Shown one piece after another: positions 1 through 64,000 of a stretch of 64,000 nt of DNA; within the stretch, counting starts at the first letter, position 1, and the number at the start of each line of letters is the position of its first letter. A program made the position numbers and the translations under genes. Origin of the DNA: a virus (lineage: Duplodnaviria > Caudoviricetes); the IMG/VR virus record IMGVR_UViG_3300032281_000616, positions 96,001 through 160,000 of that record. One strand, given 5' to 3'. Under the pieces are notes generated by a model. The model searched no databases, was not told the DNA's origin, and saw only the letters and a program-made list of their open reading frames with translations.

Positions 1-1
1 A

Positions 2-1336
2 TTTGAAAAATATATGGAGCATTATGATCTCCATAATAATGGTTGGCAATATTTTAGACAATTTTTAATTGAAGGGGAATTATATTTTGAACAGATTATT
101 CATGAGGATTATGTGAATGAAGGTGTGCTTGGGGTTATCAATATCCCTTCTGATTTGATCGATCCAGTTTATGGAAATATACAGAATATGTTGGTTAAAG
201 GATTTCTTTACCAAAAGCCTATTTTCGATAAAAATGATCCTAGAAAAGTAGAAAAATATGAACCAATTCCTTATGAGGAAAATCAAGTAGTTTATATCAA
301 TAACTCTTCATATAATGACACTAAGGAGTTTATTGTTCCATTTATTGAAAACGCTAGACGAGCATATCGTCAGTTATCCATGATGGAGGATGCTATTGTC
401 ATCCATAGAATGGTCCATGCTCCTTTACGATTTGTTTTTAACGTAGACGTTGGTAGATTACCTGTTCCACAAGCTGAAGCGTATCTTAGAAAACTACAAG
501 CTCAATATTGGTCCACCAAAACATTTGATGCCGATCAGGGAGATATTGTTAAGAAATATAGTCCTCAATCAACCCTAGATTCTTATTGGTTTGCTAAAAG
601 ACAAGGGACAGAACCTACAACTGTTCAAGAAATCGGTGGACAATCAGGTGATGATCAAATGGAAGGGTTGTATTTCTTCATCAAGAAACTTTATCGTTCT
701 TTGAAAACACCAACCTCTCGTTTAGATCCAGACGACTCGTTTCGAGATGGTGCAGACATTCTACGTGAAGAATTGAAATTTGCAAGGATGATCATGCGCC
801 AACAGCAAAAATTCGCCTCTGGTCTAAAAAGAGGATTCATCACGCATCTTAAACTACGTAAAATGTTTAAGGAGTATGATTTAACTGAGCAAAATATAAA
901 TGTTATTTTCAATCCTCCATCTAATTTCTATGAACTTAGAAATAACCAAAAGATGGAATTAAAGATCAACTCTTTCAGTAATATGATTTCTAGTGGAAAA
1001 ATAGCCACTGCTTTCGCTATGAAAAAGGCTCTTGGATTTACTGATAAAGAAATCTTAGCTAATAACGAATTTCTTCGTTTGCAAATGGCTCTGGAATGGG
1101 AATTGAATATGTTGTTAACGATGGGTCCAGACTTCAAGAATCAACTATTACAACAAGCCCAAGCTGGTGCTCCAGCCGAAGGTGGTAATATGGGTGGAGG
1201 AGCACCACCTATGGGTGGAGGTGGAATGCCACCAGATATGGGTGGAGGAATGGATATCGGTGGTGGTGAAGAACCACCCCCAAATGCGGGAAATCCACCA
1301 GAATTACCTATAGTTGGTGAAGAACCACAAGCTTAA
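2..1336 (+). CDS. gp20: Portal protein (T4 gp20-like), 5' part outside the window
   Basis: T4-type portal motifs (FRQFLIEGELYFEQI, ARRAYRQLSMMEDAIVIHRMVHAPLRFVFNVDVGRLP, YFFIKKLYRSLKTPTSRL, ILREELKF). Frame is open to the window edge. G/P/M-rich C-terminal tail. Confidence 0.93.
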   Translation, partial: FEKYMEHYDLHNNGWQYFRQFLIEGELYFEQIIHEDYVNEGVLGVINIPSDLIDPVYGNIQNMLVKGFLYQKPIFDKNDPRKVEKYEPIPYEENQVVYINNSSYNDTKEFIVPFIENARRAYRQLSMMEDAIVIHRMVHAPLRFVFNVDVGRLPVPQAEAYLRKLQAQYWSTKTFDADQGDIVKKYSPQSTLDSYWFAKRQGTEPTTVQEIGGQSGDDQMEGLYFFIKKLYRSLKTPTSRLDPDDSFRDGADILREELKFARMIMRQQQKFASGLKRGFITHLKLRKMFKEYDLTEQNINVIFNPPSNFYELRNNQKMELKINSFSNMISSGKIATAFAMKKALGFTDKEILANNEFLRLQMALEWELNMLLTMGPDFKNQLLQQAQAGAPAEGGNMGGGAPPMGGGGMPPDMGGGMDIGGGEEPPPNAGNPPELPIVGEEPQA

Positions 1337-1623
1337 TCACAGAAACTCACACAGTTAAACGCTGAACTATAATAATACCCAGTATAATTATTAGCTGTCA
1401 AATTAATTGTTGTGGATGGTGTATTACACTTATAAAAATAATTTTGAGATCCATTATTGGATGTTACAGACGCATATTGTGTTGATTGACCCCATAAAAT
1501 AAATTCATTTGCAGAATTTCGATAATACCCGGTTGAATTATTAGAACTGAGATTTGTTGTAGTTGAGGGAATTCCACAAGAAATCGCATAATATTGTGTT
1601 CCATTATTATCAGTCAGAGCCAT
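1333..1623 (-). CDS. Small Ser/Thr/Asn-rich protein with an internal ~30-aa repeat, probably a virion protein
   Basis: 96-aa ORF preceded by TAAATA-N5-ATG; two NNG..Y..C..PSTT.NL..NN.TGYY repeats. Confidence 0.7.
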   Translation of the reverse strand: MALTDNNGTQYYAISCGIPSTTTNLSSNNSTGYYRNSANEFILWGQSTQYASVTSNNGSQNYFYKCNTPSTTINLTANNYTGYYYSSAFNCVSFCD

Positions 1624-1651
1624 GAAAATATTTAATTGATTAAATAGTTTT

Positions 1652-2791
1652 ATGTCAGAATTGTGTAATGTTCAACCAATATCAGCCTTTATGAGCACAA
1701 ATCTATCGTCTAAGATAGAGTGTTTTCAAGCTTTGGGTGCTAGAATTTTGAGAATGTTGGGTCATCCAATGATCAATGTTGAACTTCACCCTGACCAATT
1801 ATACGATTCTATTAGCATGGCTTGTGAATTTTATACACAATATGCTGGGTATACAAAGGAGTATTTGATATTTGATAGCAATCTATATGATAAAAATAAA
1901 GGTCTTAGATTGGACCATCTTTTCACAGTCGCTAATACAGGATTTACTTTATCAGAAAAATTAAATGAGGTCAAAAAATCCAATCCAGATTATAATGTTA
2001 CCTTAAGAGAAAATTTATACATTCTCACATCAGCCATACCCAGTTCATATTTCGTGTCAAGTTCTACCTTAAGTTCTTCTATCCCATCTGATGGTTTACC
2101 AGCAATGCAGGTAATGGAGGAATCTACATATTCACAATTGACAGCATTTAATTCATCTTTAAGTTCATTATTCATTGTATCACCAAAAAAACCTTTCACG
2201 GTTCAATGTGAAGAAGTTGAAAATGTTGTAAAATATAACAACATGTTTGATTACGATGTTATGGATTATCGAAAAGTCATTGATGTAATTGATTTCGTGG
2301 AAGGAAGCTCTAGTGGTGTCAATACATTGTTTTCTATGGAACAAACAATGGCACAACAAACATACTATTCTTACGCTATGGGTAATTTCGGATTTGATTT
2401 ATTATCATGGCATACTGTAAAAGACTGGCAAGATACTAGAGAAAAACTCTTAGCTATAAAAAGAGATATACATTTCGATCCAAGAACACAATACTTGAGA
2501 CTTATGCCACAACCAAAATCAAATAGATTTTATGGAGTCTTGGAATGTTATGTTGAACGCCCACTGAAAGATATTGTAAAAGAAAAATGGGTTCTCGATT
2601 ATGCCACAGCATTGTCTAAAATTATGTGGGGTCGTATACTAACACACATAACAGGGGTGACTTTATTGGGTGGTGGGACTTTAAATGGTGAATCTGTTTT
2701 ACAAGAAGGTGTTTCTGAAAAACAAGCATTGGAAGAATTTCTCATTGAGGGTGGTCACACTAGCGCACCTCCGATGATGTTTGTTGGATAA
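1652..2791 (+). CDS. gp13: Neck protein (T4 gp13-like)
   Basis: LGHPMINVELHPDQLYDSI...EFY, WVLDYATALSKIMWGRIL, GVTLLGGGTLNG motifs; late promoter at 1641-1646. Confidence 0.85.
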   Translation: MSELCNVQPISAFMSTNLSSKIECFQALGARILRMLGHPMINVELHPDQLYDSISMACEFYTQYAGYTKEYLIFDSNLYDKNKGLRLDHLFTVANTGFTLSEKLNEVKKSNPDYNVTLRENLYILTSAIPSSYFVSSSTLSSSIPSDGLPAMQVMEESTYSQLTAFNSSLSSLFIVSPKKPFTVQCEEVENVVKYNNMFDYDVMDYRKVIDVIDFVEGSSSGVNTLFSMEQTMAQQTYYSYAMGNFGFDLLSWHTVKDWQDTREKLLAIKRDIHFDPRTQYLRLMPQPKSNRFYGVLECYVERPLKDIVKEKWVLDYATALSKIMWGRILTHITGVTLLGGGTLNGESVLQEGVSEKQALEEFLIEGGHTSAPPMMFVG

Positions 2792-2826
2792 TTGACAAAA
2801 TATTCCATTTGACTAAATAATCTCGA

Positions 2827-5493
2827 ATGAAATTATTTGGCGAAGAAGTTAACCATACTTCAACAAATTCTCCACTAAACATCATACAGGTTGAAAATTT
2901 TGAAGAAATTTTCTTTGGTGTTTTTGAGGTTGAACTAAATGAACAGAAATATCCACTAGAAAAAATCTCTGATTATAAGGGACATCCAGTGGTTCAAATT
3001 CCTATCATTGTTGAAGGAGAGGAAGTATTATATCCATTTGTCCTCATCAAAGGACAATCCGAGATTCTGTTCAACGAGTCAAATATTGAATTACCTATAG
3101 ACCACGAAGATTTTGTTTTGGAAACTGATAATATAGATGAAGATACACTATCTGAATCTAAACAGGAAATTTTGGAGCAAATAGAGAGAGCTAAAGAGGA
3201 AGCTAGAAAGGCTATAAAAAGAGCCAAGATCTTGGAAGCTAATGAACTTTCATCCGAATCCAAGAAAAACAATAAGCTTCTTAAAAATGTCTTAGAGAAA
3301 GCTAGAGAGAGTTTGGTCAGTGAATTTACTAATATTTCTGATAAACTGAAGGGTGAGATATTAAAGGAATATAGCAACAATTATTATGAACTAAAAGACG
3401 GGTTTGATAATAGAGCTTCTGATATTAAGGAAGATTTGAAGCTTGAATTAAAAAAGGACTTCAAAAATGCTTCATTGATTTTTGACACAAAAATCAAATC
3501 TCTCATCAAAAGGCTATACAACGAAAGCGTTTATCCGAAATTGGAAAAGGATTTAAATGAAATTGCCTTACAAATAGTCGAGAAAGTTTCTTCTATAGAA
3601 TCAAATTTGGAAGGAAAATTGGGAAGCAAAGCTGAAAAAACTTTAGTGGAAAGTGTTTCTAAAGAATTATCAGTTATTCAAAAGGCTAATATTGAACTCA
3701 ATGATAATATAAATAAAGGGGTAAACAAAGCACTCAGCCGTGCTGGCAATGTCAAAACTTTAGTTGAAAAAATTGATAAGGAAATCAATGAAAAAATTGA
3801 GAGTCAATTATCTGATATCGAAAAATATTTTGATGAACGAATCGTAAACATTCAAGAAAAAACATTCGATGTAACAGAGGAATCTAGAAAATATATTATT
3901 GATTTGGTCAATAAATCTAAAATGGATTTGTTGGAGGAAATCAAAAAAATTCCTAAAGAAAAACCAGTCGAATATATTTTAGAATCTAAGAAAAAAGATC
4001 CAGAAAAAGTCAATCTAGATAAACTCAAAAAGGAATATGATTCTATCATCCATAATAAATTCGAAAATTATAAAACAGATTTAAGAAAATATATCGCTGT
4101 TTATTCTGGTGGTGGTTCAGTCGCTCAACAATTTGCTGATGGTGGGATGATGAATGGAGACTTGACCGTAGTAGGAACAATATCAGCATCTAATTATTTG
4201 GGTATTACTGTTGGAGGTGGGGGTTCAGATGTATCCACATTATCAGGAAATTGGCAAAATACTTACACCACAGTTCAATCTAATAGTGCTTCTTGGATTA
4301 ATCCACCGATGGATTATCTACCATTGTCTGGTGGAACTGTCACAGGTGGTTTATCTGTAACTAATAATCTTACAGTAGATTCTAACACATTATTTGTTGA
4401 TAGTGTTAATAATAGAGTTGGTATAGGCACTATATCACCTACTGCTAGGCTTGATGTGTTATCCATTTCTGCCGCAACTAAGGGTTTAATTGTTCAGGGT
4501 GCAGCGTCCCAAACTGCGAATCTTGCTGAATTCAATTTTGATGCAACAACCTACTCACAGTTTAATAACCGAGGCGGGCTTTACATAAGAGACGATAAAA
4601 CTGAGGAATCAGTTTTGCTAACTTTGGATGGACCATTTGGAAGCACACTTTTCTATGGAACTCATTTTTCTATTCCTAACATTAATTTAAATAGTTCTCA
4701 AACACTGTATGTCGGCAGGGGTGGCGGTGGGCTAGCTGTGGGACCTTATGTTGGCAATATAACTTCGAAATTTGTAGTAAATGGGAACATGGTTGTCGGA
4801 ACAAGCTACACTCTTCTTACAGCACCTACAAATGGAGCTATTATACAGGGTAACGTAGGCATAGGAACTTCATCCCCATCAACTAGACTAGACGTTAATG
4901 GGACATTTAATGTATCGGGTAACACCACTTTGCTTGGAACTACTACAGCTACAGGTAAGATAACCGCTAATGGTCAAGGACTGTTAAGCGCATTATCACC
5001 TAATGATGTTCTGACAAAACAATTAGGAGACACAGCTTATGCAACATCTTATATTGGAGCATTATCCGCACAATTCGATTCAGATGTTAATACAACAACG
5101 TATAAAAACGTCCCTGATCTAACATTTGATCTTCCTGTAGGCACTTATTACATTGATTGTATTTTAATCCACAACGGCAACGCCTCTTACGCAACCTCTG
5201 GTGTTAAAGATCGTATTAACTTTACTGGCACCGCGACAGCCACAGGAACCACTTATAGAATCTTGGATAATGCTACAACGGCAGGTTCTGTTGTGAATGC
5301 TTTAGTATCAAGAAATGTATTAGTTGAATCAGCACCATCGAATAGATCACAAGTAACTTGGAGAAAGGGTAAACTGGTAGTTACGTCAGCGGGAACGATA
5401 TCAGTTCAAATCGCCCAAACAAATGCTGTTGCCGCTGCTAATACTACATTGGATATCGGGAGCTTTTTATCCATAACAAGATGCAATAACTAA
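2827..5493 (+). CDS. Large virion protein: long coiled coil followed by a fibre-like C-terminal region
   Basis: Residues ~100-420 are E/K/L heptad-rich; then a GGGGS linker and fibre-type repeats NRVGIGTISPTARLDV and NVGIGTSSPSTRLDVNG. Confidence 0.65.
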   Translation: MKLFGEEVNHTSTNSPLNIIQVENFEEIFFGVFEVELNEQKYPLEKISDYKGHPVVQIPIIVEGEEVLYPFVLIKGQSEILFNESNIELPIDHEDFVLETDNIDEDTLSESKQEILEQIERAKEEARKAIKRAKILEANELSSESKKNNKLLKNVLEKARESLVSEFTNISDKLKGEILKEYSNNYYELKDGFDNRASDIKEDLKLELKKDFKNASLIFDTKIKSLIKRLYNESVYPKLEKDLNEIALQIVEKVSSIESNLEGKLGSKAEKTLVESVSKELSVIQKANIELNDNINKGVNKALSRAGNVKTLVEKIDKEINEKIESQLSDIEKYFDERIVNIQEKTFDVTEESRKYIIDLVNKSKMDLLEEIKKIPKEKPVEYILESKKKDPEKVNLDKLKKEYDSIIHNKFENYKTDLRKYIAVYSGGGSVAQQFADGGMMNGDLTVVGTISASNYLGITVGGGGSDVSTLSGNWQNTYTTVQSNSASWINPPMDYLPLSGGTVTGGLSVTNNLTVDSNTLFVDSVNNRVGIGTISPTARLDVLSISAATKGLIVQGAASQTANLAEFNFDATTYSQFNNRGGLYIRDDKTEESVLLTLDGPFGSTLFYGTHFSIPNINLNSSQTLYVGRGGGGLAVGPYVGNITSKFVVNGNMVVGTSYTLLTAPTNGAIIQGNVGIGTSSPSTRLDVNGTFNVSGNTTLLGTTTATGKITANGQGLLSALSPNDVLTKQLGDTAYATSYIGALSAQFDSDVNTTTYKNVPDLTFDLPVGTYYIDCILIHNGNASYATSGVKDRINFTGTATATGTTYRILDNATTAGSVVNALVSRNVLVESAPSNRSQVTWRKGKLVVTSAGTISVQIAQTNAVAAANTTLDIGSFLSITRCNN

Positions 5494-5495
5494 TC

Positions 5496-5867
5496 ATGAT
5501 AACTATATTACCTGATAAAACCGAAACAGAAAAACGTCTTATTGAAATCAATGATCAATTAGAACTTCTTATCAACAATATCAAATCTGCTGCATTTAAT
5601 CTCAATAAAGCAATGGATATATTTTGGGAAACTGAAGACAATCTATTGATCGAGATGATGAACCAGAAAGGTCCTGTCGAAATGAATAATATATTCCAAA
5701 AACATGCAGAGACAGCCAATGGGATTAATTTTATTCTCAATCAAAGAGGAGTTGATTCCATTGCTTCAATAGGTATGAGAAAACCCGTTGTTTTGGGTGA
5801 GGATGGGTTATTTAAAATTGTATATCCTGAAGAAGAACATATTGTTTTACCAGAGGAGAACCCTTAA
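5496..5867 (+). CDS. Hypothetical protein, possibly a fibre-associated chaperone
   Basis: 123-aa ORF starting 2 nt after the fibre gene; function inferred from position only. Confidence 0.55.
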   Translation: MITILPDKTETEKRLIEINDQLELLINNIKSAAFNLNKAMDIFWETEDNLLIEMMNQKGPVEMNNIFQKHAETANGINFILNQRGVDSIASIGMRKPVVLGEDGLFKIVYPEEEHIVLPEENP

Positions 5868-5874
5868 TTAACGA

Positions 5875-6363
5875 ATGATAAATCCATCTCCAAGAAATTG
5901 TAAATTCAAACAAGGATATTTTCATCCAAAAAATGAGAGTAAATTAATCGGTCAAGATGTTCCGATGTATAGATCTGGTATTGAATTAGAATTCATGAGA
6001 TGGTTAGATTCGAATGATAATGTTCTAAGATGGAGTAGTGAGGGTGTAACTGTAAAATACTACGATCCTGTTAAAAGGAAAGATCGAACATATTTTACAG
6101 ATAATTATGTTGAAATCAGAGAAGGTGACAAGATTAAAAAATATCTGATAGAACTTAAGTCTGAAAGAGAAACTGTTAAACCAGATCCCCGATCCAAGAA
6201 GAAAAAATCAGCTTTATTGGTTGAACAATCAACTTGGGTAACAAACAACGCTAAGTGGAAATACGCTATAAAGTTCTGTGAAAAGAATGATATGGAGTTT
6301 TTATTGTTGGCTTATACTAAAAAGGATGGATTTTACCCTGTAAAATTAGATTTCTTAATTTAA
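5875..6363 (+). CDS. gp4: Head completion nuclease (T4 gp4-like, TnsA-type fold)
   Basis: QGYFHPKN, YRSGIELEFMRWLD, WSSE...Y.DPV...RTYFTD, YLIELK, NNAKW..A..FC motifs. Confidence 0.85.
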   Translation: MINPSPRNCKFKQGYFHPKNESKLIGQDVPMYRSGIELEFMRWLDSNDNVLRWSSEGVTVKYYDPVKRKDRTYFTDNYVEIREGDKIKKYLIELKSERETVKPDPRSKKKKSALLVEQSTWVTNNAKWKYAIKFCEKNDMEFLLLAYTKKDGFYPVKLDFLI

Positions 6364-6379
6364 ATGTGTAAATAATAGT

Positions 6380-7051
6380 ATGTTACGATTAAAATTGATG
6401 TATCCAGACCAAAACATCTTCGATGGTATGGAAATTGTAGAAGAACAAAACAAACTTGGAACAGGGAGCACTCTATATATTCAAGGACCATACACAGGTG
6501 TTGCGAAAAATAAAAACAAACGTGTATATCCTAAAGAAGAATTAGATAGAGATATTTCGAGATACATTAATGAAATGGTTAATACCAATAGATCGATGGG
6601 TGAATTGAATCACAGTAGCACCAGTGAGGTAAATCCAGAACGTGCCTGTCATATGGTAACTAAGTTATATGAAGACAATGGGACTTGGTATGGTAAATCT
6701 AAAATTTTATCAGGAGAAGGTTTACCAATTGGTAATTTGGTTAAAGGTTTGATTAATCAAGGTGTATCGCTTGGAGTTTCTACTAGATCTTTGGGAACCT
6801 TAGAAGAGTCAACCGATCATAATATCGTCAGGAATTTACATATTGTTGCTTGGGATATGGTAGCCGACCCAAGTTTCCCAACAGCATTTGTTAACGGAAT
6901 TTTGGAATCTCGTGAGTTTGTTATCGGCGATAATGGAAAATATGAAGAATTTTATTCTCGATTTGATAAGGGTATCTCAAAAATTCCAAGAAAAGATGCT
7001 GATTCTTATCTACGTGAACAAGTTATAAAATTTATCAACTCTCTTAATTAA
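6380..7051 (+). CDS. gp21: Prohead protease (T4 gp21-like)
   Basis: KNKNKRVYP, GELNH, GVSTRSLGTL, WDMVADPSFPTAF motifs. Confidence 0.92.
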   Translation: MLRLKLMYPDQNIFDGMEIVEEQNKLGTGSTLYIQGPYTGVAKNKNKRVYPKEELDRDISRYINEMVNTNRSMGELNHSSTSEVNPERACHMVTKLYEDNGTWYGKSKILSGEGLPIGNLVKGLINQGVSLGVSTRSLGTLEESTDHNIVRNLHIVAWDMVADPSFPTAFVNGILESREFVIGDNGKYEEFYSRFDKGISKIPRKDADSYLREQVIKFINSLN

Positions 7052-7059
7052 ATACTATT

Positions 7060-7680
7060 ATGAGCAATTCTAAGAAAAAAGAACAACCCAAGTGGCTTAG
7101 ACATCCTAAATCTCAACAAGAGAAAAAGGAGTTTGGTAAAGCCAAGGAAGAGGGTGTCCCAGTAAGAGGAAAACGCAAACCAGCTAATTTAGGAAATTTG
7201 TATGACGATAAAGAAATTGGTAGCAATATCAAAAAACAAAATAAATCCAAAAAGCCTTCCAGAGATACTATTCGAAAAGGAGAAGAAGACGAACAATCAC
7301 TTTCTAAACAAATGAAGAAATCAGGAAAGGTCACATTCAAAGGACCCAACGTGAAGGATCGTAAAAAATTCGCTCCAGCGACTAAAGTAGAAACACCCAA
7401 AAAAGGTAAAGGTTCTTATAATAGAAAAAACAAGAATGATGAAGATGAAGAATCTAAATCCTGTTGGAAGGGTTACGTGAAAAAAGGAATGAAAAAGAAA
7501 GGTGATAGAAAAGTCCCTAACTGTGTAAAGGAGTCCTATGAGGAAAACGCAACTATACATAGATTTGTTAATTCCGTTCTTTCTAAAAATTATTCTAAAG
7601 CTGATGACTATCTTAAAAGGATAGTAGAACAAAAACTAGCTAAAAAAATTAAAGCTGAGTTAAATACACCATTATTTTAA
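7060..7680 (+). CDS. Lys-rich prohead-core-associated protein
   Basis: Lies between gp21 and gp22; CWKGY...VPNCV motif; helical C-terminus; late promoter at 7049-7054. Confidence 0.6.
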   Translation: MSNSKKKEQPKWLRHPKSQQEKKEFGKAKEEGVPVRGKRKPANLGNLYDDKEIGSNIKKQNKSKKPSRDTIRKGEEDEQSLSKQMKKSGKVTFKGPNVKDRKKFAPATKVETPKKGKGSYNRKNKNDEDEESKSCWKGYVKKGMKKKGDRKVPNCVKESYEENATIHRFVNSVLSKNYSKADDYLKRIVEQKLAKKIKAELNTPLF

Positions 7681-7701
7681 TACAAAAGACTAAATATATC
7701 T

Positions 7702-8598
7702 ATGAGCCTTAAAAATCTGTTTTCAGAAGATGTTCAAAAGATTCTAACCGAAGAATCTTTGAATGCCATTCAAGAAGCTTTTGATTCCAAAGTTGAACTT
7801 GCAGTAGAAGCTGCATTGATCGAACAGGATGATCAATATGCTGATAAACTAAAATCACTTATCACTGTGCTTGATAAAGATCGCACTAAGAAAATGAAGC
7901 GTCTGGTTGAAGCCGTTGATAAGAACAATGCATCTAAACTCGTTAAGGTAGTTAAACTTTATGAGCGTAAGATCAATAAGGACTTAGATAAAGGTGCTAA
8001 AAATTTCAAAAAACAAATCGTTGAAACTGTTGGACAATTCATTGACGCATACATCGCTGAAGCAGTCGATGCTCAAGATATTGCCCAAGCTGTTAAAAAC
8101 AAATCCGCTTATAATGTTCTTGAGAACATGAGAGCAGTTCTGGGTGTTGATGTTGCTATGGTCAATAATTCTATTAAAGGTGCTGTTCTAGATGGTAAAA
8201 ATAGAATCGATAAGTTAGAAGAAGAAAACAACTCACTCAAAGGTAAACTTAATAAGTTAACCGAATCTTATGAAAAGGTTCAGGTTAAGTCTCTTCTAGA
8301 AGAGAAAACTGCTAAACTACCAGAAACCAAAAAGAACTTTATCCGTAAAGCTCTAGATGGTAAATCTGTTAAGTTTATTAATGAAAACTTTGATTATACG
8401 CTTCGTCTATTTGAGAAACAAGAGAAAGAAAAACTTGTAACTCTTAAAGAAGAAGCAATCAATAATCGGTCTGTCAAGCCCGATGTGGTTCCTAGACAAA
8501 AAATTGTAGAAGAATCACTAAATAATAATGATGATAGCCATGGTGACATGTATATCTCAGAGCTTTCCAAAACTTGGGGGACCAAAAAAGTATCCTAA
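7702..8598 (+). CDS. gp22: Prohead core scaffold (T4 gp22-like)
   Basis: Acidic coiled-coil protein directly upstream of the major capsid gene; late promoter at 7691-7696. Confidence 0.8.
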   Translation: MSLKNLFSEDVQKILTEESLNAIQEAFDSKVELAVEAALIEQDDQYADKLKSLITVLDKDRTKKMKRLVEAVDKNNASKLVKVVKLYERKINKDLDKGAKNFKKQIVETVGQFIDAYIAEAVDAQDIAQAVKNKSAYNVLENMRAVLGVDVAMVNNSIKGAVLDGKNRIDKLEEENNSLKGKLNKLTESYEKVQVKSLLEEKTAKLPETKKNFIRKALDGKSVKFINENFDYTLRLFEKQEKEKLVTLKEEAINNRSVKPDVVPRQKIVEESLNNNDDSHGDMYISELSKTWGTKKVS

Positions 8599-8666
8599 GT
8601 CTAAAAATCTCACAACGCTTATGAGGTCACAATGACCTGAACAAATATAGAAAGAAATAAAATTAT

Positions 8667-10142
8667 ATGAAAGAAATTCCACAAACTGGTAATGAAAGCA
8701 AAATTCAAGGGCTTGTTAGAAAATGGGCTAAGGTTCTAGATTACGAAAGTAATTCTATCCCAGCCATTCAAAACGAGCATGTCTATAAGACAACTGCGAT
8801 GCTATTAGAAAACCAAGAAAGATGGTGTATCGAAGAAGCTGGAAACTCTTCTGCTGGTATTTTCGGAGCTACTGCTGGGGCCAATGCAACACAAGGTCTT
8901 GTCAAAGCTGACGGATATGCTACTGGAGACTCCCGCCTTCCTAAGATTCTCATTCCTATGATTCGTCGTACTTTCCCTGAACTTATCTCCAACGAGATTT
9001 GCGGTGTTCAACCTATGGGTGGTCCGGTTGGTCTAGCTTTCGCTCTGCGTTATGCATATCAATCAAACTTCCTAAATGAAACCGATCACGTTGGTCAAAC
9101 AAGTGTTGGAACTCGTGGCACAAACCCAGGTCTTGGATATGGTGGAAACGGTCCTACAAGTCCGTCTCTATCCACTGTCCCGTCCTCGGAACTTGGCTAT
9201 CAACTTCTTGATACTCGTTTTACTGGTGTTAGCTCTGCTGCCTTAAGTGGTCACGCAGAATGGGGCTTCAGTCTACAAGATACAGGTGTCGCACAACTAC
9301 TCGAAAACTACGAGAACACTGGTCGTATTCCACAAATCGAAATGAAGTTTGAAAAAACCTCAGTCGAAGCTGGAACTCGCAGACTTGCTACCCGTTGGTC
9401 TATCGAACTTGAACAAGATATCAAAAATATGCAAGGCATCGACATCGATGGCGAGCTTACTAATGCTATGTCTTATGAAATTCAAGCCGAAATCGACCGT
9501 GAAGTTGTTATGCGTATGATCCAAGCCGCGTTTAACGCTGGTTATGGTGCTGGTATCTCCATCTGGAGTCCAGTAAGTGCTGATGGTCGTTGGACTGCTG
9601 AACGTAATCTTACATTCTATCAACGTCTTGTAATCGAAGCTGGTCGTATGGCTGCTCGTAACCGTAGAGGTGCCGCTAACTTTGTTATCGCTACTCCTCG
9701 CGTTTGCAGTATCCTCGAAATGCTTCCTGACTTCAAGGTATACGAAATCAATGGCACAGTTTCTACTGCTGGTGTTGGTATCGCTAAAGTTGGTACTGTT
9801 GGATCTCGTTTCACCGTTTATCGTGACACTCGTACCGAGACACAGAACTCAACTCTATACGGAGACAATGGATATCGTCCAACTCGCACTGATGCAGTCG
9901 AGTATTGCTTGATGGGTTATAAAGGTTCTGAGTATTATGATACGGGAATAATCTATTGTCCATATATTCCAATCATGGTTCAAAGAGCTATCGATCCTGT
10001 TAACTTCACACCTCGCGTTGGTCTAATGACCCGTTACGGTATCGTTAACAACATCTTCGGTGCAAATCTTTATTACCATATTATTGTAGTCAAGGGACTA
10101 GGCGTTGCGTTTACACCCGGAAGTACTAGCGTGTATTTGTAA
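8667..10142 (+). CDS. gp23: Major capsid protein (T4 gp23-like)
   Basis: LIPMIRRTFPELISNEICGVQPMGGPVGLAFALR, WSIELEQDIKNMQGID, YEIQAEIDREVV, YCPYIP, FTPRVGLMTRYG. Confidence 0.97.
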   Translation: MKEIPQTGNESKIQGLVRKWAKVLDYESNSIPAIQNEHVYKTTAMLLENQERWCIEEAGNSSAGIFGATAGANATQGLVKADGYATGDSRLPKILIPMIRRTFPELISNEICGVQPMGGPVGLAFALRYAYQSNFLNETDHVGQTSVGTRGTNPGLGYGGNGPTSPSLSTVPSSELGYQLLDTRFTGVSSAALSGHAEWGFSLQDTGVAQLLENYENTGRIPQIEMKFEKTSVEAGTRRLATRWSIELEQDIKNMQGIDIDGELTNAMSYEIQAEIDREVVMRMIQAAFNAGYGAGISIWSPVSADGRWTAERNLTFYQRLVIEAGRMAARNRRGAANFVIATPRVCSILEMLPDFKVYEINGTVSTAGVGIAKVGTVGSRFTVYRDTRTETQNSTLYGDNGYRPTRTDAVEYCLMGYKGSEYYDTGIIYCPYIPIMVQRAIDPVNFTPRVGLMTRYGIVNNIFGANLYYHIIVVKGLGVAFTPGSTSVYL

Positions 10143-10191
10143 GTCATTACAAATCAACTAGTTACAGCCTAGTAACAATACGAATCAAATT

Positions 10192-10226
10192 GAAACCAGA
10201 GGAACCGAAGATCCTCTGGTTTCTTC
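10192..10226 (+). terminator. Intrinsic terminator after the capsid gene
   Basis: 12-bp stem GAAACCAGAGGA/TCCTCTGGTTTC, 8-nt loop, followed by TTC. Confidence 0.7.
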
Positions 10227-10279
10227 GTGTCTGGAACGATATTTGTTGACATTTTAGGAGCATATGGTTAAATACTCTT

Positions 10280-11851
10280 ATGACAGATATCGACATCAAA
10301 GACAAACTTCTAAAAGTATCCAAGGAACAATACAAAGGATCTCTAAGATTTTTTAAACCAAAGCTTACTGAATTAATCATCGGTAAGGAAGCTCTGGATC
10401 ATATCAAAAAAAGAATAGACACTAAACTACAAAAATCACACACATTAATGCTGTATTGTTATCTGAATGATATTTATGAAACACCTAAATGTGTCTGTGG
10501 ATTTGATACAAAATTTAATACTACCACGAAGGAGTTTATGAAGTATTGTAGTAATAAATGTAGATTTGATAATTTCTCTGAGGTGGTGGAAGTCAGAAAG
10601 CAATCAAACTTAGAAAAATATGGAACAAGTAATTATCTTGCTAGTGAAGAGGGTAAGAGAAAAATAAAAGATTCTAATATTGAAAAATATGGTGTATCAA
10701 ACTACACACAGACTGATGAATATAAAGAGAGTGTTAGAGGGAAAAAGAATTCTCCTGAACAAATCCTTAAAACAAAAGAGGCGCATCTAAAAAGATCATA
10801 TACCAATCTTATTAAAAAATTTACCCACTGTAAACCTCTTTTCTCATTAGAAGAATTCGGTGGAGTGAGAGGATATAAACAATATCCTTGGTCATGTAAT
10901 AAATGTAAATCTAGTTTTATATCCTCATGTGATAATGGAAGTTCTCCTATATGTAATTATTGCGAACCTACAGGATCTAAACATGAAGTTGTTTGTAAAG
11001 AATTGCTAGAATCATTAGAGGTGGATTACAAATATCGATACAGAAAGCTACCATCTGGTAAAGAAATAGATCTATTTGTTCCAGATAAAATGTTTGGAAT
11101 AGAACTATGTGGGTTATATTGGCACTCTACCGCTGGTCCTAGTTACGCAAAACCAAATCATGTTAATAAACTAAACGAATGCGAAGAGAATGGAATAAAA
11201 TTATTTACAATATTTGATGATGAAATGTATAATCCAGTAAAGAAACGAATAGTTTTAAATAAAATTAAAAATTCAGTTGGACAAAACAAGAGAAAAATAC
11301 ACGCCAGAAAATGTAAAATAATTGAATTGGATTCGAATATATGTAGTAAATTTTTGGAAAAATATCACATTCAAGGTGCTATAGGTTCCTCTTATAAATA
11401 CGGTTTAACATATAAAAATAGGCTCGTTGCAGTAATGACATTTAATAAAGGAAGAACTTCAACTGGACACAAACCCGTAGAGGGGGAATGGGAACTTGGT
11501 AGATATTGTACGATCTTTAATTTTAATGTAGTTGGTGGTGCGAGTAAATTATTAGCTCATTTTATAAAAAATATAAACCCCACTAAAATCTATTCATATG
11601 CTGATCGAAGATGGAGTAATGGTGATATGTATAATAAAATAGGCTTCACTTTTGTTAAAAATACTACACCAAACTATTGGTATACTAAAACGTTCAAAAC
11701 TAGAGAACACAGAGTCAAATTTCAAAAGCATAAGCTAGTTGATATGCCTTCTTACGATGAGTCTCTGACAGAAGAAGAAATAATGAAAAGAGAAAAATAT
11801 TTTAAGATTTGGGATTGTGGGTCAAAACTTTATGAGTGGACTAAATTTTAA
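10280..11851 (+). mobile_element. Free-standing Hef-like homing endonuclease
   Basis: N-terminal Zn/KYG repeats (CSNKC, LEKYG, IEKYG), nuclease core EIDLFVPDKMFGIELCGLYWHS, C-terminal HIQG...LVAVMTF...GGASKLL...SYADRRWSNG...IWDCG domain. Confidence 0.8.
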
Positions 11852-11906
11852 CCTCCCCCATATATCCAATGAAAAATGAAAAATATTTTAAGATTTGGGA
11901 TTGTGG
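11792..11906 (+). repeat. 29-bp direct repeat (11792-11820 and 11878-11906)
   Basis: GAAAAATATTTTAAGATTTGGGATTGTGG occurs twice, then continues with largely synonymous divergence. Confidence 0.9.
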
Positions 11907-11946
11907 TAGTAAATTATACGAATTGAATAATTACTAAATATTTAAT

Positions 11947-12468
11947 ATGAAGTTTGATCAGTTATTTACTATATTTGAAAGTTTGGATAACCCATACCCA
12001 TGGAAGAATACATTTAAAACATCGCAAGTGATCGATGATTGGGATGATGATGGAGAAGAATATCCCAAAGATGTATTAGACCCTGTTCAAATGATTCATT
12101 TTAAGACTGAAAATGGAACACCGTATATGTGGTATGCTAGGCAAAATAGATATAATGATACATACTGGGAAATAGCTTTTGGAATGATCAAAGGTCAAAG
12201 AGAAAATGGTGAATATCAATTGGATATTGAAAAGACTGGAACCGGGAATGCATTTAGAATCTTTGCAACAATTATAGATATAACAAATTCTTTCATAGAT
12301 TATGATGGTGATAATTATGATGTTAGAGTATTAACTATATCATCTAAGGGGAATAATCGAACCTCTTTATATAAAAAATATTTAATTCCCAAAATAGAAG
12401 GATTTGATATATCACATGAACAAAATAATGGAGATGAAACCGAACTCCACCTAAGCAGAAATTTTTAA
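11947..12468 (+). CDS. Hypothetical late protein
   Basis: 173-aa ORF with TAAATA-N6-ATG; TGTGNAFRIFATI motif. Confidence 0.75.
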   Translation: MKFDQLFTIFESLDNPYPWKNTFKTSQVIDDWDDDGEEYPKDVLDPVQMIHFKTENGTPYMWYARQNRYNDTYWEIAFGMIKGQRENGEYQLDIEKTGTGNAFRIFATIIDITNSFIDYDGDNYDVRVLTISSKGNNRTSLYKKYLIPKIEGFDISHEQNNGDETELHLSRNF

Positions 12469-12514
12469 CTATTTAATATATTGTGAAATATTCCCAATTT
12501 GACTAAATAATAAT

Positions 12515-12964
12515 ATGGCTAATTATATTTTTCAGACAAATCTTTTATCTGCCGCTAAAACAGGATTCCCACCATTAGTGGGAACATCATTATCAGCTAC
12601 TGGCGTATCTTTTCTTTCTGGTGCTGGTGTAGTATTTGCATCCAGAAATGTGGGTATTGTTTCTCTATCGACTGATGACGTTGGTATTGCATTTAATCCA
12701 GTTACTCTCACTATTGCAACCAGTTCTCTACCAACATTCAATCTTACAGCTTATCCATCGGTCACAGTCAATGTTGCTGGATCTGTCTTTAATATCCCAG
12801 CTAATTTAACAACATCAAATTTCGCTGTGGTTAAAACGACTCCCGGTGATTACACAGTATTTCCTTGGTTATCTACAACCACAACTGTTCCAACATCTGC
12901 TCTATCAGCCACTCATGAAGTATCTACACAAGATTCTCGTCGTAAGCGTCTATTGGGTTATTAA
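12515..12964 (+). CDS. Probable virion structural protein
   Basis: S/T/V-rich 149-aa ORF with TAAATA-N5-ATG and a basic C-terminus RRKRLLGY. Confidence 0.7.
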   Translation: MANYIFQTNLLSAAKTGFPPLVGTSLSATGVSFLSGAGVVFASRNVGIVSLSTDDVGIAFNPVTLTIATSSLPTFNLTAYPSVTVNVAGSVFNIPANLTTSNFAVVKTTPGDYTVFPWLSTTTTVPTSALSATHEVSTQDSRRKRLLGY

Positions 12965-12971
12965 TTCTCGT

Positions 12972-13023
12972 TGTTTGTTATCATAGCTAAAACCTTTCAG
13001 GTGAAATTCTGAAAGGTTTTTTT
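12972..13023 (+). terminator. Terminator module, copy 1
   Basis: TGTTTGTTATCATAGCT + stem AAAACCTTTCAG/CTGAAAGGTTTT + T run. Confidence 0.75.
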
Positions 13024-13549
13024 GTTGACAATGAACGTCATAAAATTAAATATGAGTGATATGTATAAAGAAGAAATTGAAAAATTCGAAGCAGAATTAC
13101 AAAAAATTCCCGAGTCACATAAACAGAATGTGATCAATTTATTTACACAAAATGTGGCGGGCCTAAAAAAACTGGATGAATTTAAAAAGAATTTATCATT
13201 GCCAATTCGACACAAGATCGATACGTCTATGTTGCTTTGTAGAAATTATAGAAAACTTAAACAACATTTGAAAGTAGAAGATTATGTATACGGTCTTTAT
13301 TTTAAAAATCTATCGGATTTGAAAAAATTCGCTAGAAAAAATAGAGCCATTATTCAACAAATCGAACGATTGAAATATGATGATAATTATACCGATTCCC
13401 CACACAAGGAATCGTGGTATCAGATTTATTATTTTAAAAATACAAACATTTTTAATTACTATTTACAGTACCTCCCATTCTTCAAAAAAAAGGATAAAGA
13501 TGATTACGTTCCTAAAAGATTCCCAAAAAATACCATTCCTTATAAATAA
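13022..13549 (+). CDS. Hypothetical protein (true start probably 13052 or 13061)
   Basis: Basic/aromatic ORF; TTGACA (13025)-N16-TAAATA (13047) overlaps the annotated start. Confidence 0.6.
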   Translation: MLTMNVIKLNMSDMYKEEIEKFEAELQKIPESHKQNVINLFTQNVAGLKKLDEFKKNLSLPIRHKIDTSMLLCRNYRKLKQHLKVEDYVYGLYFKNLSDLKKFARKNRAIIQQIERLKYDDNYTDSPHKESWYQIYYFKNTNIFNYYLQYLPFFKKKDKDDYVPKRFPKNTIPYK

Positions 13550-13558
13550 GGATATAGA

Positions 13559-13609
13559 TGTTTGTTATCATAGCTAAAAACCTTTCGGGAGGAATTCTGA
13601 AAGGTTTTT
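13559..13609 (+). terminator. Terminator module, copy 2
   Basis: Near-identical to 12972-13023: TGTTTGTTATCATAGCTAAAAACCTTTCGG...CTGAAAGGTTTTT. Confidence 0.75.
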
Positions 13610-13708
13610 CTTATTAAATACTATTATCAGAAGAAATTAAAGAAAAATGAGACAAGCTAGACTAAAAAGACGCATTAATAAATCTTCAACAATAGAAACA
13701 CCAAACCC

Positions 13709-14446
13709 GTGTTTGTGAGAGGTAGTGGTAGTGGTCAAGAGTATAAAAGGGTTGATATTAAACCATATAGGGGAATTGTAGTAAAAACAAACGATCCTCT
13801 AGGGTTGAATCGTGTCAAAGTTTATATACCCGAGTTATCTAATCAACCATTTGATTCTTGGTTTGAGCAATATGATCAAATCCATGTTAAAGGTGTTGGT
13901 GAAAATTTAAAAACATTATGGAATGATAAAGAGACTAATGGTGATTGGACAGATGTTGATATTTTTGAAAAGATAGCTCAAGCTATACCATGGGCTGAAC
14001 AATGCTCACCTATAGTTGGAGAATCTAATAATTTCAGATTTTATAAAGACGGTAAACTATGTGTTATATCGGATTGTAATTATGGGGAAGGATTTTCTAC
14101 TACAGAAATACCAACTTTATCCAGTGGTTCATTTTCTCCAGCTTTTCTGTATGAAAATTTTGGAACCCGATTAGGTGATGCTTTCTCGAACCCAATTTCA
14201 AATTTATCTGGTAAATGTAATCCATATTCGTTTTCGTATGCACCCTCTAAACATGTTAACAAAGGCAAAGGATTGTTTGGAATCCCAGAAGTTGGGTCAA
14301 AGGTTTGGGTATTTCATTACGAAGGAGATTCTAATTATCCTGTTTATTTCGGTAAATATCATGATTATAGAGAATTATCTCTTATCGATGATACAGATAA
14401 TATGAATATCCTAGGAGTCAAGAAATCCATAGACTTTGACAGTTGA
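13709..14446 (+). CDS. Baseplate hub gp5/VgrG-type N-terminal OB-fold protein
   Basis: YRGIVVKTNDPLGLNRVKVYIPEL ... GLFGIPEVGSKVWVFHYEGDSNYPVYFG; GTG start uncertain. Confidence 0.8.
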   Translation: MFVRGSGSGQEYKRVDIKPYRGIVVKTNDPLGLNRVKVYIPELSNQPFDSWFEQYDQIHVKGVGENLKTLWNDKETNGDWTDVDIFEKIAQAIPWAEQCSPIVGESNNFRFYKDGKLCVISDCNYGEGFSTTEIPTLSSGSFSPAFLYENFGTRLGDAFSNPISNLSGKCNPYSFSYAPSKHVNKGKGLFGIPEVGSKVWVFHYEGDSNYPVYFGKYHDYRELSLIDDTDNMNILGVKKSIDFDS

Positions 14447-14462
14447 TATCTTAAATACTAAT

Positions 14463-16049
14463 ATGTCTCTTATATATAGGAACAAAACAATCTTGAATCA
14501 ACGTGGTGGATCTTTAGATATCGATAACACCACTGAACAAGAGAAGATAAAATTATCTCATAGATCTGGATCTAATATAAATTTTACCAATGTCGTAAAC
14601 TCGGAATTAGCTACAAATAATAAACAGACTAATGTAGTAAATGATATTTTTGAAACTTCTGGTGGTGATAAAACAGTTTATACCAATAAGGTTTCGACAA
14701 ATAGAGTTGGAGAAAATTCTTATACTTTAAAAGGATTTACTAATGAGTCTCAAATTCAAGCATTTGAAGATTGGAAAAATACTTATAGAGAAATAGCACT
14801 AAAGAATTCCGAATTTAAAACCACCAGAGGTGGATATAGTATTCCTAATGGAACAACTACAAATCTAAATGGAGAAAAATCAAAAAATCCAACCCTTGGT
14901 AATGATATTCTATCGGTTTCTAACACATTCACTGGATATAAGGGTATTCCTATAAGGAAAAGTGATAAGGATGAAGTGGTTGAATTCTCCAGAGTCTTAG
15001 ATTATAAAAAAACCAAACCAGCTACAAATAGAAAGTTAGATTCTAAACTTATAGAAAAATCCGCTGGTATATCTGGATCAAATGCTCCCGGTGTTGTCGA
15101 GTTTGGTGGTTCTGTATCTTCATCGACTGAAGGTGGAACATGGACATTGAATTCTATTAGTCTTGATAAGGATATTTTAGATATTCAAGATAAATTAACT
15201 CCAATAGAATCTAAAATGGGTAATGGTGGAGATGATATTAATTTTATTAAACGTCATAGATATGAACAAATCGGAGCGACCATAAACGATTATCCATCTA
15301 TAAGAATAGATGAAAAGGGTAGGAGTCAACCACTAGAGATGTTAATATCTACAATTGGTGCTTATAAAAATCACGATTATGTTCCTCATGTAGAGGAGAT
15401 AGATAACAGTTCTAATTTTCCATGTGGGAATGACGATAAAGTAGTAGGGAATAGAATCGCTAGAACGGTTGGCTCTGGTGGTATCAATTTAAAAACTACT
15501 GGACCTATGGAATTGGGTGGTGCTACTTTAAAGGCAGGATTCAAAAAAATAAATATAAACGCTTCTCATGGAGTTCAGATATCTTCTGAGAATGGATTGG
15601 AATTACAATCCTTAAAAACGATTGTGTTGAGAACAAACCGTCAGGTATATGTTGAGTCATCATTAGGAATTAATAAAAATTTGATCGTTGGTGGTGGTCA
15701 ATATGTAGAAGGAGAATTGTATTGTCAGCATATAACAGCACCTTTAGAGGTTCATCAGACCCAAGACACAACTGTATTGGGTAAATTCGCTACAGATGCT
15801 AATAGAAGATTAGTAATCAGTGAGACATTGATAGGTGGTCAATGGTATCCATCATATGCCTTAGCTGACGACGATCTTATTTTGAATTATCCCCACAGTC
15901 ACCATCATCACGGTATACCTATGAGGTTAACTACCAGTAATGAAATGGTGAGAGAATTCGCTCATAAAGAGGGTATGAATTCTCATGGAACAACGGTTCA
16001 ATCTTTACCTCAAATACACGAGAGAAAGTTAGCTCAAAAGTTAGTGTAA
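14463..16049 (+). CDS. Baseplate hub/spike C-terminal beta-rich protein
   Basis: EQEKIKLSHRSGS.I.F motif typical of the gp5 region after the OB fold; beta-helix-like stretches; C-terminal HSHHHH; own TAAATA-N5-ATG at 14452-14465. Confidence 0.7.
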   Translation: MSLIYRNKTILNQRGGSLDIDNTTEQEKIKLSHRSGSNINFTNVVNSELATNNKQTNVVNDIFETSGGDKTVYTNKVSTNRVGENSYTLKGFTNESQIQAFEDWKNTYREIALKNSEFKTTRGGYSIPNGTTTNLNGEKSKNPTLGNDILSVSNTFTGYKGIPIRKSDKDEVVEFSRVLDYKKTKPATNRKLDSKLIEKSAGISGSNAPGVVEFGGSVSSSTEGGTWTLNSISLDKDILDIQDKLTPIESKMGNGGDDINFIKRHRYEQIGATINDYPSIRIDEKGRSQPLEMLISTIGAYKNHDYVPHVEEIDNSSNFPCGNDDKVVGNRIARTVGSGGINLKTTGPMELGGATLKAGFKKININASHGVQISSENGLELQSLKTIVLRTNRQVYVESSLGINKNLIVGGGQYVEGELYCQHITAPLEVHQTQDTTVLGKFATDANRRLVISETLIGGQWYPSYALADDDLILNYPHSHHHHGIPMRLTTSNEMVREFAHKEGMNSHGTTVQSLPQIHERKLAQKLV

Positions 16050-16050
16050 A

Positions 16051-16677
16051 CTATTTAATAGAATCCACAATACCGTAAGAAACGCATTCTTCTGAAGTAA
16101 GATAGATATCTTTAGTCATCAACTCATCCAATTTCTTCATGGGAATTTTTGTATTCTTCTTATAGAAGTCTTTTAGGAGCCTCATTAGCATTGTTGCTGA
16201 ATCCATACCTGCTTGCAGCTCTGCAAAGGTTCCATAAATTTCACTTGATAATTGATGAATTAGCATATGTGCGTGTCTTCCACAATATCTTTTTTTGCCC
16301 ACCGATGATATTAGAGTTCCAGCGGATGCTACTAAACCATCAGCATAAGTATATACATCTGATTTTAGATTTAGAATTGTGTCAACTGTAGAGAATGCTG
16401 CATAAATCTCACCTCCCGGTGTATTGATATGTAAATGAATGACTGGTAGATACTCATCACCTAGAGTGTTTTTTAGGTTTTGTAATTTTGTATCCAATTC
16501 CACCAAGACACGGTTTAATTCTAGGCAAGATTGTTCATCTATTTCACCATAGAAAAATAGTTTATTTTCTACGACTCTTATACCACAAGATGGTTGTTGA
16601 GCTTCCTGCGAATTTATAAATAAGGGAAATCCAGTAATTGTCTTCGAATCCTTTTCTTCTTCCTCTTCATCCGACAT
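16051..16677 (-). CDS. clpP: ClpP-like (S14) protease
   Basis: LFFYGEID, IHLHINTPGGEIYAA, GLVASAGTLI (catalytic Ser), MLIHQ, YLTSEECVSYGIVD; start chosen 10 nt after the upstream stop. Confidence 0.88.
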   Translation of the reverse strand: MSDEEEEEKDSKTITGFPLFINSQEAQQPSCGIRVVENKLFFYGEIDEQSCLELNRVLVELDTKLQNLKNTLGDEYLPVIHLHINTPGGEIYAAFSTVDTILNLKSDVYTYADGLVASAGTLISSVGKKRYCGRHAHMLIHQLSSEIYGTFAELQAGMDSATMLMRLLKDFYKKNTKIPMKKLDELMTKDIYLTSEECVSYGIVDSIK

Positions 16678-16687
16678 ACGATGTCTC

Positions 16688-16885
16688 TTAGCTTTCCATC
16701 TCATCTCTTTTAGATTTATCATAATTTTTAAAATAGTCAATAGGGAATTCGGTGATTCCGGTTTTTATAGCTTCTTGTATATAAGGATTACACATCCTAC
16801 ATTTATTGCATATGTTATTCAGAGACATATTATCAATCAATATATCCCTGAATGTTATATTATAACATATACATTTTGTGATCAT
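16688..16885 (-). CDS. BFD-like [2Fe-2S] protein
   Basis: CICYNIT...ICNKCRMCNPYI (C-x-C...C-x2-C); ATGA overlap with the reductase stop codon. Confidence 0.6.
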   Translation of the reverse strand: MITKCICYNITFRDILIDNMSLNNICNKCRMCNPYIQEAIKTGITEFPIDYFKNYDKSKRDEMES

Positions 16886-19182
16886 ACAAGCTCACATGAG
16901 CCACCACTACAGGCTTGTGCTCCCATTGTATCAGCATTAATATGTGTTTCGTGATCCTCAACAACCTGAGTCCAATCTAATTCTACATATTCACGTTTAA
17001 GATCACACCACGTTTTCCATAATGATACATGCTTCATGCAATATGTTGCTCGTTTGATGTCACCGTCAAAATATCTATCACCGAATTGTTTAACTCTACG
17101 AATCCAATCAATTTTATTGTTATATTTCTCATATGCTTCTTTTCTAATGAAATACGAAGCTAAATCTGAATAATTTCTAGTAGATGGATAAATTGGTTCT
17201 CCGGGGCTAAGTGTTAAATTCTCACCATATCCCAATACAGTGTCACAAGCTCTCCATAAATTATTATTAAAAGCGGCAAGACCATCTACAATTAATCCTG
17301 ATGCAAATACAGACGCATCACCATACTCCTTAACAAGTTCTAATGGAGTTAATACCGTAGCGAATGGTGCTTGAGCATAGTCCAGATCACCCGAAGAGGA
17401 TAACAACGAAATACCAGCAAACCATTGCTGATTATCAAATATGAAATTCTCAACATCATCCCATTCATCTGATTTTACTGTAATGGTATTAGATACATTA
17501 TGTCTAGTTTTAGGATTGACACAACGCTCGACAACTGTTCCATAATCTACCCAATTTTGCTGAGTCAACTTAACCTTTTCTAAAAGATCCACAGCTTTTA
17601 GTTGGTTTTTTACAATAGCTCCCGGAGGAACTTCGCATAAAAATGAAATAACTTTATCTGTTTTGTTAGAAGACCATACAGATTCCTCGACAGCAGCAGG
17701 ATTTCTTTTTTCGGTTTCTTGTAAAGAAAATTCTGTCTTGTTTGCTTGGACTCTACGAATATATCTTTTAGCGTGATGTGGATGAATACCAGACGCAGTT
17801 CCAAGAACACAACTAGTGCTACCCGCAGGTTTAATGCACCCAGATCTAGCGCAAGGTTTAATACCGAGTAGTTTAGCGACCTTCTCATTTGTTTCTAGAA
17901 TGAACTTAACCCCAGCTTGTTGTATTTCTTCATTAAAAAGAATATCTGGATTGTCCATCATACCAGTAATGGAGCATCCGAGTAATGCTTCTTCTTCGAA
18001 AATTTCTTGCGATTCTTTAGAAAGATACTTGAAATTAGTATAACCAGCTTGGAGAGTTCCTATAATCGCTGATGCTTCACAAGCCTTTAAAAAGTTTTCT
18101 TTACTATCACACCATTTACCATTAATCTCAGTTAGATTACATCCTTGAAATCCACTACGACCATCTCTAGTTTTAGGATACATACCAATTTCAACACATG
18201 GGTTGTAACCAATATCTAAATCATCCATCCAAATAAATCCGGGTTCTCCGAATTCTTTTGTAGATTTCATTAGTTTAGCAAATTCTGCGCGAGTTACATG
18301 ACCCTTTAAAAGTGCAGCACTGTTATTGGAACGTCCACGTTGAGGATTAGTAATAAACCAATCACCAATCTTGGCGTTTAGCATTTCGTCATCATCGTGT
18401 GAAAATAAGCAAAGAGTAGCAGAACGTCGAACACCTCCTGATAAAACAGCATCAGAGATATGCATGATGATATCATAAGCATCAATGGGGCGAAGTTTTC
18501 CTACAAATTCTCCTGTTCCCGAATTGTGTAATCTCTCCTTTAATACTCGTTCTACTTTAATCAAAGATGCTTTTAATCCTTCTGGACCCGGAGCTTTAAA
18601 TTGTCCAGCAATCAACGCCCCCTCTTCTCTAATTTTTGAAAAATCGAAATCTATCCAAGCACCACTATATTCACTATTTGGAGTTTCTAAATAAGATTCG
18701 ATCAATACTCCTACAGCATCAGCCCAACCTTCGATAGAATCTTCAATAATATATTTTGTCTTTACAGCACCTTCTCTACGGTAATTAAATTTAGGTAATT
18801 GTGATACATGTTGCTTTTGAACCGAAAACCCGACTCCGCAACCACATAGGAGAGAATACATAATTTCTTGAAATACTCTACTTCTATCAATGTGTGTAAA
18901 TAGACAATTATAAACTTTCAATTCATGTTTAACAATAGGATCGCCAGCAAATTGTAGAGTTCTCTGTGCCGCCAACACCCTCTTTTTGTTTTGCATGGAT
19001 TGTGCGAATTGTAGTAATTCTTCCAATTCTGGATGTTCTTCTATTTGTTTCGCATATTTTTTCCTATGCATTTCAAAGACCCTACCCACTGCTTCTTCCC
19101 ATGTTTCTCTTCTTTTTTTGTCTTTGTTGTATCTCGCATAACGAGAATAAAATGTATAATCTGATAGTGCTTTAATGCTCAT
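16882..19182 (-). CDS. nrdJ: Ribonucleotide reductase large subunit, monomeric class II (NrdJ/RTPR)-like
   Basis: RETWEEAVGR, YNCLF, GCGVGFSV, GGVRRSA, NPCVEI, CNLTEIN, CIKPAGSTS, C-terminal ACSGGSCEL; probable start MSIKALSDY. Confidence 0.88.
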   Translation of the reverse strand: MSIKALSDYTFYSRYARYNKDKKRRETWEEAVGRVFEMHRKKYAKQIEEHPELEELLQFAQSMQNKKRVLAAQRTLQFAGDPIVKHELKVYNCLFTHIDRSRVFQEIMYSLLCGCGVGFSVQKQHVSQLPKFNYRREGAVKTKYIIEDSIEGWADAVGVLIESYLETPNSEYSGAWIDFDFSKIREEGALIAGQFKAPGPEGLKASLIKVERVLKERLHNSGTGEFVGKLRPIDAYDIIMHISDAVLSGGVRRSATLCLFSHDDDEMLNAKIGDWFITNPQRGRSNNSAALLKGHVTRAEFAKLMKSTKEFGEPGFIWMDDLDIGYNPCVEIGMYPKTRDGRSGFQGCNLTEINGKWCDSKENFLKACEASAIIGTLQAGYTNFKYLSKESQEIFEEEALLGCSITGMMDNPDILFNEEIQQAGVKFILETNEKVAKLLGIKPCARSGCIKPAGSTSCVLGTASGIHPHHAKRYIRRVQANKTEFSLQETEKRNPAAVEESVWSSNKTDKVISFLCEVPPGAIVKNQLKAVDLLEKVKLTQQNWVDYGTVVERCVNPKTRHNVSNTITVKSDEWDDVENFIFDNQQWFAGISLLSSSGDLDYAQAPFATVLTPLELVKEYGDASVFASGLIVDGLAAFNNNLWRACDTVLGYGENLTLSPGEPIYPSTRNYSDLASYFIRKEAYEKYNNKIDWIRRVKQFGDRYFDGDIKRATYCMKHVSLWKTWCDLKREYVELDWTQVVEDHETHINADTMGAQACSGGSCELV

Positions 19183-19337
19183 AATTTTATATAAATGTTC
19201 GTGTAAACTTTGCTTGATTCTAAACCATCTTCCTCTCAAAGTCAACTCGTTTCGTTCGATTATTTAGTCTCCAAAATGGCTCAAATCAAGAGCGTAGAAA
19301 TATATCCGATATGATAAATAAAGGACTAAATAAGATT

Positions 19338-22307
19338 ATGATAGTTAAAAAGATACTAATGTTGTTAACCGAAAACAATGCATCTGATATCGTTTCTGGT
19401 AATATAGTTAAAAGAGTCAAGGATATATTCACGAATCTATATTATACCGATGATGTGACAGAAAAGAACGATATCGGTATGAATCAGACAGATAAAATCA
19501 ATTCGAGAACATATATTTTACCTTATTTTGATCAAGAAGACGATGCCGTAACTGTACAAATATTGTACAGAATGATGAGAATACTCAGAAATTATAAAAA
19601 CACACAAGTTAGAAATTATGACCAACTGGAGATATCTGTGAAAGATTTGTTGAAGGATAGAGTGAAGGAGGTTGAGTCTGAAACTAGGAAAATCATAATT
19701 GATCATACCAAGACATCATACGGAAAGGTTTTAGTTACTTATCCAGATGATATATCACCAAGATCTAATTTATCTAAACAAATAAAACAAGCCCAAAATA
19801 TATACTTTTCTCAAAATAATACACCGAAGGAATCAGATAATTACGGTAATTACGATTACCCAAGATTTAAATTTTTCAGTAAAAACAAAGAATCTTTAGG
19901 AGATAAACAATTCTATGTGAAATTAGAATTGGCTAAGTTGATAAATGCTTTAGTTTTTCCTAATGTAACAGTCGAAGAGATTGGAAATACAACATCGAGT
20001 GAAGAAAATCCTATAACAAATAACAAAGAAACTAAATCATCAGAATTATCAATCAAATTTGTAAAAACTATAAACACCCCATATGGTAAAAAGCATCAAA
20101 TAGAATTACCACAATCAAAATCTTATGGTGTGTATCAAGATGCTAAGTCTAGGGGATATACACCAAAATTGATGGCTTTCGATTTCAATACCAAAAATCA
20201 TTTAATATCCAGCAGCCCAAGTGAGTATAAAATACTCAAATCTTTATTTGATAAATACGGTTTAAACACATCTGAATTAGATTCATTATATTCCGATGTT
20301 GAAGAACCGATAAAAAATGAATCCGAAAAAGGATTAATATTTACGAATTTAGAGTCCGATAAAATTGGATTATCGTATGTAAGAAATCAACCAATTGAAT
20401 CGAAGGAATTTTTGAAAAATTTAATACAGTATATATTTTATGATTATTCTTGGAATTCTACATTATATCGATACGAAGTATCAGCGGATTATAAGCAGTT
20501 AATGATGTTTAAAGATATAATGGAAAGATTTGAATTTGATATAAAGGAATTAGAAAAAATAATAAAGGAAAAGATTAAGATTGGTGTAATAGATGATTCA
20601 GAAAAGGCTGAAGGAGAATTGAATCCCCAATTTAAAAATATTATAGATAATAAATTAAATGAGAATTATCCCAATAGTAAATTTGAACTATACGATTTAC
20701 AAAAAGAAGGTGTTAAATTTTTAACATCTAGAAAGTATGCTATTCTAGGCTCCGAAACAGGAGCCGGGAAAACTATACAATTTATATATGCTGCTGATTT
20801 ATTGACCAGAGAAAAGAAAGAAAATGTATTGATCGTCACTTTGAAAGCTGTTCAAAAACAAATAGTGCAAGAAATAATAGATGTTTTGGGAGAAGAGGCG
20901 AGATCAGAAATATCGACAGATCCAATGAACCCAAAACGATGGACGATTCTTAGATATCCCAATTTTTCAAGTGGAAATAATTTAGAAAATGTCATAGATA
21001 AATTATTATTTACAAAATTTAAAGTTCTTATTCTAGACGAATTGCACAGAGTCAAACACGAAAAACGAGGAAGTAAAGTAGTTATAACATCGGCAAACAT
21101 AGAAAAGATATCCAAAAATATACCCATAAGGTGGGGAGCTACAGCAACATTATCATCTAACGAACCTATAAATGTTAGAAATCAACTAAGATTATTGGGT
21201 CATCCATTGGGTAATATATCGATTGGAAAATTCAAAAAAGAATTTTGTGGTATGGTTCTTAAAGATATAAGACGAAAACCATCTAAAAAGGTTTATAACG
21301 ACGAGGATGATTTAGACAATGATTACGGACAAAATTATGGTGGCGCGACAAAGGCGTATGTGAACGGAACCATAGAGCAACAGTTGGAAGCAGCCGAAAA
21401 TTTACATCGGTGGTTATCCTTAACGGGTGTTTATATCAGACATAGTAAAAAGGATATGAGAGCGGCCAAAGGAGAAAAAATGCCTGATGCCAATATCGAA
21501 AAAAAATCAAATCCTATAAATAAAGACCTTTTAAAAATCATGGTAGACCACAAATTAAAATCGTACAAAGACGAAGATTTGGAAATATCTAAACTTATAG
21601 CATTTAGAGAGAGTATTGCTCAACTCAAGGTGCAGGATACCGTGAATGAAACAATCAAAATTATAACAGAAAACCAAAACGATTCAACACACAACTATGC
21701 AAAATCTAAAGTTCTAATATTTACAAATTTTGCTCAGTCAGGGAAGTCATTATATACACAATTATCGGAAAAATTGCAAAATATAAATCCAAAATGGAAA
21801 GTTTACACATATTTGAGCGGAACACCAAAAGATCAAATAATTAATGTTAAGAAAAATATGGAACATAAGGATTCGAAGGTTCTGATAATGAGTATGAAAA
21901 TGGGTGGGACTGGTATTTCATTTCCGAATACTTTTGCTAATATGTTAATCAATGATTTTGATTGGACCCCAGAATCGATAGAACAAAGTGAGGGTAGAAT
22001 TTTTAGAATCAATACTGTGCAAAATGTCAATATCAAGTATATGTTAGCTGATGGGAAAGATCAAGAACTTTTTGAAAAAGTGGAATTGAAGAAAAAGATA
22101 GCTGAAATTATTCAAACATATAGACAGAATTATTTGGAATCAGAAAATGGTGCAGAGTGGGTTTCTAAAATAGTTGATTTGCAGAAAGAATTGATAAAGA
22201 TAGATGATGATATCAATTCCATTACGGCTAGTGACGTAAGTGGAAATTTAGCTGAATCGTTTGAAGAATTCTTCAATATATACTCATCCATTAGAATACT
22301 TAAATAA
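19338..22307 (+). CDS. SNF2-family (SF2) helicase/ATPase
   Basis: LYDLQKEGV, SETGAGKT, ILDELHR, GATAT, LIFTNF, GGTGISF, DWTP...EQSEGRIFR; start set by TAAATA-N5-ATG at 19327. Confidence 0.88.
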   Translation: MIVKKILMLLTENNASDIVSGNIVKRVKDIFTNLYYTDDVTEKNDIGMNQTDKINSRTYILPYFDQEDDAVTVQILYRMMRILRNYKNTQVRNYDQLEISVKDLLKDRVKEVESETRKIIIDHTKTSYGKVLVTYPDDISPRSNLSKQIKQAQNIYFSQNNTPKESDNYGNYDYPRFKFFSKNKESLGDKQFYVKLELAKLINALVFPNVTVEEIGNTTSSEENPITNNKETKSSELSIKFVKTINTPYGKKHQIELPQSKSYGVYQDAKSRGYTPKLMAFDFNTKNHLISSSPSEYKILKSLFDKYGLNTSELDSLYSDVEEPIKNESEKGLIFTNLESDKIGLSYVRNQPIESKEFLKNLIQYIFYDYSWNSTLYRYEVSADYKQLMMFKDIMERFEFDIKELEKIIKEKIKIGVIDDSEKAEGELNPQFKNIIDNKLNENYPNSKFELYDLQKEGVKFLTSRKYAILGSETGAGKTIQFIYAADLLTREKKENVLIVTLKAVQKQIVQEIIDVLGEEARSEISTDPMNPKRWTILRYPNFSSGNNLENVIDKLLFTKFKVLILDELHRVKHEKRGSKVVITSANIEKISKNIPIRWGATATLSSNEPINVRNQLRLLGHPLGNISIGKFKKEFCGMVLKDIRRKPSKKVYNDEDDLDNDYGQNYGGATKAYVNGTIEQQLEAAENLHRWLSLTGVYIRHSKKDMRAAKGEKMPDANIEKKSNPINKDLLKIMVDHKLKSYKDEDLEISKLIAFRESIAQLKVQDTVNETIKIITENQNDSTHNYAKSKVLIFTNFAQSGKSLYTQLSEKLQNINPKWKVYTYLSGTPKDQIINVKKNMEHKDSKVLIMSMKMGGTGISFPNTFANMLINDFDWTPESIEQSEGRIFRINTVQNVNIKYMLADGKDQELFEKVELKKKIAEIIQTYRQNYLESENGAEWVSKIVDLQKELIKIDDDINSITASDVSGNLAESFEEFFNIYSSIRILK

Positions 22308-22311
22308 GATT

Positions 22312-22653
22312 ATGGACAAAGGTTTATTTGATGCGTATGAGAACATTCTAGAGGAATCTTGGGGTGGATTAGCAATGAATCGCCCACCTATTAAAGGGGG
22401 CGCACAGGCACCACAGGACGCTAAGAACACCCTATCTAGTGCTAGTTCTAAGATCGGTATAGAGCAGGGTAGTTTATTCAACCAATCTCAATCTAGTGGA
22501 CAGAATCCTTATGAGCAAGAAGAATCTGGAGCTATTGACAAACAAAGAGTATTTGATATAATTGATCATCTATCAAAGGATTTGGATTCATCTAAGATCA
22601 CCGATAGAACTGCTGTAATGGTTCTTGGTAAACTCAAAAAATTAATAAAATGA
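22312..22653 (+). CDS. Hypothetical late protein
   Basis: TAAATA-N5-ATG at 22301-22314; 113 aa. Confidence 0.7.
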   Translation: MDKGLFDAYENILEESWGGLAMNRPPIKGGAQAPQDAKNTLSSASSKIGIEQGSLFNQSQSSGQNPYEQEESGAIDKQRVFDIIDHLSKDLDSSKITDRTAVMVLGKLKKLIK

Positions 22654-22811
22654 AACAGCGAGAGAAGAAATTTTCGAATTATTAAAAAATAACTTGAAAA
22701 ATAATAACCAAAAAACTAAATAACTTTACAACTAAATGCACTCCAATTACCAACCGATGTTTGAAGGGAAAGACAATCGCGCCGATTGTTGACGGAGGAA
22801 CTTTATTGATT

Positions 22812-22828
22812 AAACACTAGAATAAAGT
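22812..22828 (+). promoter_or_regulatory. AAACACTA-type promoter upstream of the tRNA cluster
   Basis: TTAAACACTA-GAA-TAAAGT about 100 nt upstream of the first tRNA. Confidence 0.55.
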
Positions 22829-22922
22829 ATGGACCTCCTAAGCAAGGGGCATCTGATAACGCAGTTAGAAAAAGATGTTTAGGTTTTGGTATAGATCCGA
22901 AAAAAAGAATAAAAATTTAAAT

Positions 22923-22995
22923 CGCAGGTAGGTGGTCTGGTTGACCATTCCGGGTTCATATCCCGGAGAGGAGGATTCGATTTCCTCACCCGCAA
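22923..22995 (+). tRNA. tRNA-fMet (CAT), initiator type
   Basis: C1:A72 mismatch; anticodon stem CCGGG/CCCGG with loop TTCATAT; T arm GAGGA-TTCGATT-TCCTC; no encoded CCA. Confidence 0.8.
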
Positions 22996-23001
22996 CATAA
23001 T

Positions 23002-23098
23002 GGGTACATAGGCTAATGCGCGAAAATGAAATAGAGCTAAGTGTATCACAGGTTGTGACGATAAGATTAGCTAGAGGTTCAACTCCTCCGTGTGCTCA
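23002..23098 (+). ncRNA. tRNA-like RNA with a non-canonical core
   Basis: Acceptor GGGTACA/TGTGCTC-A; T arm GAGG-TTCAACT-CCTC; helix GGCTAAT/ATTAGCT replaces the D and anticodon arms. Confidence 0.5.
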
Positions 23099-23108
23099 CA
23101 ATTCAAAC

Positions 23109-23179
23109 TGGAATATCGTCTAATGGTAAGACAACGCTTTCATACGGCGAGAACGACAATTCGATTTTGTCTATTCCTA
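23109..23179 (+). tRNA. tRNA-Met/Ile2 (CAT)
   Basis: TGGAATA/TATTCCT acceptor; GTC-TAATGGTAA-GAC D arm; loop TTCATAC; T arm GACAA/TTGTC. Confidence 0.65.
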
Positions 23180-23184
23180 CATAT

Positions 23185-23257
23185 GCGTGTTAACGATGGG
23201 ATTATGATTTGCTCGTAATGCGAATCATGAAGGTTTCGATTACCTTCAGCCGCACCA
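23185..23257 (+). ncRNA. Degenerate D-armless tRNA-like element ending in CCA
   Basis: Hairpin ATGATTTGC-TCGTAAT-GCGAATCAT; T hairpin TGAAGGT-TTCGATT-ACCTTCA; 3' GCCGCACCA; poor acceptor pairing. Confidence 0.4.
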
Positions 23258-23418
23258 TGAAATACATCAAAGCTATTGACTTTATTCAGTGGATATGGAA
23301 GAATACATTCAACACAGAGAAATCAAAATCACAAATTAAAAGAGATCTGGAACAAGGTTCTGTTAAATTGAATGATAGAAAAATTAAAGTGGATGATGTG
23401 TTTGAGTTTGAAGACTAA
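23257..23418 (+). CDS. Small S4-like RNA-binding protein (53 aa)
   Basis: SKSQIKRDLEQGSVKLNDRKI resembles the S4 motif at the C-terminus of bacterial TyrRS. Confidence 0.6.
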   Translation: MKYIKAIDFIQWIWKNTFNTEKSKSQIKRDLEQGSVKLNDRKIKVDDVFEFED

Positions 23419-23419
23419 T

Positions 23420-23508
23420 GTGCGGGCGGCAACGATGGTGGTGTTGCATTGGTCTGTAAAACCAATCCCTACGGGTAAACAATGTGGATTCGAATTCCAC
23501 CCTTCACA
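23420..23508 (+). tRNA. tRNA-Tyr (GTA)
   Basis: ATTGGT-CTGTAAA-ACCAAT anticodon arm; long variable arm; GTGGA-TTCGAAT-TCCAC. Confidence 0.85.
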
Positions 23509-23590
23509 CCGATGTTGGATAGCACCCAACTGATTTGGATAACAAAAGCGTGATAAGTCCAAAGAGAACCAAAAATAAAACGCGCACAAA

Positions 23591-23662
23591 TCCCATGTAG
23601 CACAACAGCAGTGCGTTCGACTGTTAATCGAAAGGTTGTAGGGGCAGAACCTACCTTGGGAG
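23591..23662 (+). tRNA. tRNA-Asn (GTT)
   Basis: TCCCATG/CTTGGGA-G; TTCGA-CTGTTAA-TCGAA; atypical T loop GGCAGAA. Confidence 0.8.
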
Positions 23663-23749
23663 CGAGGTTGATGTATAATTCTAACGACGACGAAGTATGA
23701 AAAAACTGTTGAATTGGCTGTGATCCGAGGCGATATGATCGGATAATAA

Positions 23750-23844
23750 CTAGGTGTTGCGATAGCTTGGTAATCGGGCCGACTTGGAATCGGTTGTGGG
23801 CAGAAAGAGTCTGTCTATCGGGGGTTCGAATCCCTCCACCTAGA
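23750..23844 (+). tRNA. tRNA-Pro (TGG) with a long variable arm
   Basis: CTAGGTG/CACCTAG-A; CGAT/ATCG D stem; GCCGA-CTTGGAA-TCGGT; 25-nt variable region; GGGGG-TTCGAAT-CCCTC. Confidence 0.8.
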
Positions 23845-23845
23845 C

Positions 23846-23920
23846 GGGTGTGTAATTCAATGGTAGAATAACTCCCTTTTAAGGAGTAAGCTACAGGTTC
23901 GAGTCCTGTCACACTCACCA
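23846..23920 (+). tRNA. tRNA-Lys (TTT)
   Basis: Canonical cloverleaf; ACTCC-CTTTTAA-GGAGT; encoded CCA. Confidence 0.92.
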
Positions 23921-23925
23921 ATTTA

Positions 23926-24001
23926 TCCGAGTATAGCTTTAATGTAGAAGCCTCCGACTGTGAATCGGACTGTTCTGGTTCAAGTCCAGATGCGCGGACC
24001 A
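23926..24001 (+). tRNA. tRNA-His (GTG)
   Basis: TCCGA-CTGTGAA-TCGGA; T arm TCTGG-TTCAAGT-CCAGA; encoded CCA; T-1/A73 instead of G-1/C73. Confidence 0.8.
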
Positions 24002-24012
24002 TAAATAAGTAT

Positions 24013-24675
24013 ATGACTTGCGATACCGTAGTAATCAGTGATATTCATCTAGGTAGTCCTGTGTGTAATAGAGAAAAAGTGTTGAAGGTTCTTTCTTTAG
24101 ACTTTAAAAGACTTATTATAAATGGTGATTTATTCGATAATTATTCATTTAAAAGATTTAATAAAAAAGACTGGGATATTCTAAGTAAACTTAGAAAATT
24201 AAGTAAAACACATAATATCATCTTTATCCATGGCAACCATGATTCGAATGGAGAATTTATGAGTGCTATTATGGGTATGGAATTTGTCGAATACTACGAA
24301 TTTGAACTCAACAATTCTAAATTCTTTTTGGAACATGGTGATAAATATGATCATTGGATCAAACATAAACCATTTATTACATGGTTCTTTACTGGGATAT
24401 ATTACTGGTTACAGAGAATCGATAAATCACATCGAATTTCCAGACTGACAAAAAAATTAAGCAAATCTTGGATTCAAGCTAAGGATATTGTTAGAACTAA
24501 GTTTGTAGAAAAGCGTGGTAAAAAATATGATGTCTTAATGGCAGGTCACACACACCATGCTGAAATCGTTGATTGTGGTGCCTGTGTTTATGTAAACAGT
24601 GGATCTTTCTGTGAAGTAAAATGTTCGTATATTAAAATTTATGAACATGGAAACTTTGAATTAATTTTCATGTGA
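24013..24675 (+). CDS. Calcineurin-like metallophosphoesterase (LpxH/YbbF-like)
   Basis: ISDIHLG, NGDLFD, HGNHD, EHGD, AGHTH metal-binding motifs. Confidence 0.85.
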   Translation: MTCDTVVISDIHLGSPVCNREKVLKVLSLDFKRLIINGDLFDNYSFKRFNKKDWDILSKLRKLSKTHNIIFIHGNHDSNGEFMSAIMGMEFVEYYEFELNNSKFFLEHGDKYDHWIKHKPFITWFFTGIYYWLQRIDKSHRISRLTKKLSKSWIQAKDIVRTKFVEKRGKKYDVLMAGHTHHAEIVDCGACVYVNSGSFCEVKCSYIKIYEHGNFELIFM

Positions 24676-24686
24676 TATTAAATAAC

Positions 24687-24723
24687 TTGACTTTATAAAA
24701 CACTAAGGTATGATTATCGTATG
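24687..24723 (+). promoter_or_regulatory. Promoter combining TTGACT, AAACACTA and TATGAT, with the ATG at the predicted +1
   Basis: TTGACT-TTAT-AAAACACTA-AGG-TATGAT-TATCGT-ATG. Confidence 0.75.
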
Positions 24724-24957
24724 TCATCTGAACTGACCCAACACATCGAAGCTATGGGATTAATCTTCACTGAAATGGAGAGACGTAGAAAAGAAGACCC
24801 TGATGATTTCAAAGATCTCTTAGATCAAGCTGATGGTAATTTCGGAATAGCCTATGCCTTTTTATTTTTGTTGGTTGAGGATAATCTCAGGGATCGAATG
24901 ATAATAAAAAGACACGCGAAAAAACCACAACTATTAGAATGTATTTATGGAAATTGA
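24721..24957 (+). CDS. Hypothetical protein
   Basis: 78-aa ORF at the predicted +1 of the motif promoter. Confidence 0.7.
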   Translation: MSSELTQHIEAMGLIFTEMERRRKEDPDDFKDLLDQADGNFGIAYAFLFLLVEDNLRDRMIIKRHAKKPQLLECIYGN

Positions 24958-25102
24958 TCAACAACTAATGAAACAAATCATCAGCATCTTAAAATCCATG
25001 TATGACATGGCTCAAGACGAAAACTGGGATGAATCAGATGCTCAATCTTTGATTATGGATGGTGCTGATTTATACGCAGACTATTTTAGAAATAATAATT
25101 GA
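24947..25102 (+). CDS. Small acidic hypothetical protein (51 aa)
   Basis: ORF read by hand, overlapping the upstream stop (MEIDQQLMKQII...). Confidence 0.5.
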   Translation: MEIDQQLMKQIISILKSMYDMAQDENWDESDAQSLIMDGADLYADYFRNNN

Positions 25103-25248
25103 ATAATTTCACTTCCTACTGGTCGGGTGGTAGGCTATACGGTATGATTACTTCATTAAATCCGTTACTGTTGCGCCAATGTGAAGGGCAATCCGAAACG
25201 GCTCAGTCTCTAGCTAAAAGGTTCTGATCAAACTGATTGAGACAAACT

Positions 25249-25323
25249 GCGCCAATGATGTAATTGGTAACATAATAGACTTCCACTCTATTCTTTAGGA
25301 TTCGAGTTCCTATTGGCGCACCA
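25249..25323 (+). tRNA. tRNA-Gly (TCC)
   Basis: GCGCCAA/TTGGCGC-A-CCA; ATAGA-CTTCCAC-TCTAT; TAGGA-TTCGAGT-TCCTA. Confidence 0.85.
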
Positions 25324-25325
25324 AT

Positions 25326-25397
25326 TCTCTCTAAGCATAGATAGCGATGCTCTGGCTTTGTAACCCAGATAGGTGAGCGCAAGTCTCACAGGGAGAT
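25326..25397 (+). tRNA. tRNA, probably Thr (TGT), atypical
   Basis: TCTCTCT/AGGGAGA; GCAT/ATGC D stem; C31:C39 mismatch gives a 9-nt loop CTTTGTAAC; T loop CGCAAGT. Confidence 0.6.
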
Positions 25398-25402
25398 CAT
25401 TT

Positions 25403-25609
25403 ATGAAAACTTTTTATAGAGTAGTTTGTGACGAACATAAACATATGTGTAAAGCTTTAATGATAGAAAATCATGATTGTTCTTTAGAAGATTCAAATAA
25501 AAATTTGGCTATTTGGTTGAAATATCACCATGGTTGTAATTTGAGATTGGTTCATAGTGAACAAGCACTAGATCAGCTATTATGCGAATATGATGATTAC
25601 ATAAAATAA
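25403..25609 (+). CDS. Hypothetical protein
   Basis: Probable start MKTFYRVVC just after the tRNA (the ORF-track start overlaps the tRNA). Confidence 0.6.
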   Translation: MKTFYRVVCDEHKHMCKALMIENHDCSLEDSNKNLAIWLKYHHGCNLRLVHSEQALDQLLCEYDDYIK

Positions 25610-25610
25610 T

Positions 25611-25928
25611 ATGAATGTAGAAATTAAAGAAGTTTATGCTGCTTATGAGACAGTAGATGACTATGGTCGTCTCGGAAGTTGTAGAGGAATATTCACATCT
25701 AGAAGTGGGGCAGATAAAGAAGCTATTGGAATAGGGTGGTGGGATGGTATAGGATCAGTAATAGCTAAAAATGTTATAATTGTTGATGGTGTTGTTTATT
25801 TACTTGAGTCTCCAACGCCTGTAGAATTGGATGTTAGTAGTGAAGAAGCCAAAGCAGCGAGAGAAAAGATCAAAGCTTCTGCATTAGCTAAACTTAGTGT
25901 GGATGAAAGAAGGGTATTGGGGGTGTAG
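25611..25928 (+). CDS. Hypothetical protein
   Basis: 105-aa ORF, tightly packed with its neighbours. Confidence 0.7.
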   Translation: MNVEIKEVYAAYETVDDYGRLGSCRGIFTSRSGADKEAIGIGWWDGIGSVIAKNVIIVDGVVYLLESPTPVELDVSSEEAKAAREKIKASALAKLSVDERRVLGV

Positions 25929-26017
25929 TAAAATGTGGTGTAACTGTAAAAATAATAACATGGATAATTTAGAATATTTGTGTCCGAATTGTCACAATAT
26001 AGAAACATATAAAAATT

Positions 26018-26070
26018 GTTCAGTGGATTGAAGTAATCCTGAAAGGTTGGCGCGATACCAACACTGAGCG
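26018..26070 (+). ncRNA. Mini tRNA-like element (acceptor stem and T arm only)
   Basis: GTTCAGT/ACTGAGC stem enclosing GATT-GAAGT-AATC and GTTGG-CGCGATA-CCAAC. Confidence 0.35.
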
Positions 26071-26076
26071 GCATTA

Positions 26077-26358
26077 ATGATTGACTTCATCATAACAGCG
26101 TGTATAATACTTTTATTCATTGGAGAACCTATATACGATAAAGGACATATTATGAAATTTAGAATAGTGCAGAAACATAACGGTGTGGATTATTATTACA
26201 TAATTCAACAACGATGGCTCTTATTTTGGAAGAAGCCATGGGATCACTATCTCACCTCAAATTTTCATTCTTGTAAATGTTGTGAAAAGGCTATAGATGA
26301 TTTTGAATTGAAGTTAAAAACTAATCATGTAATTTTAGAAAAAACAATTGAGGATTAG
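26077..26358 (+). CDS. Hypothetical protein (start may be internal, MKFRIVQK)
   Basis: YYYIIQQRWLLFW motif. Confidence 0.55.
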   Translation: MIDFIITACIILLFIGEPIYDKGHIMKFRIVQKHNGVDYYYIIQQRWLLFWKKPWDHYLTSNFHSCKCCEKAIDDFELKLKTNHVILEKTIED

Positions 26359-26419
26359 CATAATGGCAATGCTCCCGACTTTGACTCGGGCTATAAAGGT
26401 TCGATTCCTTTATCCTCTG
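26349..26419 (+). tRNA. tRNA-Gln (TTG)
   Basis: CCCGA-CTTTGAC-TCGGG; AAAGG-TTCGATT-CCTTT; G73; no CCA. Confidence 0.88.
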
Positions 26420-26446
26420 CATTAAACACTAGAATATAATACTGAC

Positions 26447-26632
26447 ATGTGGTATCCACTTAACATACATAAAAATGAAGAAGTGAATTGTGGGGGAGAA
26501 ATTCTATTTTGGGATTACTCCTGCTACGAACCCGATTGTGCTTGTGGGTATGCTGATTATTATTGGAGATGTGAAGAGTGTGGAGAAATCTTTGATTGGG
26601 AAGATATGGATAAATTTGAAAAAGAAGATTGA
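26447..26632 (+). CDS. Small Cys-rich (Zn-ribbon-like) protein
   Basis: Preceded by AAACACTA(26424)-GAA-TATAAT-N6-ATG; CACG...CEECG. Confidence 0.7.
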   Translation: MWYPLNIHKNEEVNCGGEILFWDYSCYEPDCACGYADYYWRCEECGEIFDWEDMDKFEKED

Positions 26633-26638
26633 TAAATT

Positions 26639-26881
26639 ATGAAAAAGAAAACAAACTACATACAATGCTCACTTTTAAAAAATGAGAATATCCACCACAT
26701 GGCATGGATTCCAGAAAGGTTTGCTGTTATTGGAAATTATATTAAAATTAAAAAGGATGATGGATCTTGGGATGATGGATGGAAAGTCACTGGTGATGGA
26801 GAACGAAGAATTCTTACAGCTAAGGATGCTGATCAACAATCACAACTTTACAAGAAAACAAGAAAAGCTTCAGATATATGA
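26639..26881 (+). CDS. Hypothetical protein
   Basis: 80 aa; AWIPERFA..G.YIKIK motif. Confidence 0.7.
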   Translation: MKKKTNYIQCSLLKNENIHHMAWIPERFAVIGNYIKIKKDDGSWDDGWKVTGDGERRILTAKDADQQSQLYKKTRKASDI

Positions 26882-27123
26882 ATTTGACAATTAAAGATAT
26901 TATCAAAGATAATAGTGTAAAATTTAGAGAATACAGAAAAGGTATTTTATATTATCAGATTGTAATTATGAATGATGTGTCTATAGAGGATGCTGGTTTA
27001 TACACATTCCCAGTTCCATTAGAAGATTGTGGAGACGCTACATTCAAAGCTTCTGATAAAGCTATCATGTTTATGAGGTATATTAGAAAAGCTTTGGATG
27101 AAGGAACATTCGTGAAGATTTAA
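26878..27123 (+). CDS. Hypothetical protein
   Basis: ATGA-coupled to the upstream gene; FPVPLEDCGDATF...KAIMFMRYIRK. Confidence 0.75.
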   Translation: MNLTIKDIIKDNSVKFREYRKGILYYQIVIMNDVSIEDAGLYTFPVPLEDCGDATFKASDKAIMFMRYIRKALDEGTFVKI

Positions 27124-27124
27124 T

Positions 27125-27542
27125 ATGGAAGAGTATTATACAATGTCATCTGAAATGTTTATTAAATTCGGTGATAAAGGACAAAACTCTAGAAAATGAA
27201 TACGGTGGGTTGGAGGATTATCGTGGGGATGATTCTTATGACGAAAAATCAATCTCATTTTACCAATTAAAAAGGTTAGCGGATTTGATTGGTGAAGATT
27301 ATGATTTGAGTGCAGTTACACACTATTCTGGATATTTAGAAGGATGATTAGTTTCTTGGAGTGATGTGAATCCAGAATACGAAAAAGAATTAAAGGCTTT
27401 CGAGAATAGATTTAATACATATTCGTATAAATTAAAGAAATATGAGGAAATTTTAAATTTATATAATATCTGGAAAAAGGAACGTGAGATAGAAGCTTTG
27501 AAAGAAAAAATCAAAAAGAAAGAAAAGGAATTATCCAAATGA
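27125..27542 (+). pseudogene. Disrupted ORF (frameshift plus in-frame TGA)
   Basis: Protein-like reading continues after a frameshift near 27180 and across TGA 27345-27347 (YLEG*LVSW). Confidence 0.5.
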
Positions 27543-27844
27543 ATATTACACAAGAAATTATAAAAGAACTATATGAACTAGCGTCATGGGAAGGATGTGA
27601 GACTGGTGATCTATGTTATACTTTGATAGACATATATGAAGGTTGTATGAGTTATGCTTCCGACGAATTCCAACAAATATTAAAAAAGGAAATCATAGAA
27701 CAATATAATTTTCTAAAAAAGCAAAAAATGGAAGAAGATATCGAAACGATAGAGCTTATGAATAATATGTCTATTGACGATAAACGAAAACTAGTTTTAG
27801 ATAAACTAACTCAGGAAGATAAAGAAATTTTAGGATTATGTTAA
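27539..27844 (+). CDS. Hypothetical protein
   Basis: 101 aa, coupled to its neighbours. Confidence 0.7.
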   Translation: MNITQEIIKELYELASWEGCETGDLCYTLIDIYEGCMSYASDEFQQILKKEIIEQYNFLKKQKMEEDIETIELMNNMSIDDKRKLVLDKLTQEDKEILGLC

Positions 27845-28263
27845 AAGTGAAAATTAAACTATTAAATGAATATGCGCAAGTTCCAAAGAGAGCTTTGGAG
27901 AATGACGCTTGTTATGATGTAGTCGCAACATCTAAGAAAGATCTAGGAGATGGACGTATTCAATACGGTCTAGGATTTGCTCTGGAGATTCCAGAGAATA
28001 CACAAGCCGACTTCAGACCCAGAAGTTCAATACATAAGACTGGATTGATTCTATCCAACTCAATCGGAACTATTGATGAAGGTTATCGTGGAGAAATCGG
28101 TGCTGTTTTTTATCATGTAATTCCTTCATTACCACCTTACGAAGTCGGTGATAGAATTTTACAAATGCAAATTCGCTCCAGAGAAGATGTGGATTTTGAA
28201 GTTGTAGACAATTTATCAGATTCGGTTAGAGGAACTGGTGGATACGGTAGCACTGGGAAGTAA
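27838..28263 (+). CDS. dut: Trimeric dUTPase
   Basis: ACYDV, RPRSS, GTIDEGYRGEI, RGTGGYGSTG motifs. Confidence 0.93.
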   Translation: MLKVKIKLLNEYAQVPKRALENDACYDVVATSKKDLGDGRIQYGLGFALEIPENTQADFRPRSSIHKTGLILSNSIGTIDEGYRGEIGAVFYHVIPSLPPYEVGDRILQMQIRSREDVDFEVVDNLSDSVRGTGGYGSTGK

Positions 28264-28401
28264 CTAAAGATCCCAACTCAAAGCTACATCAGTTCCTTGA
28301 TATTGTCCATCTTCTCCGGTTTTAAATTCTGTAGATACTCTCTGGGGAAGGGGAGCACAAGATAATATCAAGAGAGATGAAATGATCGATAAAATCTTCA
28401 T
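28264..28401 (-). CDS. Small lipoprotein (45 aa), o-spanin-like candidate
   Basis: Hand translation MKILSIISSLLILS|CAPLPQRVSTEFKTGEDGQYQGTDVALSWDL; lipobox; directly downstream of the endolysin. Confidence 0.6.
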   Translation of the reverse strand: MKILSIISSLLILSCAPLPQRVSTEFKTGEDGQYQGTDVALSWDL

Positions 28402-28414
28402 AAGTGATTGATTA

Positions 28415-30352
28415 TTAAAGGTTAGCGGCTTGAAAATGCATAAAGTCTATATTCCTAGCTTTACCTAAGCTAGTCCAACCCTCTGCTTCGACAATCTTCC
28501 AAAATGGTTCGTATTCAGGTCTAGCTAAAAATGCTTTATCTTTACCCCATTTCAATTGATTTCTATCTGGATCAATATCCACAGCAGCACCCCAGGAGTT
28601 TGATACAACCATACCATCCACAATAAAATTATGGGTATCTTCGACTTCGATATCAAAAACGTCCACAAGTCCTTTTTCGAGATATTTCACATCTTTGACA
28701 CTTTTGTAGATAAAATCTGGAAATAATTCCTCATATCCCATACAGTGAGATGTTCCCTTATTATGTTTAGAATCTTTCACCCTATCGAAATACATTATGT
28801 CCTCAACACATGTAAATATATTATTAGTATCGACCGAAGTAAACATCCACCCGTCTCGCCTATTACACTTAACTCCACATATTTCAGTCTCCCCACCGTT
28901 CCTCTTATCCAATTTCGAATTTCTGAATCCATGGAGAGATAGCAAAAGTCGAAGATTTAGCATTAAATTATACGAGGCACATTTGAAAGAATGTTTAACC
29001 GCCCTACTCGATTTTATTATACACCCATCCGTGTATAAATAACCTCTAATAAATGATCGTTGCTGATCGATAGTTGATGACCAAACTTCGGTGGGAATAT
29101 CTTTATCGAAAGATTTTTTATTATATGGTAAAAACCTTTCCCATATATCTCTTTTGTTTATAATGAACTGTTTTTCATTCTTTTTAATGTTCTCAGAACC
29201 AAAATAATTATCAAATAATTTTTCCGCGTGTTTTCTGATTCTATCACTTTTTGGAATCTGTATAGACATGTATGATGGCGATCCTTTTCGATGATGAATA
29301 CACCCATCACCTATAAACATGCCTAGAATTTCATACCAAGAATCCCAGTTAATATCTCCATCAACTATTGATTTTTTAAGGAAAACTATTTTATCCCCCT
29401 TAATTATATCTTTAGCTTCCACCATCTCTGTCCAATATTTGGCTCTTATTTGACCGTTTTTGTTTTTGTGTTGTATATATTCTGTCGGTTCTAATGTCTT
29501 CTTTTTCAAAACTAAAATTTTATGTTCCGGCGAACAGTCAATATCTCCACCACAAACCACGACTTTTACTAGCGGTTTTTTCCCATTCTCGAAGAAATTT
29601 TTAACCTTTTTTGTGACCAAATTTCCAGATTCGAATGAATAAACATAATCACCGATGGATATATTTTCGATAGGAACAATACCTTTTGGTGTCCACACCG
29701 GAGAACCTTTCGGTAAACAATGCTTACTCCATGAAGATCCACCGCGCATTTTTCTCACATTCAACACACCACCGAATCGATTAAGTCTTAGTTCTTTTAT
29801 TGCATCAATACCATAGTGATCTAAAGTATTTTTGAATATTCTTTGTAGAGAATCATGAACCTTTTCATGACAAGTGATTTTAGAAACCTTAGAATCTAAA
29901 TCCCAAGCTAAAAGCATTTCATATGGTAATTGTAAAGTTGTTTGGTTTGTCCCGACAGCACCATAAAACTTCACCATACTATTATAATCTTGCTTAGGCC
30001 AATCATTATAATGTTTTTTTACATCTACAGATTGAGATACATCAGGTTTCTTAACATGTAGGCTATCTTTTTTAAGCAATTGTTCATAAGCTGATTGAGT
30101 CATGTTACCCCAAAGACCATCAATATTTCCAATGTTTATATTAGATCTCACAGCAGCTACTTGAATTACACCAGTAACTAATTTTTCACCATTCCAAGTA
30201 GTTGGAAAATTGTAATATTTGAAAGCAGCTTCTTTACTTTTTTTACCAAAATCACCATCAATAGTTTCGGTGTAGAAACCAGAGTCTTTTAATATCTTTT
30301 GTGCTAATTTTTCTTTCATCTGAATTCTGGTTGTTCTGTTTTCTCTACCCAA
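28415..30352 (-). CDS. Endolysin (peptidoglycan-binding-like N-terminus plus M15-family Zn peptidase) containing an intein
   Basis: IDGDFG/IDGLWG..T PG-binding-like repeats; R.MRGGSSWSKH|SWGAAVDID (H-x6-D after splicing); FW...EAEGW.SLG...DFMHFQ. Confidence 0.88.
   Translation of the reverse strand: MGRENRTTRIQMKEKLAQKILKDSGFYTETIDGDFGKKSKEAAFKYYNFPTTWNGEKLVTGVIQVAAVRSNINIGNIDGLWGNMTQSAYEQLLKKDSLHVKKPDVSQSVDVKKHYNDWPKQDYNSMVKFYGAVGTNQTTLQLPYEMLLAWDLDSKVSKITCHEKVHDSLQRIFKNTLDHYGIDAIKELRLNRFGGVLNVRKMRGGSSWSKHCLPKGSPVWTPKGIVPIENISIGDYVYSFESGNLVTKKVKNFFENGKKPLVKVVVCGGDIDCSPEHKILVLKKKTLEPTEYIQHKNKNGQIRAKYWTEMVEAKDIIKGDKIVFLKKSIVDGDINWDSWYEILGMFIGDGCIHHRKGSPSYMSIQIPKSDRIRKHAEKLFDNYFGSENIKKNEKQFIINKRDIWERFLPYNKKSFDKDIPTEVWSSTIDQQRSFIRGYLYTDGCIIKSSRAVKHSFKCASYNLMLNLRLLLSLHGFRNSKLDKRNGGETEICGVKCNRRDGWMFTSVDTNNIFTCVEDIMYFDRVKDSKHNKGTSHCMGYEELFPDFIYKSVKDVKYLEKGLVDVFDIEVEDTHNFIVDGMVVSNSWGAAVDIDPDRNQLKWGKDKAFLARPEYEPFWKIVEAEGWTSLGKARNIDFMHFQAANL
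28598..29719 (-). mobile_element. LAGLIDADG intein (374 aa)
   Basis: Starts CLPKGSPVWTPKG, ends VFDIEVEDTHNFIVDGMVVSN, +1 Ser; LAGLIDADG helices LGMFIGDG and FIRGYLYTDG. Confidence 0.92.
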
Positions 30353-30708
30353 GATAAAGGAGCATAACTTGGATCATTTGAATATTTATTTACATACTCC
30401 AATACGATATCTTTATTTACTATTGTTTCGTCTATTGTAACTGATGTGAGTCTTTTAGTCTCTTCTTGAACTTCTGTTTCTCTAATAGATTTCACACTAT
30501 AAGCCTTAACCCAAGAATCACCAGATGCTCCTAGAATAAAGAGTGATCCAATTGCTAAGAAAAACTGCATATACGGAGTTGGGTCGAATTGAGCACCCAT
30601 GTATAAGTTTACAAATAATACAGTAAATGCGCAACCAATAAAGATGGCACTCCATATTTGACGAACTGACTTCATAAATTCTGTTTTATCTAGGGGATCT
30701 CTTTTCAT
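30316..30708 (-). CDS. Two-TM membrane protein, holin candidate
   Basis: Two hydrophobic segments plus a charged C-terminal tail; directly upstream of the endolysin. Confidence 0.55.
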   Translation of the reverse strand: MKRDPLDKTEFMKSVRQIWSAIFIGCAFTVLFVNLYMGAQFDPTPYMQFFLAIGSLFILGASGDSWVKAYSVKSIRETEVQEETKRLTSVTIDETIVNKDIVLEYVNKYSNDPSYAPLSWVEKTEQPEFR

Positions 30709-31394
30709 ATTCTAAATTTGGTTAAGGGAAAATAAATCATTAAAATGTTTTTGATCACCAACCAAGCAATAAATGCGGATACTAGACCTATGACCCAATT
30801 TTTGTAAACTTTAGCTGATGCACTAACTTCTTTTTCTTTCGTTAATTGTTTTTTTAGAGACTCTGACTCTTGACTTTTATCTGTTAAATTTTTTGATAGA
30901 TATACATTTTGTTCCCTTAAAGTATAAGCTTCCTCCTCTTTATTATAAGCTAATTTCTCTGTTTTATCTAAAGTATCCTTGATTATCTTTAGAATTTTTT
31001 CTTGATCCTTGGATAGTTTAGATAATTCATCGTTTTGTTTTTCTAAAAACATATTCCTAGCTTCGACTTTTTTCAATTCAGAAATAAGATTCAAAACCTC
31101 TAATTCAGAAATTGCAACCTTGGCTAAAGCCTTTTCTTTCATTTTCTCAGCTTGGGTCAATGCTTCAATTATAGATAATTTCTGATCTGATACCGTTTGT
31201 TTATTTTCCCCTAATTTATCACCTATCTTAACATTATTAATAATAGTTTCATCAACATCAACCTTAGCTTGCTTAACTGTAGGAATTACACTCTCTGTTT
31301 GTTTAGGAGGTGGGGGTATAATAGGATTAGGTAATTCTTTGGGATTACATCCAATGACCACTAATGCTGATAATAATATTAGAATTTTTTTCAT
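30705..31394 (-). CDS. Lipoprotein with coiled coil and C-terminal TM, unimolecular spanin candidate
   Basis: MKKILILLSALVVIG|CN lipobox; long heptad region; C-terminal WVIGLVSAFIAWLVIKNILMIYF. Confidence 0.65.
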   Translation of the reverse strand: MKKILILLSALVVIGCNPKELPNPIIPPPPKQTESVIPTVKQAKVDVDETIINNVKIGDKLGENKQTVSDQKLSIIEALTQAEKMKEKALAKVAISELEVLNLISELKKVEARNMFLEKQNDELSKLSKDQEKILKIIKDTLDKTEKLAYNKEEEAYTLREQNVYLSKNLTDKSQESESLKKQLTKEKEVSASAKVYKNWVIGLVSAFIAWLVIKNILMIYFPLTKFRI

Positions 31395-31723
31395 CTTGTT
31401 TCTTTAAGTATTTGTTTGATCTCAGCTAAAGAATCTTTAATAACTACAGAATTTTCTTCTAAGCGAACAATACGCCTATCTATAGCATTTCTGTCAGCAT
31501 CTAGAACGGTTTTGGCTGTTGACCAATCGGAGGCAGTGAATTTACTACCAGATACGATAGCAGCAGATAATTCCAATTCCTTTATAGATTTTTCTATATT
31601 AGTTATTCGCTCCATTGCTTGGTTTAAGAACCAAGATGAAACCATAATCGCTATAGACATAATAAATCCCCCTATTTTAAGGACCCAGTTGACAGTTGTA
31701 TCGTGTTTACTTTGTGGAGGCAT
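31391..31723 (-). CDS. Single-TM coiled-coil protein in the lysis cassette (holin/antiholin-like)
   Basis: N-terminal TM; IDRRIVRLEE coiled coil; first gene of the coupled cassette. Confidence 0.55.
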   Translation of the reverse strand: MPPQSKHDTTVNWVLKIGGFIMSIAIMVSSWFLNQAMERITNIEKSIKELELSAAIVSGSKFTASDWSTAKTVLDADRNAIDRRIVRLEENSVVIKDSLAEIKQILKETR

Positions 31724-31793
31724 GACTGTATATGATTATTTATTCAAAATGACTTGATTAAACACTAAACCATGCTTAAATAGTAATCGACTT

Positions 31794-32156
31794 ATGAAAA
31801 AGACAATACTCACACTGATTTTGATGTGCTCCACCTTAATTGGGGCTCAGGTTGAGCAGGGGAAGGCATCATTCTACTCTGTCAAGTGCAACGGTGGAAC
31901 GCATACAGCGAGTGGTGTTCGATTGGTGGATAGCTCTATGACAGCAGCGCACAGAACTTTACCGTTCGGAACTTTAGTGAAGGTAACGAATACTAGAAAT
32001 AATAAAAGCGAAATTGTTAAAATCACCAATAGAGGACCATTTATCCGTGGTCGTATTATCGATGTAACGATTGGAGTGGCTAAAAAATTAGACTTTATTA
32101 AATCTGGTATTACATCAGTTAAAATCGAGGTAGTTGGTAAAACAAAGATTAAATAA
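31794..32156 (+). CDS. rlpA: RlpA-family lytic transglycosylase (double-psi beta-barrel) with signal peptide
   Basis: GKASFY, TASG, TAAHRTLPFGTLVKVTN, NRGPF..GRIIDV. Confidence 0.9.
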   Translation: MKKTILTLILMCSTLIGAQVEQGKASFYSVKCNGGTHTASGVRLVDSSMTAAHRTLPFGTLVKVTNTRNNKSEIVKITNRGPFIRGRIIDVTIGVAKKLDFIKSGITSVKIEVVGKTKIK

Positions 32157-32207
32157 TGTCCGATAGATCAAGTTTTATTTGATCTATTGACCGATATATA
32201 AACAATT

Positions 32208-32408
32208 ATGAAAACATTTGAAAAATTTTTTAAAGGAGTTAATTCTGATATCGAGTATAATCCACAGCAATTAAAGATGGGTGTGGACGTTGAGATGGAG
32301 CATACGGATAATAAAGAAGTAGCGGAAACGATTGCTAAACAGCATCTAGAGGAAGATCCAGAGTATTACACCAAACTTAAAAAAATGGAGAAAGGATTTG
32401 ATAAATGA
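32208..32408 (+). CDS. Small hypothetical protein (G..VEMEH...A..HL.E.PEYY family)
   Basis: Recognisable phage motif QLKMGVDVEMEHT...HLEEDPEYYTKL. Confidence 0.7.
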   Translation: MKTFEKFFKGVNSDIEYNPQQLKMGVDVEMEHTDNKEVAETIAKQHLEEDPEYYTKLKKMEKGFDK

Positions 32409-32818
32409 AATTTAAAATATGGTTAAATACCCTTGATAGATTCCTAGATGGGTGTGAATGGTATATAAACCCAAGTGGTGAACTCTTCTTTGAGGATTTT
32501 ATGAATGGGGAATTGGTAAAGGCAGCGGAGGATTCTTATAAAATATTAAGATATACTGGCTTACATGACCTAAATGGGGAAGAGATTTATGAAGGTGATA
32601 TAGTAAAATTATATTATCATCATGAAAGTATTGTAACTAATCAATACGAAATAAAATATGGATGTGGCCGATGGTTACTTGATGATTGGGATTGTTTATC
32701 TGATCTATACCTAGATAATACCAAAAAATACGGTGATGTATGTAAAGTTATTAAAGTAGGATCTGTATATAATAAAAATGCGGATCTATTGAATAAATTA
32801 ATCCAAACGATTAAATAG
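32405..32818 (+). CDS. YopX-family protein
   Basis: MKFKIW...RYTGLHDLNGEEIYEGDIV...VGSVY. Confidence 0.85.
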   Translation: MKFKIWLNTLDRFLDGCEWYINPSGELFFEDFMNGELVKAAEDSYKILRYTGLHDLNGEEIYEGDIVKLYYHHESIVTNQYEIKYGCGRWLLDDWDCLSDLYLDNTKKYGDVCKVIKVGSVYNKNADLLNKLIQTIK

Positions 32819-32826
32819 TAATACTT

Positions 32827-33393
32827 ATGAGTAATGAAATTATCCGAGTCTCAGATCAAGATTTTTCCATAGAGGAATGCTGGATTGATGTCTCTGGATA
32901 TGAGGGTCTTTATATGGTTTCTAATCTCGGAAGAATAAAATCCCTCAATTATAAAAAGGGTGGATATTCTAATATCATGTCATCTTCCCCCACTTTAAAA
33001 AAATATCATCGAATTAAACTATCTAAAAATAATACATCATGCACCAAAAGTGTTCATAGAATAGTGTTGGAAAGTTTCGAACCAACCAACGATAATTCTC
33101 TTATAATCAATCACAAAAACGGAATTAAAGACGATAATAGATTATCTAATTTAGAGTGGGTGACATATAAACAAAACATTAGACACGCTGTTGATGTATT
33201 GGGGAGAAGAATTGGTCCTATAAAAGGTGTTCAACAATTGTCAACGAATGGAGAAATTTTGAAAGAATGGGATTCTATAACAGACGCCAGTAAGTCGTTG
33301 GGGATATATCATTCGAGTATTTCGCAATGTTGTAATGGGAGCGTTATTAGAAAAACGTGTGGTGGATTTAAATGGAAATTTTTAAATAATTAA
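32827..33393 (+). mobile_element. NUMOD4-HNH homing endonuclease
   Basis: WIDVSGYEGLYMVSNLGRIKS, VHRIV, INHKNGIKDDNRLSNLEWVT, C-terminal NUMOD1-like HTH. Confidence 0.9.
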
Positions 33394-33396
33394 AAT

Positions 33397-33597
33397 ATGA
33401 ATATAATTAGATTAAGTGAAAAAAGTGTTAAATTGTGTTGTAATAAACGAAACTGCCCAATTGTGACTGATATTGGTGATGGTAAGGTAGAAATTACAGA
33501 CGATTATGGTAATAAAATAATTGTCAAAAAAGAGGAAGCTCTACTCTTATCAGATGGTGTTAAAACATTAAACGGAGAAAAACTTTTGCTTGGCTGA
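33397..33597 (+). CDS. Hypothetical protein
   Basis: 66 aa; CCNKRNCP motif. Confidence 0.65.
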   Translation: MNIIRLSEKSVKLCCNKRNCPIVTDIGDGKVEITDDYGNKIIVKKEEALLLSDGVKTLNGEKLLLG

Positions 33598-33880
33598 TTT
33601 AATTTTAATTAGTGGGTCCATGATTGGACTGTGTTTGATAATCAAATATAGCACAATCCTAAATTATCCACGCAACATTATAAAGAAAAACAATTTTTTT
33701 AAAGAATTAATCGAATGCGCACAATGTTTAGGATTTTGGATAGGACTCTTTTATGGGCTATTGTTGACAGGTTCAGTTTTATGTTCCTTGGTATTAGCCT
33801 TCTACTCCTCCTGCATATGCTGGTTCGGTGATCATATAATGATGGTAATTTGGAAATATCTATACCCAGATGAAGACTGA
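33590..33880 (+). CDS. Small membrane protein with CxxC
   Basis: Hydrophobic helices; LIECAQCLGFWIG. Confidence 0.65.
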   Translation: MADLILISGSMIGLCLIIKYSTILNYPRNIIKKNNFFKELIECAQCLGFWIGLFYGLLLTGSVLCSLVLAFYSSCICWFGDHIMMVIWKYLYPDED

Positions 33881-34088
33881 ATGTAGATGTGACACCCCTA
33901 AAAATCATATAATATATATCTCCGAATATGGGGAGAATAATATGTTAGAATTGCAACAGATCGAGGTCTGTGATTCTTGTAAGGAGATGTATGATAGTCT
34001 GGGTCTATCACTTACAGATTTTGAGATTAAGAAGTATTTTGGTTGATTGACTTTATAAAAAACTAGGATATATTGTAGTTAAGTCTTT

Positions 34089-34883
34089 TTGACACATCTC
34101 AAAAATATAAATAACTATATGACAAAATTTCAAGAATTTTATGAAAAGTTTTCTAGGGGAGAATTATCACCAATAAATAAAAGAAGAAAATTATTAATCG
34201 AATCTCAGTATGTATATCCATCATCTGGAGATAAAGCCATTATGGATCTATACGCTTTATATGCTTTGTGGTGGGAACTTGGGGGTGGTAAAACAGCATA
34301 CGATCAAGCCGAAACTAATATAAGACCACATAAAGTTCGGGAGAGAATCAATAGATATTTTGAGGAAGCTCTGGCAGTAATTTCTAATGTTCTTCTGGAC
34401 GAAACCAAAGACGCAATTGCAGATGAAGCAGAAAACATATTCGATGAATATTTGATACCATCTACTGAAGTTGTTAAATGGTTCAAGAGTAATGCACTTC
34501 TTCCGAAATTAGCTAAAGCTTATAATGATGGATCTGGAGATGTATGGTTTAATGTATTTGATTATGGAGAAACCATACATATTTTATCTGCACCATTTTG
34601 GGAAGAATATGCTGATTTGTATGGGGGTAAGAAATGGAGTGTTATAACCCAAGTCACCAAGGAGTTAGATAATGCGATTAGAAGGGATAATACCCTAGCG
34701 TTAATGCATACCTTCGACAAATTCATGGATCTCGAACACAATACAGGTTCTCTTTATTCTAAATTGAAAAGAATGAAAGTGTCTAAGGAAACTCTGGATT
34801 TAAGAGCGGGATTCAGATCTCCTAAAGATTTCACACCTTATGTTAGTGATCGAGTAAAAAAACTAATAGGGTTAATGAGATGA
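34089..34883 (+). CDS. Hypothetical protein
   Basis: Long ORF downstream of a TTGACT...AAAAACTA-GGA-TATATT promoter-like site; start uncertain. Confidence 0.7.
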   Translation: MTHLKNINNYMTKFQEFYEKFSRGELSPINKRRKLLIESQYVYPSSGDKAIMDLYALYALWWELGGGKTAYDQAETNIRPHKVRERINRYFEEALAVISNVLLDETKDAIADEAENIFDEYLIPSTEVVKWFKSNALLPKLAKAYNDGSGDVWFNVFDYGETIHILSAPFWEEYADLYGGKKWSVITQVTKELDNAIRRDNTLALMHTFDKFMDLEHNTGSLYSKLKRMKVSKETLDLRAGFRSPKDFTPYVSDRVKKLIGLMR

Positions 34884-36367
34884 TTGGAAGGAATCATTTG
34901 TTTAGCCTTCTTGAGAACATCCTGCTCTGAGATTTCTCTACCACTTAATAACATCTCAGCCACCCAATCTTGTAATTTGGGTAAATACATACCGATCTGT
35001 TTGGGGTTTGTTTTGAATTGTGGAAACCATTGCATCATTTTATTACCATTAGCATACTGAGCTATTTGTTTTTTCAGAGCATCAGCACCTCCCGGAACTG
35101 TGTTTAGTTTAGCTTCTGCTCTCTCAATCTTATCCATAAACTCTTGTTTATCAAATAGACCGGGACCACGAGAAGCTTCATCACAATATGCCACAGCCTT
35201 AACAGTCTCCCATGAAGGATCATGAATCAATTTTCTGAGAGTCTTTATATTGAGTGTATCTAGATTATGAACCATCATATGTTTAGCTACAGCATCAAGA
35301 ATGTTCTTTTTATCATTCGGTCCTAGTTTAGCGAATCTCATTCTTTTGAAGATTCCCTCAACAATAGGAACACCAGCAGCTTCATGACCATAATATGTAG
35401 AATGTCCATTCTTTTCACCTCTAGTTGTAGCTTTTCCAAAGTCGTGGAAAAGAACAGCTAAGTTAATCACAGGATCACTATAAGGTGAAACTTTTAAGCA
35501 TTCGTGAATGTGACCAAGAACTTTACTCTCCCCTTCTGGATGATATTTCGGATTATGCATCATTCCATCCATCGCATGAAACTCTGGAAGAATATCTTGT
35601 AATATTCCAGCTTCAGTAAGCTTACTTAAAAAGTTTGATAGAGTTCTTCCTGATTTGGCTGCTTTAAACATTTCTTGAGAAATACTCTCCATAGAAATCA
35701 GAGAAGAATCTTGTAACAAGTGCTTCAATTCTTTAGCAGCTTGTAGAGTCTCTGGCTCAATATCAAAGTCCATCTTAGCTGCGAATCTGAAGACACGAAG
35801 CAAACGGGTAGCATCCTCCTTAAACCTCTCTCTAGGATTACCAACTGCACGAATTAATTTATTCTGAAGATCCTGTAAACCACCCTGATAATCTACAATC
35901 CTACCACGATGATCAAGACCAAAACTATTGATAGTAATATCCCTACGTTTGGTATCCGTTTCAAAACTATCAACCTCTACAGAAACATTACTCTGTCTTC
36001 CCATTTCAGTTTGAGAATCTTCCCTAAATTTAGCTAAGTCATAAGCATAGTTGTTATATAGGATAGTATAAACTGGTTGAGAATCATTCTTTGATATATT
36101 ACGCAACTCAAAATGTTGAGACAAATCCTCGAAGGGGATATTAGTTGCCATATCAACATCATCGATCTCGTTACCCATAATAAGGTCACGAGGAACACCA
36201 CCAACAATATAAATCTCTCCAGAAGGAAACAGATCAACAATCTTGTTCATCAGATTCAAGGCTACTCGGAGTTCTTCAGAAGATGAGATAGCCTTATTCC
36301 ATTTCTCTGAAAAGTCATCTAGATTATTATTGACTGATTCGAAGAAGAATTTTTTGAATGGGATCAT
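34838..36367 (-). CDS. cca: tRNA nucleotidyltransferase (class II CCA-adding/poly(A)-type) with HD domain
   Basis: YIVGGVPRDLIMG...DDVDMAT, DTKRRDITIN, RFKEDATRLLRVFRFA, LFHDFGK. Confidence 0.88.
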   Translation of the reverse strand: MIPFKKFFFESVNNNLDDFSEKWNKAISSSEELRVALNLMNKIVDLFPSGEIYIVGGVPRDLIMGNEIDDVDMATNIPFEDLSQHFELRNISKNDSQPVYTILYNNYAYDLAKFREDSQTEMGRQSNVSVEVDSFETDTKRRDITINSFGLDHRGRIVDYQGGLQDLQNKLIRAVGNPRERFKEDATRLLRVFRFAAKMDFDIEPETLQAAKELKHLLQDSSLISMESISQEMFKAAKSGRTLSNFLSKLTEAGILQDILPEFHAMDGMMHNPKYHPEGESKVLGHIHECLKVSPYSDPVINLAVLFHDFGKATTRGEKNGHSTYYGHEAAGVPIVEGIFKRMRFAKLGPNDKKNILDAVAKHMMVHNLDTLNIKTLRKLIHDPSWETVKAVAYCDEASRGPGLFDKQEFMDKIERAEAKLNTVPGGADALKKQIAQYANGNKMMQWFPQFKTNPKQIGMYLPKLQDWVAEMLLSGREISEQDVLKKAKQMIPSNHLINPISFFTRSLT

Positions 36368-36372
36368 ATCGG

Positions 36373-37209
36373 TTATTTAATAGATTTTGGAATAGCAATA
36401 TCATTACCAAATCCTTGTAATTTATTCATATCTACTTTACATGGAATAATACCTCTATATTTTTCCTTATATTCCTTAAGAGGTTTTGCGTAATTTGCTT
36501 TATACCACCATACTAATTTTCCTTGAACTATATCAGAATGTTTTAGTTCTAAATTTTCTACGATCCAGCCTTCTTCCATAGATTCTCTAATAGCAGCTTC
36601 CATAGGATCTTCACCCGGATCAACCTTACCTCCCGGTAAACCATATTTTCCGTTACCATCATCATCAGATTTTCTATCCGATGGTCTGGTAGTCGCGGCT
36701 ATCTTCCCATCGGGAAACTGATAAACCACGAATACAGCAAATGGTGATTTAGTGAATTCTTCGTCCTCGTCATCCGAACTATACATATATGGATTTTCAT
36801 CCTCGTCCATCATCCAATTTCGGGAAGTATACATACTAGGCAATTCAGGATACAATTCCTTCAAATACTTTAACGTTTTTCTTTGCCCAGTTGACATATC
36901 ATTATTAATCGTTTCACAATGTATTTGATTTGTAGGTTCTACAACAATCCTAGCCCAACCTTTTTGTAGTAGAATTTTACTCATATTATCTTCATCATAC
37001 TCAGATAATATTTTACCATGCCTAACTAATCGCCTAGCTGCATTCTCATGTTCTGCCCATTTCCATACAGTTTCAAGATTTCCATGCCTATCCATCCAAA
37101 AACCATACGGTGGAGATTTTGGGATTTTTGATAAAGATTTTATACTTGGTGTATTAACTTCATAATTTTGTTCTTGTAAGAGTGTAAAATATTTTTTGAA
37201 GGTGATCAT
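36373..37209 (-). CDS. Protein with a C-terminal Nudix hydrolase domain
   Basis: Nudix box GLPGGKVDPGEDPMEAAIRESMEEG. Confidence 0.85.
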   Translation of the reverse strand: MITFKKYFTLLQEQNYEVNTPSIKSLSKIPKSPPYGFWMDRHGNLETVWKWAEHENAARRLVRHGKILSEYDEDNMSKILLQKGWARIVVEPTNQIHCETINNDMSTGQRKTLKYLKELYPELPSMYTSRNWMMDEDENPYMYSSDDEDEEFTKSPFAVFVVYQFPDGKIAATTRPSDRKSDDDGNGKYGLPGGKVDPGEDPMEAAIRESMEEGWIVENLELKHSDIVQGKLVWWYKANYAKPLKEYKEKYRGIIPCKVDMNKLQGFGNDIAIPKSIK

Positions 37210-37214
37210 ATCAG

Positions 37215-38939
37215 TTATTTAATTCTACTCAATAATTGAGAAAAGGTTTTTATTTTGCTTTCTTTAAATTGGAAGTATCCTTGTTCTGGGGGAGATTTTC
37301 TAGAGCGTAATGTGAGAACTGGAATTTCTTCTCGACCAGTTTGAACAGCACCAGAATGTAAGTAATTATAGAAATTGTTTATTTGATTTTGATAATCGTC
37401 AAAATGAATATTTAAAGATTTGAATATTTTAAAATCTCTCAAATAATTATCAAGAGACATATCTTCATCAAATGAAGGAATATATGAAATAACTATTTTC
37501 CCTCGTTCTTCTTCCACATATATATGATTAACGTTTTTTCTAATGGGTGAGAAAAATTTCTCTTCCAAGGCTGCTTGTTTAATTCTCATATTTCTGTCTT
37601 CTGGATATGTTTTCACTGGATTGTCGAATGTCAACACGAAAAAATTTGATCTTTTTCTCTCTGTCTTTTCGAAGGTGTTTCGGTATTTATCTGAAACAAT
37701 ATTATCCAAAACTTTATTTTTAAAGGTTTTCCATGAAGATGAGATATAGCCTTTCTCTAATAGATTTTCATTTAAACGCTCTTCGAATTTTTCTATATCA
37801 CTTTCATAACTATCATCGTAATTCCTCAAGTCATCTAAAAAAGACCTTAGTTTATCCATTCTGGTTTTAGATCGATAATCTGATTGGCTATCATACTCGA
37901 TAGTAACATTTACCCCATCTTCTGAAAAATTATCGGAATACAAATAATCTGGATATATATTAATATCATTCAGAGCATTTTTTACTATCTCTATAAAATC
38001 TCTATCATCAAAATAATCTTCCAGTCCTTCAAAATTATAAGTGATAAATCCAATAGCATTATAATACTCATCAGATATATCATCTGTATTCAAATGATAA
38101 TGTTTAAAATCGTATTGAGAAACTAAATCATTCAATTGTTTTTCAACATACTCAGCGATAATTCCATCGTATCCCTCACCGACCCGTTCATTATAACTAA
38201 CTAAAGCGTCCTCAGAATTATCATTAGCCACTACATATTTGGTCATCTTTTCAGTCTCCATCATGTCAATCTGATTCTGATTCAGAGATGTATCGCGGTC
38301 TTGAACATCCATGCATTGATTAGAGTCCAAATGAAGTAAAGTATATGGTTCATCATTTTCTGTGAAATAATAATACGGAGCACCATAATTATCAAAGTAT
38401 CGAGGATCTTTGACACACCACTTCGTATTACGAAAATGTTTAGCACCAGCTTCAGATTCGGTAACTACATACAATTTATATTCATCATACTCCTCCATTA
38501 GAGTAATACCTTTCTCCTTCTCCCTTACCATCTCACCCTTGGTCTTAATACCCGAAAACTTATCAACCACTTCAGCTAAGTCTCCATAAGATTTAAAACG
38601 ATTTATGTCCCTATACTCTGCTGGAAATTGAGGTTTTATTTTAAGAGTGGTGAATAGTTTTAGAGTGTTGTTTACTTTATCCGAATCTTCTTCCCCTCTC
38701 AAAATACCGTTCTTAAACATCTTAAGAATCCAATTCAGGTACATTCCATTAGGGGATGGATCAAACATCTCGGAAACCCACCGAATAAAGTCGGCTTTAT
38801 TGTCATCGTTTTCAATCTTAAAACCACCTATATTGTTTGATAAAGGAACCAAGGATAAGAGCTTTGGTATTTTTTCTTCCACGCCTTCTTCTAATAAAGT
38901 CGAATAAATGTCGGATAATTCACACAAGGATAAATGCAT
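37215..38939 (-). CDS. Large hypothetical late protein
   Basis: TAAATA-N5-ATG sets the start at 38939; FDPSPNGMYLNWI, DINRFKSY, TKWCV motifs. Confidence 0.75.
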   Translation of the reverse strand: MHLSLCELSDIYSTLLEEGVEEKIPKLLSLVPLSNNIGGFKIENDDNKADFIRWVSEMFDPSPNGMYLNWILKMFKNGILRGEEDSDKVNNTLKLFTTLKIKPQFPAEYRDINRFKSYGDLAEVVDKFSGIKTKGEMVREKEKGITLMEEYDEYKLYVVTESEAGAKHFRNTKWCVKDPRYFDNYGAPYYYFTENDEPYTLLHLDSNQCMDVQDRDTSLNQNQIDMMETEKMTKYVVANDNSEDALVSYNERVGEGYDGIIAEYVEKQLNDLVSQYDFKHYHLNTDDISDEYYNAIGFITYNFEGLEDYFDDRDFIEIVKNALNDINIYPDYLYSDNFSEDGVNVTIEYDSQSDYRSKTRMDKLRSFLDDLRNYDDSYESDIEKFEERLNENLLEKGYISSSWKTFKNKVLDNIVSDKYRNTFEKTERKRSNFFVLTFDNPVKTYPEDRNMRIKQAALEEKFFSPIRKNVNHIYVEEERGKIVISYIPSFDEDMSLDNYLRDFKIFKSLNIHFDDYQNQINNFYNYLHSGAVQTGREEIPVLTLRSRKSPPEQGYFQFKESKIKTFSQLLSRIK

Positions 38940-38953
38940 AATAGTATTTATGC

Positions 38954-38990
38954 TTGACTTAAGCAAAATCGATGGTATAATATACTCATG
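38954..38990 (+). promoter_or_regulatory. Sigma70-type promoter with the ATG at the predicted +1
   Basis: TTGACT-N16-TATAAT-N6-ATG. Confidence 0.75.
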
Positions 38991-39638
38991 CCTTATTTAA
39001 ATCACAACGTTCCAACAATCACCTGCCTGATTCGCAATCAATATCTTTTTAATCATGAAAGCGGCCATGGTGAATACTCGCTGTGTGATGTGCATAGTGT
39101 TGCCTCTATGGAAAAAAGAGTTCCCCTATTCGAAGCATTTTTAACAAATGGTGTGAACTGGACTAGAAGACCAATTACCGCTTTTTGTTGGAAAGAATGT
39201 GAACCTGTCAACTTAGAGGAAGCAATGTATTGGGATTGTTTCAGCCCATATATAGATGTAAACGTGAGAGCAAGAATGAAAAACCTAAGAGCGAAACTTA
39301 TCACCCCAAGTAATGAGAAAAAATGGGGAGAATATATGATGACTCTCGATTGGGGGTGGGAAAATAAAGCAATGATTGATACGAATTTTAGCGAAACTCC
39401 AGAACATAAGTGTGGACACTTATTTAAAATGGATAATGGTAATTTTTATATCTACCCAAATAATAGAATTATATGGCATGATGATGCATGGGTCGATACT
39501 CCACTCGATAAAAATCCCAATTACAAAATTGATCTAACCGTATATAGCGTAGAAAACAAACGACATCAATTCACAGATGATAGCTATATGACCGAATTTA
39601 AAAACACCCCACCTTCAAAAAACACTGAATTGGAATAA
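38988..39638 (+). CDS. Hypothetical protein
   Basis: YLNHNVP, WDCFS, HKCGH, YPNNRI motifs. Confidence 0.8.
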   Translation: MPYLNHNVPTITCLIRNQYLFNHESGHGEYSLCDVHSVASMEKRVPLFEAFLTNGVNWTRRPITAFCWKECEPVNLEEAMYWDCFSPYIDVNVRARMKNLRAKLITPSNEKKWGEYMMTLDWGWENKAMIDTNFSETPEHKCGHLFKMDNGNFYIYPNNRIIWHDDAWVDTPLDKNPNYKIDLTVYSVENKRHQFTDDSYMTEFKNTPPSKNTELE

Positions 39639-39723
39639 ATGTAATGCGTTGCTGTGGCGATATCATGGATAATAAAAAAATCCTATATAAAATGAAAAAA
39701 AAAATACAAAAAAATTTTTTAAG

Positions 39724-39813
39724 CTATACAGGAAAATTGAGAAAATTTATTAAAAAATATATTTTTCTATACAGGAAAATTGAGAAAATTTATTAAAAAA
39801 TATATTTTTCTAT
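39724..39813. repeat. 43-bp tandem repeat (2 copies plus 4 nt) in a very AT-rich tract
   Basis: CTATACAGGAAAATTGAGAAAATTTATTAAAAAATATATTTTT at 39724-39766 and 39767-39809. Confidence 0.92.
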
Positions 39814-39866
39814 GGCCCCCTCCCCATCCATAAAACACTAGCATACCTATCCAATTCCTAACGCAA

Positions 39867-39898
39867 GCATACTCTAGTGTTTCATCACTAGAGTATGC
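39867..39898. repeat. 13-bp perfect inverted repeat built on the AAACACTA motif
   Basis: GCATACTCTAGTG-TTTCAT-CACTAGAGTATGC. Confidence 0.9.
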
Positions 39899-39939
39899 AG
39901 GGGCATCGATCATTACAACCGATGCCCCTTCCTAGTGTT

Positions 39940-40161
39940 TCAACTCCAGAGGAGTTCGTTGAGTTCGAACTGGTCAACCTTGCGCACGTTGCAGGCAGCG
40001 GCGGACCTCCTTTGTTGCGGGCTCCAAGGCTTAGGGCCGAAGGCATCATGGAAAGCCTCCTCTTCACTGTCACCATGCCCTAGTAGGCACTGGCGTTTGA
40101 GATACGCGGAGCGTTTGGTGATGACATAGGCGGCGGTATCAGGCGTTAATGTGGTGGACAT
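39940..40161 (-). CDS. Small GC-rich hypothetical protein
   Basis: Motif promoter with N6-ATG; TGA stop overlaps the next motif. Confidence 0.75.
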   Translation of the reverse strand: MSTTLTPDTAAYVITKRSAYLKRQCLLGHGDSEEEAFHDAFGPKPWSPQQRRSAAACNVRKVDQFELNELLWS

Positions 40162-40584
40162 GATTGAATTCTATTCTAGTGTTTCAAACGGAAAGGGGTG
40201 GCCTCGCGGGGAATCGAACCCTCATAATCTGTCCGGGGGTAGCTATTCCCCATCTCCACCTCACGCTTGCAATCGCTGGCGGTTGATTATGTTTTTCCTA
40301 GCCCTCTTCAAGGGCTACCCGCACCGAGCGGAAAAGGCATTTAAGCTACTTACATCCTATCTTAGTGTTTCATCCGCTGGGTGGCTTCGTCACTCTCCTT
40401 GGCAATGACTAGCAAGTGGAGTAAAAAGGAACGGGTGAACTATCGCCACCCAGCGGCATCATCATTCTGCTCTAGTGTTTCATCCTCTGAAGCACTTTCG
40501 AAAGCTCTTAGAATCGCTTCCAAGCTCTCGAAAGTGCCGCCCCTTGTCCGGGTTAGGGACAAGGGGCGGGAAGGGCTTGGAGGG

Positions 40585-41085
40585 TTATTCCGCTGCGGTT
40601 GCGGGGGCGGTTGCAGTCGCCACCATTGCGGCAATCGCATCTTCAGACAATCCAAGGGCCGCGCCATACTTACGAATTTGAGCAACCAACCCATCGATGG
40701 TCGGCGTCTTGCTAACGGTTTCAGAATAGTCGCGAACCTTAATCGCTTCCCATGCCTCCCCGATCAAATCCTTGGTTTCGAAAACAGGGTTGCCGTCCTC
40801 ATCCAAGGCTTGCACCTCAACAGCTTCCCCATCGACTTCGACCGATTCCATCACTGGCACGGTTTTGAAGCGGCGATCCGTTGCGACCTTGTAAAGCACC
40901 TCAAAGCACTCTTTTTCAGACATAGGGATGGGAGGGGCCTTGGCAACGGCAGCGGGGCGGGTGAAGCCCTTGCGGAGTTCAGTGGCCTCATTTTTGAGGT
41001 TTTCTGTGATTCCGAACGTGAATTGAACGGGCTTCTTAGCAGTTGCGGTTGGGGCGGCGATAGGGGTAGTAGTGGTGGTTTGCAT
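40585..41085 (-). CDS. Ala/Thr-rich hypothetical protein
   Basis: 166 aa, GC-rich codons, motif promoter at 41104. Confidence 0.75.
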   Translation of the reverse strand: MQTTTTTPIAAPTATAKKPVQFTFGITENLKNEATELRKGFTRPAAVAKAPPIPMSEKECFEVLYKVATDRRFKTVPVMESVEVDGEAVEVQALDEDGNPVFETKDLIGEAWEAIKVRDYSETVSKTPTIDGLVAQIRKYGAALGLSEDAIAAMVATATAPATAAE

Positions 41086-41193
41086 AACGTCTATATTCTA
41101 TCTTAGTGTTTTATTCGACTTGCTTCTTTCGAGAGCTTCCCGCATCCTTTCTGGTAGGATGAACCATTTCGTGCTTTCATTCTGTCCTAGTGT

Positions 41194-41274
41194 TTAATGC
41201 TCTTTGCTTTCGAGGTAGGCATCCAATAGGGCATCGTTCTTTTCGGTGGAGTCGGTGGGAATCATGATGATCAT
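41194..41274 (-). CDS. Micro-ORF (26 aa)
   Basis: MIIMIPTDSTEKNDALLDAYLESKEH; bracketed by motifs at 41292 and 41188; stop lies inside the motif. Confidence 0.55.
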   Translation of the reverse strand: MIIMIPTDSTEKNDALLDAYLESKEH

Positions 41275-41437
41275 GCCCCTTCATTCTGCTCTAGTGTTTC
41301 AACGACCCACTCACCCGCTTTTTTCATTCCCTTATGTATAGGATGGGAATCGGGGGCGTTTTCTAAATATACGGCGAAACAAATCAGGAGAATTATGGCG
41401 GAAAGATATTTCATCCCCTCTATTCTATCCTAGTGTT

Positions 41438-41605
41438 TTATCGTTTCTTGAAGTCCGAAAAACCAATCATAAGACTCCAAAAGTGAATCCACTTCTTAAT
41501 CTTAGCAATTCTGGTCTTATTCAATACTCTCACAGTCTTATTTACTGGAGTCAAAGTATCATAGTACCTACCAGAGATCTTATCTGTATAGTTGATGGGT
41601 TTCAT
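41438..41605 (-). CDS. Micro-ORF (55 aa)
   Basis: MKPINYTDKISGRYY...; motif at 41624; TAA inside the motif at 41431. Confidence 0.65.
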   Translation of the reverse strand: MKPINYTDKISGRYYDTLTPVNKTVRVLNKTRIAKIKKWIHFWSLMIGFSDFKKR

Positions 41606-42068
41606 GGTAAACTAATTCTACCCTAGTGTTTTATAAACAATTTTAGCGGAAGAAATCATGATAATTTTCCGCTTGCGTTCTTTAGGATATGTTTTTTTAT
41701 CAGTATGGTTGAAAGACCCGAGATTGTTGAAAAGGCATCGAACCTTTATTAGTATCATTTCATTTATCTAGTTTGTTACAGTAACTTTCTGCTTGGGAAT
41801 GTTATAGCAGTCTCCCTTCTCTATCTTATCAGGAATCATTATCATGGAGGCAGTTCAGTGAACCTTATCCCCGCTTATAGTAAGAGGATCTTTTAAGACA
41901 ATATTATTTAGTCTGGTGATCGTATTTTTATATATAAGAAAGTGTGTCCCCCTCCCGTTCCATCACCACATATTCATCGGGAGGGGGACTGTTTACCACC
42001 ACAGTAAATGTTTTATTAGATCATGGCAAGTTTGTCAGATCAATAAAGTTATTAAATTGATAAAGTTA

Positions 42069-42170
42069 TCATGACAAACTCCTATAGAGATTGTATAACT
42101 CTTCTCGATGCCATTCATCGATATACAATTCTCTATCCAATCTTATCCTCAACCATTCTTTCAGTCGCAT
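42069..42170 (-). CDS. Micro-ORF (33 aa)
   Basis: GAACACTA-GCG-TAGACT-N6-ATG; MRLKEWLRIRLDRELYIDEWHREELYNLYRSLS. Confidence 0.55.
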   Translation of the reverse strand: MRLKEWLRIRLDRELYIDEWHREELYNLYRSLS

Positions 42171-42295
42171 GTCCTTAGTCTACGCTAGTGTTCTATTGAT
42201 ATATTCCAGTGCAAGTTTTCTACCACACTTTGATCAATCTGTCAAATCAACTTTTTTATTAGATTGATTTAATTGTCAGATCAAAGTAATAATAG

Positions 42296-42523
42296 TTATG
42301 ATTCAAAGGTATCTACGATCATATTGTAGAACTTACAGGCGAATTCCTCATCAGATTTGATACCCGGAAGATTACATATCTTCCATGATTTTTCCTCGAT
42401 AAGATTTTCTATAGTAACAGAACTAGTATTACCTACAATCAAACCGAGATACTTCAGTTCATTCTCAGTAAGTTCAAGGGTAAAAATACGCTCAGATGGA
42501 GGAGTAATATTAGTAATTTTCAT
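42296..42523 (-). CDS. Hypothetical protein
   Basis: Motif promoter with N6-ATG. Confidence 0.75.
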   Translation of the reverse strand: MKITNITPPSERIFTLELTENELKYLGLIVGNTSSVTIENLIEEKSWKICNLPGIKSDEEFACKFYNMIVDTFES

Positions 42524-42544
42524 AGTGTTATTCTAGGTTAGTGT

Positions 42545-42847
42545 TTATTGCTTAGAACCCCATGCCAAGAGTTCCTGATAGGTTTCAAACTCGTAAATCT
42601 TAACATTACCTTCATCATTGAGCATCTTCATACATTCTTGAAGAGTCTCAGTTCCTTCAGAATACCAGTTATTACCCTCAGTCATAGAGAAAAAGAATTT
42701 GGGTTTGAATGATAGTTTACCCATATCATCAGATGCAATATATCCCGGATAGTTATCAGATGAAATGAATCCATAATACTTCATGGAATTCACCTCTTTA
42801 ATATCTACAACGGACTTACTTTGCTCCTCAAAAATTACAGTCTTCAT
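42545..42847 (-). CDS. Hypothetical protein, paralogue of 42968-43261
   Basis: Shared EVNS.K.YGF...TEGN.W...YxFxTxxEL..W pattern. Confidence 0.75.
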   Translation of the reverse strand: MKTVIFEEQSKSVVDIKEVNSMKYYGFISSDNYPGYIASDDMGKLSFKPKFFFSMTEGNNWYSEGTETLQECMKMLNDEGNVKIYEFETYQELLAWGSKQ

Positions 42848-42884
42848 ATACGTTTATTCTATTCTAGTGTTCTATAAGAAAAAG

Positions 42885-42946
42885 AAACCCTCTCTGAGTC
42901 ATGATGAAAAACAAACGGCATTTGTTAATATACTCAGAGAGGGTTT
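42885..42946. terminator. 15-bp inverted repeat (terminator-like, 32-nt loop)
   Basis: AAACCCTCTCTGAGT ... ACTCAGAGAGGGTTT. Confidence 0.6.
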
Positions 42947-42967
42947 TACACCACCATGATGCAAACT

Positions 42968-43261
42968 TTATTCAGCCAACCAAGTAAACAATTCTTTAGA
43001 AGTATCGAATTGATATACTGTGAAGTTTTTATTCAAAAGATTTTCGATTGTACCTTGAAGATTACTTCGTGAATGTGAAGGCCATGAATTTCCTTCAGTC
43101 AATTCTGTAATGGCTTTCATTTGATAATTTCCACCACCATAACTCACTCTTGAAATAAATCCTTTTGAATTTGTATGATTCTGAACAAACCCATAAAATT
43201 TATACGAATTCACTTCTGATACATTTACTGTATCCCGACTTGTATTGATCACTTCTTTCAT
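42968..43261 (-). CDS. Hypothetical protein, paralogue of 42545-42847
   Basis: Same shared pattern as its paralogue. Confidence 0.75.
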   Translation of the reverse strand: MKEVINTSRDTVNVSEVNSYKFYGFVQNHTNSKGFISRVSYGGGNYQMKAITELTEGNSWPSHSRSNLQGTIENLLNKNFTVYQFDTSKELFTWLAE

Positions 43262-43300
43262 ATATTCTTGTATTCTTTGAATTTCTTTGTTTCGTTGGAT

Positions 43301-43888
43301 TTAGATATTCTCAGCCAACTTAATGAGTTCTTTTACCGTATCCAGAGGAATAGTTTGGCATCCTACCACAACCTTATCCTCATAAACCTTGGCTGTATAC
43401 TCATCGGAGATCTTCAGTTCCTTATATTCTCCGAGTGGGGTGACACTCTCGAATGGTACACATACACCACTATCAGTACAAACTACACAGAACTCATGGG
43501 TTTTAAGATAATCATGAACTAAATCAGATTTATTGCTTGTTGATTCCTTGGATACCAAAACAACATTCTTAACCTTTATATGGGCAAATGAACCATTAAC
43601 ATAGGATACCTTTTTACCAATAAGTTTGGTGGCTGCTTTGAATTGTTTCATATAGTCTGGTTCAGAACTTACCAGTTCAAACTTATCATCATCCCACCAA
43701 GAACGATCATTACCCTTAGAATCGACAATATGGATGTCTCTTCCATTACTACCGATTTCATTGATTGTATATGTTTCACTTACATCATAATCGAATGATC
43801 CATAATGCTTAGGGAGTAGTTTTACTTTGTATCCGATTTTCAAGCCTGCTGGTGTTGTTGTTTTTTCTTTCATTGTGATGATATTCAT
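43301..43888 (-). CDS. Hypothetical protein; C-terminus shared with 43893-44420
   Basis: YTAKVYEDKVVVGCQTIP. Confidence 0.75.
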   Translation of the reverse strand: MNIITMKEKTTTPAGLKIGYKVKLLPKHYGSFDYDVSETYTINEIGSNGRDIHIVDSKGNDRSWWDDDKFELVSSEPDYMKQFKAATKLIGKKVSYVNGSFAHIKVKNVVLVSKESTSNKSDLVHDYLKTHEFCVVCTDSGVCVPFESVTPLGEYKELKISDEYTAKVYEDKVVVGCQTIPLDTVKELIKLAENI

Positions 43889-43892
43889 AGTT

Positions 43893-44420
43893 TTATGACA
43901 ATTTCTTATGTAATTCTACAATTTCTTCTACCTTGGACCAAGGGATGAATTGGCATCCTACTTTAATGAAATCTTTCTCCACAATAGCTTCATAATCTCC
44001 CACATCCTTAACAATGTTTGATACAATAGTTAGTTGGTTTACTGGGATGACTAAATCATTGGTCATTCTGAGGGCTACAGAAAAGCCATTCCTTTTAATA
44101 TCATCAGTGACTAAAGCGGATGATCTATTAGTAGGTTTGGTAAAGATTTCGATACTTTCTGGAGTGTATGTATCAATAAACATAGTAACAATCTTACCAG
44201 ATTGAAGAATGTCATAAGCCTTATTTACTAATTCTTTCATAGTTTCGGGCTTATCAACAACTTCAAATCTAACAGTGAAGAATGATTCATCGGTTCCTTC
44301 TACAAAAAGAAGTTCATCGTCTTCATCATCATAACGATCAAATGTATAAATTTTATCAGCAACCAATGCGAAGTTGGGGTTGATACAACGAATCTTATCA
44401 CCTTTCTTTATATTTTTCAT
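43893..44420 (-). CDS. Hypothetical protein
   Basis: YEAIVEKDFIKVGCQFIP; N-terminal KKGDKIRCI. Confidence 0.75.
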   Translation of the reverse strand: MKNIKKGDKIRCINPNFALVADKIYTFDRYDDEDDELLFVEGTDESFFTVRFEVVDKPETMKELVNKAYDILQSGKIVTMFIDTYTPESIEIFTKPTNRSSALVTDDIKRNGFSVALRMTNDLVIPVNQLTIVSNIVKDVGDYEAIVEKDFIKVGCQFIPWSKVEEIVELHKKLS

Positions 44421-44427
44421 ATGTTGA

Positions 44428-44619
44428 TTAGTATGAGAAGTTTTGTGAGAGGGAAGTAGTCACTCCATTAGTCTTAAAGATAGGAGTTGATCTTGAGCTA
44501 AGGGAACGCTTGATAGAAATGGCACCTTTCTTAGGCTTAGAATATACCATTTGAACCCATGATGTACGAAGCATCTTTTGTGGGGCGCGGAAGTCTGATT
44601 TGTTATTGTTGCTGGACAT
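44428..44619 (-). CDS. Small basic protein
   Basis: Motif promoter with N6-ATG. Confidence 0.6.
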   Translation of the reverse strand: MSSNNNKSDFRAPQKMLRTSWVQMVYSKPKKGAISIKRSLSSRSTPIFKTNGVTTSLSQNFSY

Positions 44620-44647
44620 GCTCTGATTCTAGGTTAGTGTTTGATTA

Positions 44648-44974
44648 TTAAAGATTTGCATCGAATCCATCGCATCCGATAACATTACCCTTATCATCTC
44701 TGATAAGATTACCGGGAGACAATAGATCTTTTCTTGCTGGTGCTGCCATCTTTACCAAGGTTGATACGATATAATAAGTATCATCGACTTGATCCGGTAG
44801 ATCCATGACATCTCCCACTGTATTCTTATAGATAGGAATATTCATGATACTGCAAAGTTCGTGTCTTTGCATATTAACTCTTGGAACCGGATAAGACTTA
44901 TCAGGATCAATCGACATCTTGAAATCTTTTGAGATGATATTGATCGTGTGAGGTGTAAGATTGATGAACTTCAT
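44648..44974 (-). CDS. Hypothetical protein (INLTPH family)
   Basis: Motif sets the start at MKFINLTPH; YYIVS, DLLSPG.LIRD..G.VIGC. Confidence 0.75.
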   Translation of the reverse strand: MKFINLTPHTINIISKDFKMSIDPDKSYPVPRVNMQRHELCSIMNIPIYKNTVGDVMDLPDQVDDTYYIVSTLVKMAAPARKDLLSPGNLIRDDKGNVIGCDGFDANL

Positions 44975-44999
44975 GTCAGTATTCTGCTTTAGTGTTTCA

Positions 45000-45302
45000 T
45001 CAGAGGATTTTCTTGAGAGCACTGAGGAATCTCTTTCCTGAATTACCAGATTTATTCATAATAAATAAACCAGAATTTAGGGCTGCGATTGCACCAATTC
45101 CGCCACAATCAGTTCCCCAGATACTTCCACCCTTCAAAGGAACCATTGAAAGCAAGTGATAGTATTCCCCATCACACTCCACTAACTTATCCATATCGTT
45201 TGGAGTAAATGACTTATGAATAGATATCACCCTATCATTCTTGATATTGATATTCCATCCATACTTTTCACATTCTGATTTGAAGTCTTGTGGGGTGATC
45301 AT
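45000..45302 (-). CDS. Hypothetical protein
   Basis: Motif promoter with N6-ATG; TGA abuts the next motif. Confidence 0.75.
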   Translation of the reverse strand: MITPQDFKSECEKYGWNINIKNDRVISIHKSFTPNDMDKLVECDGEYYHLLSMVPLKGGSIWGTDCGGIGAIAALNSGLFIMNKSGNSGKRFLSALKKIL

Positions 45303-45350
45303 GTTTATATCTTAGGCTAGTGTTTCATGAATACTTAACTCTATTTTTCA

Positions 45351-45509
45351 TTATTCTTGAGAGAATTTATCAATCATCCTACGATACTTTTTCTTTTCCC
45401 TACGCATCGTGCGCTTTTTGGTAGCATTACTACCAACATCGAAACAATCATCGTAATCTTTTTTCCCAGAGTGAATATGAGAACGACTATAATAATTTCG
45501 AACTTGCAT
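45351..45509 (-). CDS. Micro-ORF (52 aa, basic)
   Basis: Motif promoter with N6-ATG; MQVRNYYSRSH...KKRTMRREKKKYRRM. Confidence 0.6.
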   Translation of the reverse strand: MQVRNYYSRSHIHSGKKDYDDCFDVGSNATKKRTMRREKKKYRRMIDKFSQE

Positions 45510-45585
45510 GTCAGTATTCTACTTTAGTGTTTCATCTATCCCAACTCAGGGTAGTTTAATGAGATACCCTAGCTCATTGTTTTGA

Positions 45586-47115
45586 TTATTCTTCCCGATT
45601 GCGGCGTGATGGAGCATCTGTAAGATGAATAAGACTTTCCATCGCACGAGTCGCTGCAACATAACGAAGATGTTTTTCTTGCTGTTGCATCCATGGAAGA
45701 ACTGCGTATTTGGATGGAGAAAATTGCGCATCACCCAACCAGTAAACAGTTTTCCATTCAAGACCCTTAGCCTTATGAATAGAACTGAAGGTCACGATAT
45801 TCGGAAGATTCCCATCCTTAGAATCAGTGAACATATCAGCGATAAGTTTCTCCAGAGAATAAAGATCATCCTTTCCGAGAGATTGGACACGTTCAATCAG
45901 AATGATCATGGTATCCAACTTATCTTCCAATTGTTGCATCTTAGCATAAGAAGCTTTCTCGAACTCCTTATTGAAGAATTCATTAAGTTTGATGATGAAG
46001 TCGGAGAGAGTCTTAACCTTTTTCCACTTATTCACCAGTTTGATAAGATCCTTACCAATATCTTTTCCTTCGATACGGCAACCGATACCTTGACGAATAA
46101 GAGCGAAAGCAAGGGCAACATTAGGAGCATTGTTTCGGCAAAGAATCCCAACATTACGATCAAGCTTGATATTCATAGCTTGATCGACAAACTCTTGATA
46201 CTTCATAGAAGTGACAGAACCCTCACAGTTTCCTTCATAGGCCATGATATCAGGAAAGAACTCTTGAGCAGTCTTAATGATATTCTTTCCACAGCGGTAG
46301 CAGATGGAAAGTGGAAGCTCTTCACATTCAAAACGCTCACGAATGAGATTCATTGAATCATTCTCAGCACCAGTGAATCCCATAATTGCTTGTCCTTCAT
46401 CACCAATAAAGATACAACGACCATCTGGTTTGACAAGTTTAGCAGCAAGAAGTTTACGACAAACATTTGTATCTTGAGCTTCATCAACGACAACCCAATC
46501 ATATTGTTGACCCTTGATATCATAGATCAGGGGAAGATACTGCATATCATCAAAATCAATTGAACGAAAATCAAGATTGGAGTCCCTAAGAACTTGCTTG
46601 GCAATTTCAATAACTTCACCAAGATCAGCATCAAAGTCTGTATCGATATCATGATGAGTGATGATTTCCATCCATGCTTGAGTATCATCGATAGAAGTTT
46701 GACCCTTAACACCAAACGCATTTTGTTTAGCGAAACCTACAAGTTTAGTAATAAAGTTGCGAGTATATTGAAGATCTTGACGTTGGCAATACTTTTCAGT
46801 GATCCAATAAACTTTACCATTCTTTGGAACATTATGCCAACCTTTAGCTTTATAGAGCATACCCTTACCCGTTGCATGAAATGTTCCAGAAATAGCATTA
46901 GGAACGCCCATACGAGAAAGTTTCTCTTTAAGTTGCCATGCAGCTTTAGCACCAAAAGCCAACATGATAACATCACCTTTCATGAATTGTGCGCAATGCG
47001 TCACAAGAAAAGTTTTACCGGAACCAGCACGGGCTGGAATGATAAGGTTTCTCTTATTAGGGTTAGGATTACGAACCCAAGATTCGACATCAAGTTGTTG
47101 TTGAGATAGTTGCAT
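45586..47115 (-). CDS. UvrD/Rep-type superfamily 1 helicase
   Basis: ARAGSGKT, VVVDEAQD, FIGD..QAIMGFTGA, YRC, SIHKAKGLEW, YVAATRA. Confidence 0.9.
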   Translation of the reverse strand: MQLSQQQLDVESWVRNPNPNKRNLIIPARAGSGKTFLVTHCAQFMKGDVIMLAFGAKAAWQLKEKLSRMGVPNAISGTFHATGKGMLYKAKGWHNVPKNGKVYWITEKYCQRQDLQYTRNFITKLVGFAKQNAFGVKGQTSIDDTQAWMEIITHHDIDTDFDADLGEVIEIAKQVLRDSNLDFRSIDFDDMQYLPLIYDIKGQQYDWVVVDEAQDTNVCRKLLAAKLVKPDGRCIFIGDEGQAIMGFTGAENDSMNLIRERFECEELPLSICYRCGKNIIKTAQEFFPDIMAYEGNCEGSVTSMKYQEFVDQAMNIKLDRNVGILCRNNAPNVALAFALIRQGIGCRIEGKDIGKDLIKLVNKWKKVKTLSDFIIKLNEFFNKEFEKASYAKMQQLEDKLDTMIILIERVQSLGKDDLYSLEKLIADMFTDSKDGNLPNIVTFSSIHKAKGLEWKTVYWLGDAQFSPSKYAVLPWMQQQEKHLRYVAATRAMESLIHLTDAPSRRNREE

Positions 47116-47164
47116 AAGTGGTGGTTTCTCGTTACGTCCCTATTCTAGGCTAGTGTTTCATCAA

Positions 47165-47365
47165 TTAACCTTCAGTGTCAAACATCTGAACAGTGAAACC
47201 TTCCCCTTCAAAAATTCTATTCTCATAATGAAGATCAAGAGGAATGATTCCATATTCTTCCAACACTTCACCAAATTTATCCTCTTGATCCGAAATAGAA
47301 TCAAGATAATGTAGTTCAGATACCTTATTATTTTCAGTGATAATTACTAGATAGTGTGTAAACAT
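47165..47365 (-). CDS. Small acidic hypothetical protein
   Basis: Motif promoter with N6-ATG. Confidence 0.7.
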   Translation of the reverse strand: MFTHYLVIITENNKVSELHYLDSISDQEDKFGEVLEEYGIIPLDLHYENRIFEGEGFTVQMFDTEG

Positions 47366-47390
47366 GTTAGTATTCTAGGCTAGTGTTTCA

Positions 47391-47666
47391 TCAGTCAACT
47401 ACGGACCAAATTACATCAGTGACAATTTTTCTCTTCTTCATCGGTAGATTCTTCACATTTTCAATGATTTTTTCACAATCATCGTAAGGAATACCGCGCA
47501 AAGCTAGATTGTTTGCTGTGATGGTTCTATTAAAAGTCTTAATCCATTGAGTTTTTTCATTATTCTTAGCAATTAGATAGAATCGTTTATCGTTAGATCT
47601 TTCTTCAGTGTCGGTGTAATAATCCCAAACCAATTCAACATGATAAGTATCTGGTGAGTTGTGCAT
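47391..47666 (-). CDS. Hypothetical protein
   Basis: Motif promoter with N6-ATG; stop abuts the next motif. Confidence 0.7.
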   Translation of the reverse strand: MHNSPDTYHVELVWDYYTDTEERSNDKRFYLIAKNNEKTQWIKTFNRTITANNLALRGIPYDDCEKIIENVKNLPMKKRKIVTDVIWSVVD

Positions 47667-47688
47667 GACCTAATCTTAATCTAGTGTT

Positions 47689-47871
47689 TCATACTGTAAT
47701 ATCCAACTTAGACTTCTTACGATTCATGATGACTTGAAACCATTCATCCAGTTGATCTTTACCAGATTTTCCACCATAACCCTGAAGTTGATTTTGTCGA
47801 ATACTCATCCCCATATTGAGAGCTTTATCAACTAGAAATTTTACTTCTTGTTCTGTGTATGTATTTTCCAT
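47689..47871 (-). CDS. Hypothetical protein
   Basis: TGA inside the motif at 47682. Confidence 0.65.
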   Translation of the reverse strand: MENTYTEQEVKFLVDKALNMGMSIRQNQLQGYGGKSGKDQLDEWFQVIMNRKKSKLDITV

Positions 47872-47893
47872 TGTGGTGATTTATTATTTTGAA

Positions 47894-48006
47894 ATCAAGT
47901 GATAGGACTCGAACCTATAATAATGCCGGTTGTGACGATGCGCTCGGGACAGTGCTATTTTACGCTTATCCTATTACTCACTTACCAGTGTGTCTGCCAC
48001 ACTTAA
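47894..48006 (-). ncRNA. 113-nt tRNA-like RNA
   Basis: Acceptor TTAAGTG/CACTTGA; T arm ATAGG-TTCGAGT-CCTAT; oversized non-canonical interior. Confidence 0.5.
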
Positions 48007-48080
48007 AATTATCAGAAAATTTGATAGTAACGCTACACCATCATATTCGGGGGTGGATACAGCCAGATTCTTAGACTTAT

Positions 48081-48350
48081 TCACTTCATAGGGACAAGAA
48101 GAGTAATCATTTGCTCATCCCCATCTTCATCCTTAACATAGAGATTGGTTCCATCGAATGCGATATCTCCACAATCCTTCATAAAGACCAGACTGAATGA
48201 ATTATTATCGTCTTCCCAATCAAATTCCAACCACCAATCTTCATCATTAGAATCTTCCCATGATGGATAAACCAGAACATTATCATCGATAACGCAGGCA
48301 GAACAATCTTGAATAAGTTTAAGTGCTTCGGCTTGTGTGATGTTTATCAT
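48081..48350 (-). CDS. Small acidic hypothetical protein
   Basis: Motif promoter at 48369. Confidence 0.7.
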   Translation of the reverse strand: MINITQAEALKLIQDCSACVIDDNVLVYPSWEDSNDEDWWLEFDWEDDNNSFSLVFMKDCGDIAFDGTNLYVKDEDGDEQMITLLVPMK

Positions 48351-48375
48351 AACGTCCTCAGTTTAGGATAGTGTT

Positions 48376-48630
48376 TCAACGATACAAGTAGCGATCAGTA
48401 TCATCAGGAAAATCCGAAATGACACAATTATAAAGTTGTTCATCTAAGAAAACATCCATAATAAGTTCGATCTTATTATTAGACAAATGAGGTTCTTCCA
48501 ACTTTGTCTTGATATATTCAAGAGCATTTTCTCTTGTAAATCTTAGTGTTGAGTGTGCGCCCATATTATTGTGTTCTTGTTTTACCTTTGGTAATCTTCG
48601 GACCACCTTCATTGTATCCGGTCCAAGCAT
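48376..48630 (-). CDS. Hypothetical protein (start probably internal)
   Basis: TGA inside the motif at 48369. Confidence 0.6.
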   Translation of the reverse strand: MLGPDTMKVVRRLPKVKQEHNNMGAHSTLRFTRENALEYIKTKLEEPHLSNNKIELIMDVFLDEQLYNCVISDFPDDTDRYLYR

Positions 48631-48814
48631 TCTGAGATTTATGAACCTTTAGTTCTTCATCGGGTAATGCTTCCCTGATTTCAAACCATTTATATTGTTT
48701 AAGATTAGATTTTTTCAAAGCATTCATATAGTTTTCACACTTATGCTTTGCATTCGTTTCCAACCTGACCATCTTTTTCTTGGATTTACCAGCAAGTAAT
48801 GTATAAAGTTTCAT
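48566..48814 (-). CDS. Small basic hypothetical protein
   Basis: ATGA-coupled to the upstream ORF. Confidence 0.6.
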   Translation of the reverse strand: MKLYTLLAGKSKKKMVRLETNAKHKCENYMNALKKSNLKQYKWFEIREALPDEELKVHKSQNAWTGYNEGGPKITKGKTRTQ

Positions 48815-49080
48815 CTTTCGTATTGAGGAAATTGTTCTTTGAATGCTTTATAATGTGTCCAATAACCTGATCCTTTTGATGGTGGAAGTTCTTTTCCAAT
48901 ATCAAAAGTTATTGCATAGAAGGTTTCATCTTTGAATAAATCAGATGGACAAGTCCAAACTTGGCGCATGATTCCATTCACTTCCATATTACAATCAAAT
49001 TCCCAATGTTTCATATTAGTCTTGTTTGTAATATCTCCTAGCATTAACTTTCTTATTAAATCCTCTCCATCCTCCACCAA
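48811..49080 (-). CDS. Hypothetical protein (start probably internal)
   Basis: Coupled to the downstream ORF. Confidence 0.55.
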   Translation of the reverse strand: MVEDGEDLIRKLMLGDITNKTNMKHWEFDCNMEVNGIMRQVWTCPSDLFKDETFYAITFDIGKELPPSKGSGYWTHYKAFKEQFPQYER

Positions 49081-49228
49081 CTCTTACAAAGTATTTGTAA
49101 TCAGGATAATCTTTAGGATGATCAAGAGACATAATACCATTCTCGGTGGAATGATCGAAATCACGAAGTTTCCAATCTTCTACAAAGAAACCAGAATCAT
49201 TAGGATCAATTTGATAGTCTCGAAGCAT
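49016..49228 (-). CDS. Hypothetical protein
   Basis: Motif promoter with N6-ATG. Confidence 0.7.
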   Translation of the reverse strand: MLRDYQIDPNDSGFFVEDWKLRDFDHSTENGIMSLDHPKDYPDYKYFVRVGGGWRGFNKKVNARRYYKQD

Positions 49229-49249
49229 GAGAGTATTATGGTTTAGTGT

Positions 49250-49540
49250 TCAATAACACCGATCAGGATGCCATCCGCGAGGATAACGCTCGATGAGTTT
49301 AATTTCATCAATCAAATAACCGTCTTCTTCTGTATATCTAAACTTAACAACCCCATCAACTTCAACCCTAGCTTCGACAGGAAAATCCTTTCGATCACAT
49401 CCAAAACCTTCATGGATTAAACTTTGATAGACACATTTAGCCGCATACTCAGAATGGTGAGTATCTTCTGATTTATTTTCAGATGATTCACTCCAACCTA
49501 ATCGAATTTCTCTTGGCCATACTAGAATGCTTTTGATCAT
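49250..49540 (-). CDS. Hypothetical protein
   Basis: Motif promoter with N6-ATG; stop inside the next motif. Confidence 0.72.
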   Translation of the reverse strand: MIKSILVWPREIRLGWSESSENKSEDTHHSEYAAKCVYQSLIHEGFGCDRKDFPVEARVEVDGVVKFRYTEEDGYLIDEIKLIERYPRGWHPDRCY

Positions 49541-49561
49541 GTTACTATTGTGGTTTAGTGT

Positions 49562-49747
49562 TTAATACTTTCCAACTTGCCACATAAGAACATCAAATCC
49601 TGCTAATTGATATTTCAAACGCTTCTTATTAGCTTTATCAATATCCTTAATAAAATGTTTCTTATGAAGCACGGGTTCACCAGTTTTCCAAGACCAAACC
49701 ATAATCTGATACTTACCAATATGTTTGTCTTTATTCATAAGATTCAA
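49562..49747 (-). CDS. Hypothetical protein
   Basis: Stop inside the motif at 49556. Confidence 0.62.
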   Translation of the reverse strand: MNLMNKDKHIGKYQIMVWSWKTGEPVLHKKHFIKDIDKANKKRLKYQLAGFDVLMWQVGKY

Positions 49748-49959
49748 TTCCTTTCACATGAGATAATTAATTCAGCTTTATGTCCTCTATATGGATCAGA
49801 TGAAAGGTAATCATGAAGTTCGGAAGAATATCCATCCCACATAATACCTATACTTTGTCGATCAATTCTATTCAAGATTTTATCTATAGCTTCTTCCACC
49901 ACACTTTCAGAAACATCTCCACAATACATAGATACTTCGATAGTTATTTTCTTACGCAT
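49744..49959 (-). CDS. Hypothetical protein
   Basis: ATGA-coupled to the downstream ORF. Confidence 0.6.
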   Translation of the reverse strand: MRKKITIEVSMYCGDVSESVVEEAIDKILNRIDRQSIGIMWDGYSSELHDYLSSDPYRGHKAELIISCERN

Positions 49960-49970
49960 ATTGATTTATT

Positions 49971-50189
49971 TCATTGTTCAACTTTCACAAATGCAGATTC
50001 CCAATGACCAAATGCACCGAAAGAAGTATCCATAGGAGCCATCCAAGGTTGATTATGTTCAGAGATAAGAACCCAAAGAGGAAAATCTGGTAATTTTTGA
50101 AGGGTGTAAAGACAGCATACGGGTGTATCTTTTTTATAAAGGAATTGATCACCGGACTTCATCGGAGTGTATTGATTGACCGTTTGCAT
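49971..50189 (-). CDS. Hypothetical protein
   Basis: Motif promoter with N6-ATG. Confidence 0.7.
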   Translation of the reverse strand: MQTVNQYTPMKSGDQFLYKKDTPVCCLYTLQKLPDFPLWVLISEHNQPWMAPMDTSFGAFGHWESAFVKVEQ

Positions 50190-50211
50190 GTCCTAATACT
50201 ATCGTAGTGTT

Positions 50212-50412
50212 TCATTCATCAAGATCGCAAGCAACTTCAGCAGTTAAAGCCACCAAAAATCTCTCATCAGAATTTAATACTTTCCAATTCTTTTGAATCT
50301 CTTGAGGAACATAATTTCTCCAATCTGATCTCGAATATTGAAAGGTATCATCTGATAGATCGAAATCTTGATAAGATCTACTGAAGTTGTTTTGTAGTGT
50401 TGCTCCAAACAT
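50212..50412 (-). CDS. Hypothetical protein
   Basis: Stop inside the motif at 50205. Confidence 0.6.
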   Translation of the reverse strand: MFGATLQNNFSRSYQDFDLSDDTFQYSRSDWRNYVPQEIQKNWKVLNSDERFLVALTAEVACDLDE

Positions 50413-50602
50413 AATCGATATTACTCATTGCTGTCTCAATACCATCCATGGAATAACAATAGTCGATCATCATTTGATCATACTTATCGAGTTCATTGAA
50501 CTTATTCCAATACTCTTCTGTTTTAAGTTCAGCAAGTTCAAAGGATTCGTGGATGTTAATCATACGAACCTTGATCGCATTAAAGAGTGCTAAATTTCTC
50601 AT
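50378..50602 (-). CDS. Hypothetical protein
   Basis: Packed between its neighbours. Confidence 0.55.
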   Translation of the reverse strand: MRNLALFNAIKVRMINIHESFELAELKTEEYWNKFNELDKYDQMMIDYCYSMDGIETAMSNIDYVWSNTTKQLQ

Positions 50603-50607
50603 ATAAC

Positions 50608-50925
50608 TTATTTTTTAGGAACATCACGACCTTCCCAGATCTTAGTAAAGTCTCCAAAAGCTTCATCAATAAGAGGATCTACTGTATAATCACAGATAGT
50701 TTCTTCTGGTTGATTTCCGAGAACAATATGGACCCAGAGTGTTTTACCATCAGGATTCTTAACATAAAGATGAGATTCATCAGTAGCTTCGATTTCACCC
50801 ACAGCTTCTTCAGTATTATCCACAAATACTCCACCATCGCCATTATCTACAGAATGTAGAGTCAATCCTTTATTAAGTAGGCACTTAATGATATCTTCAA
50901 TAACAGGAGTCCAGTTGTTTTTCAT
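50608..50925 (-). CDS. Acidic hypothetical protein
   Basis: Motif promoter with N6-ATG; WVHIVLGN..ETICDY. Confidence 0.75.
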   Translation of the reverse strand: MKNNWTPVIEDIIKCLLNKGLTLHSVDNGDGGVFVDNTEEAVGEIEATDESHLYVKNPDGKTLWVHIVLGNQPEETICDYTVDPLIDEAFGDFTKIWEGRDVPKK

Positions 50926-50947
50926 GTCCTTAGTTTACTCTAGTGTT

Positions 50948-51217
50948 TCAACGATTGAATAGGTCTTCAACTTCAGGAGAACAATCGATTAGAAGAACTT
51001 TATTTTTCTCTTCATATAATTCAAATGCCCTTTTTATTACGAATTCGTCTGTTTCATAAAAAGAATCAGTATATTCAAAATATATGATTCTTTTATATTT
51101 GTTAAAGAAAGACCAGAAACCCACTCTTTCTTTATAGATGTGAAGGCTACTCTCCCAGCTAACCATTTTAGTTATCTCGTAAAAGTAAACATCATCCTTA
51201 TAGATAACCTTTTTCAT
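50948..51217 (-). CDS. Hypothetical protein
   Basis: Stop inside the motif at 50941. Confidence 0.68.
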   Translation of the reverse strand: MKKVIYKDDVYFYEITKMVSWESSLHIYKERVGFWSFFNKYKRIIYFEYTDSFYETDEFVIKRAFELYEEKNKVLLIDCSPEVEDLFNR

Positions 51218-51362
51218 GGAAATTTATACGTGTGATTAACCAAAAACCACAAGATTATGGTTATAACAGAGAAAATTTTATCTATTGTGTAAGAGGAGTC
51301 ATCAAATAATACACCTACACAGGTCCATCCGATAAAGAATGCAGTAATTATAAGTAGCATAG

Positions 51363-51656
51363 TTAAATTGTGTAAAATTTGTTATTATCAATAGGATTAC
51401 CATTAAGATAAGCCTGACCCTTACTTGTAGAAATACTTACACCGGGAATTCCATTAAGTCTTTCACGGGTGACTCTAGTATTCCAGCCAGATAGAGATAC
51501 CTCGATGACTAAAGTTTTATGATTCTTTATAGCAATCAGATTACCATGAAGAAACATTTCCATTTGATCTGGACCAAATTCCACTGAAGTATTGGACCTA
51601 TCAAATGAATGGTTGAACATAAATGCATTAACAGCATCTTCAGTAATCTTTCTCAT
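51363..51656 (-). CDS. Hypothetical protein
   Basis: Motif promoter with N6-ATG; LHGNLIA...GWNTRVTRERLNG. Confidence 0.78.
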   Translation of the reverse strand: MRKITEDAVNAFMFNHSFDRSNTSVEFGPDQMEMFLHGNLIAIKNHKTLVIEVSLSGWNTRVTRERLNGIPGVSISTSKGQAYLNGNPIDNNKFYTI

Positions 51657-51670
51657 ACCCTTAGTTTATT

Positions 51671-51958
51671 CTAGTGTTTGATCATTACAACAGGATGAAC
51701 AAATCCTGTAAGTTTAGTTATATTATTATAGAAAGGATTCTCTTTCGACTTTCCTAATAGACTCCAACATTTACCATTTCTATAATTAAATCTCCAGTGT
51801 CTAAACATCATAGAGTCTCCATTAGACCAAGCAGGAGATTTAACCTTCAATGTCTCATCGTTGTTTTCTACAACATAAAGTTTATATGGTATCCAATCAA
51901 CTGAGATCCAGTCTCCCGGAGATAAATCTTTACTCGTCATTTTCTTCAATCTCTGCAA
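51671..51958 (-). CDS. Hypothetical protein
   Basis: Ends AAA CAC TAG, i.e. on the motif itself. Confidence 0.65.
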   Translation of the reverse strand: MQRLKKMTSKDLSPGDWISVDWIPYKLYVVENNDETLKVKSPAWSNGDSMMFRHWRFNYRNGKCWSLLGKSKENPFYNNITKLTGFVHPVVMIKH

Positions 51959-52087
51959 TCAGATTATCTATTCTCTTCTTCAGATAATCCTTAAACATAT
52001 CGATCTGATCATCCGGTAGATAATTAAAATCGATAACATCATAAGCTTTCCGTAGAATATCATCTACTAATTTGATGTATTCCATAA

Positions 52088-52330
52088 TCAATGTCTGTTA
52101 ATATAATTAATAAATTTTTCGAGATGTTCATCAGCCTTTTCTTCTGTTCTACAAAATGTTTTATTCATCTTGAAAACATGAAAGGAAACAGTATCAGGAT
52201 ATAGCCTATTGATATAGGCAATAGAAGACATCCATTATTCTTCTGTTTCATCATAGTAAGGTTTAGATACTTTAAGAATATCGGATGCCCTTACATAATC
52301 ACCATCAGGAAGTTTGATCATCTTGCTCAT
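52088..52330 (-). pseudogene. Motif-driven 80-codon ORF with an internal TAA
   Basis: MSKMIKLPDGDYVRASDILKVSKPYYDETEE*WMSSIAYINR...; TAA at 52235-52237. Confidence 0.5.
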
Positions 52331-52351
52331 ATCAGTATTATGGTTTAGTGT

Positions 52352-52747
52352 TTAATAATGACGATAACCATCAGAGTCAAACTTCACACCCAATTCGTCT
52401 GTGGCGTATTGTTCTATGTCGTGACTAATTTCTGAAAGCATATTAGAAACTCTTTCTCTCATATCTTCCAACTTTTCCAATATCGGTTTACCGTGAATCA
52501 ATTCTCTCAACATCAAAGCGGCTTTTTTCTCAACGTCTTTGTTATAACTATCACATAAATTATTGAAGAAATAAGCAATAGGAATGACATGTCCACCAAT
52601 TTTCAATTCACAATCAATTCCTTCATGTCCATCATCATAAACGTTTTTATAAATCTTATCAAATCCACTACCCACAGAAACCTCTGCAAAAGCATTTGCT
52701 AAGATGATAGATACTGGAGAATGTTTAGTTAAAGAAATTTTTTCCAT
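52352..52747 (-). CDS. Hypothetical protein
   Basis: Motif promoter with N6-ATG; stop inside the next motif. Confidence 0.75.
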   Translation of the reverse strand: MEKISLTKHSPVSIILANAFAEVSVGSGFDKIYKNVYDDGHEGIDCELKIGGHVIPIAYFFNNLCDSYNKDVEKKAALMLRELIHGKPILEKLEDMRERVSNMLSEISHDIEQYATDELGVKFDSDGYRHY

Positions 52748-52761
52748 GAGACTATTATGGT

Positions 52762-53082
52762 TTAGTGTTTAAAGACTTCGGGTAGAATAGCTTTCAATTG
52801 ATTATCGTATTTTGAATTCAATTCTTTGGTTTCTACAGTTTTATTACCTCCGATATTTACCAATGATTCAATCAACTTCACCCCTGCTTCCCCTTCGATG
52901 ATTTTGAAAGGTTCAAACCAACCTTGATAAGATTCAATATATACTTTATTACCTTTAAACTTCTCAACTTCACCCCATAAACAATATGGGAATTTATCAT
53001 AAGACCAGAATGCGTATAGTTTTTGATTCATATTATTTATAGGAAAGGAATGTTCTGACCGAATCGAAATTCGTTGAGTCAC
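52762..53082 (-). CDS. Hypothetical protein (start may be MNQKLYAFW)
   Basis: Ends AAA CAC TAA on the motif. Confidence 0.68.
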   Translation of the reverse strand: MTQRISIRSEHSFPINNMNQKLYAFWSYDKFPYCLWGEVEKFKGNKVYIESYQGWFEPFKIIEGEAGVKLIESLVNIGGNKTVETKELNSKYDNQLKAILPEVFKH

Positions 53083-53235
53083 TTCAAATGCTTATTAGCA
53101 TCCGCGACTCATCAGATAACGTTACCATTATCACGAGGATTTACCCACATTGCTTTATCAGAATCACCCGACTTCATCATAGGCTTATATCAACCCCTAC
53201 TAGTTATTGATTAAATAACGTGGATGTTTAAAATG

Positions 53236-53310
53236 TGAGAGAGACAGGATTCGAACCTGCATCGATCCATTACGGTACTACGGAGTAGAATTCCGTTCCG
53301 ATACACTCCC
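53236..53310 (-). tRNA. Pseudo-tRNA lacking the D arm (TCT in the loop)
   Basis: GGGAGTG/CTCTCTC; ACGGA-ATTCTAC-TCCGT; long variable region; GCAGG-TTCGAAT-CCTGT. Confidence 0.45.
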
Positions 53311-53328
53311 ATTAAAATCTATTACTAT

Positions 53329-53565
53329 TTATGGTGGCAACTCAGGACCAACATAATCAAAAAATCCAGTTTCAGTATTATATGCTAAATTTGGATCTGT
53401 TAGTTCTCCAACGATATAATCAATATAATCATTGACTGCTTCTAGTTGTTCTCTAGAATATCGACATCCTTCAGATACGCTCTTATCAATATCAATATCA
53501 TTATCTCTTCCAGATAAGATCCATTCAACAATCTCTTGTTGAGTCATGTTTTGTTGTTTCAACAT
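53329..53565 (-). CDS. Small acidic hypothetical protein
   Basis: AAACACTA-AAG-TATAAT-N6-ATG. Confidence 0.72.
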   Translation of the reverse strand: MLKQQNMTQQEIVEWILSGRDNDIDIDKSVSEGCRYSREQLEAVNDYIDYIVGELTDPNLAYNTETGFFDYVGPELPP

Positions 53566-53751
53566 AGTCTTATTATACTTTAGTGTTTTATGTGACCATT
53601 CTCTTTCAGATATCTAATGATAGCATCTTGGTCTGACTTTGTGTAATATCTTTTCAGTTTTCGTCTAGTTTGAATTGTATCCAAACCTTTGTATGAATTG
53701 ACAAAGGATTCATGGAATACTAAACCTTTGATGACAACACTCACAATAAAA

Positions 53752-53827
53752 TGGTCCTCCTAACCAGATTCGAACTGGTAACTAACGGTTTATGAAACCG
53801 CTACTCTGACCGTTGAGTTATAGGAGG
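53752..53827 (-). tRNA. tRNA-Ile2 (CAT), putative lysidine substrate
   Basis: CCTCCTA/TAGGAGG-A-CCA; GCGGT-TTCATAA-ACCGT; lies directly downstream of tilS. Confidence 0.82.
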
Positions 53828-53832
53828 ATATA

Positions 53833-54444
53833 TTACAAATAAAATTTCTTTAATACGACTTTCTCCAACCCTCTTCGTTCTTCGATTTTAGGAAGGATTT
53901 CATTTCTAATCCAGTTTCTTTCATATTTACTATCTGAATTGGTTTCATCAACTACTACATATCCAGATAATCCTCTTTTATCAACCCAATCCTCTAAATT
54001 AGATTTACTGTTTTTAATAAAAGGTCGCAGCAAAGTAAAATTATCAAACTCACTAATTTGTTGAATCGGTTTATATTCTGGACAACCTTTTAGACAATTC
54101 ATAATATACTGTTCAACACAATCACCTAGATGATGACAGACTATAATTGATTCACCAATCTCATCGAAGAAACTTAATCTCTCTTGTCTCAAATTATCTT
54201 CAATGTTCTTAGTGTATTTTACGCGACATTCACCAATTGTCAAATGAATTTTGTAGTCATCACAAAACTTTCGACAAACATCAACCATCTTTAGATTCTG
54301 TTCTCTTTGATTATGATTGAAGTGGATAGCTTTGAAATTATAACCTAATGTTAAAAGAAGATGAGAGCATGCTAAACTATCAACTCCACCAGAGATAGCA
54401 ACCGAAAATTGCTCAGGAATGATTTTTCTATTGATATGAATCAT
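53833..54444 (-). CDS. tilS: tRNA(Ile)-lysidine synthetase
   Basis: VAISGGVDS PP-loop, HFNH, HHLGD..E, LLRPF, VDETN....YERNWIR; true start MIHINRK (the ORF-track extension lies in the tRNA duplicate). Confidence 0.88.
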   Translation of the reverse strand: MIHINRKIIPEQFSVAISGGVDSLACSHLLLTLGYNFKAIHFNHNQREQNLKMVDVCRKFCDDYKIHLTIGECRVKYTKNIEDNLRQERLSFFDEIGESIIVCHHLGDCVEQYIMNCLKGCPEYKPIQQISEFDNFTLLRPFIKNSKSNLEDWVDKRGLSGYVVVDETNSDSKYERNWIRNEILPKIEERRGLEKVVLKKFYL

Positions 54445-54459
54445 TATTGTATGAGATAG

Positions 54460-55193
54460 CCGCACCCGGACTCGAAAATACACTTTTAGACTAAATAGTA
54501 TTATGAAGATGCTTAATTGTGATAGGTGTAATGAAGAATTCGAAGTTTCATATGACCAATGGAAGAATCGGAGGAGTAAAAAGAAAATCCATAATAGGAA
54601 TAATTATTGTTCGCTGGAATGCAGATTATTGGGACAAGGAAAAAGCCCAAGAATAGAAGTTTCGTGTGAAAGTTGTGGTTGTTTTTTTATGAAACATTAT
54701 AGCGAGGTTACGAGAACCCCTAAAAATTTTTGTTCTAGATCTTGCTCTGCTACATATAACAACACTCACAAAACAAAGGGTAATCGCAGAAGTAAGTTAG
54801 AAAAATGGTTAGAAGAACAATTAACTGTGTTATATCTAGAACTAGAAATTCTATATTCGAACAAAACCACCATTAATTCTGAGCTTGATATTTATATACC
54901 ATCCCTAAAATTAGCCTTTGAACTTAATGGAATATTCCATTATGAACCAATATATGGTGAAGATAAGCTAAATCAAATCCAAAACAATGATAATAGAAAA
55001 TTTCAGGCTTGTTTAGAGAAAGGTATCGAATTATGTATTATCGATACTTCTCAACACAAATACGTTAAGCCTTCTACTTCACAAAAATATCTTGATATTA
55101 TCACACATTTAGTTAACTCTAAATTAGAGTCATCCAAAACAGACTACGTGGAAGTAGTGTGATTTCCTGTTTCTGACCGCACCCGGACTCGAA
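54460..55193. repeat. 17-bp direct repeat of the tRNA-Leu 3' end flanking an endonuclease gene
   Basis: CCGCACCCGGACTCGAA at 54460-54476 and 55177-55193. Confidence 0.88.
54503..55162 (+). mobile_element. Zn-finger plus PD-(D/E)xK-like putative homing endonuclease
   Basis: CxxC...YCSLEC, CxxC...FCSRSC, ELDIYIPSLKLAFELNGIFHY; own late promoter at 54492. Confidence 0.78.
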
Positions 55194-55292
55194 CCGGGAA
55201 GCCTTTCGGCGGCAGATTTTCGACAAGGTATAATATATTTCACTTATACCCTATTAGAAAGTCTGCGATGTTTACCTTTTCATCATACGGCC
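55174..55292 (-). tRNA. tRNA-Leu (TAA) with a 38-nt insertion in the anticodon
   Basis: GGCCGTA/TGCGGTC-A; GCAGA-CTT[38 nt]AAAA-TCTGC; variable arm GCCGAAAGGC; CCCGG-TTCGAGT-CCGGG. Confidence 0.8.
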
Positions 55293-55304
55293 ATTGATTT
55301 TTAG

Positions 55305-55472
55305 TTATCCTACATATTCTTCAGTGTCAATATCAATCAATTCATTGTCGTAAACTGATCCATCCTCTTCATTGAATACACATTCCATATCCATGATCTT
55401 ATCATTGAGATCATCTTCATCTTCAGCATTGATAAAGACATTAAATTTCATTGTTACGATGTATTGCTTCAT
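55305..55472 (-). CDS. Micro-ORF (55 aa, very acidic)
   Basis: Motif promoter with N6-ATG; MKQYIVTMKFNVFINAEDEDDL... Confidence 0.65.
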   Translation of the reverse strand: MKQYIVTMKFNVFINAEDEDDLNDKIMDMECVFNEEDGSVYDNELIDIDTEEYVG

Positions 55473-55497
55473 GTCAGTAGTTTACTTTAGTGTTTCA

Positions 55498-55869
55498 TCA
55501 ATCAAAATCGAATCCAAGAAGAAAATACCAATTTCCGATCTTAGCTTCTCTCAATCCACCCCTAGAAAATTCATATCCAATTTGGGAATCATATACATAA
55601 TCCCAATCATCTGGTCTATAACCTTCACAACAAGCGAAGACTGGATATGATTCGTAATAGTCCTCTCTAGCTCCCATCTTATTATTGATCTCTCCTAGAG
55701 AGTATGGAGATGATGGTTTGGATGATTTAATCCTTTCAGCTATTTCATCTGCTTTCTTATAGATCTCATCAGCGATAGGTTGATATTCTTTAGGCCAACC
55801 TTTACGTGATTGATAATGATTATAATCATGAACCCATTGAGGGAAATCAGATATTGTTCTGAAGTTCAT
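55498..55869 (-). CDS. Hypothetical protein
   Basis: TGA abuts the motif at 55488. Confidence 0.7.
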   Translation of the reverse strand: MNFRTISDFPQWVHDYNHYQSRKGWPKEYQPIADEIYKKADEIAERIKSSKPSSPYSLGEINNKMGAREDYYESYPVFACCEGYRPDDWDYVYDSQIGYEFSRGGLREAKIGNWYFLLGFDFD

Positions 55870-55870
55870 A

Positions 55871-56194
55871 TCAAAAGATTTGGTTCAACATATCCATAAC
55901 TCTTTCCTTGAGCCTAACATCCCAACCGGGAACTCTATTGATTCTTTTTGTTTTAAGGATACCTTTGTTTGTTACTGTATTAACCGCACATATCCTGACA
56001 GCATCAGTACCGCACTTCTTCGATACACCATTAGGAGAAATTGAAGAGTAAACAAATAGACTGATATTTGGATTCTTTTTAGTTTGATAAGCGTATACAT
56101 ATTCATTACCCTTAATGGTTTTGCTCCAGCCTTTATCATGCTTTAGAAGAGCATCCATTTCCAATTCTGTAATAGTGCAATAAGTAGCAGCCAT
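55871..56194 (-). CDS. Hypothetical protein
   Basis: Motif promoter with N6-ATG; GTDAVRI...KRINRV.GW. Confidence 0.75.
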   Translation of the reverse strand: MAATYCTITELEMDALLKHDKGWSKTIKGNEYVYAYQTKKNPNISLFVYSSISPNGVSKKCGTDAVRICAVNTVTNKGILKTKRINRVPGWDVRLKERVMDMLNQIF

Positions 56195-56219
56195 ATTAGG
56201 ATTGTGAGTTAGTGTTTCA

Positions 56220-56561
56220 TCAGTTTTCTTTAACGTCTTTCAATCCAAGAATAAACATAAAAGCGCACACGATTCGAGTGGCGAATTTAGCGAATCCTTC
56301 CACATAAAACATATCAAATACAGATAGACTACCAGACCTGATAGCCCATGAGTATCCAATAAGACCAACAATCATACCTAAGACATATCCTAGACCGTTT
56401 CTAGTATGTCCAAGGATTAAATAAGCACCACCAAGACCACTAATGAATCTTAGGCATGTACCAAAGCCTCCCAGACTAAAATCCAAGAAACACCCAAAAG
56501 CCAAAAATAGTAATCCAATAATGATTCGAAATCCACCTAAAATATTTATTATTGAATTCAT
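56220..56561 (-). CDS. Multi-pass membrane protein
   Basis: About four hydrophobic helices. Confidence 0.7.
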   Translation of the reverse strand: MNSIINILGGFRIIIGLLFLAFGCFLDFSLGGFGTCLRFISGLGGAYLILGHTRNGLGYVLGMIVGLIGYSWAIRSGSLSVFDMFYVEGFAKFATRIVCAFMFILGLKDVKEN

Positions 56562-56575
56562 AATTATACAACCCC

Positions 56576-56612
56576 GAGGGGTTTAGTAGGGATAGAACCT
56601 ACTAAACCCCTC
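56576..56612 (-). terminator. 15-bp hairpin, terminator-like
   Basis: GAGGGGTTTAGTAGG-N7-CCTACTAAACCCCTC. Confidence 0.65.
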
Positions 56613-56622
56613 CATCCCACCT

Positions 56623-57039
56623 TTAGACGCCGATTTCCACCACAGTCTCGACATCTGAATCATCAGAACTTCCTGATACTTCTGCCTTAAGTTGTGCAGT
56701 AAGTTCAGCCAACTTCTTACGAAGACGCTCTTGCTTCTTAGCTTCCTTAGCAGCAGCCTTTTCTTCTTCTGTAAGAACCACCTTCTCAACCTTAACCTTC
56801 TTAGCAAGATTAAGACCATCTACCACGATGGCAAAGGTATCCACTTCTTGTGGATCACCATTATCATCAGGCATAAGCCCTACTTGATTGTTGAATGCTA
56901 CTTCTAGGAGAAGAGTGATTACACCTTTATCAGTAAGGTTATAATCTTCCTTCAACTTTTGAAGTGTTGCCTTTTGTTCTTCGCTAACATTCACTACGAC
57001 TTGTTTAGCGACCGACTTCTTTTCTGTTTCAGTTTCCAT
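56623..57039 (-). CDS. Hypothetical protein with an E/K-rich helix
   Basis: Motif promoter with N6-ATG. Confidence 0.75.
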   Translation of the reverse strand: METETEKKSVAKQVVVNVSEEQKATLQKLKEDYNLTDKGVITLLLEVAFNNQVGLMPDDNGDPQEVDTFAIVVDGLNLAKKVKVEKVVLTEEEKAAAKEAKKQERLRKKLAELTAQLKAEVSGSSDDSDVETVVEIGV

Positions 57040-57068
57040 ACCGTTATTTTAGTTTAGTGTTTAATCGT

Positions 57069-57266
57069 TTATTTTCCTACCGTGAAAGCAATGATTAGAG
57101 CAATCGCAATGATCAACAGAACCAAAGCAAAGCTAATCCAAATGGGGGATAGAACCCACCACCATGACCATGCAATATATCCCGTAAGTTTTAGGCCAAT
57201 GAAAAGCACAGTCAAAAGACCTACAAATCCAATGCCTCCAGATGATGTTGTAGTATTATTACTCAT
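57069..57266 (-). CDS. Small membrane protein (GIGF.GLL...LKLTG.I.WSWWWVL.PIW family)
   Basis: Recognisable phage membrane motif; motif promoter with N6-ATG. Confidence 0.78.
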   Translation of the reverse strand: MSNNTTTSSGGIGFVGLLTVLFIGLKLTGYIAWSWWWVLSPIWISFALVLLIIAIALIIAFTVGK

Positions 57267-57287
57267 ATTGTTATTTTATTCTAGTGT

Positions 57288-57806
57288 TTAATCAATATAT
57301 TCTTCAGGATTATCCTTATAAGCTTGTTCCATATCAGACTCTTGTTTCTTAGTAAACCAATCCATCATATAAAGACCAAGAGCATCCCTAAGAGCAGGGA
57401 TAAATCCATTGTGTTTGGAATATTCTTTAAAATCAGAAGATGGTGGTTCCCAATAACCATAAGATTCATACGTTTCGTAACCAACTTCGAACTTTAAGAA
57501 GTTTTCTGATGCGATTACAATCACACCATCCAAAGATAGACCATAGGGAGTGTCATAAGACATAAAAGAATTCTCAACCCTTTCGAATTGACCAAATTTC
57601 TCATTAATAGATTTCAGAAATCCGTTGAATGATTTACGAACACTTTCACAATACGAGATATTACGAAGGATGTTTCGAACTTCTGATTCAGTTCCCACAC
57701 CATAAGTAAGTTCAGCATCATGCCAATCTTTATCAGGTGTTTTTACTAGAAGGTTTTCCCAACTACAATCATCTTCTAGGATAGTCTCAACTTTGAACTC
57801 GATCAT
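57288..57806 (-). CDS. Acidic hypothetical protein
   Basis: Motif promoter with N6-ATG; stop inside the next motif. Confidence 0.75.
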   Translation of the reverse strand: MIEFKVETILEDDCSWENLLVKTPDKDWHDAELTYGVGTESEVRNILRNISYCESVRKSFNGFLKSINEKFGQFERVENSFMSYDTPYGLSLDGVIVIASENFLKFEVGYETYESYGYWEPPSSDFKEYSKHNGFIPALRDALGLYMMDWFTKKQESDMEQAYKDNPEEYID

Positions 57807-57828
57807 GGTGTGAGTTTATGTTAGTGTT

Positions 57829-58362
57829 TCATCCTTCAACGTCTTCCGGTATATCAAGGATATTATCAGCCTTGATGGTGAAGCATAGAGGACGATCTTC
57901 ATCAGTAGGACTAAGAAGTTTCTTAGCTTCTGATGGGGGAAGATACTCAGCAAACTTAGCCTTATCAACAATCTCACCGTTTACATAATACACAGACTTT
58001 GGAATATGATTATTAGCTTGGGATGGATAAAGACGAAGATAAAGATTATCCTTATGTTCGATGACATGAGGAAACCATGATTTCTTTGTCAATTTGTCCA
58101 CATACCACGACCCCCATGGTAGTTCACCAACTTCACCACGTTCACCAGATGCAATTCCTTCCTTCACAGCAGAAAGATTAGCATAATTTACACCAGCTTG
58201 CACCACGGCAACTGTGTGTTTCTCAAGGATAACACCTTCTTTCTTAAAAGAAGCAGCAGGTGTAGGATTGCTTTTCCATGATGCTTTTACAAATTGACCC
58301 TTACAAGAAAGGATTTTGTTGCGAATAGCTTCAGCACTTAGGGGATTAGTTGTCGTTGTCAT
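57829..58362 (-). CDS. Hypothetical protein
   Basis: Motif promoter with N6-ATG; stop inside the next motif. Confidence 0.78.
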   Translation of the reverse strand: MTTTTNPLSAEAIRNKILSCKGQFVKASWKSNPTPAASFKKEGVILEKHTVAVVQAGVNYANLSAVKEGIASGERGEVGELPWGSWYVDKLTKKSWFPHVIEHKDNLYLRLYPSQANNHIPKSVYYVNGEIVDKAKFAEYLPPSEAKKLLSPTDEDRPLCFTIKADNILDIPEDVEG

Positions 58363-58384
58363 ATCGTTAGTATATCTTAGTGTT

Positions 58385-58612
58385 TTATTGATACTTTGTA
58401 ATTAGTGGATGTTGATTAGTAAACTTATATGTTTTACCTTCCCAACCACGAATCTTTTGACCTTGCTCATTATAGAAATGAGAGATAGATCCATTGGTTG
58501 AAGAGATGATCATATTAGTAGTTTTACGAGCAGATTGAATCTTCTGATCGAAATCCTTTGTGGTTAGTTTATAGAATAGATTGATTAGTTTTTTCATATT
58601 AAAAATCTCCAC
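58385..58612 (-). CDS. Hypothetical protein
   Basis: Stop inside the motif at 58378. Confidence 0.6.
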   Translation of the reverse strand: MEIFNMKKLINLFYKLTTKDFDQKIQSARKTTNMIISSTNGSISHFYNEQGQKIRGWEGKTYKFTNQHPLITKYQ

Positions 58613-58913
58613 TTTCAGAAAACCGTAGTTGGAATTCTCTCAACATGCTTTCTCTTTTGGGTGTCATTTCACCTTTCCAGATTGGAAATAGTTTACAATC
58701 TTCGTCTTGTGCAACCAACACATGACAGGTCCATGATACATTATAGACTGGGATATTACACACACCATCATCCCAATCGTACCAATCATCCCCATCACTC
58801 ATATATAAAAAACATGATGGCATATCATAAACATGATCTCCATCTAATCTAAATGCCTGTAAAGCTGGTCTTGTTTTATCAACTAATTTGATATACCAAT
58901 CGGGTGGTTTCAT
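58599..58913 (-). CDS. Hypothetical protein
   Basis: Motif at 58929 with N6-ATG. Confidence 0.7.
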   Translation of the reverse strand: MKPPDWYIKLVDKTRPALQAFRLDGDHVYDMPSCFLYMSDGDDWYDWDDGVCNIPVYNVSWTCHVLVAQDEDCKLFPIWKGEMTPKRESMLREFQLRFSESGDF

Positions 58914-58920
58914 ACTCTCA

Positions 58921-59175
58921 TTATTCGTTAGTGTTTAATAGATAATTAGATTCCATATCCATCACACCATCCGCTATCATAATACTAACGATAGCTGTAA
59001 AGGTTATTTCATTAAGAGGATCACTTGGTTTGATGATAGGATCTACAACTTTACCATCGATCACACTATATGTAGCCAAACCTTTGGGTATGATCTTACC
59101 TGATTCTACCTCATAGAAAACATCATGTAGAAAACCTACAGTATCATACATCTCAAAGTATCTATGAATATTCAT
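58921..59175 (-). CDS. Hypothetical protein
   Basis: 84 aa, packed with its neighbours. Confidence 0.62.
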   Translation of the reverse strand: MNIHRYFEMYDTVGFLHDVFYEVESGKIIPKGLATYSVIDGKVVDPIIKPSDPLNEITFTAIVSIMIADGVMDMESNYLLNTNE

Positions 59176-59176
59176 G

Positions 59177-59581
59177 TTAGTATTTTTCCTTTATGTATTT
59201 TTCTCCATCATAATACCACAAATTCTTATACCCAACGGCCCTTAAATTTCTTAGGCAATTCGAGCATGGTTTTGATATAGCGGTTTCTCCTAGATTATTG
59301 AGTCTCACATTCACAAAGGTTAGATGGAAACAATCCTCCAATCCAAGTCGAATCAAGGATGAAATTTCTGAATGCAATCCAGCCTTATAATTTCCTTGTG
59401 TTCTATTGGATTTGTATTGACCAAACTTATAGTATAAGTTTTGCTTATCATATGAATTATTACCAATGGTAATCAATTTAGATCCATGATATACGAAAGT
59501 TGTATGGAAACTCTTACCCGATTGATACAAAGGCTTCATCGCCCTAGTAATATCTTCTAAACGGGAGAAGTTAATTGCCAT
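59177..59581 (-). CDS. Zn-dependent cytidine/dCMP deaminase-fold protein
   Basis: HSE and SKPCSNC Zn motifs; IGNNS. Confidence 0.8.
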   Translation of the reverse strand: MAINFSRLEDITRAMKPLYQSGKSFHTTFVYHGSKLITIGNNSYDKQNLYYKFGQYKSNRTQGNYKAGLHSEISSLIRLGLEDCFHLTFVNVRLNNLGETAISKPCSNCLRNLRAVGYKNLWYYDGEKYIKEKY

Positions 59582-59602
59582 GAGTGTATCTTACTTTAGT
59601 GT

Positions 59603-60292
59603 TTACACAGTCAAAGCAAACCCAGTCTTATCAATCTTAGCATGACGCTTACCTTTCAAGGCAACGATGCAACCCTTCGGATCAAGAAACCTAAGATCAT
59701 GATCATCACCACTTACAATGCGCTTACCATTAAATTTCTTAGGTTGTTCACCATTAAAAACGATAGCAACATTTCCCTTACTTCCAAGAATAGCTTGACA
59801 CTTGAGGTCATTATCTTCCTTTCTAGAAAAGGTTAGATGATAATTTTTAGGAAGCTTCTTCTCCAAGAATTCTACCATACGATCAAAATCTGGAGTGTAA
59901 TCATAAAATTGAACATCATCAAACATCTCCATAAGAGTCATGCCGTTATGCTTAATCTTATGCCAAGGTAGATCACTCGTGAGATTCAATCTAAAACAAG
60001 GAGTAAGACCCTTCTTCAAAGACTTCTTGATAGCTGAAGAAATTTCCTTAATAAGTTGTTCCATGAACCCATTCTTATTAGTGAAGAAGTATTTTGTCTT
60101 ATTGATACGGGCTAATTGAACAGATGAATAAGCACCCATTCCAGCCGTATTCAAACACGCAGCACGACAACCAGCACTGGAATTCTTACAGACATTAAAA
60201 CCTGATAATTTTTCAGGAGCAAGATGGATACCAAATGTGAGATATCCAAGATCAAGAGACTTTTTTAATTTTGTGTTTGTGGTGAGAAGCAT
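59603..60292 (-). CDS. GP88-family protein (Cys-cluster, radical-SAM-like)
   Basis: VCKNSSAGCRAACL, FRLNLTSD, QFYDYT, YHLTFS, GDDHDLRFLD. Confidence 0.75.
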   Translation of the reverse strand: MLLTTNTKLKKSLDLGYLTFGIHLAPEKLSGFNVCKNSSAGCRAACLNTAGMGAYSSVQLARINKTKYFFTNKNGFMEQLIKEISSAIKKSLKKGLTPCFRLNLTSDLPWHKIKHNGMTLMEMFDDVQFYDYTPDFDRMVEFLEKKLPKNYHLTFSRKEDNDLKCQAILGSKGNVAIVFNGEQPKKFNGKRIVSGDDHDLRFLDPKGCIVALKGKRHAKIDKTGFALTV

Positions 60293-60313
60293 GTCTAAAT
60301 TATACCTTAGTGT

Positions 60314-60532
60314 TTAACCAAATCTTTTCTTAAAATATGTGTATTGTCTTTTTGTATCTAAAATAATTTTAATGTTTATTCTAGGCATACGTCCAAAATT
60401 ATCTTCTTCGATATAATACTTGTAACCTTTCCGACCACAATAATACATTATACATGCAAACAGGTGTGGTTTATTCATCACACTATACATACAAATCACA
60501 GGATCAGGTGGAATATAAAATTTGGATTTCAT
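60314..60532 (-). CDS. Hypothetical protein
   Basis: Stop inside the motif at 60308. Confidence 0.6.
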   Translation of the reverse strand: MKSKFYIPPDPVICMYSVMNKPHLFACIMYYCGRKGYKYYIEEDNFGRMPRINIKIILDTKRQYTYFKKRFG

Positions 60533-60978
60533 GTAAAACTAACGGTTTGTTTGAAACAGTCTGGTTTAGGAATTCTTTTGTATTGATAGTTTTCATCCAT
60601 CTTATACCAAATCTCCCCATCTTCGGGATACTCGTCTCCCCAACAAATACCATCAATACAATTAAGATAGTGTTTCTCAATCAGAAGATATGTATAGTAA
60701 CATTCACAGATACCATAACAATCATTTTGATCCTCCACACATTTGATCAATAGATCTAAGTCGGTGAATGAACCACGATAAGCTTTACCGAAATATGTAT
60801 CAGTTGGATCTGGTTTATTTTCAATCCACCAACGTTTACCAAACTCCATCTTTTCATCTTGAGTCATACCATTGATCAGATTTGTATACTCCTTTTCTTT
60901 CTCTCTACGAGCTTCCCATGCCTTAATATGAGAGTCTGAGAAGGCGATGAGATTGTAAATGTATTTTGGTGATTCCAT
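60529..60978 (-). CDS. Hypothetical protein
   Basis: 149 aa downstream of the motif at 61028. Confidence 0.72.
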   Translation of the reverse strand: MESPKYIYNLIAFSDSHIKAWEARREKEKEYTNLINGMTQDEKMEFGKRWWIENKPDPTDTYFGKAYRGSFTDLDLLIKCVEDQNDCYGICECYYTYLLIEKHYLNCIDGICWGDEYPEDGEIWYKMDENYQYKRIPKPDCFKQTVSFT

Positions 60979-61046
60979 AAGTTTGTCAGATTAGTTAATT
61001 TATTAAATCGATGAAGTTATTATATTCTAGTGTTTAATCATTTATG

Positions 61047-61427
61047 TTACACATATTTTTCAATAGCTTCTTTTAGACGAATTAAATCTCCTTTATCACA
61101 GTCTGGTGATTCAATCCATTGTATGATACCGCTTATGGCTTCATTACTAGTTCCACCAAATAAAAAAGATTCGATTGCATCAAGTCTATCCTGATACATT
61201 TTATCCAAGTCTGCTGTTTTGTTTACGATGCTTTCAAAGACTCTATCGTTTTCTTTGAAGTAATCACAAATTGAATCGTATTCATCATCCCTCAATAATC
61301 CGCTTTTGTAAAAGATTTCAGCTACCTTATATTTGTCTACGTATTCTTCCATATCATCAGAAAGATTGCATGCTTCCACCATGTCATATATAGACCCTAC
61401 AACATAACTCATTCTATCTTCATCCAT
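61047..61427 (-). CDS. Acidic hypothetical protein
   Basis: 126 aa, packed with its neighbours. Confidence 0.7.
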   Translation of the reverse strand: MDEDRMSYVVGSIYDMVEACNLSDDMEEYVDKYKVAEIFYKSGLLRDDEYDSICDYFKENDRVFESIVNKTADLDKMYQDRLDAIESFLFGGTSNEAISGIIQWIESPDCDKGDLIRLKEAIEKYV

Positions 61428-61428
61428 A

Positions 61429-61746
61429 TTAGTTTTCTTTCAAAAATGCGCTTAAAATATCAACTTGAAACATACCAAAGAACATACCTTCCGCTTGCTT
61501 AGAAAAAGCGTAAAAATCAGCAGACTTAAATGCTACATCAGCGGGGTATACAAAAGCATACAGACGACCCTCATGAGATACGTTAATGAAATCTGGTTCG
61601 TATTCACAAATCTTAGCGTCCTTAATTTGTTTATATAGCTTCTCACAACTCTCCTTAGAAGATGGTTGTTGACTAGCTAATATAAATCCCGGACGATCCG
61701 AATACAGACTCTTAAGGTCTTCGATTGGTAGTTCTTTGTATGTCAT
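61429..61746 (-). CDS. Hypothetical protein
   Basis: 105 aa, packed with its neighbours. Confidence 0.7.
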   Translation of the reverse strand: MTYKELPIEDLKSLYSDRPGFILASQQPSSKESCEKLYKQIKDAKICEYEPDFINVSHEGRLYAFVYPADVAFKSADFYAFSKQAEGMFFGMFQVDILSAFLKEN

Positions 61747-61927
61747 TTTTAATAAAATTCAAATCCTTTTTACTATACCATCCAATCCAACTTTCATCAA
61801 ATTCTACAATATATTTTCTAATTTTAGAATCCCAACCACTTACAACACCCGTTTTATTGAATGTTAACATTTTGTTGTTTTTTATAGAGACTATAGTGTT
61901 TGTATATTTACTCATACCCTTATCCAA
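61712..61927 (-). CDS. Small SH3-like hypothetical protein
   Basis: GVVSGW....YIVEFD..WIGWY...DL pattern. Confidence 0.5.
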   Translation of the reverse strand: MDKGMSKYTNTIVSIKNNKMLTFNKTGVVSGWDSKIRKYIVEFDESWIGWYSKKDLNFIKNDIQRTTNRRP

Positions 61928-62457
61928 TAGGTTTCGCCACCCGCAGAAATATCAAAGTAATCTGACTGAAGTTCTTGAGCAGCAGACTCCCAATCAATTT
62001 TCATATGATTGAATGGCCATTGACCTGATTGGAATTCTTTAGGAAATTCACATACATCATTGGCTAATTGTTCTGCATATTCTGTAAAGTATGATTCGTG
62101 GATCAACCCTTCTCCATAAGACCAATCAGGTGAATCCTCACCTTGAGAGATTACTTCAGTGAGTAGATCAAGTTCATCCTTATCAAAGGACTGATTGAAT
62201 TGATCTAGAGCTTCTTGTGCTTCTTCGACAACTTCATGAAGTTCATTAAGTCTACGTCTAATAAACGCAACCGAATCATCATCCTCATCCTTACTGTCTG
62301 GATCAGTATCATTTTCTCGAAGAAAATCATCAAGATCTCCCTTAGCTTCTTCCAGTGCTTCCACTAAAGAATTATACTCGTCTTGTAATTCTTCATGGCG
62401 AGTAATGATGTCGCGGGAATCGATGATATCGTCACCCCAATTGAAATCTGTTTTCAT
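61912..62457 (-). CDS. Very acidic protein, ArdA-like antirestriction candidate
   Basis: About 30% D/E; FTEYAEQL...IDWESAAQELQSDY; motif promoter with N6-ATG. Confidence 0.55.
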   Translation of the reverse strand: MKTDFNWGDDIIDSRDIITRHEELQDEYNSLVEALEEAKGDLDDFLRENDTDPDSKDEDDDSVAFIRRRLNELHEVVEEAQEALDQFNQSFDKDELDLLTEVISQGEDSPDWSYGEGLIHESYFTEYAEQLANDVCEFPKEFQSGQWPFNHMKIDWESAAQELQSDYFDISAGGETYWIRV

Positions 62458-62485
62458 AGTGTTATTTTATTCTAGTGTTTTATAA

Positions 62486-63163
62486 TTAATATCCCCACGC
62501 TTCTAGCGTATGTTTAAATGGTTTACCTTTAATACCCATAACAAGATCAAGCATTTCCTTGGCAATATCATTGATTTCCTTTTGTGCATGATCCGAGTAT
62601 CTTAGTTTCAACAAATTTGCAAAGCTTCTCATATTGAAACTAATATCTGCTTGGATCTGAGAATTGTATGTTTTGAAGAATCGGGCAGATTCTTTTGCTC
62701 TTTTGCGGCCAAGAGTAGGCTCAAGGTCTTTTAAACATTGATGATATAGCTGATTCCCCATTTCTGTGTATCTCTGTAGAATTTCACTCCAATTATCTCC
62801 AAGATAGTAGTCTAGTTCTTGAGCGTCAGCTTTTATGTTTTCCCAATCTTGCGGGATATAATACTTATCTTCTTTAAGTTCCTTATATCTTGCGGATTCA
62901 GCATTCATACTAGAAATCCTATGTTTCAATAAATGAATATGTGAAGCAATATCTGTATCGACCAAAAAATGAACCATGCCTTTTTCAAAAGGTGTTTCGT
63001 GTCCATTATCCCATAGATCTTTAATCAACTTGGGAATACGTTCTTCTTTATCAGGTGATAAATTTCTGCTTGTGCTAGTCCACGCTGAACATGCGATGAT
63101 TTTATCTGACCCATAGTATCCAATTAACGAAACGGTGTTGGAATTGTTATTAGTATTGTTCAT
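62486..63163 (-). CDS. thyX: Flavin-dependent thymidylate synthase
   Basis: GHETPFE, LLKHRISSMNAESARY, NMRSFANLLKLR, HAQKEI. Confidence 0.9.
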   Translation of the reverse strand: MNNTNNNSNTVSLIGYYGSDKIIACSAWTSTSRNLSPDKEERIPKLIKDLWDNGHETPFEKGMVHFLVDTDIASHIHLLKHRISSMNAESARYKELKEDKYYIPQDWENIKADAQELDYYLGDNWSEILQRYTEMGNQLYHQCLKDLEPTLGRKRAKESARFFKTYNSQIQADISFNMRSFANLLKLRYSDHAQKEINDIAKEMLDLVMGIKGKPFKHTLEAWGY

Positions 63164-63845
63164 ATTTAAAATGTTTATATTTATTTGGTGGATTACCTTT
63201 TCGAATGTTTAAAAGCGATGTTACACTGACCCCACTCAATCTACTCAATTCTTGTATTGAACCAGCTTCAATTTCGGTAGAGTCTATAATGTTGATTAAT
63301 TTACATTTTATAGATATGGGTGTTAACCTACCTTTCAATTTTTTACTTATATTTGGGCGTTTAGTTCCTTTAAGTTTGCTGGGAACCCCTCTCAATTTAG
63401 AAGATCTTTTTTCTATTTGTTCTGGTGTAAAAACCTGTAATTTTCTTTTCTGTCTTATCTTTTCCTTTGTGGATTCTGAATGTATACGTCCTCGATTAGC
63501 ATCCCCAATCTTTTTTTTATGTTCTTCGGATTTGGGTTTGTTCTGTTTCGGTGGTATATTTCCACCAGAAGCTATATTCATTCCAATACTTGCATCCGTG
63601 CTGTTTTTCTCATTTATCCAATAAATTTCGCGTTCAGATAAATCTTCTTCTGATACTTTCTCCAACACTTCAAATTTATGATTAGATACCCCATATTTTT
63701 TAAATGAATTGTGTAGATATGGTTGATTTCTTGTATTACTTAAAAATCTATAATGCATCCACCTTTTATGAATATTTGCAGATAGCCCTATATAAATTTT
63801 ATTAGAAGGACTTGTGATGATGTAAATACCTGATATGATTTCCAT
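63150..63845 (-). mobile_element. GIY-YIG homing endonuclease with NUMOD3 repeats
   Basis: SGIYIITSPSNKIYIG; KSEEHKKKIG and SESTKEKIRQ repeats; overlaps the thyX start by 14 nt. Confidence 0.9.
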
Positions 63846-63924
63846 ATCATTATTTAATCTATCAACCTATTAATTCTACTTTATTATCCATATTATCAAA
63901 AATTATTATCAGAAAACGTTTATA

Positions 63925-63953
63925 CTCTGCTCTGCCATCTGAGCTATACCTCC
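63925..63953 (-). tRNA. Isolated tRNA 5' half
   Basis: GGAGGTA-TA-GCTC-AGATGGCA-GAGC-AGAG, then diverges. Confidence 0.55.
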
Positions 63954-63965
63954 GTTTTATATATG

Positions 63966-64000
63966 TGGAGGCAGGATGATTCGAACATCCGACACGAGGG
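63966..64000 (-). tRNA. tRNA 3' half (cut by the window edge)
   Basis: CCCTC-GTGTC-GGATG-TTCGAAT-CATCC-TGCCTCC-A. Confidence 0.7.

Follow-up and report, generated by a model that had tools for sequence, protein, structure and literature searches.

To our knowledge, textbook accounts of T4 late transcription always have the minimal gp55 promoter precede a leader that carries a ribosome-binding site. In T4, 14 to 32 nt lie between the motif and the ATG, with a Shine-Dalgarno (SD) sequence in between, and in the cyanophage S-ShM2 the distance is 21 to 28 nt, again with an SD. The T4 late promoter (TATAAATA; gp55, gp33 and the gp45 clamp) occupies positions −13 to −6, and Aeromonas phage Aeh1 uses CTAAATA from −12 (Nolan et al. 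2006, PMC1524935). Promoters that stand much closer to start codons have been described elsewhere. In the bacteria that GeneMarkS-2 assigns to group C, such as Mycobacterium tuberculosis, the Pribnow box lies 6 to 8 nt from the start, and a promoter box at this fixed distance is accepted as a genomic signature of leaderless transcripts (PMC6028130). In Thermus phage phiYS40, most middle and late transcripts are reported to be leaderless, with IF2 rising and IF3 falling during infection (as summarised in PMC3594737). The literature on leaderless mRNAs and on T4-like late promoters that we searched contained no account of gp55 promoters abutting start codons; the Melnitz/OM43 paper lists late promoters and is silent on how far they lie from starts.

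Here we describe an uncultured freshwater T4-like phage with a genome of 202 kb (IMGVR_UViG_3300032281_000616), of which a stretch of 64,000 nt, positions 96,001-160,000, is referred to below as the window.

TAAATA stands at a fixed distance from start codons

A sequence-only reading of the window had reported TAAATA 5 or 6 nt before at least 17 start codons. We counted 18 such sites before long open reading frames (ORFs), 15 with a 5-nt spacer (N5) and 3 with a 6-nt spacer (N6), together with a single N7 site (Table 1). The back-to-back divergent pair noted at 1629/1641 is plain in the sequence, and this layout is retained in relatives while the spacer letters differ. The sigma70 promoter reported at 38954, with TATAAT-N6-ATG, was likewise found as described.

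Table 1. Start-abutting promoters in the window (window coordinates; the third column gives motif start > ATG)
Arrangement	Span	Motif > ATG	Strand	Gene or remark
CAT-gaaaa-TATTTA-attgat-TAAATA-gtttt-ATG	1621-1654		both	divergent back-to-back pair
TAAATA-N5-ATG (pair, minus arm)		1634-1629 > 1623	-	96-aa gene
TAAATA-N5-ATG (pair, plus arm)		1641-1646 > 1652	+	gp13-like head-tail adaptor
TAAATA-N7-ATG	2814..2829	2814 > 2827	+	888-aa tail-fibre-like gene
TAAATA-N5-ATG	6369..6382	6369 > 6380	+	prohead protease, gp21 orthologue
TAAATA-N5-ATG	7049..7062	7049 > 7060	+	206-aa gene; TAA of motif is stop codon of protease gene
TAAATA-N5-ATG	7691..7704	7691 > 7702	+	298-aa gene immediately 5' of major capsid gene
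TTGACA-N17-TAAATA-N5-ATG	10246..10282	10269 > 10280	+	523-aa homing endonuclease gene
TAAATA-N6-ATG	11935..11949	11935 > 11947	+	173-aa gene
TAAATA-N5-ATG	12504..12517	12504 > 12515	+	149-aa gene
TAAATA-N5-ATG	14452..14465	14452 > 14463	+	528-aa gene; start 14463 rather than TTG upstream at 14436
TAAATA-N5-ATG	19327..19340	19327 > 19338	+	989-aa helicase-like gene
TAAATA-N5-ATG	22301..22314	22301 > 22312	+	113-aa gene
TAAATA-N5-ATG	24002..24015	24002 > 24013	+	phosphoesterase-like gene, immediately 3' of tRNA cluster
TAAATA-N5-ATG	34108..34121	34108 > 34119	+	254-aa gene
TAAATA-N6-ATG	36365..36379	36379 > 36367	-	tRNA nucleotidyltransferase gene (34838-36367)
TAAATA-N6-ATG	37207..37221	37221 > 37209	-	NUDIX hydrolase gene (36373-37209)
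TAAATA-N5-ATG	38937..38950	38950 > 38939	-	574-aa gene
Sigma70 consensus promoter	38954..38990	TTGACT 38954-38959, N16, TATAAT 38976-38981 (TGg before), N6, ATG 38988	+	216-aa gene
TAAATA-N5-ATG	54492..54505	54492 > 54503	+	219-aa gene, opposed to early array
TAAATA-N5-ATG	63843..63856	63856 > 63845	-	231-aa gene (63150-63845)

The histogram of distances over the whole genome, which the sequence-only reading had proposed as a check, came out in its favour. The two strands together hold 292 copies of TAAATA, and an ATG follows at N5 in 54 of them; in 52 of these it begins an ORF of 50 aa or more. There are 20 ATGs at N6 (14 long ORFs) and 9 at N7 (7 long ORFs), and every other distance from 0 to 30 has 1 to 11 ATGs; at distances 8 to 30 the background averages 1.2 long-ORF starts per distance. 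Flanking distances and synonymous-codon shuffles served as controls. The fixed spacing is real and far above chance. It is also specific: all 52 long-ORF starts at N5 are ATG, with no GTG and no TTG, and one-base variants of the motif are barely enriched at N5, TAAAAA being found there and at N6 not once. A further 219 copies of TAAATA in the genome have a weaker flanking context.

Some 100 related uncultured contigs follow the same N5 rule. Across 80 related loci we counted 346 N5, 60 N6 and 47 N7 cases against about 7 for each other distance, and the spacer letters were free to vary. A side peak at N26 in these relatives proved spurious, being caused by a conserved Met that lies in frame 7 codons downstream. 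Comparison with relatives also bore on the ORF starts that had been corrected by the rule. For the start at 14463, orthologues have in-frame stops 0 to 5 codons upstream of the aligned ATG, and the start at 22312 is backed by two relatives; for that at 19338 the comparison had a single relative, itself near-identical.

TAAATA is very probably a gp55-type late promoter

The genome encodes a gp55 homologue (70313-70774, minus strand) that adjoins gp47 and gp46 as in T4. It matches phrog_234, "late sigma transcription factor" (E=4.5e-25), and T4 gp55 by tblastn (E=3e-10). The motif is carried by orthologues of the T4 late genes gp13, gp18, gp20, gp21 and gp6, and also by the gp15 orthologue, there with a GTG at N6; it is absent before the orthologues of gp43, gp44, gp46, gp47, gp55 and uvsW. 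Some enzyme genes and homing endonuclease genes have it as well.

By our own gene call, 72 of 307 genes (23%) are of this late type. They are concentrated where a promoter is obligatory: 23 of the 42 genes whose upstream neighbour lies on the opposite strand are late-type, versus 48 of the 264 others, a 3-fold enrichment, and in places the two motifs make up an entire divergent intergenic region of just 27-28 nt. Within genes TAAATA is depleted both in the sense (0.56x, z −5.9) and in the antisense orientation (0.68x, z −4.8), whereas composition-matched control hexamers occur at 0.89-1.06x. Just 5' of the motif the preference is for purine-pyrimidine (R-Y-TAAATA) rather than T-A. The gp55 gene, the placement before late genes, the enrichment at run-initial genes and the depletion on both strands lend indirect support to the earlier identification of TAAATA as a T4-type late promoter, and on this combined sequence evidence it very probably is one.

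Among the accessory factors, the clamp loader gp44 was found. The gp45 sliding clamp gave no match by tblastn with the T4, cyanophage and HTVC008M proteins or with PF02916 and PF09116, and two candidate genes neighbouring gp44 had no PHROG match. Nor was gp33 detected in the general sequence searches. We also considered whether the motif is merely the TAA stop of the upstream gene, and rejected this because the two coincide in only 11 of 71 late-type genes.

The genome lacks Shine-Dalgarno enrichment

No SD enrichment was found at any position upstream of starts, as the sequence-only reading had expected; this includes −7 to −12, where such enrichment would have told against that reading. An SD 4-mer precedes 13.6% of motif-less starts versus 11.3% of internal ATGs, and is present in 2 of the 72 late-type genes. 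Among motif-less genes with an upstream neighbour on the same strand, 96 of 174 overlap or abut the stop of that neighbour.

Promoters other than TAAATA abut the starts of about 44-60 additional genes out of 307, bringing the genes with any start-abutting promoter to about 38-45%. The major capsid gene (8667) has none, its upstream region being 68 nt of A-rich sequence. The description of such expression as "near genome-wide" was thus an overstatement.

Late messages probably begin on their own start codons

Given a T4 motif at −13 to −6, an N5 spacer puts +1 on the A of the ATG, and from this geometry we infer the exact start site. At N5 sites the base just before the ATG (−1) is a pyrimidine 89% of the time and is never G, with A at +1. 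The sigma70-type (TAnnnT hexamers) and AAACACTA-type promoters of this phage stand at N6, one base farther than TAAATA, as expected since those hexamers occupy −12 to −7. With TAAATA 5 bases before the ATG and ribosome-binding sites absent, late messages most likely begin on their own start codon. The proposal that late mRNAs are leaderless or nearly so, with both promoter classes converging on SD-independent initiation, gains indirectly from the N5/N6 geometry and from the absence of SDs, while losing its near genome-wide scope.

We consider it likely, on these sequence features, that the TAAATA late promoter abuts the start and yields leaderless late mRNAs, that promoter-less genes are translated by coupling and that SD pairing goes unused. 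In this lineage, the gp55-dependent late promoter would have shifted up against the start codon. RNA polymerase would initiate at the A of the ATG with an N5 spacer, so that late mRNA would have no leader at N5 and one of 1-2 nt at N6 or N7. As to ribosome loading, we infer that the ribosome presumably binds the 5'-terminal AUG directly. Genes without a promoter of their own, which mostly overlap or abut an upstream stop, would presumably depend on termination-reinitiation coupling, and the phage would make no use of SD pairing at all.

Against this reading, E. coli translates mRNAs that lack a leader inefficiently. No family match to S21, IF1 or IF3, which could bias ribosomes toward leaderless mRNAs, was found in the phage. 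The sequencing runs found to contain this DNA were all DNA metagenomes, none of RNA. As a stand-in for the ends of transcripts we examined the termini of 47 whole IMG/VR contigs. None began at the ATG of a long ORF, and in four such an ATG lay only 2-7 nt inside. A metagenome scan with the capsid protein returned about 12 short contigs with the capsid gene alone, which might represent transcripts or else breaks in the assembly. Not one of them was near-identical to a long DNA contig, and contig ends in IMG/VR and in the metagenome collections yielded no usable signal.

The arrangement of late-type genes bears on how many of their messages could start at the motif. Many stand in tandem, at a median of 13 nt from the upstream stop, with few terminator-like hairpins between them, so in much of the mRNA the ATG may lie inside a read-through transcript. 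TAAATA might then be a late promoter while most message copies come from promoters upstream, with the AU-rich UAAAUA-N5 stretch offering ribosomes an unstructured place to land without an SD, or with the short gap after the stop permitting re-initiation; the fixed spacing would serve transcription and translation alike. Besides the tandem layout, such a double role would suit the 11 cases in which the motif's TAA doubles as the upstream stop, the 12 more in which the motif overlaps the upstream gene, and the translation of motif-less genes without an SD from A-rich contexts. It can stand beside the promoter role without any evidence against the latter, but it does not by itself account for the pyrimidine at −1, and motif-less orthologues simply abut the upstream stop, so the motif is unnecessary for translation. 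We regard this account as unlikely, though it fares better than those that follow.

TAAATA could instead act in translation alone, as a non-SD ribosome-binding motif at −11 to −6 on leadered mRNAs from promoters elsewhere, whether resembling the A-rich TAAAAA core of Flavobacterium (about 7 nt upstream) or bound by an RNA-binding factor of the phage. The motif does stand where an SD would be, in a genome without SDs, and Bacteroidota use a non-SD motif rich in A at about this distance (PMC6028130). However, a Bacteroidota-type signal is degenerate and A-rich, stands before the majority of genes and acts only in mRNA, whereas TAAATA precedes only 23% of genes, its one-base variants, TAAAAA included, go unused at N5, and its depletion within genes extends to the antisense strand. 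Nor would a translation signal be expected to gather at promoter-obligatory sites, and the divergent regions of 27-28 nt leave no space for another promoter. TAAATA agrees with T4-family late promoters, and the phage has gp55; its remaining promoters are of the canonical TTGACx/TATAAT form, unlike those of Bacteroidota. In the cultured phage HTVC008M, moreover, the same motif is found 18-32 nt upstream of starts with an SD between. Taken together, these observations make a purely translational role quite improbable.

Cleavage of polycistronic late RNA by a nuclease at UAAAUA-N5, giving leaderless mRNA after transcription, is very unlikely: the fixed spacing and the capsid-only contigs, as a hint that discrete RNA species may exist, favour it weakly, but it would leave unexplained why the motif is depleted in antisense, enriched at run-initial genes and identical to the core of the gp55 promoter.

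Comparison with known systems

If late messages of this phage are leaderless, a phage could run its entire late programme on leaderless mRNAs and translational coupling. Such messages would be translated efficiently in aquatic Gram-negative hosts, and leaderless initiation could sustain bulk synthesis of virion proteins (tail sheath, portal) in an ordinary host of this kind. The N5 rule also fixes start codons exactly and maps promoters in hundreds of uncultured phage contigs, and it offers gene callers a signal in place of the SD. We are evenly balanced on a broader reading, in which an abundant freshwater T4-like clade would have wholly abandoned SD-led initiation, with sigma70-, AAACACTA-type and gp55 promoters firing on the AUG and other genes stop-start coupled, and HTVC008M would represent an intermediate stage.

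The phage shares with T4 the TAAATA core, the gp55 neighbourhood and the presence of the motif before orthologues of late genes. It differs from T4 and S-ShM2 in having 5 nt where those phages have a leader with an SD, with room for neither, and from T4 in that the gp45 clamp was not detected by sequence. As in Aeh1, C or T is found at −12.

Both this phage and phiYS40 are large myoviruses, and here too the later classes of genes would be expressed genome-wide as leaderless mRNAs, a state predicted for this phage and reported from experiment for phiYS40. The host phylum of phiYS40 commonly uses leaderless mRNAs, and phiYS40 promoters are not of the gp55 type. With the group C bacteria the phage has in common a fixed short distance from box to start, enrichment at the first genes of operons and the lack of an SD at these sites. 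In the phage, however, the box is a gp55 promoter, accompanied by two other promoter classes, and internal genes, which use ribosome-binding sites in group C, are also without SDs.

The closest comparison is with HTVC008M (NC_020484), a cultured T4-like pelagimyophage of Pelagibacter. It differs in encoding ribosomal protein S21 and RegA, neither of which was found here, and in that about half of its genes, including portal, sheath and capsid, retain AAGGAG-type SDs and leadered late promoters. Its first 100 kb nevertheless hold 11 TAAATA-N5-ATG sites, among them a divergent pair; every start is ATG, and most lack an SD. An SD is present at 7 of 7 leadered late promoters in HTVC008M versus 2 of 12 N5/N6 genes. 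Because this phage, which grows on Pelagibacter HTCC1062, has both layouts, the leaderless proposal is directly testable in culture.

TAAATA lies at a fixed short distance from start codons

The sequence-only reading held that TAAATA, a candidate gp55-type late promoter motif, stands at a fixed short distance before ATG codons on both strands, and this was borne out. Among ATGs opening long ORFs (≥50 amino acids) on either strand of the window, 15 had TAAATA at N5, 3 at N6 and 1 at N7, where N counts the nucleotides between motif and start codon. The whole genome holds 292 copies of TAAATA. An ATG follows at N5 in 54 (52 opening long ORFs), at N6 in 20 (14 long ORFs) and at N7 in 9 (7 long ORFs); each remaining distance from 0 to 30 has 1 to 11 ATGs, and distances 8 to 30 average 1.2 long-ORF starts. 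Genome-wide, single-base variants of the motif reached at most 8 each at N5 (TAAAAA, 0), and the N5 start codon was ATG in 52 cases, GTG in 0 and TTG in 0. The gp15 orthologue has the only motif-linked start other than ATG. Both a cited divergent pair, CAT-N5-TATTTA-N6-TAAATA-N5-ATG, and a cited sigma70 promoter, TTGACT-N16-TATAAT-N6-ATG, were found in the window as described.

Coordinates of individual features in the window and elsewhere in the genome
Feature	Coordinates	Observation
gp15 orthologue start	genome 94416-94434 (~1570 nt before window start)	TAAATA-N6-GTG; in-frame TGA two codons upstream
Promoter turnover, gene 14463	window 14436-14465	In related uncultured contigs L074, L032, L040 and L036: no TAAATA; ATG 1-5 nt past upstream stop
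ACACTA-class promoters	window 42296-63163, minus strand; also genome 136-193 kb	AAACACTA-N3-TAnnnT-N6-ATG; very rigid, ahead of small genes
Homing endonuclease gene	window 10246-10282	TTGACA 17 nt upstream of its TAAATA
Canonical sigma70 promoters	e.g., genome 24693-25650 (gp44 clamp loader)	TTGACx, N16-17, TAnnnT, often with TGn; 6-9 nt before early-type ATGs
Region upstream of capsid gene	window 8599-8666 (68 nt)	Hairpin GGTCA-CAA-TGACC, then A-rich stretch without Shine-Dalgarno (SD) sequence
Hairpin past capsid gene	window 10192-10223	GC-rich, 12 bp, ~50 nt past capsid stop, ahead of homing endonuclease gene; best terminator-like site in first 20 kb

TAAATA is probably a promoter rather than a ribosome signal

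Seven independent lines of sequence evidence favor a promoter over a ribosome signal. A homologue of gp55 (phrog_234, E = 4.5e-25) is present and, as in T4, adjoins gp47 and gp46. The motif precedes the orthologues of the T4 late genes for gp13, gp18 sheath, gp20 portal, gp21 protease, gp6 and gp15 (GTG, N6) and is absent before those for gp43, gp44, gp46, gp47, gp55 and uvsW. Late-type genes, those with TAAATA just before the start, make up 23 of the 42 genes with an opposite-strand upstream neighbor versus 48 of the 264 others; since such genes must have their own promoter, this excess favors a promoter role. Several divergent intergenic regions measure only 27 to 28 nt, which is two motifs plus spacers. 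TAAATA occurs less often inside genes than in synonymous-codon shuffles, in both sense (0.56-fold, z = −5.9) and antisense (0.68-fold, z = −4.8) orientation, and no depletion was seen for ten composition-matched hexamers, TATAAT or ACACTA. A signal acting only in mRNA should not be avoided antisense, so this too favors a promoter. Start-linked copies prefer R-Y immediately upstream, and −12 is C in 37% of them versus 13% elsewhere, matching the late promoter CTAAATA of Aeh1 (PMC1524935). Nor does translation require the motif: some relatives have an orthologue of gene 14463 without it, which instead abuts the upstream stop; judging from these loci, the two start modes replace each other in evolution.

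The seventh line concerns the idea that the motif is a mere upstream stop codon, which was rejected, as TAA is that stop in only 11 of 71 late-type cases. tblastn with T4, cyanophage and HTVC008M proteins and the Pfam families PF02916 and PF09116 gave no match for gp45. Nor was gp33 among the proteins recognized in the phage sequence.

Start-abutting promoters are predicted to yield leaderless messages

The T4 late promoter occupies −13 to −6 (Nolan et al., PMC1524935), so with a 5-nt spacer +1 falls on the A of the ATG. An N5 late promoter would then start RNA on that A and give a message without a leader. The sigma70-type hexamers here lie at N6, one base farther out than TAAATA at N5, and sigma70-type hexamers occupy −12 to −7; this is the offset expected if every class aims +1 at the same A. 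In 89% of N5 TAAATA cases a pyrimidine occupies −1, as is usual at start sites. SD-like 4-mers show no enrichment: their frequency is 11.3% at internal ATGs, against 13.6% for starts lacking a motif and 3% for late-type starts, in keeping with the SD independence proposed earlier. Start-abutting late promoters thus placed would imply leaderless messages. A promoter box fixed 6 to 8 nt from starts is the accepted genomic hallmark of leaderless transcription and has been confirmed by dRNA-seq in actinobacteria (PMC6028130).

Few terminators separate the tandem late-type genes, so many transcripts would carry these ATGs internally, and the AU-rich motif may additionally aid internal initiation or coupling. 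S21, IF1 and IF3 were not found among the phage-encoded proteins, and contig ends in IMG/VR and the metagenome collection gave no usable transcript-end signal.

Further promoter classes and the fraction of genes served

A second start-abutting type, the ACACTA class, has ATG exactly 15 nt after ACACTA in 44 cases genome-wide versus 0 to 9 at each other distance. A pyrimidine (C or T) stands at −1 in each of the 29 strict (N6) cases, and a median of 22 nt separates the genes of this class from their upstream gene. TTGACA also lies 16 to 17 nt upstream at several late-type sites besides that of the homing endonuclease gene; sites combining TTGACA and TAAATA may be used both early and late.

Simple codon-usage-based calling identified 307 genes, which together occupy 94% of the DNA. 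The late-type motif at N5 to N8 precedes 72 of them, ACACTA-N3-TAnnnT-N6-ATG 31 and TAnAAT at N5 to N7 13; inspection of the remaining genes added about a dozen TTGACx-N16/17-hexamer promoters at N6 to N9. In roughly 38 to 45% of genes, therefore, a promoter adjoins the start codon. Among the 174 motif-less genes with a same-strand upstream neighbor, 96 overlap or directly adjoin that neighbor's stop, and 32 begin no more than 10 nt from it. The description of leaderless expression as near genome-wide thus fits recognizable promoters but not genes.

The major capsid gene (8667) lacks TAAATA-N5 or any such start-abutting motif. The metagenome collection holds about 12 short contigs (1.5 to 1.8 kb; L107, L108, L131, L139, L142 and others) with just this gene. 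Three start 41 to 54 nt ahead of the ATG, including L107 and L108, whose starts were placed in the hairpin region by eye, and most end 8 to 70 nt past the stop; these contigs could be either transcripts or the result of assembly breaks.

Relatives and known systems

The window covers positions 96001-160000 of the virus record, a single 202,205-bp sequence with terminal repeats and 34% G+C. Its major capsid and portal proteins share only 27 to 33% identity with cyanophage or T4-like coliphage counterparts, and its gp13-like adaptor has zero matches in deposited phages; it therefore represents a deep branch, as yet uncultured, within the T4-like group. At least 238 capsid protein relatives are present in IMG/VR, the best 80 at 64 to 95% identity. 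The canonical promoters before early-type genes point to a probable standard sigma70 in the host and argue against Bacteroidota.

In 80 related uncultured loci totaling 996 kb, TAAATA stands at N5 in 346 cases, N6 in 60 and N7 in 47, versus about 7 per other distance. Alignable relatives vary in spacer letters and keep the spacing constant; more distant ones (~50% identical in gp13) have looser spacing, 5 to 13 nt. The cultured pelagiphage HTVC008M (NC_020484, first 100 kb) is mixed: 11 genes, among them a divergent pair at 18916/18943, have TAAATA-N5-ATG, and SD-led late genes are present as well. An SD accompanies all 7 of its leadered late promoters versus 2 of 12 N5/6 genes (47% of starts overall). 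A ribosome-binding role fits poorly with a single motif that serves in both arrangements and is accompanied by an SD only where space permits.

The literature searched held no description of gp55-type promoters fused to start codons, be it for this phage or for HTVC008M. The gp55 late promoter is itself a classical system. In T4, TATAAATA lies 14 to 32 nt from the ATG with GGAG-type SDs between, compared with 5 nt here, and in cyanophage S-ShM2 the distance is 21 to 28 nt, also with SDs. For the Thermus phage phiYS40, leaderless expression of later genes on a genome scale is already known (summarised in PMC3594737). The fusion of probable gp55-type promoters to start codons is well supported by the sequence statistics.

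Follow-up and report, generated by a model that had tools for sequence, protein, structure and literature searches.

Introduction

In the programme of bacteriophage T4, early promoters of the sigma70 type are followed by MotA/AsiA-dependent middle promoters and by TATAAATA late promoters that are read by gp55/gp33/gp45. T4 also carries Pnkp and Rnl1 for tRNA repair against PrrC. Phage tRNAs have been described as a means of counter-defence (PMC10264068). Leaderless messages prevail in phiYS40, a lytic phage of Thermus thermophilus, where leaderless middle and late transcripts go along with increased IF2 and decreased IF3, and the idea that a phage tilts the host apparatus toward leaderless translation has already been published for this system (PMC3594737). 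In Actinobacteria and Deinococcus-Thermus, start codons lie 6-8 nt behind a Pribnow-type box and a −35 element is not required (PMC6028130, PMC12340547), and in leaderless-rich bacteria 25-50% of operons are leaderless while the remaining genes keep a ribosome-binding site (PMC6028130). According to a review of E. coli work, leaderless mRNAs gain a strong advantage over leadered ones when extra fMet-tRNA is available (PMC9031893). Finally, the Pelagibacter (SAR11) myophage HTVC008M possesses TAAATA-N5-ATG before about 13 genes in its first 100 kb, whereas its capsid, sheath, tube, portal and clamp genes have AGGAG-type Shine-Dalgarno (SD) leaders.

Here, we compare these systems with a stretch of 64,000 nucleotides (the window) that is part of the 202-kb, 34% GC genome of a distant, uncultured T4-like phage. 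A first-pass annotation had flagged positions 22812-62482 for leaderless gene geometry and a set of tRNA genes and enzymes, and had proposed a takeover of host translation. We read the flagged stretch as the block of early and middle genes in a phage with a genome-wide leaderless, SD-free layout, and the explanation as a whole (leaderless layout, a separate tRNA kit and no need for an SD blocker) is held with a confidence slightly better than even.

Three promoter classes abut the start codons

Promoter-like elements of three classes were found directly upstream of start codons. The early element consists of ATnAAACACTA at −26 to −16, a 3-nt spacer, TAnAAT at −12 to −7 and a further 6 nt before the ATG, and it was found at 43 genes of the genome. 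Its AACACTA core is located exactly 15 nt upstream of an ORF-opening ATG in these 43 genes, with the ATG 1-5 nt further off in 11 additional genes; 29 exact and 6 near cases fall within 22,800-62,500. Allowing at most one mismatch, AAACACTAG occurs 54 times in the window, compared with 16.5 ± 3.9 times in shuffled sequences. The late element, TAAATA-N5-ATG of T4 type, precedes 48 genes, and a canonical TTGACT-N17-TATAAT-N6-8-ATG promoter precedes about 12 genes, with offsets peaking at 6-8. The degenerate hexamer TANNNT has its peak at offset 6 from ATG, and the −10 hexamer ends 6-8 nt before the start codon, as in leaderless genes. All three classes place the predicted transcription start at the A of the ATG; the promoter-fused starts examined were all ATG, the only start codon that the search accepted. 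In the early class, the −1 base is a pyrimidine in 43/43 genes (37% at internal ATGs) and the +1 base is A in 43/43, lending indirect support to mRNA 5' ends at the start codons.

No SD signal accompanies these starts. SD-like 4-mers upstream of gene starts stay at a background of 1-2% at every offset, like internal ATGs, without any enriched distance, and the coupled internal genes do not differ in this respect. Counted per gene, 6.7% of starts carry an SD-like 4-mer here versus 55% in T4. The lack of an upstream SD that marks promoter-at-start leaderless genes is thus also seen here. Since the promoters abut the start codons, the messages are probably leaderless, and the sequence suggests phage mRNAs without a ribosome-binding leader. 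The leaderless geometry claimed for the flagged region was borne out and extends beyond it, with all three promoter classes placing the ATG at the predicted +1.

Each promoter-fused gene would lie at the 5' end of a transcript of its own, to be translated by 70S ribosomes with fMet-tRNA. Among genes lacking a promoter, 97 of 161 begin no more than 10 nt from the preceding stop codon, and the promoterless genes may be translated by coupling. A putative phage-encoded factor would read the early box, because the sequence of the box varies among phage lineages while its position stays constant. In other lineages the offset of 15 is retained with AACACTA, AAAACTA or AAAACCG as the sequence, at 34-75 copies per genome. 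Similarly, TAAATA-N5-ATG occurs 343 times in 80 related loci (~1 Mb), compared with at most 60 times at any other offset, and the offset-6 peak of the host-type promoter class also appears in three related genomes.

The layout resembles T4 in having three promoter classes, a late box of the TAAATA type and a phage-specific upstream box that replaces the −35 element in the second class. However, T4 late boxes are located about 26-28 nt before the ATG, in contrast to the offset of 5 nt found here, and the early box at −26 to −16 differs from the T4 MotA box at −30. Neither MotA nor AsiA family members were found in any Pfam screen of the phage ORFs. As in phiYS40, transcripts would be mostly leaderless, but in the T4-like phage of low GC studied here the layout extends to each of the three temporal classes, and the host phylum of phiYS40 is itself leaderless-rich (PMC12340547). 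The spacing of the Pribnow-type box is that of Actinobacteria and Deinococcus-Thermus; those, however, are cellular genomes whose other genes use SD, while the phage has no SD and possesses an extra 11-bp lineage-specific box.

An array of mostly small genes with their own promoters

On the plus strand, an early-class promoter is joined by a TTGACT −35 box at 24698..24957, where a 78-aa gene begins at +1 (24721), and 26349..26632 holds a tRNA-Gln gene, an early-class promoter (26424) and a 61-aa gene that again starts at +1 (26447). A canonical TTGACT-N16-TATAAT promoter lies 6 nt upstream of the ATG (38988) of a 216-aa gene (38954..39638, plus strand). An array of 54 mostly small genes occupies the minus strand from 39767 to 62482, with 33 of them preceded by their own early-class promoter and having the ATG at +1 to +5. 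It includes a gene for a UvrD-type helicase (45586-47115, minus strand) and a GC island (47-55%) at 39.8-41.65 kb. Terminators are not in excess within the array (11 found versus 8.2 ± 2.9 expected). Many small acidic early proteins had been described for this region; 23 of 45 array proteins of at most 150 aa have a pI below 5.5, but acidity does not distinguish them because the share in the whole proteome (47%) is the same.

An initiator-like tRNA gene and a tRNA supply and repair kit

An early-class promoter, AAACACTA-gaa-TAAAGT (22812..22834, plus strand), precedes the tRNA cluster with no gene start at its +1. The first tRNA gene behind it, a tRNA(CAT) at 22923..22996 (plus strand) without encoded CCA, had been called an initiator type. 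This assignment was upheld by a CAU anticodon, a C1.A72 mismatch in place of a Watson-Crick 1:72 pair, A73 and three G:C pairs in the anticodon stem (G29-31:C39-41, GGG:CCC, within CCGGG/CCCGG around the loop). It departs from initiator tRNA in the D-stem, with U11:A24 instead of A11:U24, and in the loop, UUCAUAU instead of CUCAUAA, and it scores poorly with the general tRNA model of Rfam. Among the relatives compared, the full signature with three G:C pairs is present in this genome only; CAT tRNAs of the relatives have weaker anticodon stems, and their position 1:72 is C.A, U.U or U:A.

The count of about 12 other tRNA genes also held, with 12 in the window, two of them weak. On the plus strand, a second tRNA(CAT), mismatched at U1.U72 and likewise without encoded CCA (23109..23180), is followed by a run at 23420..24001 that comprises tRNA-Tyr(GTA) (23420-23510), an Asn-like tRNA if GTT is taken as its anticodon (23591-23662), a 'Pro(TGG)' tRNA with a long variable arm (23750-23845), tRNA-Lys(TTT) (23846-23920) and tRNA-His(GTG) (23927-24001). 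Further downstream on this strand are tRNA-Gly(TCC) (25249-25323), a weak tRNA-like match (25326-25397) and tRNA-Gln(TTG) (26349-26420), the last adjoining the early-class promoter at 26424. The minus strand carries a weak tRNA-like gene (53236..53310, 33 bits), a tRNA(CAT) whose acceptor stem is fully paired and whose gene encodes CCA (53752..53827), probably tRNA-Ile2, and tRNA-Leu(TAA), whose anticodon loop carries a 38-nt insert (55173..55293).

The tRNA enzymes named by the first-pass annotation fared unevenly. A probable class II tRNA nucleotidyltransferase (CCA-adding or repair type), which also has an HD domain, is encoded at 34838..36367 (minus strand) downstream of a late-class promoter and adjoins a gene for a Nudix-domain protein (36373..37209, minus strand). 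Its PolyA_pol head domain is matched with an E-value of 5e-24; CCA models of NCBIfam are the best matches, ahead of the PcnB models, yet they stay under their equivalog cut-offs (165 bits versus 290). The TilS claim stands for the N-terminal catalytic (PP-loop) domain (53833..54483, minus strand), which scores above the cut-off with TIGR02432 (lysidine_TilS_N, 122.8 bits versus 93.6) and matches Pfam ATP_bind_3 with an E-value of 1e-34. It does not stand for the full-length enzyme, because the protein is merely 216 aa in length and thus consists of the N-domain only; the full-length model NF007942 gives 84 bits versus a cut-off of 606, and C-terminal tRNA-binding domains are absent. Short TilS forms limited to the N-domain are common in viral protein clusters. 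The S4-like protein corresponds to a small ORF at 23218..23418 (plus strand), which ends 2 nt before tRNA-Tyr; it matches Pfam S4 below the gathering threshold (E 0.0069, 16.5 bits versus 22.8) and the C-terminal region of TyrRS weakly (E 6e-4), and is no more than suggestive of an S4 fold. The genome also encodes RlaP, AAA_33 and phosphoesterases and, outside the window, a Thg1-like gene and an RNA ligase.

The phage uses AAA at 70%, CAA at 80% and CCA at 48%, TTA is its top Leu codon and AUA amounts to 24 per 1000 codons; these preferences agree with the anticodons UUU, UUG, UGG and UAA and with the CAU tRNA that follows the TilS gene at a distance of 5 nt. CCA is not encoded in at least four of the tRNA genes. 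Codon use and CCA-less tRNA genes account for the presence of elongator tRNAs, TilS and a CCA enzyme; we therefore regard these as serving tRNA supply and repair rather than initiation, in a module separate from the leaderless geometry. The elongator tRNAs would supply the favoured A-ending codons, TilS with tRNA-Ile2 would serve AUA, the CCA enzyme would complete the tRNAs from genes without CCA, and, with the Thg1-like enzyme and RNA ligase as partners, it could repair damaged tRNAs. Codon compensation would be a weaker reason for the tRNAs in a host whose GC content equals that of the phage. The combination of a tRNA cluster with a CCA enzyme, RNA ligase, kinase/phosphatase domains and a Thg1-like enzyme resembles other phage tRNA-repair kits; unlike T4, this phage is not known to face an anticodon nuclease or a host defence. 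The initiator-like tRNA would be the only kit member bearing on initiation and, made early, would tilt ribosomes toward leaderless messages.

Alternative explanations for the leaderless layout

The takeover that the first-pass annotation had proposed holds that an early phage protein disables the normal initiation of the host, whether SD-led or more broadly 30S-dependent, while leaderless phage messages remain translatable with the aid of the initiator tRNA. Its premises stood, in that the leaderless geometry, the initiator-type tRNA and the effect of fMet-tRNA (PMC9031893) are all in place, and several observations are in line with it: SD is absent even at coupled internal genes, beyond what leaderless-rich bacteria show, the initiator-like tRNA sits behind an early promoter, and dozens of early proteins belong to no known family. 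However, screens of about 290 ORFs with Pfam, PHROGs and NCBIfam yielded no MazF/PemK, colicin-E3-type rRNase, IF1, IF3 or phage bS21 homologue, no further candidate for an SD blocker and no homologue of known proteins that target ribosomes or initiation factors. Moreover, genes behind sigma70-type promoters, probably read first by the host enzyme alone, have the leaderless geometry too, arguing that ribosomes are probably competent for leaderless messages before any phage protein is made, and a single HTVC008M infection involves both genes of leaderless geometry and genes with strong SD, so both modes can coexist without a takeover. The escape from loss of the 16S anti-SD, which had been called established, rests on a MazF model that other laboratories failed to reproduce (PMC9031893). 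The takeover is a hypothesis with a precedent in the leaderless transcripts and shifted IF2/IF3 levels of phiYS40 (PMC3594737) and no sequence evidence of its own, and we consider it quite improbable. The same low probability is given to a clade-wide initiation regime orthogonal to the host, in which all messages are leaderless or SD-free, the phage brings its own initiator tRNA and a putative factor shifts ribosomes to 70S-type initiation, starving the leadered messages of the host; candidates for such a factor are an early protein of no known family or, if injected, a basic protein of the head module that bears a conserved ArfA-like motif, KKGKGSYxRK. Under the reading of a leaderless layout with a separate tRNA kit, an SD-blocking protein would be neither needed nor visible.

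It is unlikely, though less so, that the phage simply copies a mostly leaderless host of the kind found in Actinobacteria or Deinococcus-Thermus. The layout is clade-wide, and the placement of a −10 box 6-8 nt ahead of the start is exactly that of GeneMarkS-2 group C bacteria (PMC6028130) and of Deinococcus-Thermus (PMC12340547). Group C bacteria, however, retain SD on leadered and internal genes (PMC6028130), in contrast to a phage without any, and the late class uses a phage-type TAAATA promoter, indicating that the phage, not the host, dictates late geometry. The sole host lead, a Flavobacterium MAG with syntenic phage contigs, showed no promoter-at-start peak in 185 kb; this single candidate host genome sampled is SD-free yet not leaderless, which speaks against the leaderless host that had been offered as the alternative to takeover. 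The host may dispense with SD altogether, as hinted by SD-free A-rich starts, GC content and the phage contigs binned with the Flavobacterium MAG, and such a host would offer nothing SD-specific to block; the promoter type argues against Flavobacterium as the host. Finally, the boxes could act at the RNA level, as processing sites that cut long transcripts before each ATG or as signals for translation re-initiation. Their fixed distance to the ATG and frequent overlap with the upstream stop codon would fit, as would the lack of a terminator excess in the array, since long read-through RNAs are then expected. By contrast, the conserved core has a textbook −10 hexamer at −12 to −7 with a pyrimidine at −1 and A at +1, canonical −35/−10 promoters and TAAATA obey the same spacing rule, and one box stands before the tRNA cluster, at a site without an ORF start. 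Thus, an RNA-level role appears very remote.

If RNA mapping confirms the leaderless layout, a large and widespread T4-like clade would express essentially its whole genome without ribosome-binding leaders, from an own promoter per gene in three temporal classes. It would then serve as a test bed for the competition between leaderless and normal initiation, for the purpose of a phage-encoded initiator tRNA and for the co-evolution of a promoter box with its reader. Gene callers that expect SD will misplace starts in these genomes. The major capsid protein has at least 238 relatives in IMG/VR; its best matches are cyanophages at about 33% identity, and HTVC008M is not among them. The gene encoding it is an exception to the start geometry, possessing a leader with a conserved hairpin and an A-rich TATAGAAAGAA.

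Promoter-at-start geometry of an uncultured T4-like phage

The window carries genes for a T4-type portal (Pfam Portal_T4, E 4e-72) and the major capsid protein Gp23 (Pfam, E 2e-84). Since the isolates that match this capsid protein best are cyanophages, at only about 33% identity, we regard the phage as a distant, uncultured T4-like virus. It is represented by a single virus record of 202,205 bp with direct terminal repeats and a GC content of 33.8%, of which the window covers bases 96,001-160,000. A blastn comparison of the structural region with GenBank phages gave a single match of 66 nt, while IMG/VR holds 238 relatives of the capsid protein at 64-95% identity. Three further related genomes were assembled from fetched pieces.

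The early-class motif AACACTA occurs in 95 copies genome-wide, nearly all on the minus strand and located at 118.8-193 kb of the genome, and its distance to an ORF-opening ATG is exactly 15 nt in 43 genes and 1-5 nt more in 11 others. By base frequencies, the element consists of ATnAAACACTA at −26 to −16, three free bases, TAnAAT at −12 to −7 and six bases leading to the ATG, with no conserved −35-like element. The usual 7-nt spacing from a −10 box thus puts the predicted start on the A of the ATG. All 43 of these genes have a C or T at −1, compared with 37% at internal ATGs, consistent with the pyrimidine-purine rule of start-site choice, and neither GTG nor TTG takes the place of the ATG among the early-class sites listed. 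Matches to canonical two-hexamer promoters in the array of mostly small minus-strand genes (39767-62482) stay at the shuffle level (91 versus 89.7). Because intrinsic terminators show no excess in this early array, successive promoters should give nested transcripts, with each gene being 5'-most on one of them. An island of 47-55% GC lies at 39800-41650 and contains small genes, every one of which carries an early box and has its ATG 0-5 nt downstream of the +1. A 166-aa protein from this island (40585-41085) has exclusively metagenomic relatives, one of which is labelled DsrC/TusE by its source; Pfam finds nothing in it, and this assignment was dropped.

The late class shows the same layout. 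TAAATA stands exactly 5 nt before the ATG in 48 genes spread genome-wide (1-4 nt more in 25), an arrangement corresponding to the T4 late promoter geometry with a predicted +1 on the A, and position −1 is a pyrimidine in 43/48. Host-type TTGAC(T/A)-N16-18-TAnnnT was found at 49 sites, 12 of which have an ATG-opened ORF 6-8 nt downstream, with almost none at other distances. The promoter-at-start layout therefore extends beyond the stretch flagged by the first-pass annotation (22812-62482), and its proposal of leaderless gene geometry is borne out, as early, late and host-type promoters all set the predicted +1 at the ATG while SD-like 4-mers remain at background level at every offset from starts. 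Judged by every sequence test, leaderless expression appears to be real. Among the genes with promoterless starts (n=161), 97 begin within 10 nt of an upstream stop; the 15 nt upstream are A-rich (43%) and G-poor, and A occupies +4 in 70%. The major capsid gene is the chief departure from this promoter-at-start layout: its upstream region (8598-8666) has a hairpin, GAGGTC...GACCT, whose pairing is kept via compensatory changes at the same place in relatives (L001-L076). After the hairpin come a conserved TGAA...TATAGAAAGAA and a brief run rich in A/T.

Conservation in the clade and comparison with known phages

Across 80 related loci (about 1 Mb, GC 32-46%), TAAATA-N5-ATG occurred 343 times, compared with at most 60 occurrences at any other offset. 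The early box kept a constant distance to the ATG across lineages while its sequence varied: AACACTA in the phage under study (40 copies) and in related genome G001 (34 copies), AAAACTA in G004 (75 copies), and AAAACCG, within ATTAAAACCGA, in G002 (52 copies), the last box being shared by locus L083 of G003. We infer from a box that is near-invariant per genome but variable between lineages that its reader would be phage-encoded.

The same gene-call-free statistic was run on three isolates, T4, Prochlorococcus phage MED4-213 and SAR11 phage HTVC008M. The TAAATA-to-ATG distance peaked at 26-28 nt in T4, in which 55% of starts carry an SD-like 4-mer, and was without a peak in MED4-213. HTVC008M, by contrast, shared with our phage a peak at 5 nt (about 13 genes), but had an SD-like 4-mer at 36% of starts compared with 6.7% in the phage under study, and its capsid, sheath, tube, portal and clamp genes possess AGGAG-type leaders. 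This mixture indicates that leaderless geometry and SD use can coexist in one infection, the clade of the phage under study being the extreme case. A literature search for leaderless expression in T4-like phages or cyanophages found no description, its matches being confined to reference lists.

tRNA genes and translation enzymes

ARAGORN and Rfam combined gave 13 tRNA genes in the window, in agreement with the initiator-type tRNA-fMet and about 12 other tRNAs noticed previously. The initiator assignment at 22923 held in part: C1.A72, A73 and three G:C pairs are present, whereas A11:U24 is missing and the loop, UUCAUAU, is unusual. An early-class promoter at 22812 precedes the cluster. Two further tRNAs have a CAT anticodon, one (23109) with a U.U mismatch at 1:72 and the other (53752) with a fully paired acceptor, located 5 nt downstream of a TilS-domain gene; the latter is probably tRNA-Ile2. 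The TilS N-domain passes its NCBIfam model (122.8 bits, cut-off 93.6), and AUA accounts for 31% of Ile codons (24 per 1000 codons). CAT tRNAs whose 1:72 pair is mismatched or weak occur at least once in each of the four genomes, the full initiator anticodon-stem signature being found in the phage under study only.

Anticodons UUU, UUG, UGG, UCC and UAA read A-ending codons favoured by the phage. CCA is not encoded in at least four of the tRNA genes, suggesting a role for the CCA-type nucleotidyltransferase at 34838-36367. Beyond the window end, a Thg1-like protein of the tRNA-His guanylyltransferase family (genome 160,442-161,239, minus strand) lies behind an early-class promoter and an RNA ligase is encoded at genome 182,179-183,573 (minus strand). 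The same 42-kb stretch also gives matches to RlaP, a kinase-like domain (AAA_33) and His_Phos_1, and phosphoesterases are likewise encoded outside the window. Taken with the tRNAs, TilS and the CCA-type enzyme, these genes resemble a kit for supplying and repairing tRNAs. Of the proteins in the first-pass annotation, a CCA-type enzyme and the N-domain of TilS are present, while its S4-like protein (23218-23418) stays below the Pfam threshold, with the C-terminal part of TyrRS as a weak best NCBIfam match. This ORF stops 2 nt short of tRNA-Tyr (23420-23510), and a 90% identical copy occupies the same place in G001 (193567-193806). A 96-nt tRNA at 23750-23845 (plus strand) was given anticodon TGG (Pro) by ARAGORN but has a long variable arm, and its Rfam match, to the tRNA-Sec model, is weak. 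ARAGORN also called a CTA-anticodon tRNA, a possible amber suppressor, in G001 and G002, and none in the phage under study at default threshold.

Predicted leaderless translation and the proposed block of host initiation

It had been proposed that a small early phage protein disables SD-dependent host initiation while leaderless phage messages stay translatable, a variant of the proposal made for Thermus phage phiYS40, whose leaderless transcripts provide a precedent (PMC3594737). Also in favour of the proposal, the lack of SD in our phage is complete and goes further than in leaderless-rich bacteria (PMC6028130), and the initiator-like tRNA is predicted from its early-class promoter to be expressed early. 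Extra fMet-tRNA strongly boosts leaderless translation but barely raises canonical translation (PMC9031893), which was likewise counted in favour, and the initiator-like tRNA may put phage messages at an advantage. However, screens of the ORF set gave no homologue of a ribosome- or factor-targeting protein, and the elongator tRNAs, TilS and CCA enzyme have ordinary explanations. Leaderless geometry is also seen at host-type promoters, the products of which probably precede any phage protein, and HTVC008M accommodates both initiation modes. Furthermore, the loss of the anti-SD, previously taken as established, rests on the MazF 'stress ribosome' model, which was not reproduced (PMC9031893). The small early proteins are as acidic as the genome average, and their acidity was rejected as a signal. 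On balance, the idea of a dedicated SD blocker is unsupported.

How the proposal reads also depends on the host: a member of Bacteroidota would offer no SD-led initiation as a target, and the phage would then be leaderless in its own right and not by mimicry. A GTDB genome scan with the capsid protein found nothing, whereas 8/27 matches of a GTDB promoter-pattern scan fell on two contigs of a genome bin labelled Flavobacterium sp. These contigs (JAYVIK010000225.1 and JAYVIK010000086.1; loci L162, L166, L171 and L168) carry the same early box and are syntenic with the phage early region (genome 152-180 kb) at 65-75% identity; they are phage DNA binned with the Flavobacterium genome. A 185-kb sample of the bin resembled the phage in GC (33.3% versus 33.8%), in SD-like 4-mers (3.5% of starts) and in A-rich upstream sequence, and had no promoter-at-start peak. 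Flavobacterium as host is a weak lead because binning may simply track this GC content. The phage promoters, being TTGACT/TATAAT rather than the Bacteroidota −7 box TAnnTTTG, count against it; TAnnTTTG was not enriched in the phage (253 sites versus 276 ± 17 expected) and had no positional peak. Matches shared between phage and bin tRNAs were just 17-18 nt long.

Other proteins

Weak RimK-like matches, to R2K ATP-grasp and a Zn-protease, lie 27 kb apart and were dropped. A very basic 206-aa protein (7060-7680, plus strand), encoded between the genes for prohead protease and scaffold and preceded by a late-class promoter, matched Pfam ArfA, alternative ribosome-rescue factor A (30.3 bits, cut-off 25.5), through the motif FAPxTKVExPKKGKGSYxRK. 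A phmmer search of PDB with this protein gave no match, and at least 20 of the 80 related loci have a homologous gene that retains the KGKGSYxRK core. The ArfA-like match may reflect either chance similarity of low-complexity sequence or a ribosome-binding module. A 645-aa ORF at 28415-30352 (minus strand) combines an intein splicing domain with a LAGLIDADG domain (Pfam).

Follow-up and report, generated by a model that had tools for sequence, protein, structure and literature searches.

A repeated box and -10 element fused to start codons in an uncultured freshwater T4-like phage is most likely a phage-private promoter

Introduction

An uncultured freshwater T4-like phage places the same 8-base box, AAACACTA, and a -10 element directly before about 65 start codons, raising the question of what such an element does when it leaves almost no space between itself and the gene. 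We examined a window of 64,000 nucleotides of its 202-kb genome (IMG/VR record IMGVR_UViG_3300032281_000616, positions 96,001 to 160,000), together with the remainder of the genome and those of its relatives. A first-pass annotation, made from the sequence alone, had proposed an undescribed promoter class in which a spacer octamer substitutes for the -35 element and gives nearly every early gene its own leaderless transcript, and had argued that it is not a T4 MotA box. Every sequence-level test we could run agrees with this reading, although no transcript 5' ends are available, and the start site, the timing and the identity of the factor reading the box remain inferences. Only DNA metagenomes hold this phage, and the RNA runs hold only small pieces of relatives, kept as contigs.

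Results

The box is strongly enriched and co-oriented with genes

AAACACTA has 44 exact copies in the window, against 3.13 expected and a maximum of 12 in 100 dinucleotide shuffles. Thirty-nine are minus-strand copies between 39875 and 62480 and five are plus-strand copies at 22812, 24698, 26424, 31760 and 39833, as annotated in the first pass. Three more minus-strand copies, at 42193, 42872 and 49251, are the GAACACTA variant. Of these 47 sites, 42 have a YAnnnT hexamer exactly 3 nt after the octamer, and 29 have the ATG exactly 6 nt after the hexamer; these comprise the 27 of the minus-strand array counted originally, plus 24698 and 26424. The five copies lacking a proper hexamer are 39833 (plus strand), 39940, 58936 (AATAAT), 60675 and 61901. 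In contrast to the first-pass annotation, the array does not end at 62482 but runs on to about genome position 193 kb. The whole genome has 73 copies, 6 forward and 67 reverse, against 13 and 14 for the reversed control, and in 61/73 the YAnnnT hexamer lies at exactly 3 nt. The ATG lies exactly 15 nt after the octamer in 40 of the 95 NAACACTA hits, which include non-consensus TAACACTA and CAACACTA. The conserved element is also longer than the 8 nt first noted, reading tGATn-AAACACTA-RAn-TAnAAT-N4-(C/T)-ATG.

The window part of the array (39842..62480, minus strand) contains 42 [A/G]AACACTA copies, most directly before a small ORF; gene starts here come from our own simple ORF calling. Among the minus-strand copies with N6-ATG, the hexamer is TAGAAT at 40159..40184 (73-aa ORF), 42521..42546 (75 aa), 44617..44642 (63 aa), 45507..45532 (52 aa) and 47363..47388 (66 aa), and CAGAAT at 44972..44997 (108 aa). 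TAAGAT is found at 45300..45325 (100 aa), 47664..47689 (91 aa) and 59579..59604 (134 aa), TAGTAT at 50187..50212 (72 aa), and TAAACT at 50923..50948 (105 aa), 51654..51679 (97 aa), 55470..55495 (55 aa) and 57804..57829 (172 aa). CATAAT is found at 52328..52353 (31 aa) and 52745..52770 (131 aa), CACAAT at 49538..49563 (96 aa) and 56192..56217 (107 aa), TAAAAT at 57037..57062 (138 aa), 57264..57289 (65 aa) and 62455..62480 (181 aa), and TATACT at 58360..58385 (177 aa). TATAAT is found at 53563..53588 (78 aa, followed by a tRNA at 53236-53310) and at 60290..60315 (229 aa, phrog_1617). Two of the GAACACTA variants share this spacing, with TAGACT at 42168..42193 (33 aa) and CATAAT at 49226..49251 (70 aa), as does the copy with the hexamer AATAAT at 58911..58936 (104 aa).

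About a quarter of copies have the ATG 7-26 nt after the hexamer, so those mRNAs would have short leaders. In the array these are TAGAAT-N9-ATG at 41083..41111 (166-aa ORF) and 41603..41631 (55 aa), CAGAAT-N11-ATG at 41165..41195 (18 codons), CAGAAT-N8-ATG at 41272..41299 (26 codons), TAGAAT-N7-ATG at 41412..41438 (47 aa), the GAACACTA variant with TAGAAT-N8-ATG at 42845..42872 (100 aa) and TAAACT-N9-ATG at 48348..48376 (89 aa). At 47113..47158 TAGAAT is followed by 26 nt to the ATG of the 509-aa UvrD-type helicase. At the end of the array two octamers lie in inverted orientation (39833..39882; 39833 on the plus and 39882 on the minus strand). The octamer at 39911..39940 has no -10-like hexamer (AGGGGC) and is probably not a promoter; that at 61868..61901 also lacks one (TCTCTA), that at 60651..60675 has a poor hexamer (TAATTG) before a 49-aa ORF, and that at 61019..61035 has TATAAT but no ORF within 30 nt. 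On the plus strand, TATAAT-N6-ATG at 26424..26449 precedes a 61-aa ORF directly after tRNA-Gln, whereas at 31760..31796 the ATG of a 120-aa ORF comes 17 nt after the hexamer CATGCT.

The hexamer behaves as a true -10 and box sites have no conserved -35

We next asked whether the hexamer is used as a -10 element. TTGACW lies at a 15-17 nt spacer in 23 of 388 box sites across seven genomes, against 1.0 expected (P about 2e-23), and the spacer is mostly 16 nt, as in the canonical promoters of this genome. In the window such hybrids occur at 24698..24723 (plus strand; TTGACT-N5-AAACACTA-N3-TATGAT-N6-ATG, 16-nt spacer, 78-aa ORF), and at 47363..47388 and 59579..59604, each with TTGACT at a 15-nt spacer; the same hybrid as the last occurs in a relative, G001. 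Box sites otherwise show no conserved -35, and the copy at 60315, for which its absence had been noted in the first pass, has no TTGACA-like hexamer. They also lack TGn (0/65, against 13/20 in the canonical promoters). A pyrimidine at -1 (57/65) and A at +1 (53/65) fit a start site on the ATG.

Copies also precede non-coding RNAs, indicating that the signal acts in transcription and not translation. The copy at 22812..22828 (plus strand, TAAAGT) has no ORF and lies about 90 nt upstream of the tRNA cluster at 22923-24001. Intriguingly, two minus-strand copies without an ORF enclose an 84-nt structured non-coding RNA (40374..40457, minus strand) that fills the space between them and is closed by a 12-bp terminal stem. 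Its minimum free energy is -36.6 kcal/mol (z -4.3), with 0 of 200 shuffles as good, and a homologue in another relative, G002, carries a compensatory C-G to G-C change in the stem. The predicted +1 of the copy at 40464..40480 (CAGAAT), position 40457, is the first base of this RNA. The copy at 40354..40370 (TAGGAT) precedes a GC-rich RNA-like stretch ending in a tRNA-like T-loop.

Taken with the A of the ATG as +1, the element reads tGAT(-28..-25)-n-AAACACTA(-23..-16)-N3-TAnAAT(-12..-7)-N6-ATG. We infer that TAnAAT is an ordinary -10 hexamer read by the host sigma-70-type holoenzyme, that the -35 is replaced by an asymmetric box held exactly 3 bp from the -10, and that this box is read by a dedicated factor that is part of, or docks on, the initiation complex. 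Transcription would start on, or within about 3 nt of, the A of the ATG. We found no paper describing the motif; however, the principle of a -10 combined with a factor-specific proximal element and no -35 is already known from T4 MotA and mycobacterial PafBC, whose promoters combine a -10 with a -26 element (PMC8635444).

Other promoter classes in the genome also abut the ATG

ATG fusion is not special to the box, as all three promoter classes of the genome show it at the distance that puts +1 on the A. The T4-late box TAAATA lies exactly 5 nt before the ATG at 43 genes, 6 nt at 13 and 7 nt at 6. Genome-wide there are 84 such sites against 14 for the control, whereas in T4 itself there are 16 against 20. 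Examples in the window are TAAATA-N5-ATG before a 379-aa gene (1641..1654, plus strand), ACTAAATA-N5-ATG before a 298-aa gene (7691..7704, plus strand) and TAAATA-N6-ATG before the 509-aa CCA-adding-enzyme-like gene (36365..36379, minus strand). Canonical TTGACW-N16-(TGn)TAnnnT lies 5-10 nt (mostly 6-9) before the ATG at conserved replication genes in five genomes; an example of the canonical class in the window is TTGACT-N16-TATAAT-N6-ATG before a ferredoxin-like gene (phrog_3704; 38954..38990, plus strand).

The lack of room for a Shine-Dalgarno sequence, cited in the first-pass annotation, is weak evidence, because no gene in this genome has one, and no Shine-Dalgarno enrichment was found anywhere. 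Of the genes without a promoter of their own, 97/137 lie within -20..+10 nt of the upstream stop, and are read as coupled to the gene before. On this model a 5'-terminal AUG is the ribosome entry signal, and nearly every gene that is not coupled carries a promoter. The box class is inferred to drive the pre-replicative genes, comprising many small ORFs, rIIA and rIIB, a UvrD-type helicase, RNA ligase, a Thg1-like enzyme, tRNAs and small RNAs, although ‘early’ rests here only on gene content.

Sister phages keep the architecture but use other boxes

The octamer is exact in relatives that are only about 70% identical in DNA where they align, with 0-75% of a locus alignable. These relatives carry 24-63 copies each, against a control of 0-2, while the N3 and flanking positions vary. 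Interestingly, sister phages use other boxes at the same position (TAAAACCG, AAAAACTA, AAACGTTA and AAACACTG), even before orthologous genes. In 185,579 species genomes the only multi-copy hit to the motif is a set of phage contigs binned into one metagenome-assembled genome. Together these data point to a reader that is most likely phage-encoded and co-evolves with the box, which would make it a functional analogue of T4 MotA/AsiA sigma appropriation or PafBC sigma adaptation, though the different boxes could instead reflect different hosts.

We could not identify this reader. Pfam six-frame searches gave no MotA or AsiA match, sigma region 4, HTH_3 and T7-like RNAP were not detected, and the only sigma-like gene is the late sigma gp55. 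Two conserved unknown proteins gave no convincing fold match. Nor do box-driven genes have an obvious earlier-expressed activator; the five gene families with conserved canonical promoters are a helicase, a dTMP-kinase-like enzyme, a glycosyltransferase, a membrane zinc-ribbon protein and a 114-aa unknown.

Orthologous genes carry their own lineage's box in 11/15, 10/14 and 13/19 cases, and never AAACACTA. The 107-aa ORF behind the copy at 56192..56217 is conserved in G001 and in the genomes labelled G006, G007, G008 and G010, where its orthologues carry their own lineage's box, and the 177-aa ORF behind 58360..58385 is conserved in all six sister genomes, again each with its own lineage's box. 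More distant rIIA genes have an ordinary -35 instead, in the arrangement TTGACA-N17-TAnnnT.

Array and promoter consensus

The window (positions 96,001-160,000) belongs to a 202,205-bp IMG/VR virus record with terminal repeats and 33.8% G+C. It encodes a gp23-type major capsid protein that is about 33% identical to cyanomyovirus capsids, a late sigma factor of the gp55 family (phrog_234, E 4.5e-25), rIIA and rIIB, and many tRNAs, and is therefore a distant T4-type phage. Only DNA runs contain it, namely unlabelled metagenomes plus freshwater metagenomes with small shares, and related contigs come from several other metagenomes. The octamer AAACACTA occurs 44 times in the window, against 3.1 expected, and 73 times in the genome, with 67 copies on the minus strand, whereas the reversed control pattern gives 13 and 14. 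All coordinates given in the first-pass annotation were right, as was its count of 27 minus-strand copies with the ATG exactly 6 nt after the hexamer. However, the array that it described is not confined to the window and continues to about 193 kb of the genome. Alignment of 65 sites gave the consensus tGATn-AAACACTA-(A/G)An-TAnAAT-N4-(C/T)-ATG, with no information content further upstream.

The first-pass annotation had proposed a promoter class in which a spacer octamer substitutes for the -35 element and gives nearly every early gene its own leaderless transcript, and this interpretation is supported as far as sequence can go. YAnnnT follows the octamer at exactly 3 nt in 61 of 73 copies. 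In contrast, there is no conservation at -40..-29, only 5 of 61 sites in this genome carry TTGACW, and a scan of the array with the canonical sigma-70 consensus found 91 sites against 89.7 expected. The TG of an extended -10 element is likewise absent from the box sites (0/65), although it is present in most of the canonical promoters of the same genome (13/20). Interestingly, a minority of sites also carry TTGACW upstream of the box, 15-17 nt from the hexamer. Across seven genomes of the clade this happens at 23 of 388 box sites, against 1.0 expected (P about 2e-23), and the spacer is mostly 16 nt, as in the clade's canonical promoters, indicating that a holoenzyme that reads TTGACW uses this hexamer as its -10.

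We also considered whether the element could be the promoter of a phage-encoded RNA polymerase, with transcription starting inside or just before the TAnAAT to give an 11-13 nt leader. The conserved block is about 22 bp, the size of a T7-type promoter; AACACTA(A/G)A appears to resemble the T3 and SP6 promoter cores (the T7, T3 or SP6 model being CACTAAAG or CACTATAG just before +1), and AACA-N6-TA seems to fit the AR9 late consensus (AACA-N6-TW). A Pfam search (PF00940) gave no match to a T7-like RNA polymerase, although no control genome could validate that search. This reading is nevertheless highly unlikely, as the genome has the T4 late sigma gp55, and so uses the host polymerase, the TTGACW hybrids point to a sigma-70 holoenzyme, and the fixed N6 to the ATG would be unexplained.

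A role in RNA, as a translation-initiation enhancer or a processing site upstream of each cistron in long polycistronic transcripts, would account for the fixed distance to the ATG and is also favoured by the absence of Shine-Dalgarno enrichment and of terminators between cassettes. It is the least likely of the alternatives. Copies precede non-coding RNA and tRNA genes, the second half of the element matches the -10 consensus and pairs with -35 hexamers at the correct spacer, and two other signals in the same genome that also abut the ATG are recognised promoter types. One copy heads the tRNA cluster. ARAGORN and Rfam disagree on this cluster within 23100-23850(+) of the window: Rfam calls tRNAs at 23109-23179 and 23591-23662 that ARAGORN misses, whereas ARAGORN calls unusually long genes, Tyr of 91 nt and Pro of 96 nt, and some tRNAs may carry insertions.

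Further copies lie in a GC-rich island (window 39900-41700(-), 47% against 34% G+C), which holds ten box copies in 1.8 kb before tiny ORFs (18-73 codons), one Ala/Pro-rich 166-aa ORF and RNA-like stretches. These include an 84-nt RNA (window 40374-40457, minus strand) with a 12-bp closing stem that starts at the predicted +1 (z -4.3); a relative keeps the stem through a compensatory change. Another stretch (40190-40347) ends in a GGTTCGATTCC T-loop. Rfam found no family for the island beyond a sub-threshold tmRNA 3'-end match at 40209-40221, and the stretch could be a tRNA-like or split tmRNA-like gene that ARAGORN did not call. Next to two inverted octamers, at the border between the minus-strand array and the plus-strand genes, an AT-rich non-coding stretch (window 39700-39835) contains a 45-bp direct repeat, present twice in tandem, and may be a replication origin or a divergent control region.

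Predicted start sites at the ATG

With the hexamer at -12..-7, the A of the ATG is +1. Position -1 is C or T in 57/65 sites and +1 is A in 53/65. RNA runs contained 5-16% of the sampled words of the capsid gene, and only as contigs, which cannot show 5' ends, so that placement of the start site is inferred from sequence. The strongest indirect support is that two other, recognisable promoter types in the same genome are placed in the same way. The T4-late-type box nTAAATA, which occupies -13..-6 in T4, lies exactly 5 nt before the ATG at 43 genes, 6 nt at 13 and 7 nt at 6, with examples in the window at 1641-1654(+), 7691-7704(+) and 36365-36379(-). Genome-wide there are 84 such sites against 14 for the reversed control, whereas T4 itself shows no such enrichment (16 against 20). 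Late genes are therefore also predicted to be leaderless.

The second type, the canonical cTTGACw-N16-(TGn)TAnnnT, lies 5-10 nt (mostly 6-9) before the ATG of the clamp loader, a helicase, a dTMP-kinase-like gene, a glycosyltransferase and others. It is found at window 38954-38990(+) and at genome positions 25647, 41810, 57561, 62189, 65459, 83690, 92768 and 192720. This arrangement is conserved before the same five gene families in five related genomes, namely a helicase, a dTMP-kinase-like enzyme, a glycosyltransferase, a 149-aa membrane zinc-ribbon protein and a 114-aa unknown.

Gene packing and the absence of Shine-Dalgarno enrichment

No class of genes shows Shine-Dalgarno enrichment. Among the 171 genes with no promoter at the ATG, 137 have an upstream gene on the same strand, and of those 97 start within -20..+10 nt of that gene's stop, with 32 being ATGA overlaps, which implies translation by termination-reinitiation. 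In such a regime a gene is translated either by re-initiation or from a 5'-terminal AUG, and this explains the cassette-like look of the array. Taken with the ATG-fused late and canonical promoters, one promoter per gene would make this clade a clean case of a large virus living almost entirely on leaderless and re-initiated translation, which constrains what its unknown host can be. The three motifs also give exact gene starts and a predicted temporal class for most genes of these uncultured phages.

The cassettes invite comparison with the PeSL (promoter-early stem-loop) cassettes of T4-type phages, in which small variable ORFs in plastic regions each stand behind the same short regulatory module and gene content differs between relatives (PMC2839356, PMC4122927). 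A PeSL, however, is a terminator stem-loop plus a canonical sigma-70 early promoter. Here there is no -35, and we found 11 terminator-like sites against 8.2 expected in 20 kb of array, none of them positioned at the boxes. In 36 of 54 cases the stop codon of the upstream gene lies inside the motif, which leaves no room for a stem-loop, and the promoter is fused to the ATG.

PeSL-mediated shuffling nevertheless raises the possibility that the octamer is conserved by descent rather than by recognition, as a mobile promoter cassette that spreads and is homogenised by recombination. In keeping with this, the array consists of small, variable ORFs each behind the same module, relatives differ in gene content between conserved modules, and the N3 preferences are lineage-specific. 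However, inside one genome the octamer is invariant while the adjoining N3 and N6 positions vary, which argues for selection by a reader and against mere copy-and-paste. It also stays exact between genomes whose rIIA proteins are only 43-48% identical, and it lacks a stem-loop or terminator partner. Descent alone is thus a remote possibility, although it may add to, rather than replace, the promoter reading.

Lineage-specific boxes at orthologous genes

Five other IMG/VR records carry 24-63 copies each of AAACACTA-N3-YAnnnT (control 0-2), although their DNA is only about 70% identical to this genome where it aligns and 0-75% of each fetched locus aligns. To compare promoters at a single gene we collected rIIA loci; a single-protein rIIA search in IMG/VR found nothing, but an alignment-based search was successful. 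The closest relatives have AAACACTA in the rIIA promoter, others have AAACACTG, AAACGTTA, A(A/G)AAACTA or TAAAACCG at the same position, and the most distant ones have TTGACA-N17-TAnnnT. Whole-genome scans of fetched relatives showed 31-72 copies per genome of the lineage's own box, with the same N3 and N6 geometry. Furthermore, orthologues of this genome's box-driven genes carry their own lineage's box and never AAACACTA, in 11/15 cases in G006, 10/14 in G007 and 13/19 in G008 (designations of individual genomes compared). All variants share A(-26), AA(-22/-21), AC(-19/-18) and A(-14).

A scan of 185,579 species genomes found multiple copies only on phage contigs of this clade binned into one Flavobacterium MAG, so the motif is not a host promoter type in any sampled genome. 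These contigs (GenBank JAYVIK010000225.1, JAYVIK010000086.1) are syntenic with genome 152-181 kb, are full of AAACACTA promoters and are probably phage DNA binned with a bacterium. They provide only a weak host hint, which fits the lack of Shine-Dalgarno sequences and the G+C content but conflicts with the E. coli-type -35/-10 promoters. The Bacteroidota -7 box TAnnTTTG is not enriched upstream of genes (6 against 9.9 expected).

The main rival to a phage-encoded reader is that the host RNA polymerase holoenzyme reads the box by itself, with contacts from sigma region 3, the beta-prime zipper or the alpha subunit acting on an A-tract-containing spacer, and that the boxes differ because the lineages infect different hosts. 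The core shared by all box variants would be expected if a conserved host surface is contacted, box genes look like the first genes a phage would need, and no phage reader was found in our searches. We nevertheless regard this as unlikely. Besides the absence of multi-copy motifs from the bacterial genomes scanned, sister lineages share the same canonical and late promoter consensus, which suggests similar host polymerases, yet their boxes differ. In addition, position-specific exactness over 8-13 bp is unusual for spacer contacts.

Alternatively, the box could be an operator to which a phage or host repressor binds to shut the whole class off, with promoter strength coming from the -10 alone. 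The box does overlap the core promoter, where repressors act, and hosts with many leaderless genes often use -10-only promoters, as described for Deinococcus-Thermus (PMC12340547). However, the invariant 3-bp distance to the -10 and the strict orientation are expected for a component of the initiation complex, not for steric blocking, and the box is not palindromic. The canonical promoters of the same genome keep a strong -35 plus TGn, so the host polymerase does seem to need more than a -10. An operator role therefore appears improbable.

Searches for a reader of the box

The asymmetry, the fixed 3-bp gap and the concerted box switches fit a phage-encoded factor that belongs to the initiation complex, although its identity is unknown. 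Six-frame Pfam searches with MotCF (PF09158) and AsiA (PF09010) gave no match at E <= 1, although very divergent analogues cannot be excluded. Similarly, there was no match to sigma region 4, region 4_2 or HTH_3, and the single Sigma70_r2 hit is the late sigma gp55. A phylogenetic profile of box genomes against box-less genomes was not informative, as the box-less rIIA-bearing phages share only 4-20 proteins with this genome and 107 proteins passed the filter.

The gene families with conserved canonical promoters gave no DNA-binding candidate. Among them, the 114-aa protein (genome 61810-62154(-)) is conserved in G006 and G007 and in two further genomes, G001 and G009 (50-89% identity), and ends in PKVISI(D/N)DL. 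It has the size and an acidic-hydrophobic tail reminiscent of the clamp-binding late co-activator gp33, but no database match supports this. Structures were also predicted for two conserved box-driven unknowns of 177 aa (pLDDT 78) and 107 aa (pLDDT 80). Foldseek against the PDB found nothing at E <= 0.001, a wider search gave WYL/Sm-like barrels at Z 5.5, for the 177-aa protein, which is within the stated noise, and PDB profile searches and the protein atlas gave nothing.

Comparison with known promoter systems

In principle, the element is a hybrid promoter with a factor-specific element instead of the -35, an arrangement that is already known. Its unusual features are the box position at -23..-16, the different boxes that different lineages carry in front of orthologous genes, and the systematic fusion of all promoter classes to start codons in an expression system free of Shine-Dalgarno sequences. 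Literature searches for the motif and for leaderless T4-like promoters found no description.

The T4 middle promoters, read through MotA/AsiA sigma appropriation, also belong to a T4-type phage, keep a normal sigma-70 -10 hexamer and replace the -35 with a phage-specific box at a fixed distance. Dozens of copies lie before pre-replicative genes, and some promoters are hybrids with a host-type -35. The MotA box, (a/t)(a/t)(a/t)TGCTT(t/c)A, is centred at -30, about 12 bp from the -10 (for the TGCTTtA core, see PMC9004378), whereas the box described here lies at -23..-16, with flanks to -28, only 3 bp from the -10, and is unrelated in sequence. T4 middle transcripts have leaders with ribosome-binding sites, but here the promoter abuts the ATG.

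The PafBC 'sigma adaptation' promoters of mycobacteria (tGTCgg-N10-TAnnnT) are also bipartite, with a canonical -10 plus an activator-specific proximal element (-28..-23), no -35 and use of the housekeeping sigma, and PafBC inserts between sigma region 4 and a -26 element (PMC8635444). The host group is rich in leaderless mRNAs. The likeness is in how the promoter works and does not imply membership: the sequence is different, the box reaches much closer to the -10 (-16), and the mycobacterial system is a cellular DNA-damage regulon rather than a phage programme. PafBC is a WYL/HTH heterodimer, and no HTH protein was detected here with the HTH_3 and sigma region 4 profiles.

Promoters fused to start codons occur in Deinococcus-Thermus, where a -10 element directly before the ORF gives leaderless mRNA as a main mode of expression (PMC12340547), and in the Thermus phages phiYS40 and P23-45; the middle and late transcripts of phiYS40 appear to be leaderless (Sevostyanova et al. 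2007, J Mol Biol 366:420). Those promoters are -10-only or extended -10, have no invariant 8-bp box, are not in a T4-type phage and have no lineage-specific box. Finally, the T4 late promoter (TATAAATA at -13..-6, read by gp55 with gp33 and the gp45 clamp) is present in this genome as nTAAATA, together with a gp55 homologue, and is likewise fused to the ATG. It is a different element before different (structural) genes, and the AAACACTA class is not a late promoter.

A more far-reaching interpretation, which remains tentative, is that a whole clade of freshwater T4-like phages runs its pre-replicative programme through an unrecognised sigma-adapting or sigma-appropriating factor, unrelated in sequence to MotA/AsiA, that reads a box at -28..-16, one helical turn closer to the -10 than any known -35 substitute. 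Its specificity would have switched several times (AAACACTA, TAAAACCG, AAAAACTA, AAACGTTA, AAACACTG), with some 30-70 promoters per genome following in concert, in a host system where almost all phage mRNAs are leaderless or re-initiated, with no Shine-Dalgarno use at all. If the promoter reading holds, T4-type phages have at least one more way, besides MotA/AsiA, to redirect the host polymerase, and the natural box variants before orthologous genes form a ready-made specificity-swap series for finding and dissecting the reader. Short, orthogonal, phage-private promoters are also useful parts for synthetic biology.

Genes of the box class and neighbouring features

The box class drives rIIA, rIIB, a UvrD-type helicase, RNA ligase, a kinase-like ATPase, a Thg1-like enzyme, a nucleotidyltransferase, tRNAs and dozens of small unknown ORFs. 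In T4 these are pre-replicative functions, although sequence alone cannot tell whether the class fires before or after the canonical class. The Thg1-like tRNA-His guanylyltransferase (genome 160439-161239) and the RNA ligase are encoded in the early region. Together with a 509-aa protein (window 34838-36367(-)) that has a poly(A) polymerase/CCA-adding head domain and an HD domain and lies behind a late-type TAAATA-N6-ATG promoter, they form a sizeable tRNA repair and maturation set. A 645-aa ORF (window 28415-30352(-)) has an intein splicing domain and a LAGLIDADG endonuclease domain by Pfam, and several GIY-YIG-type homing endonuclease genes also lie in the early region, for example at window 63150-63845.
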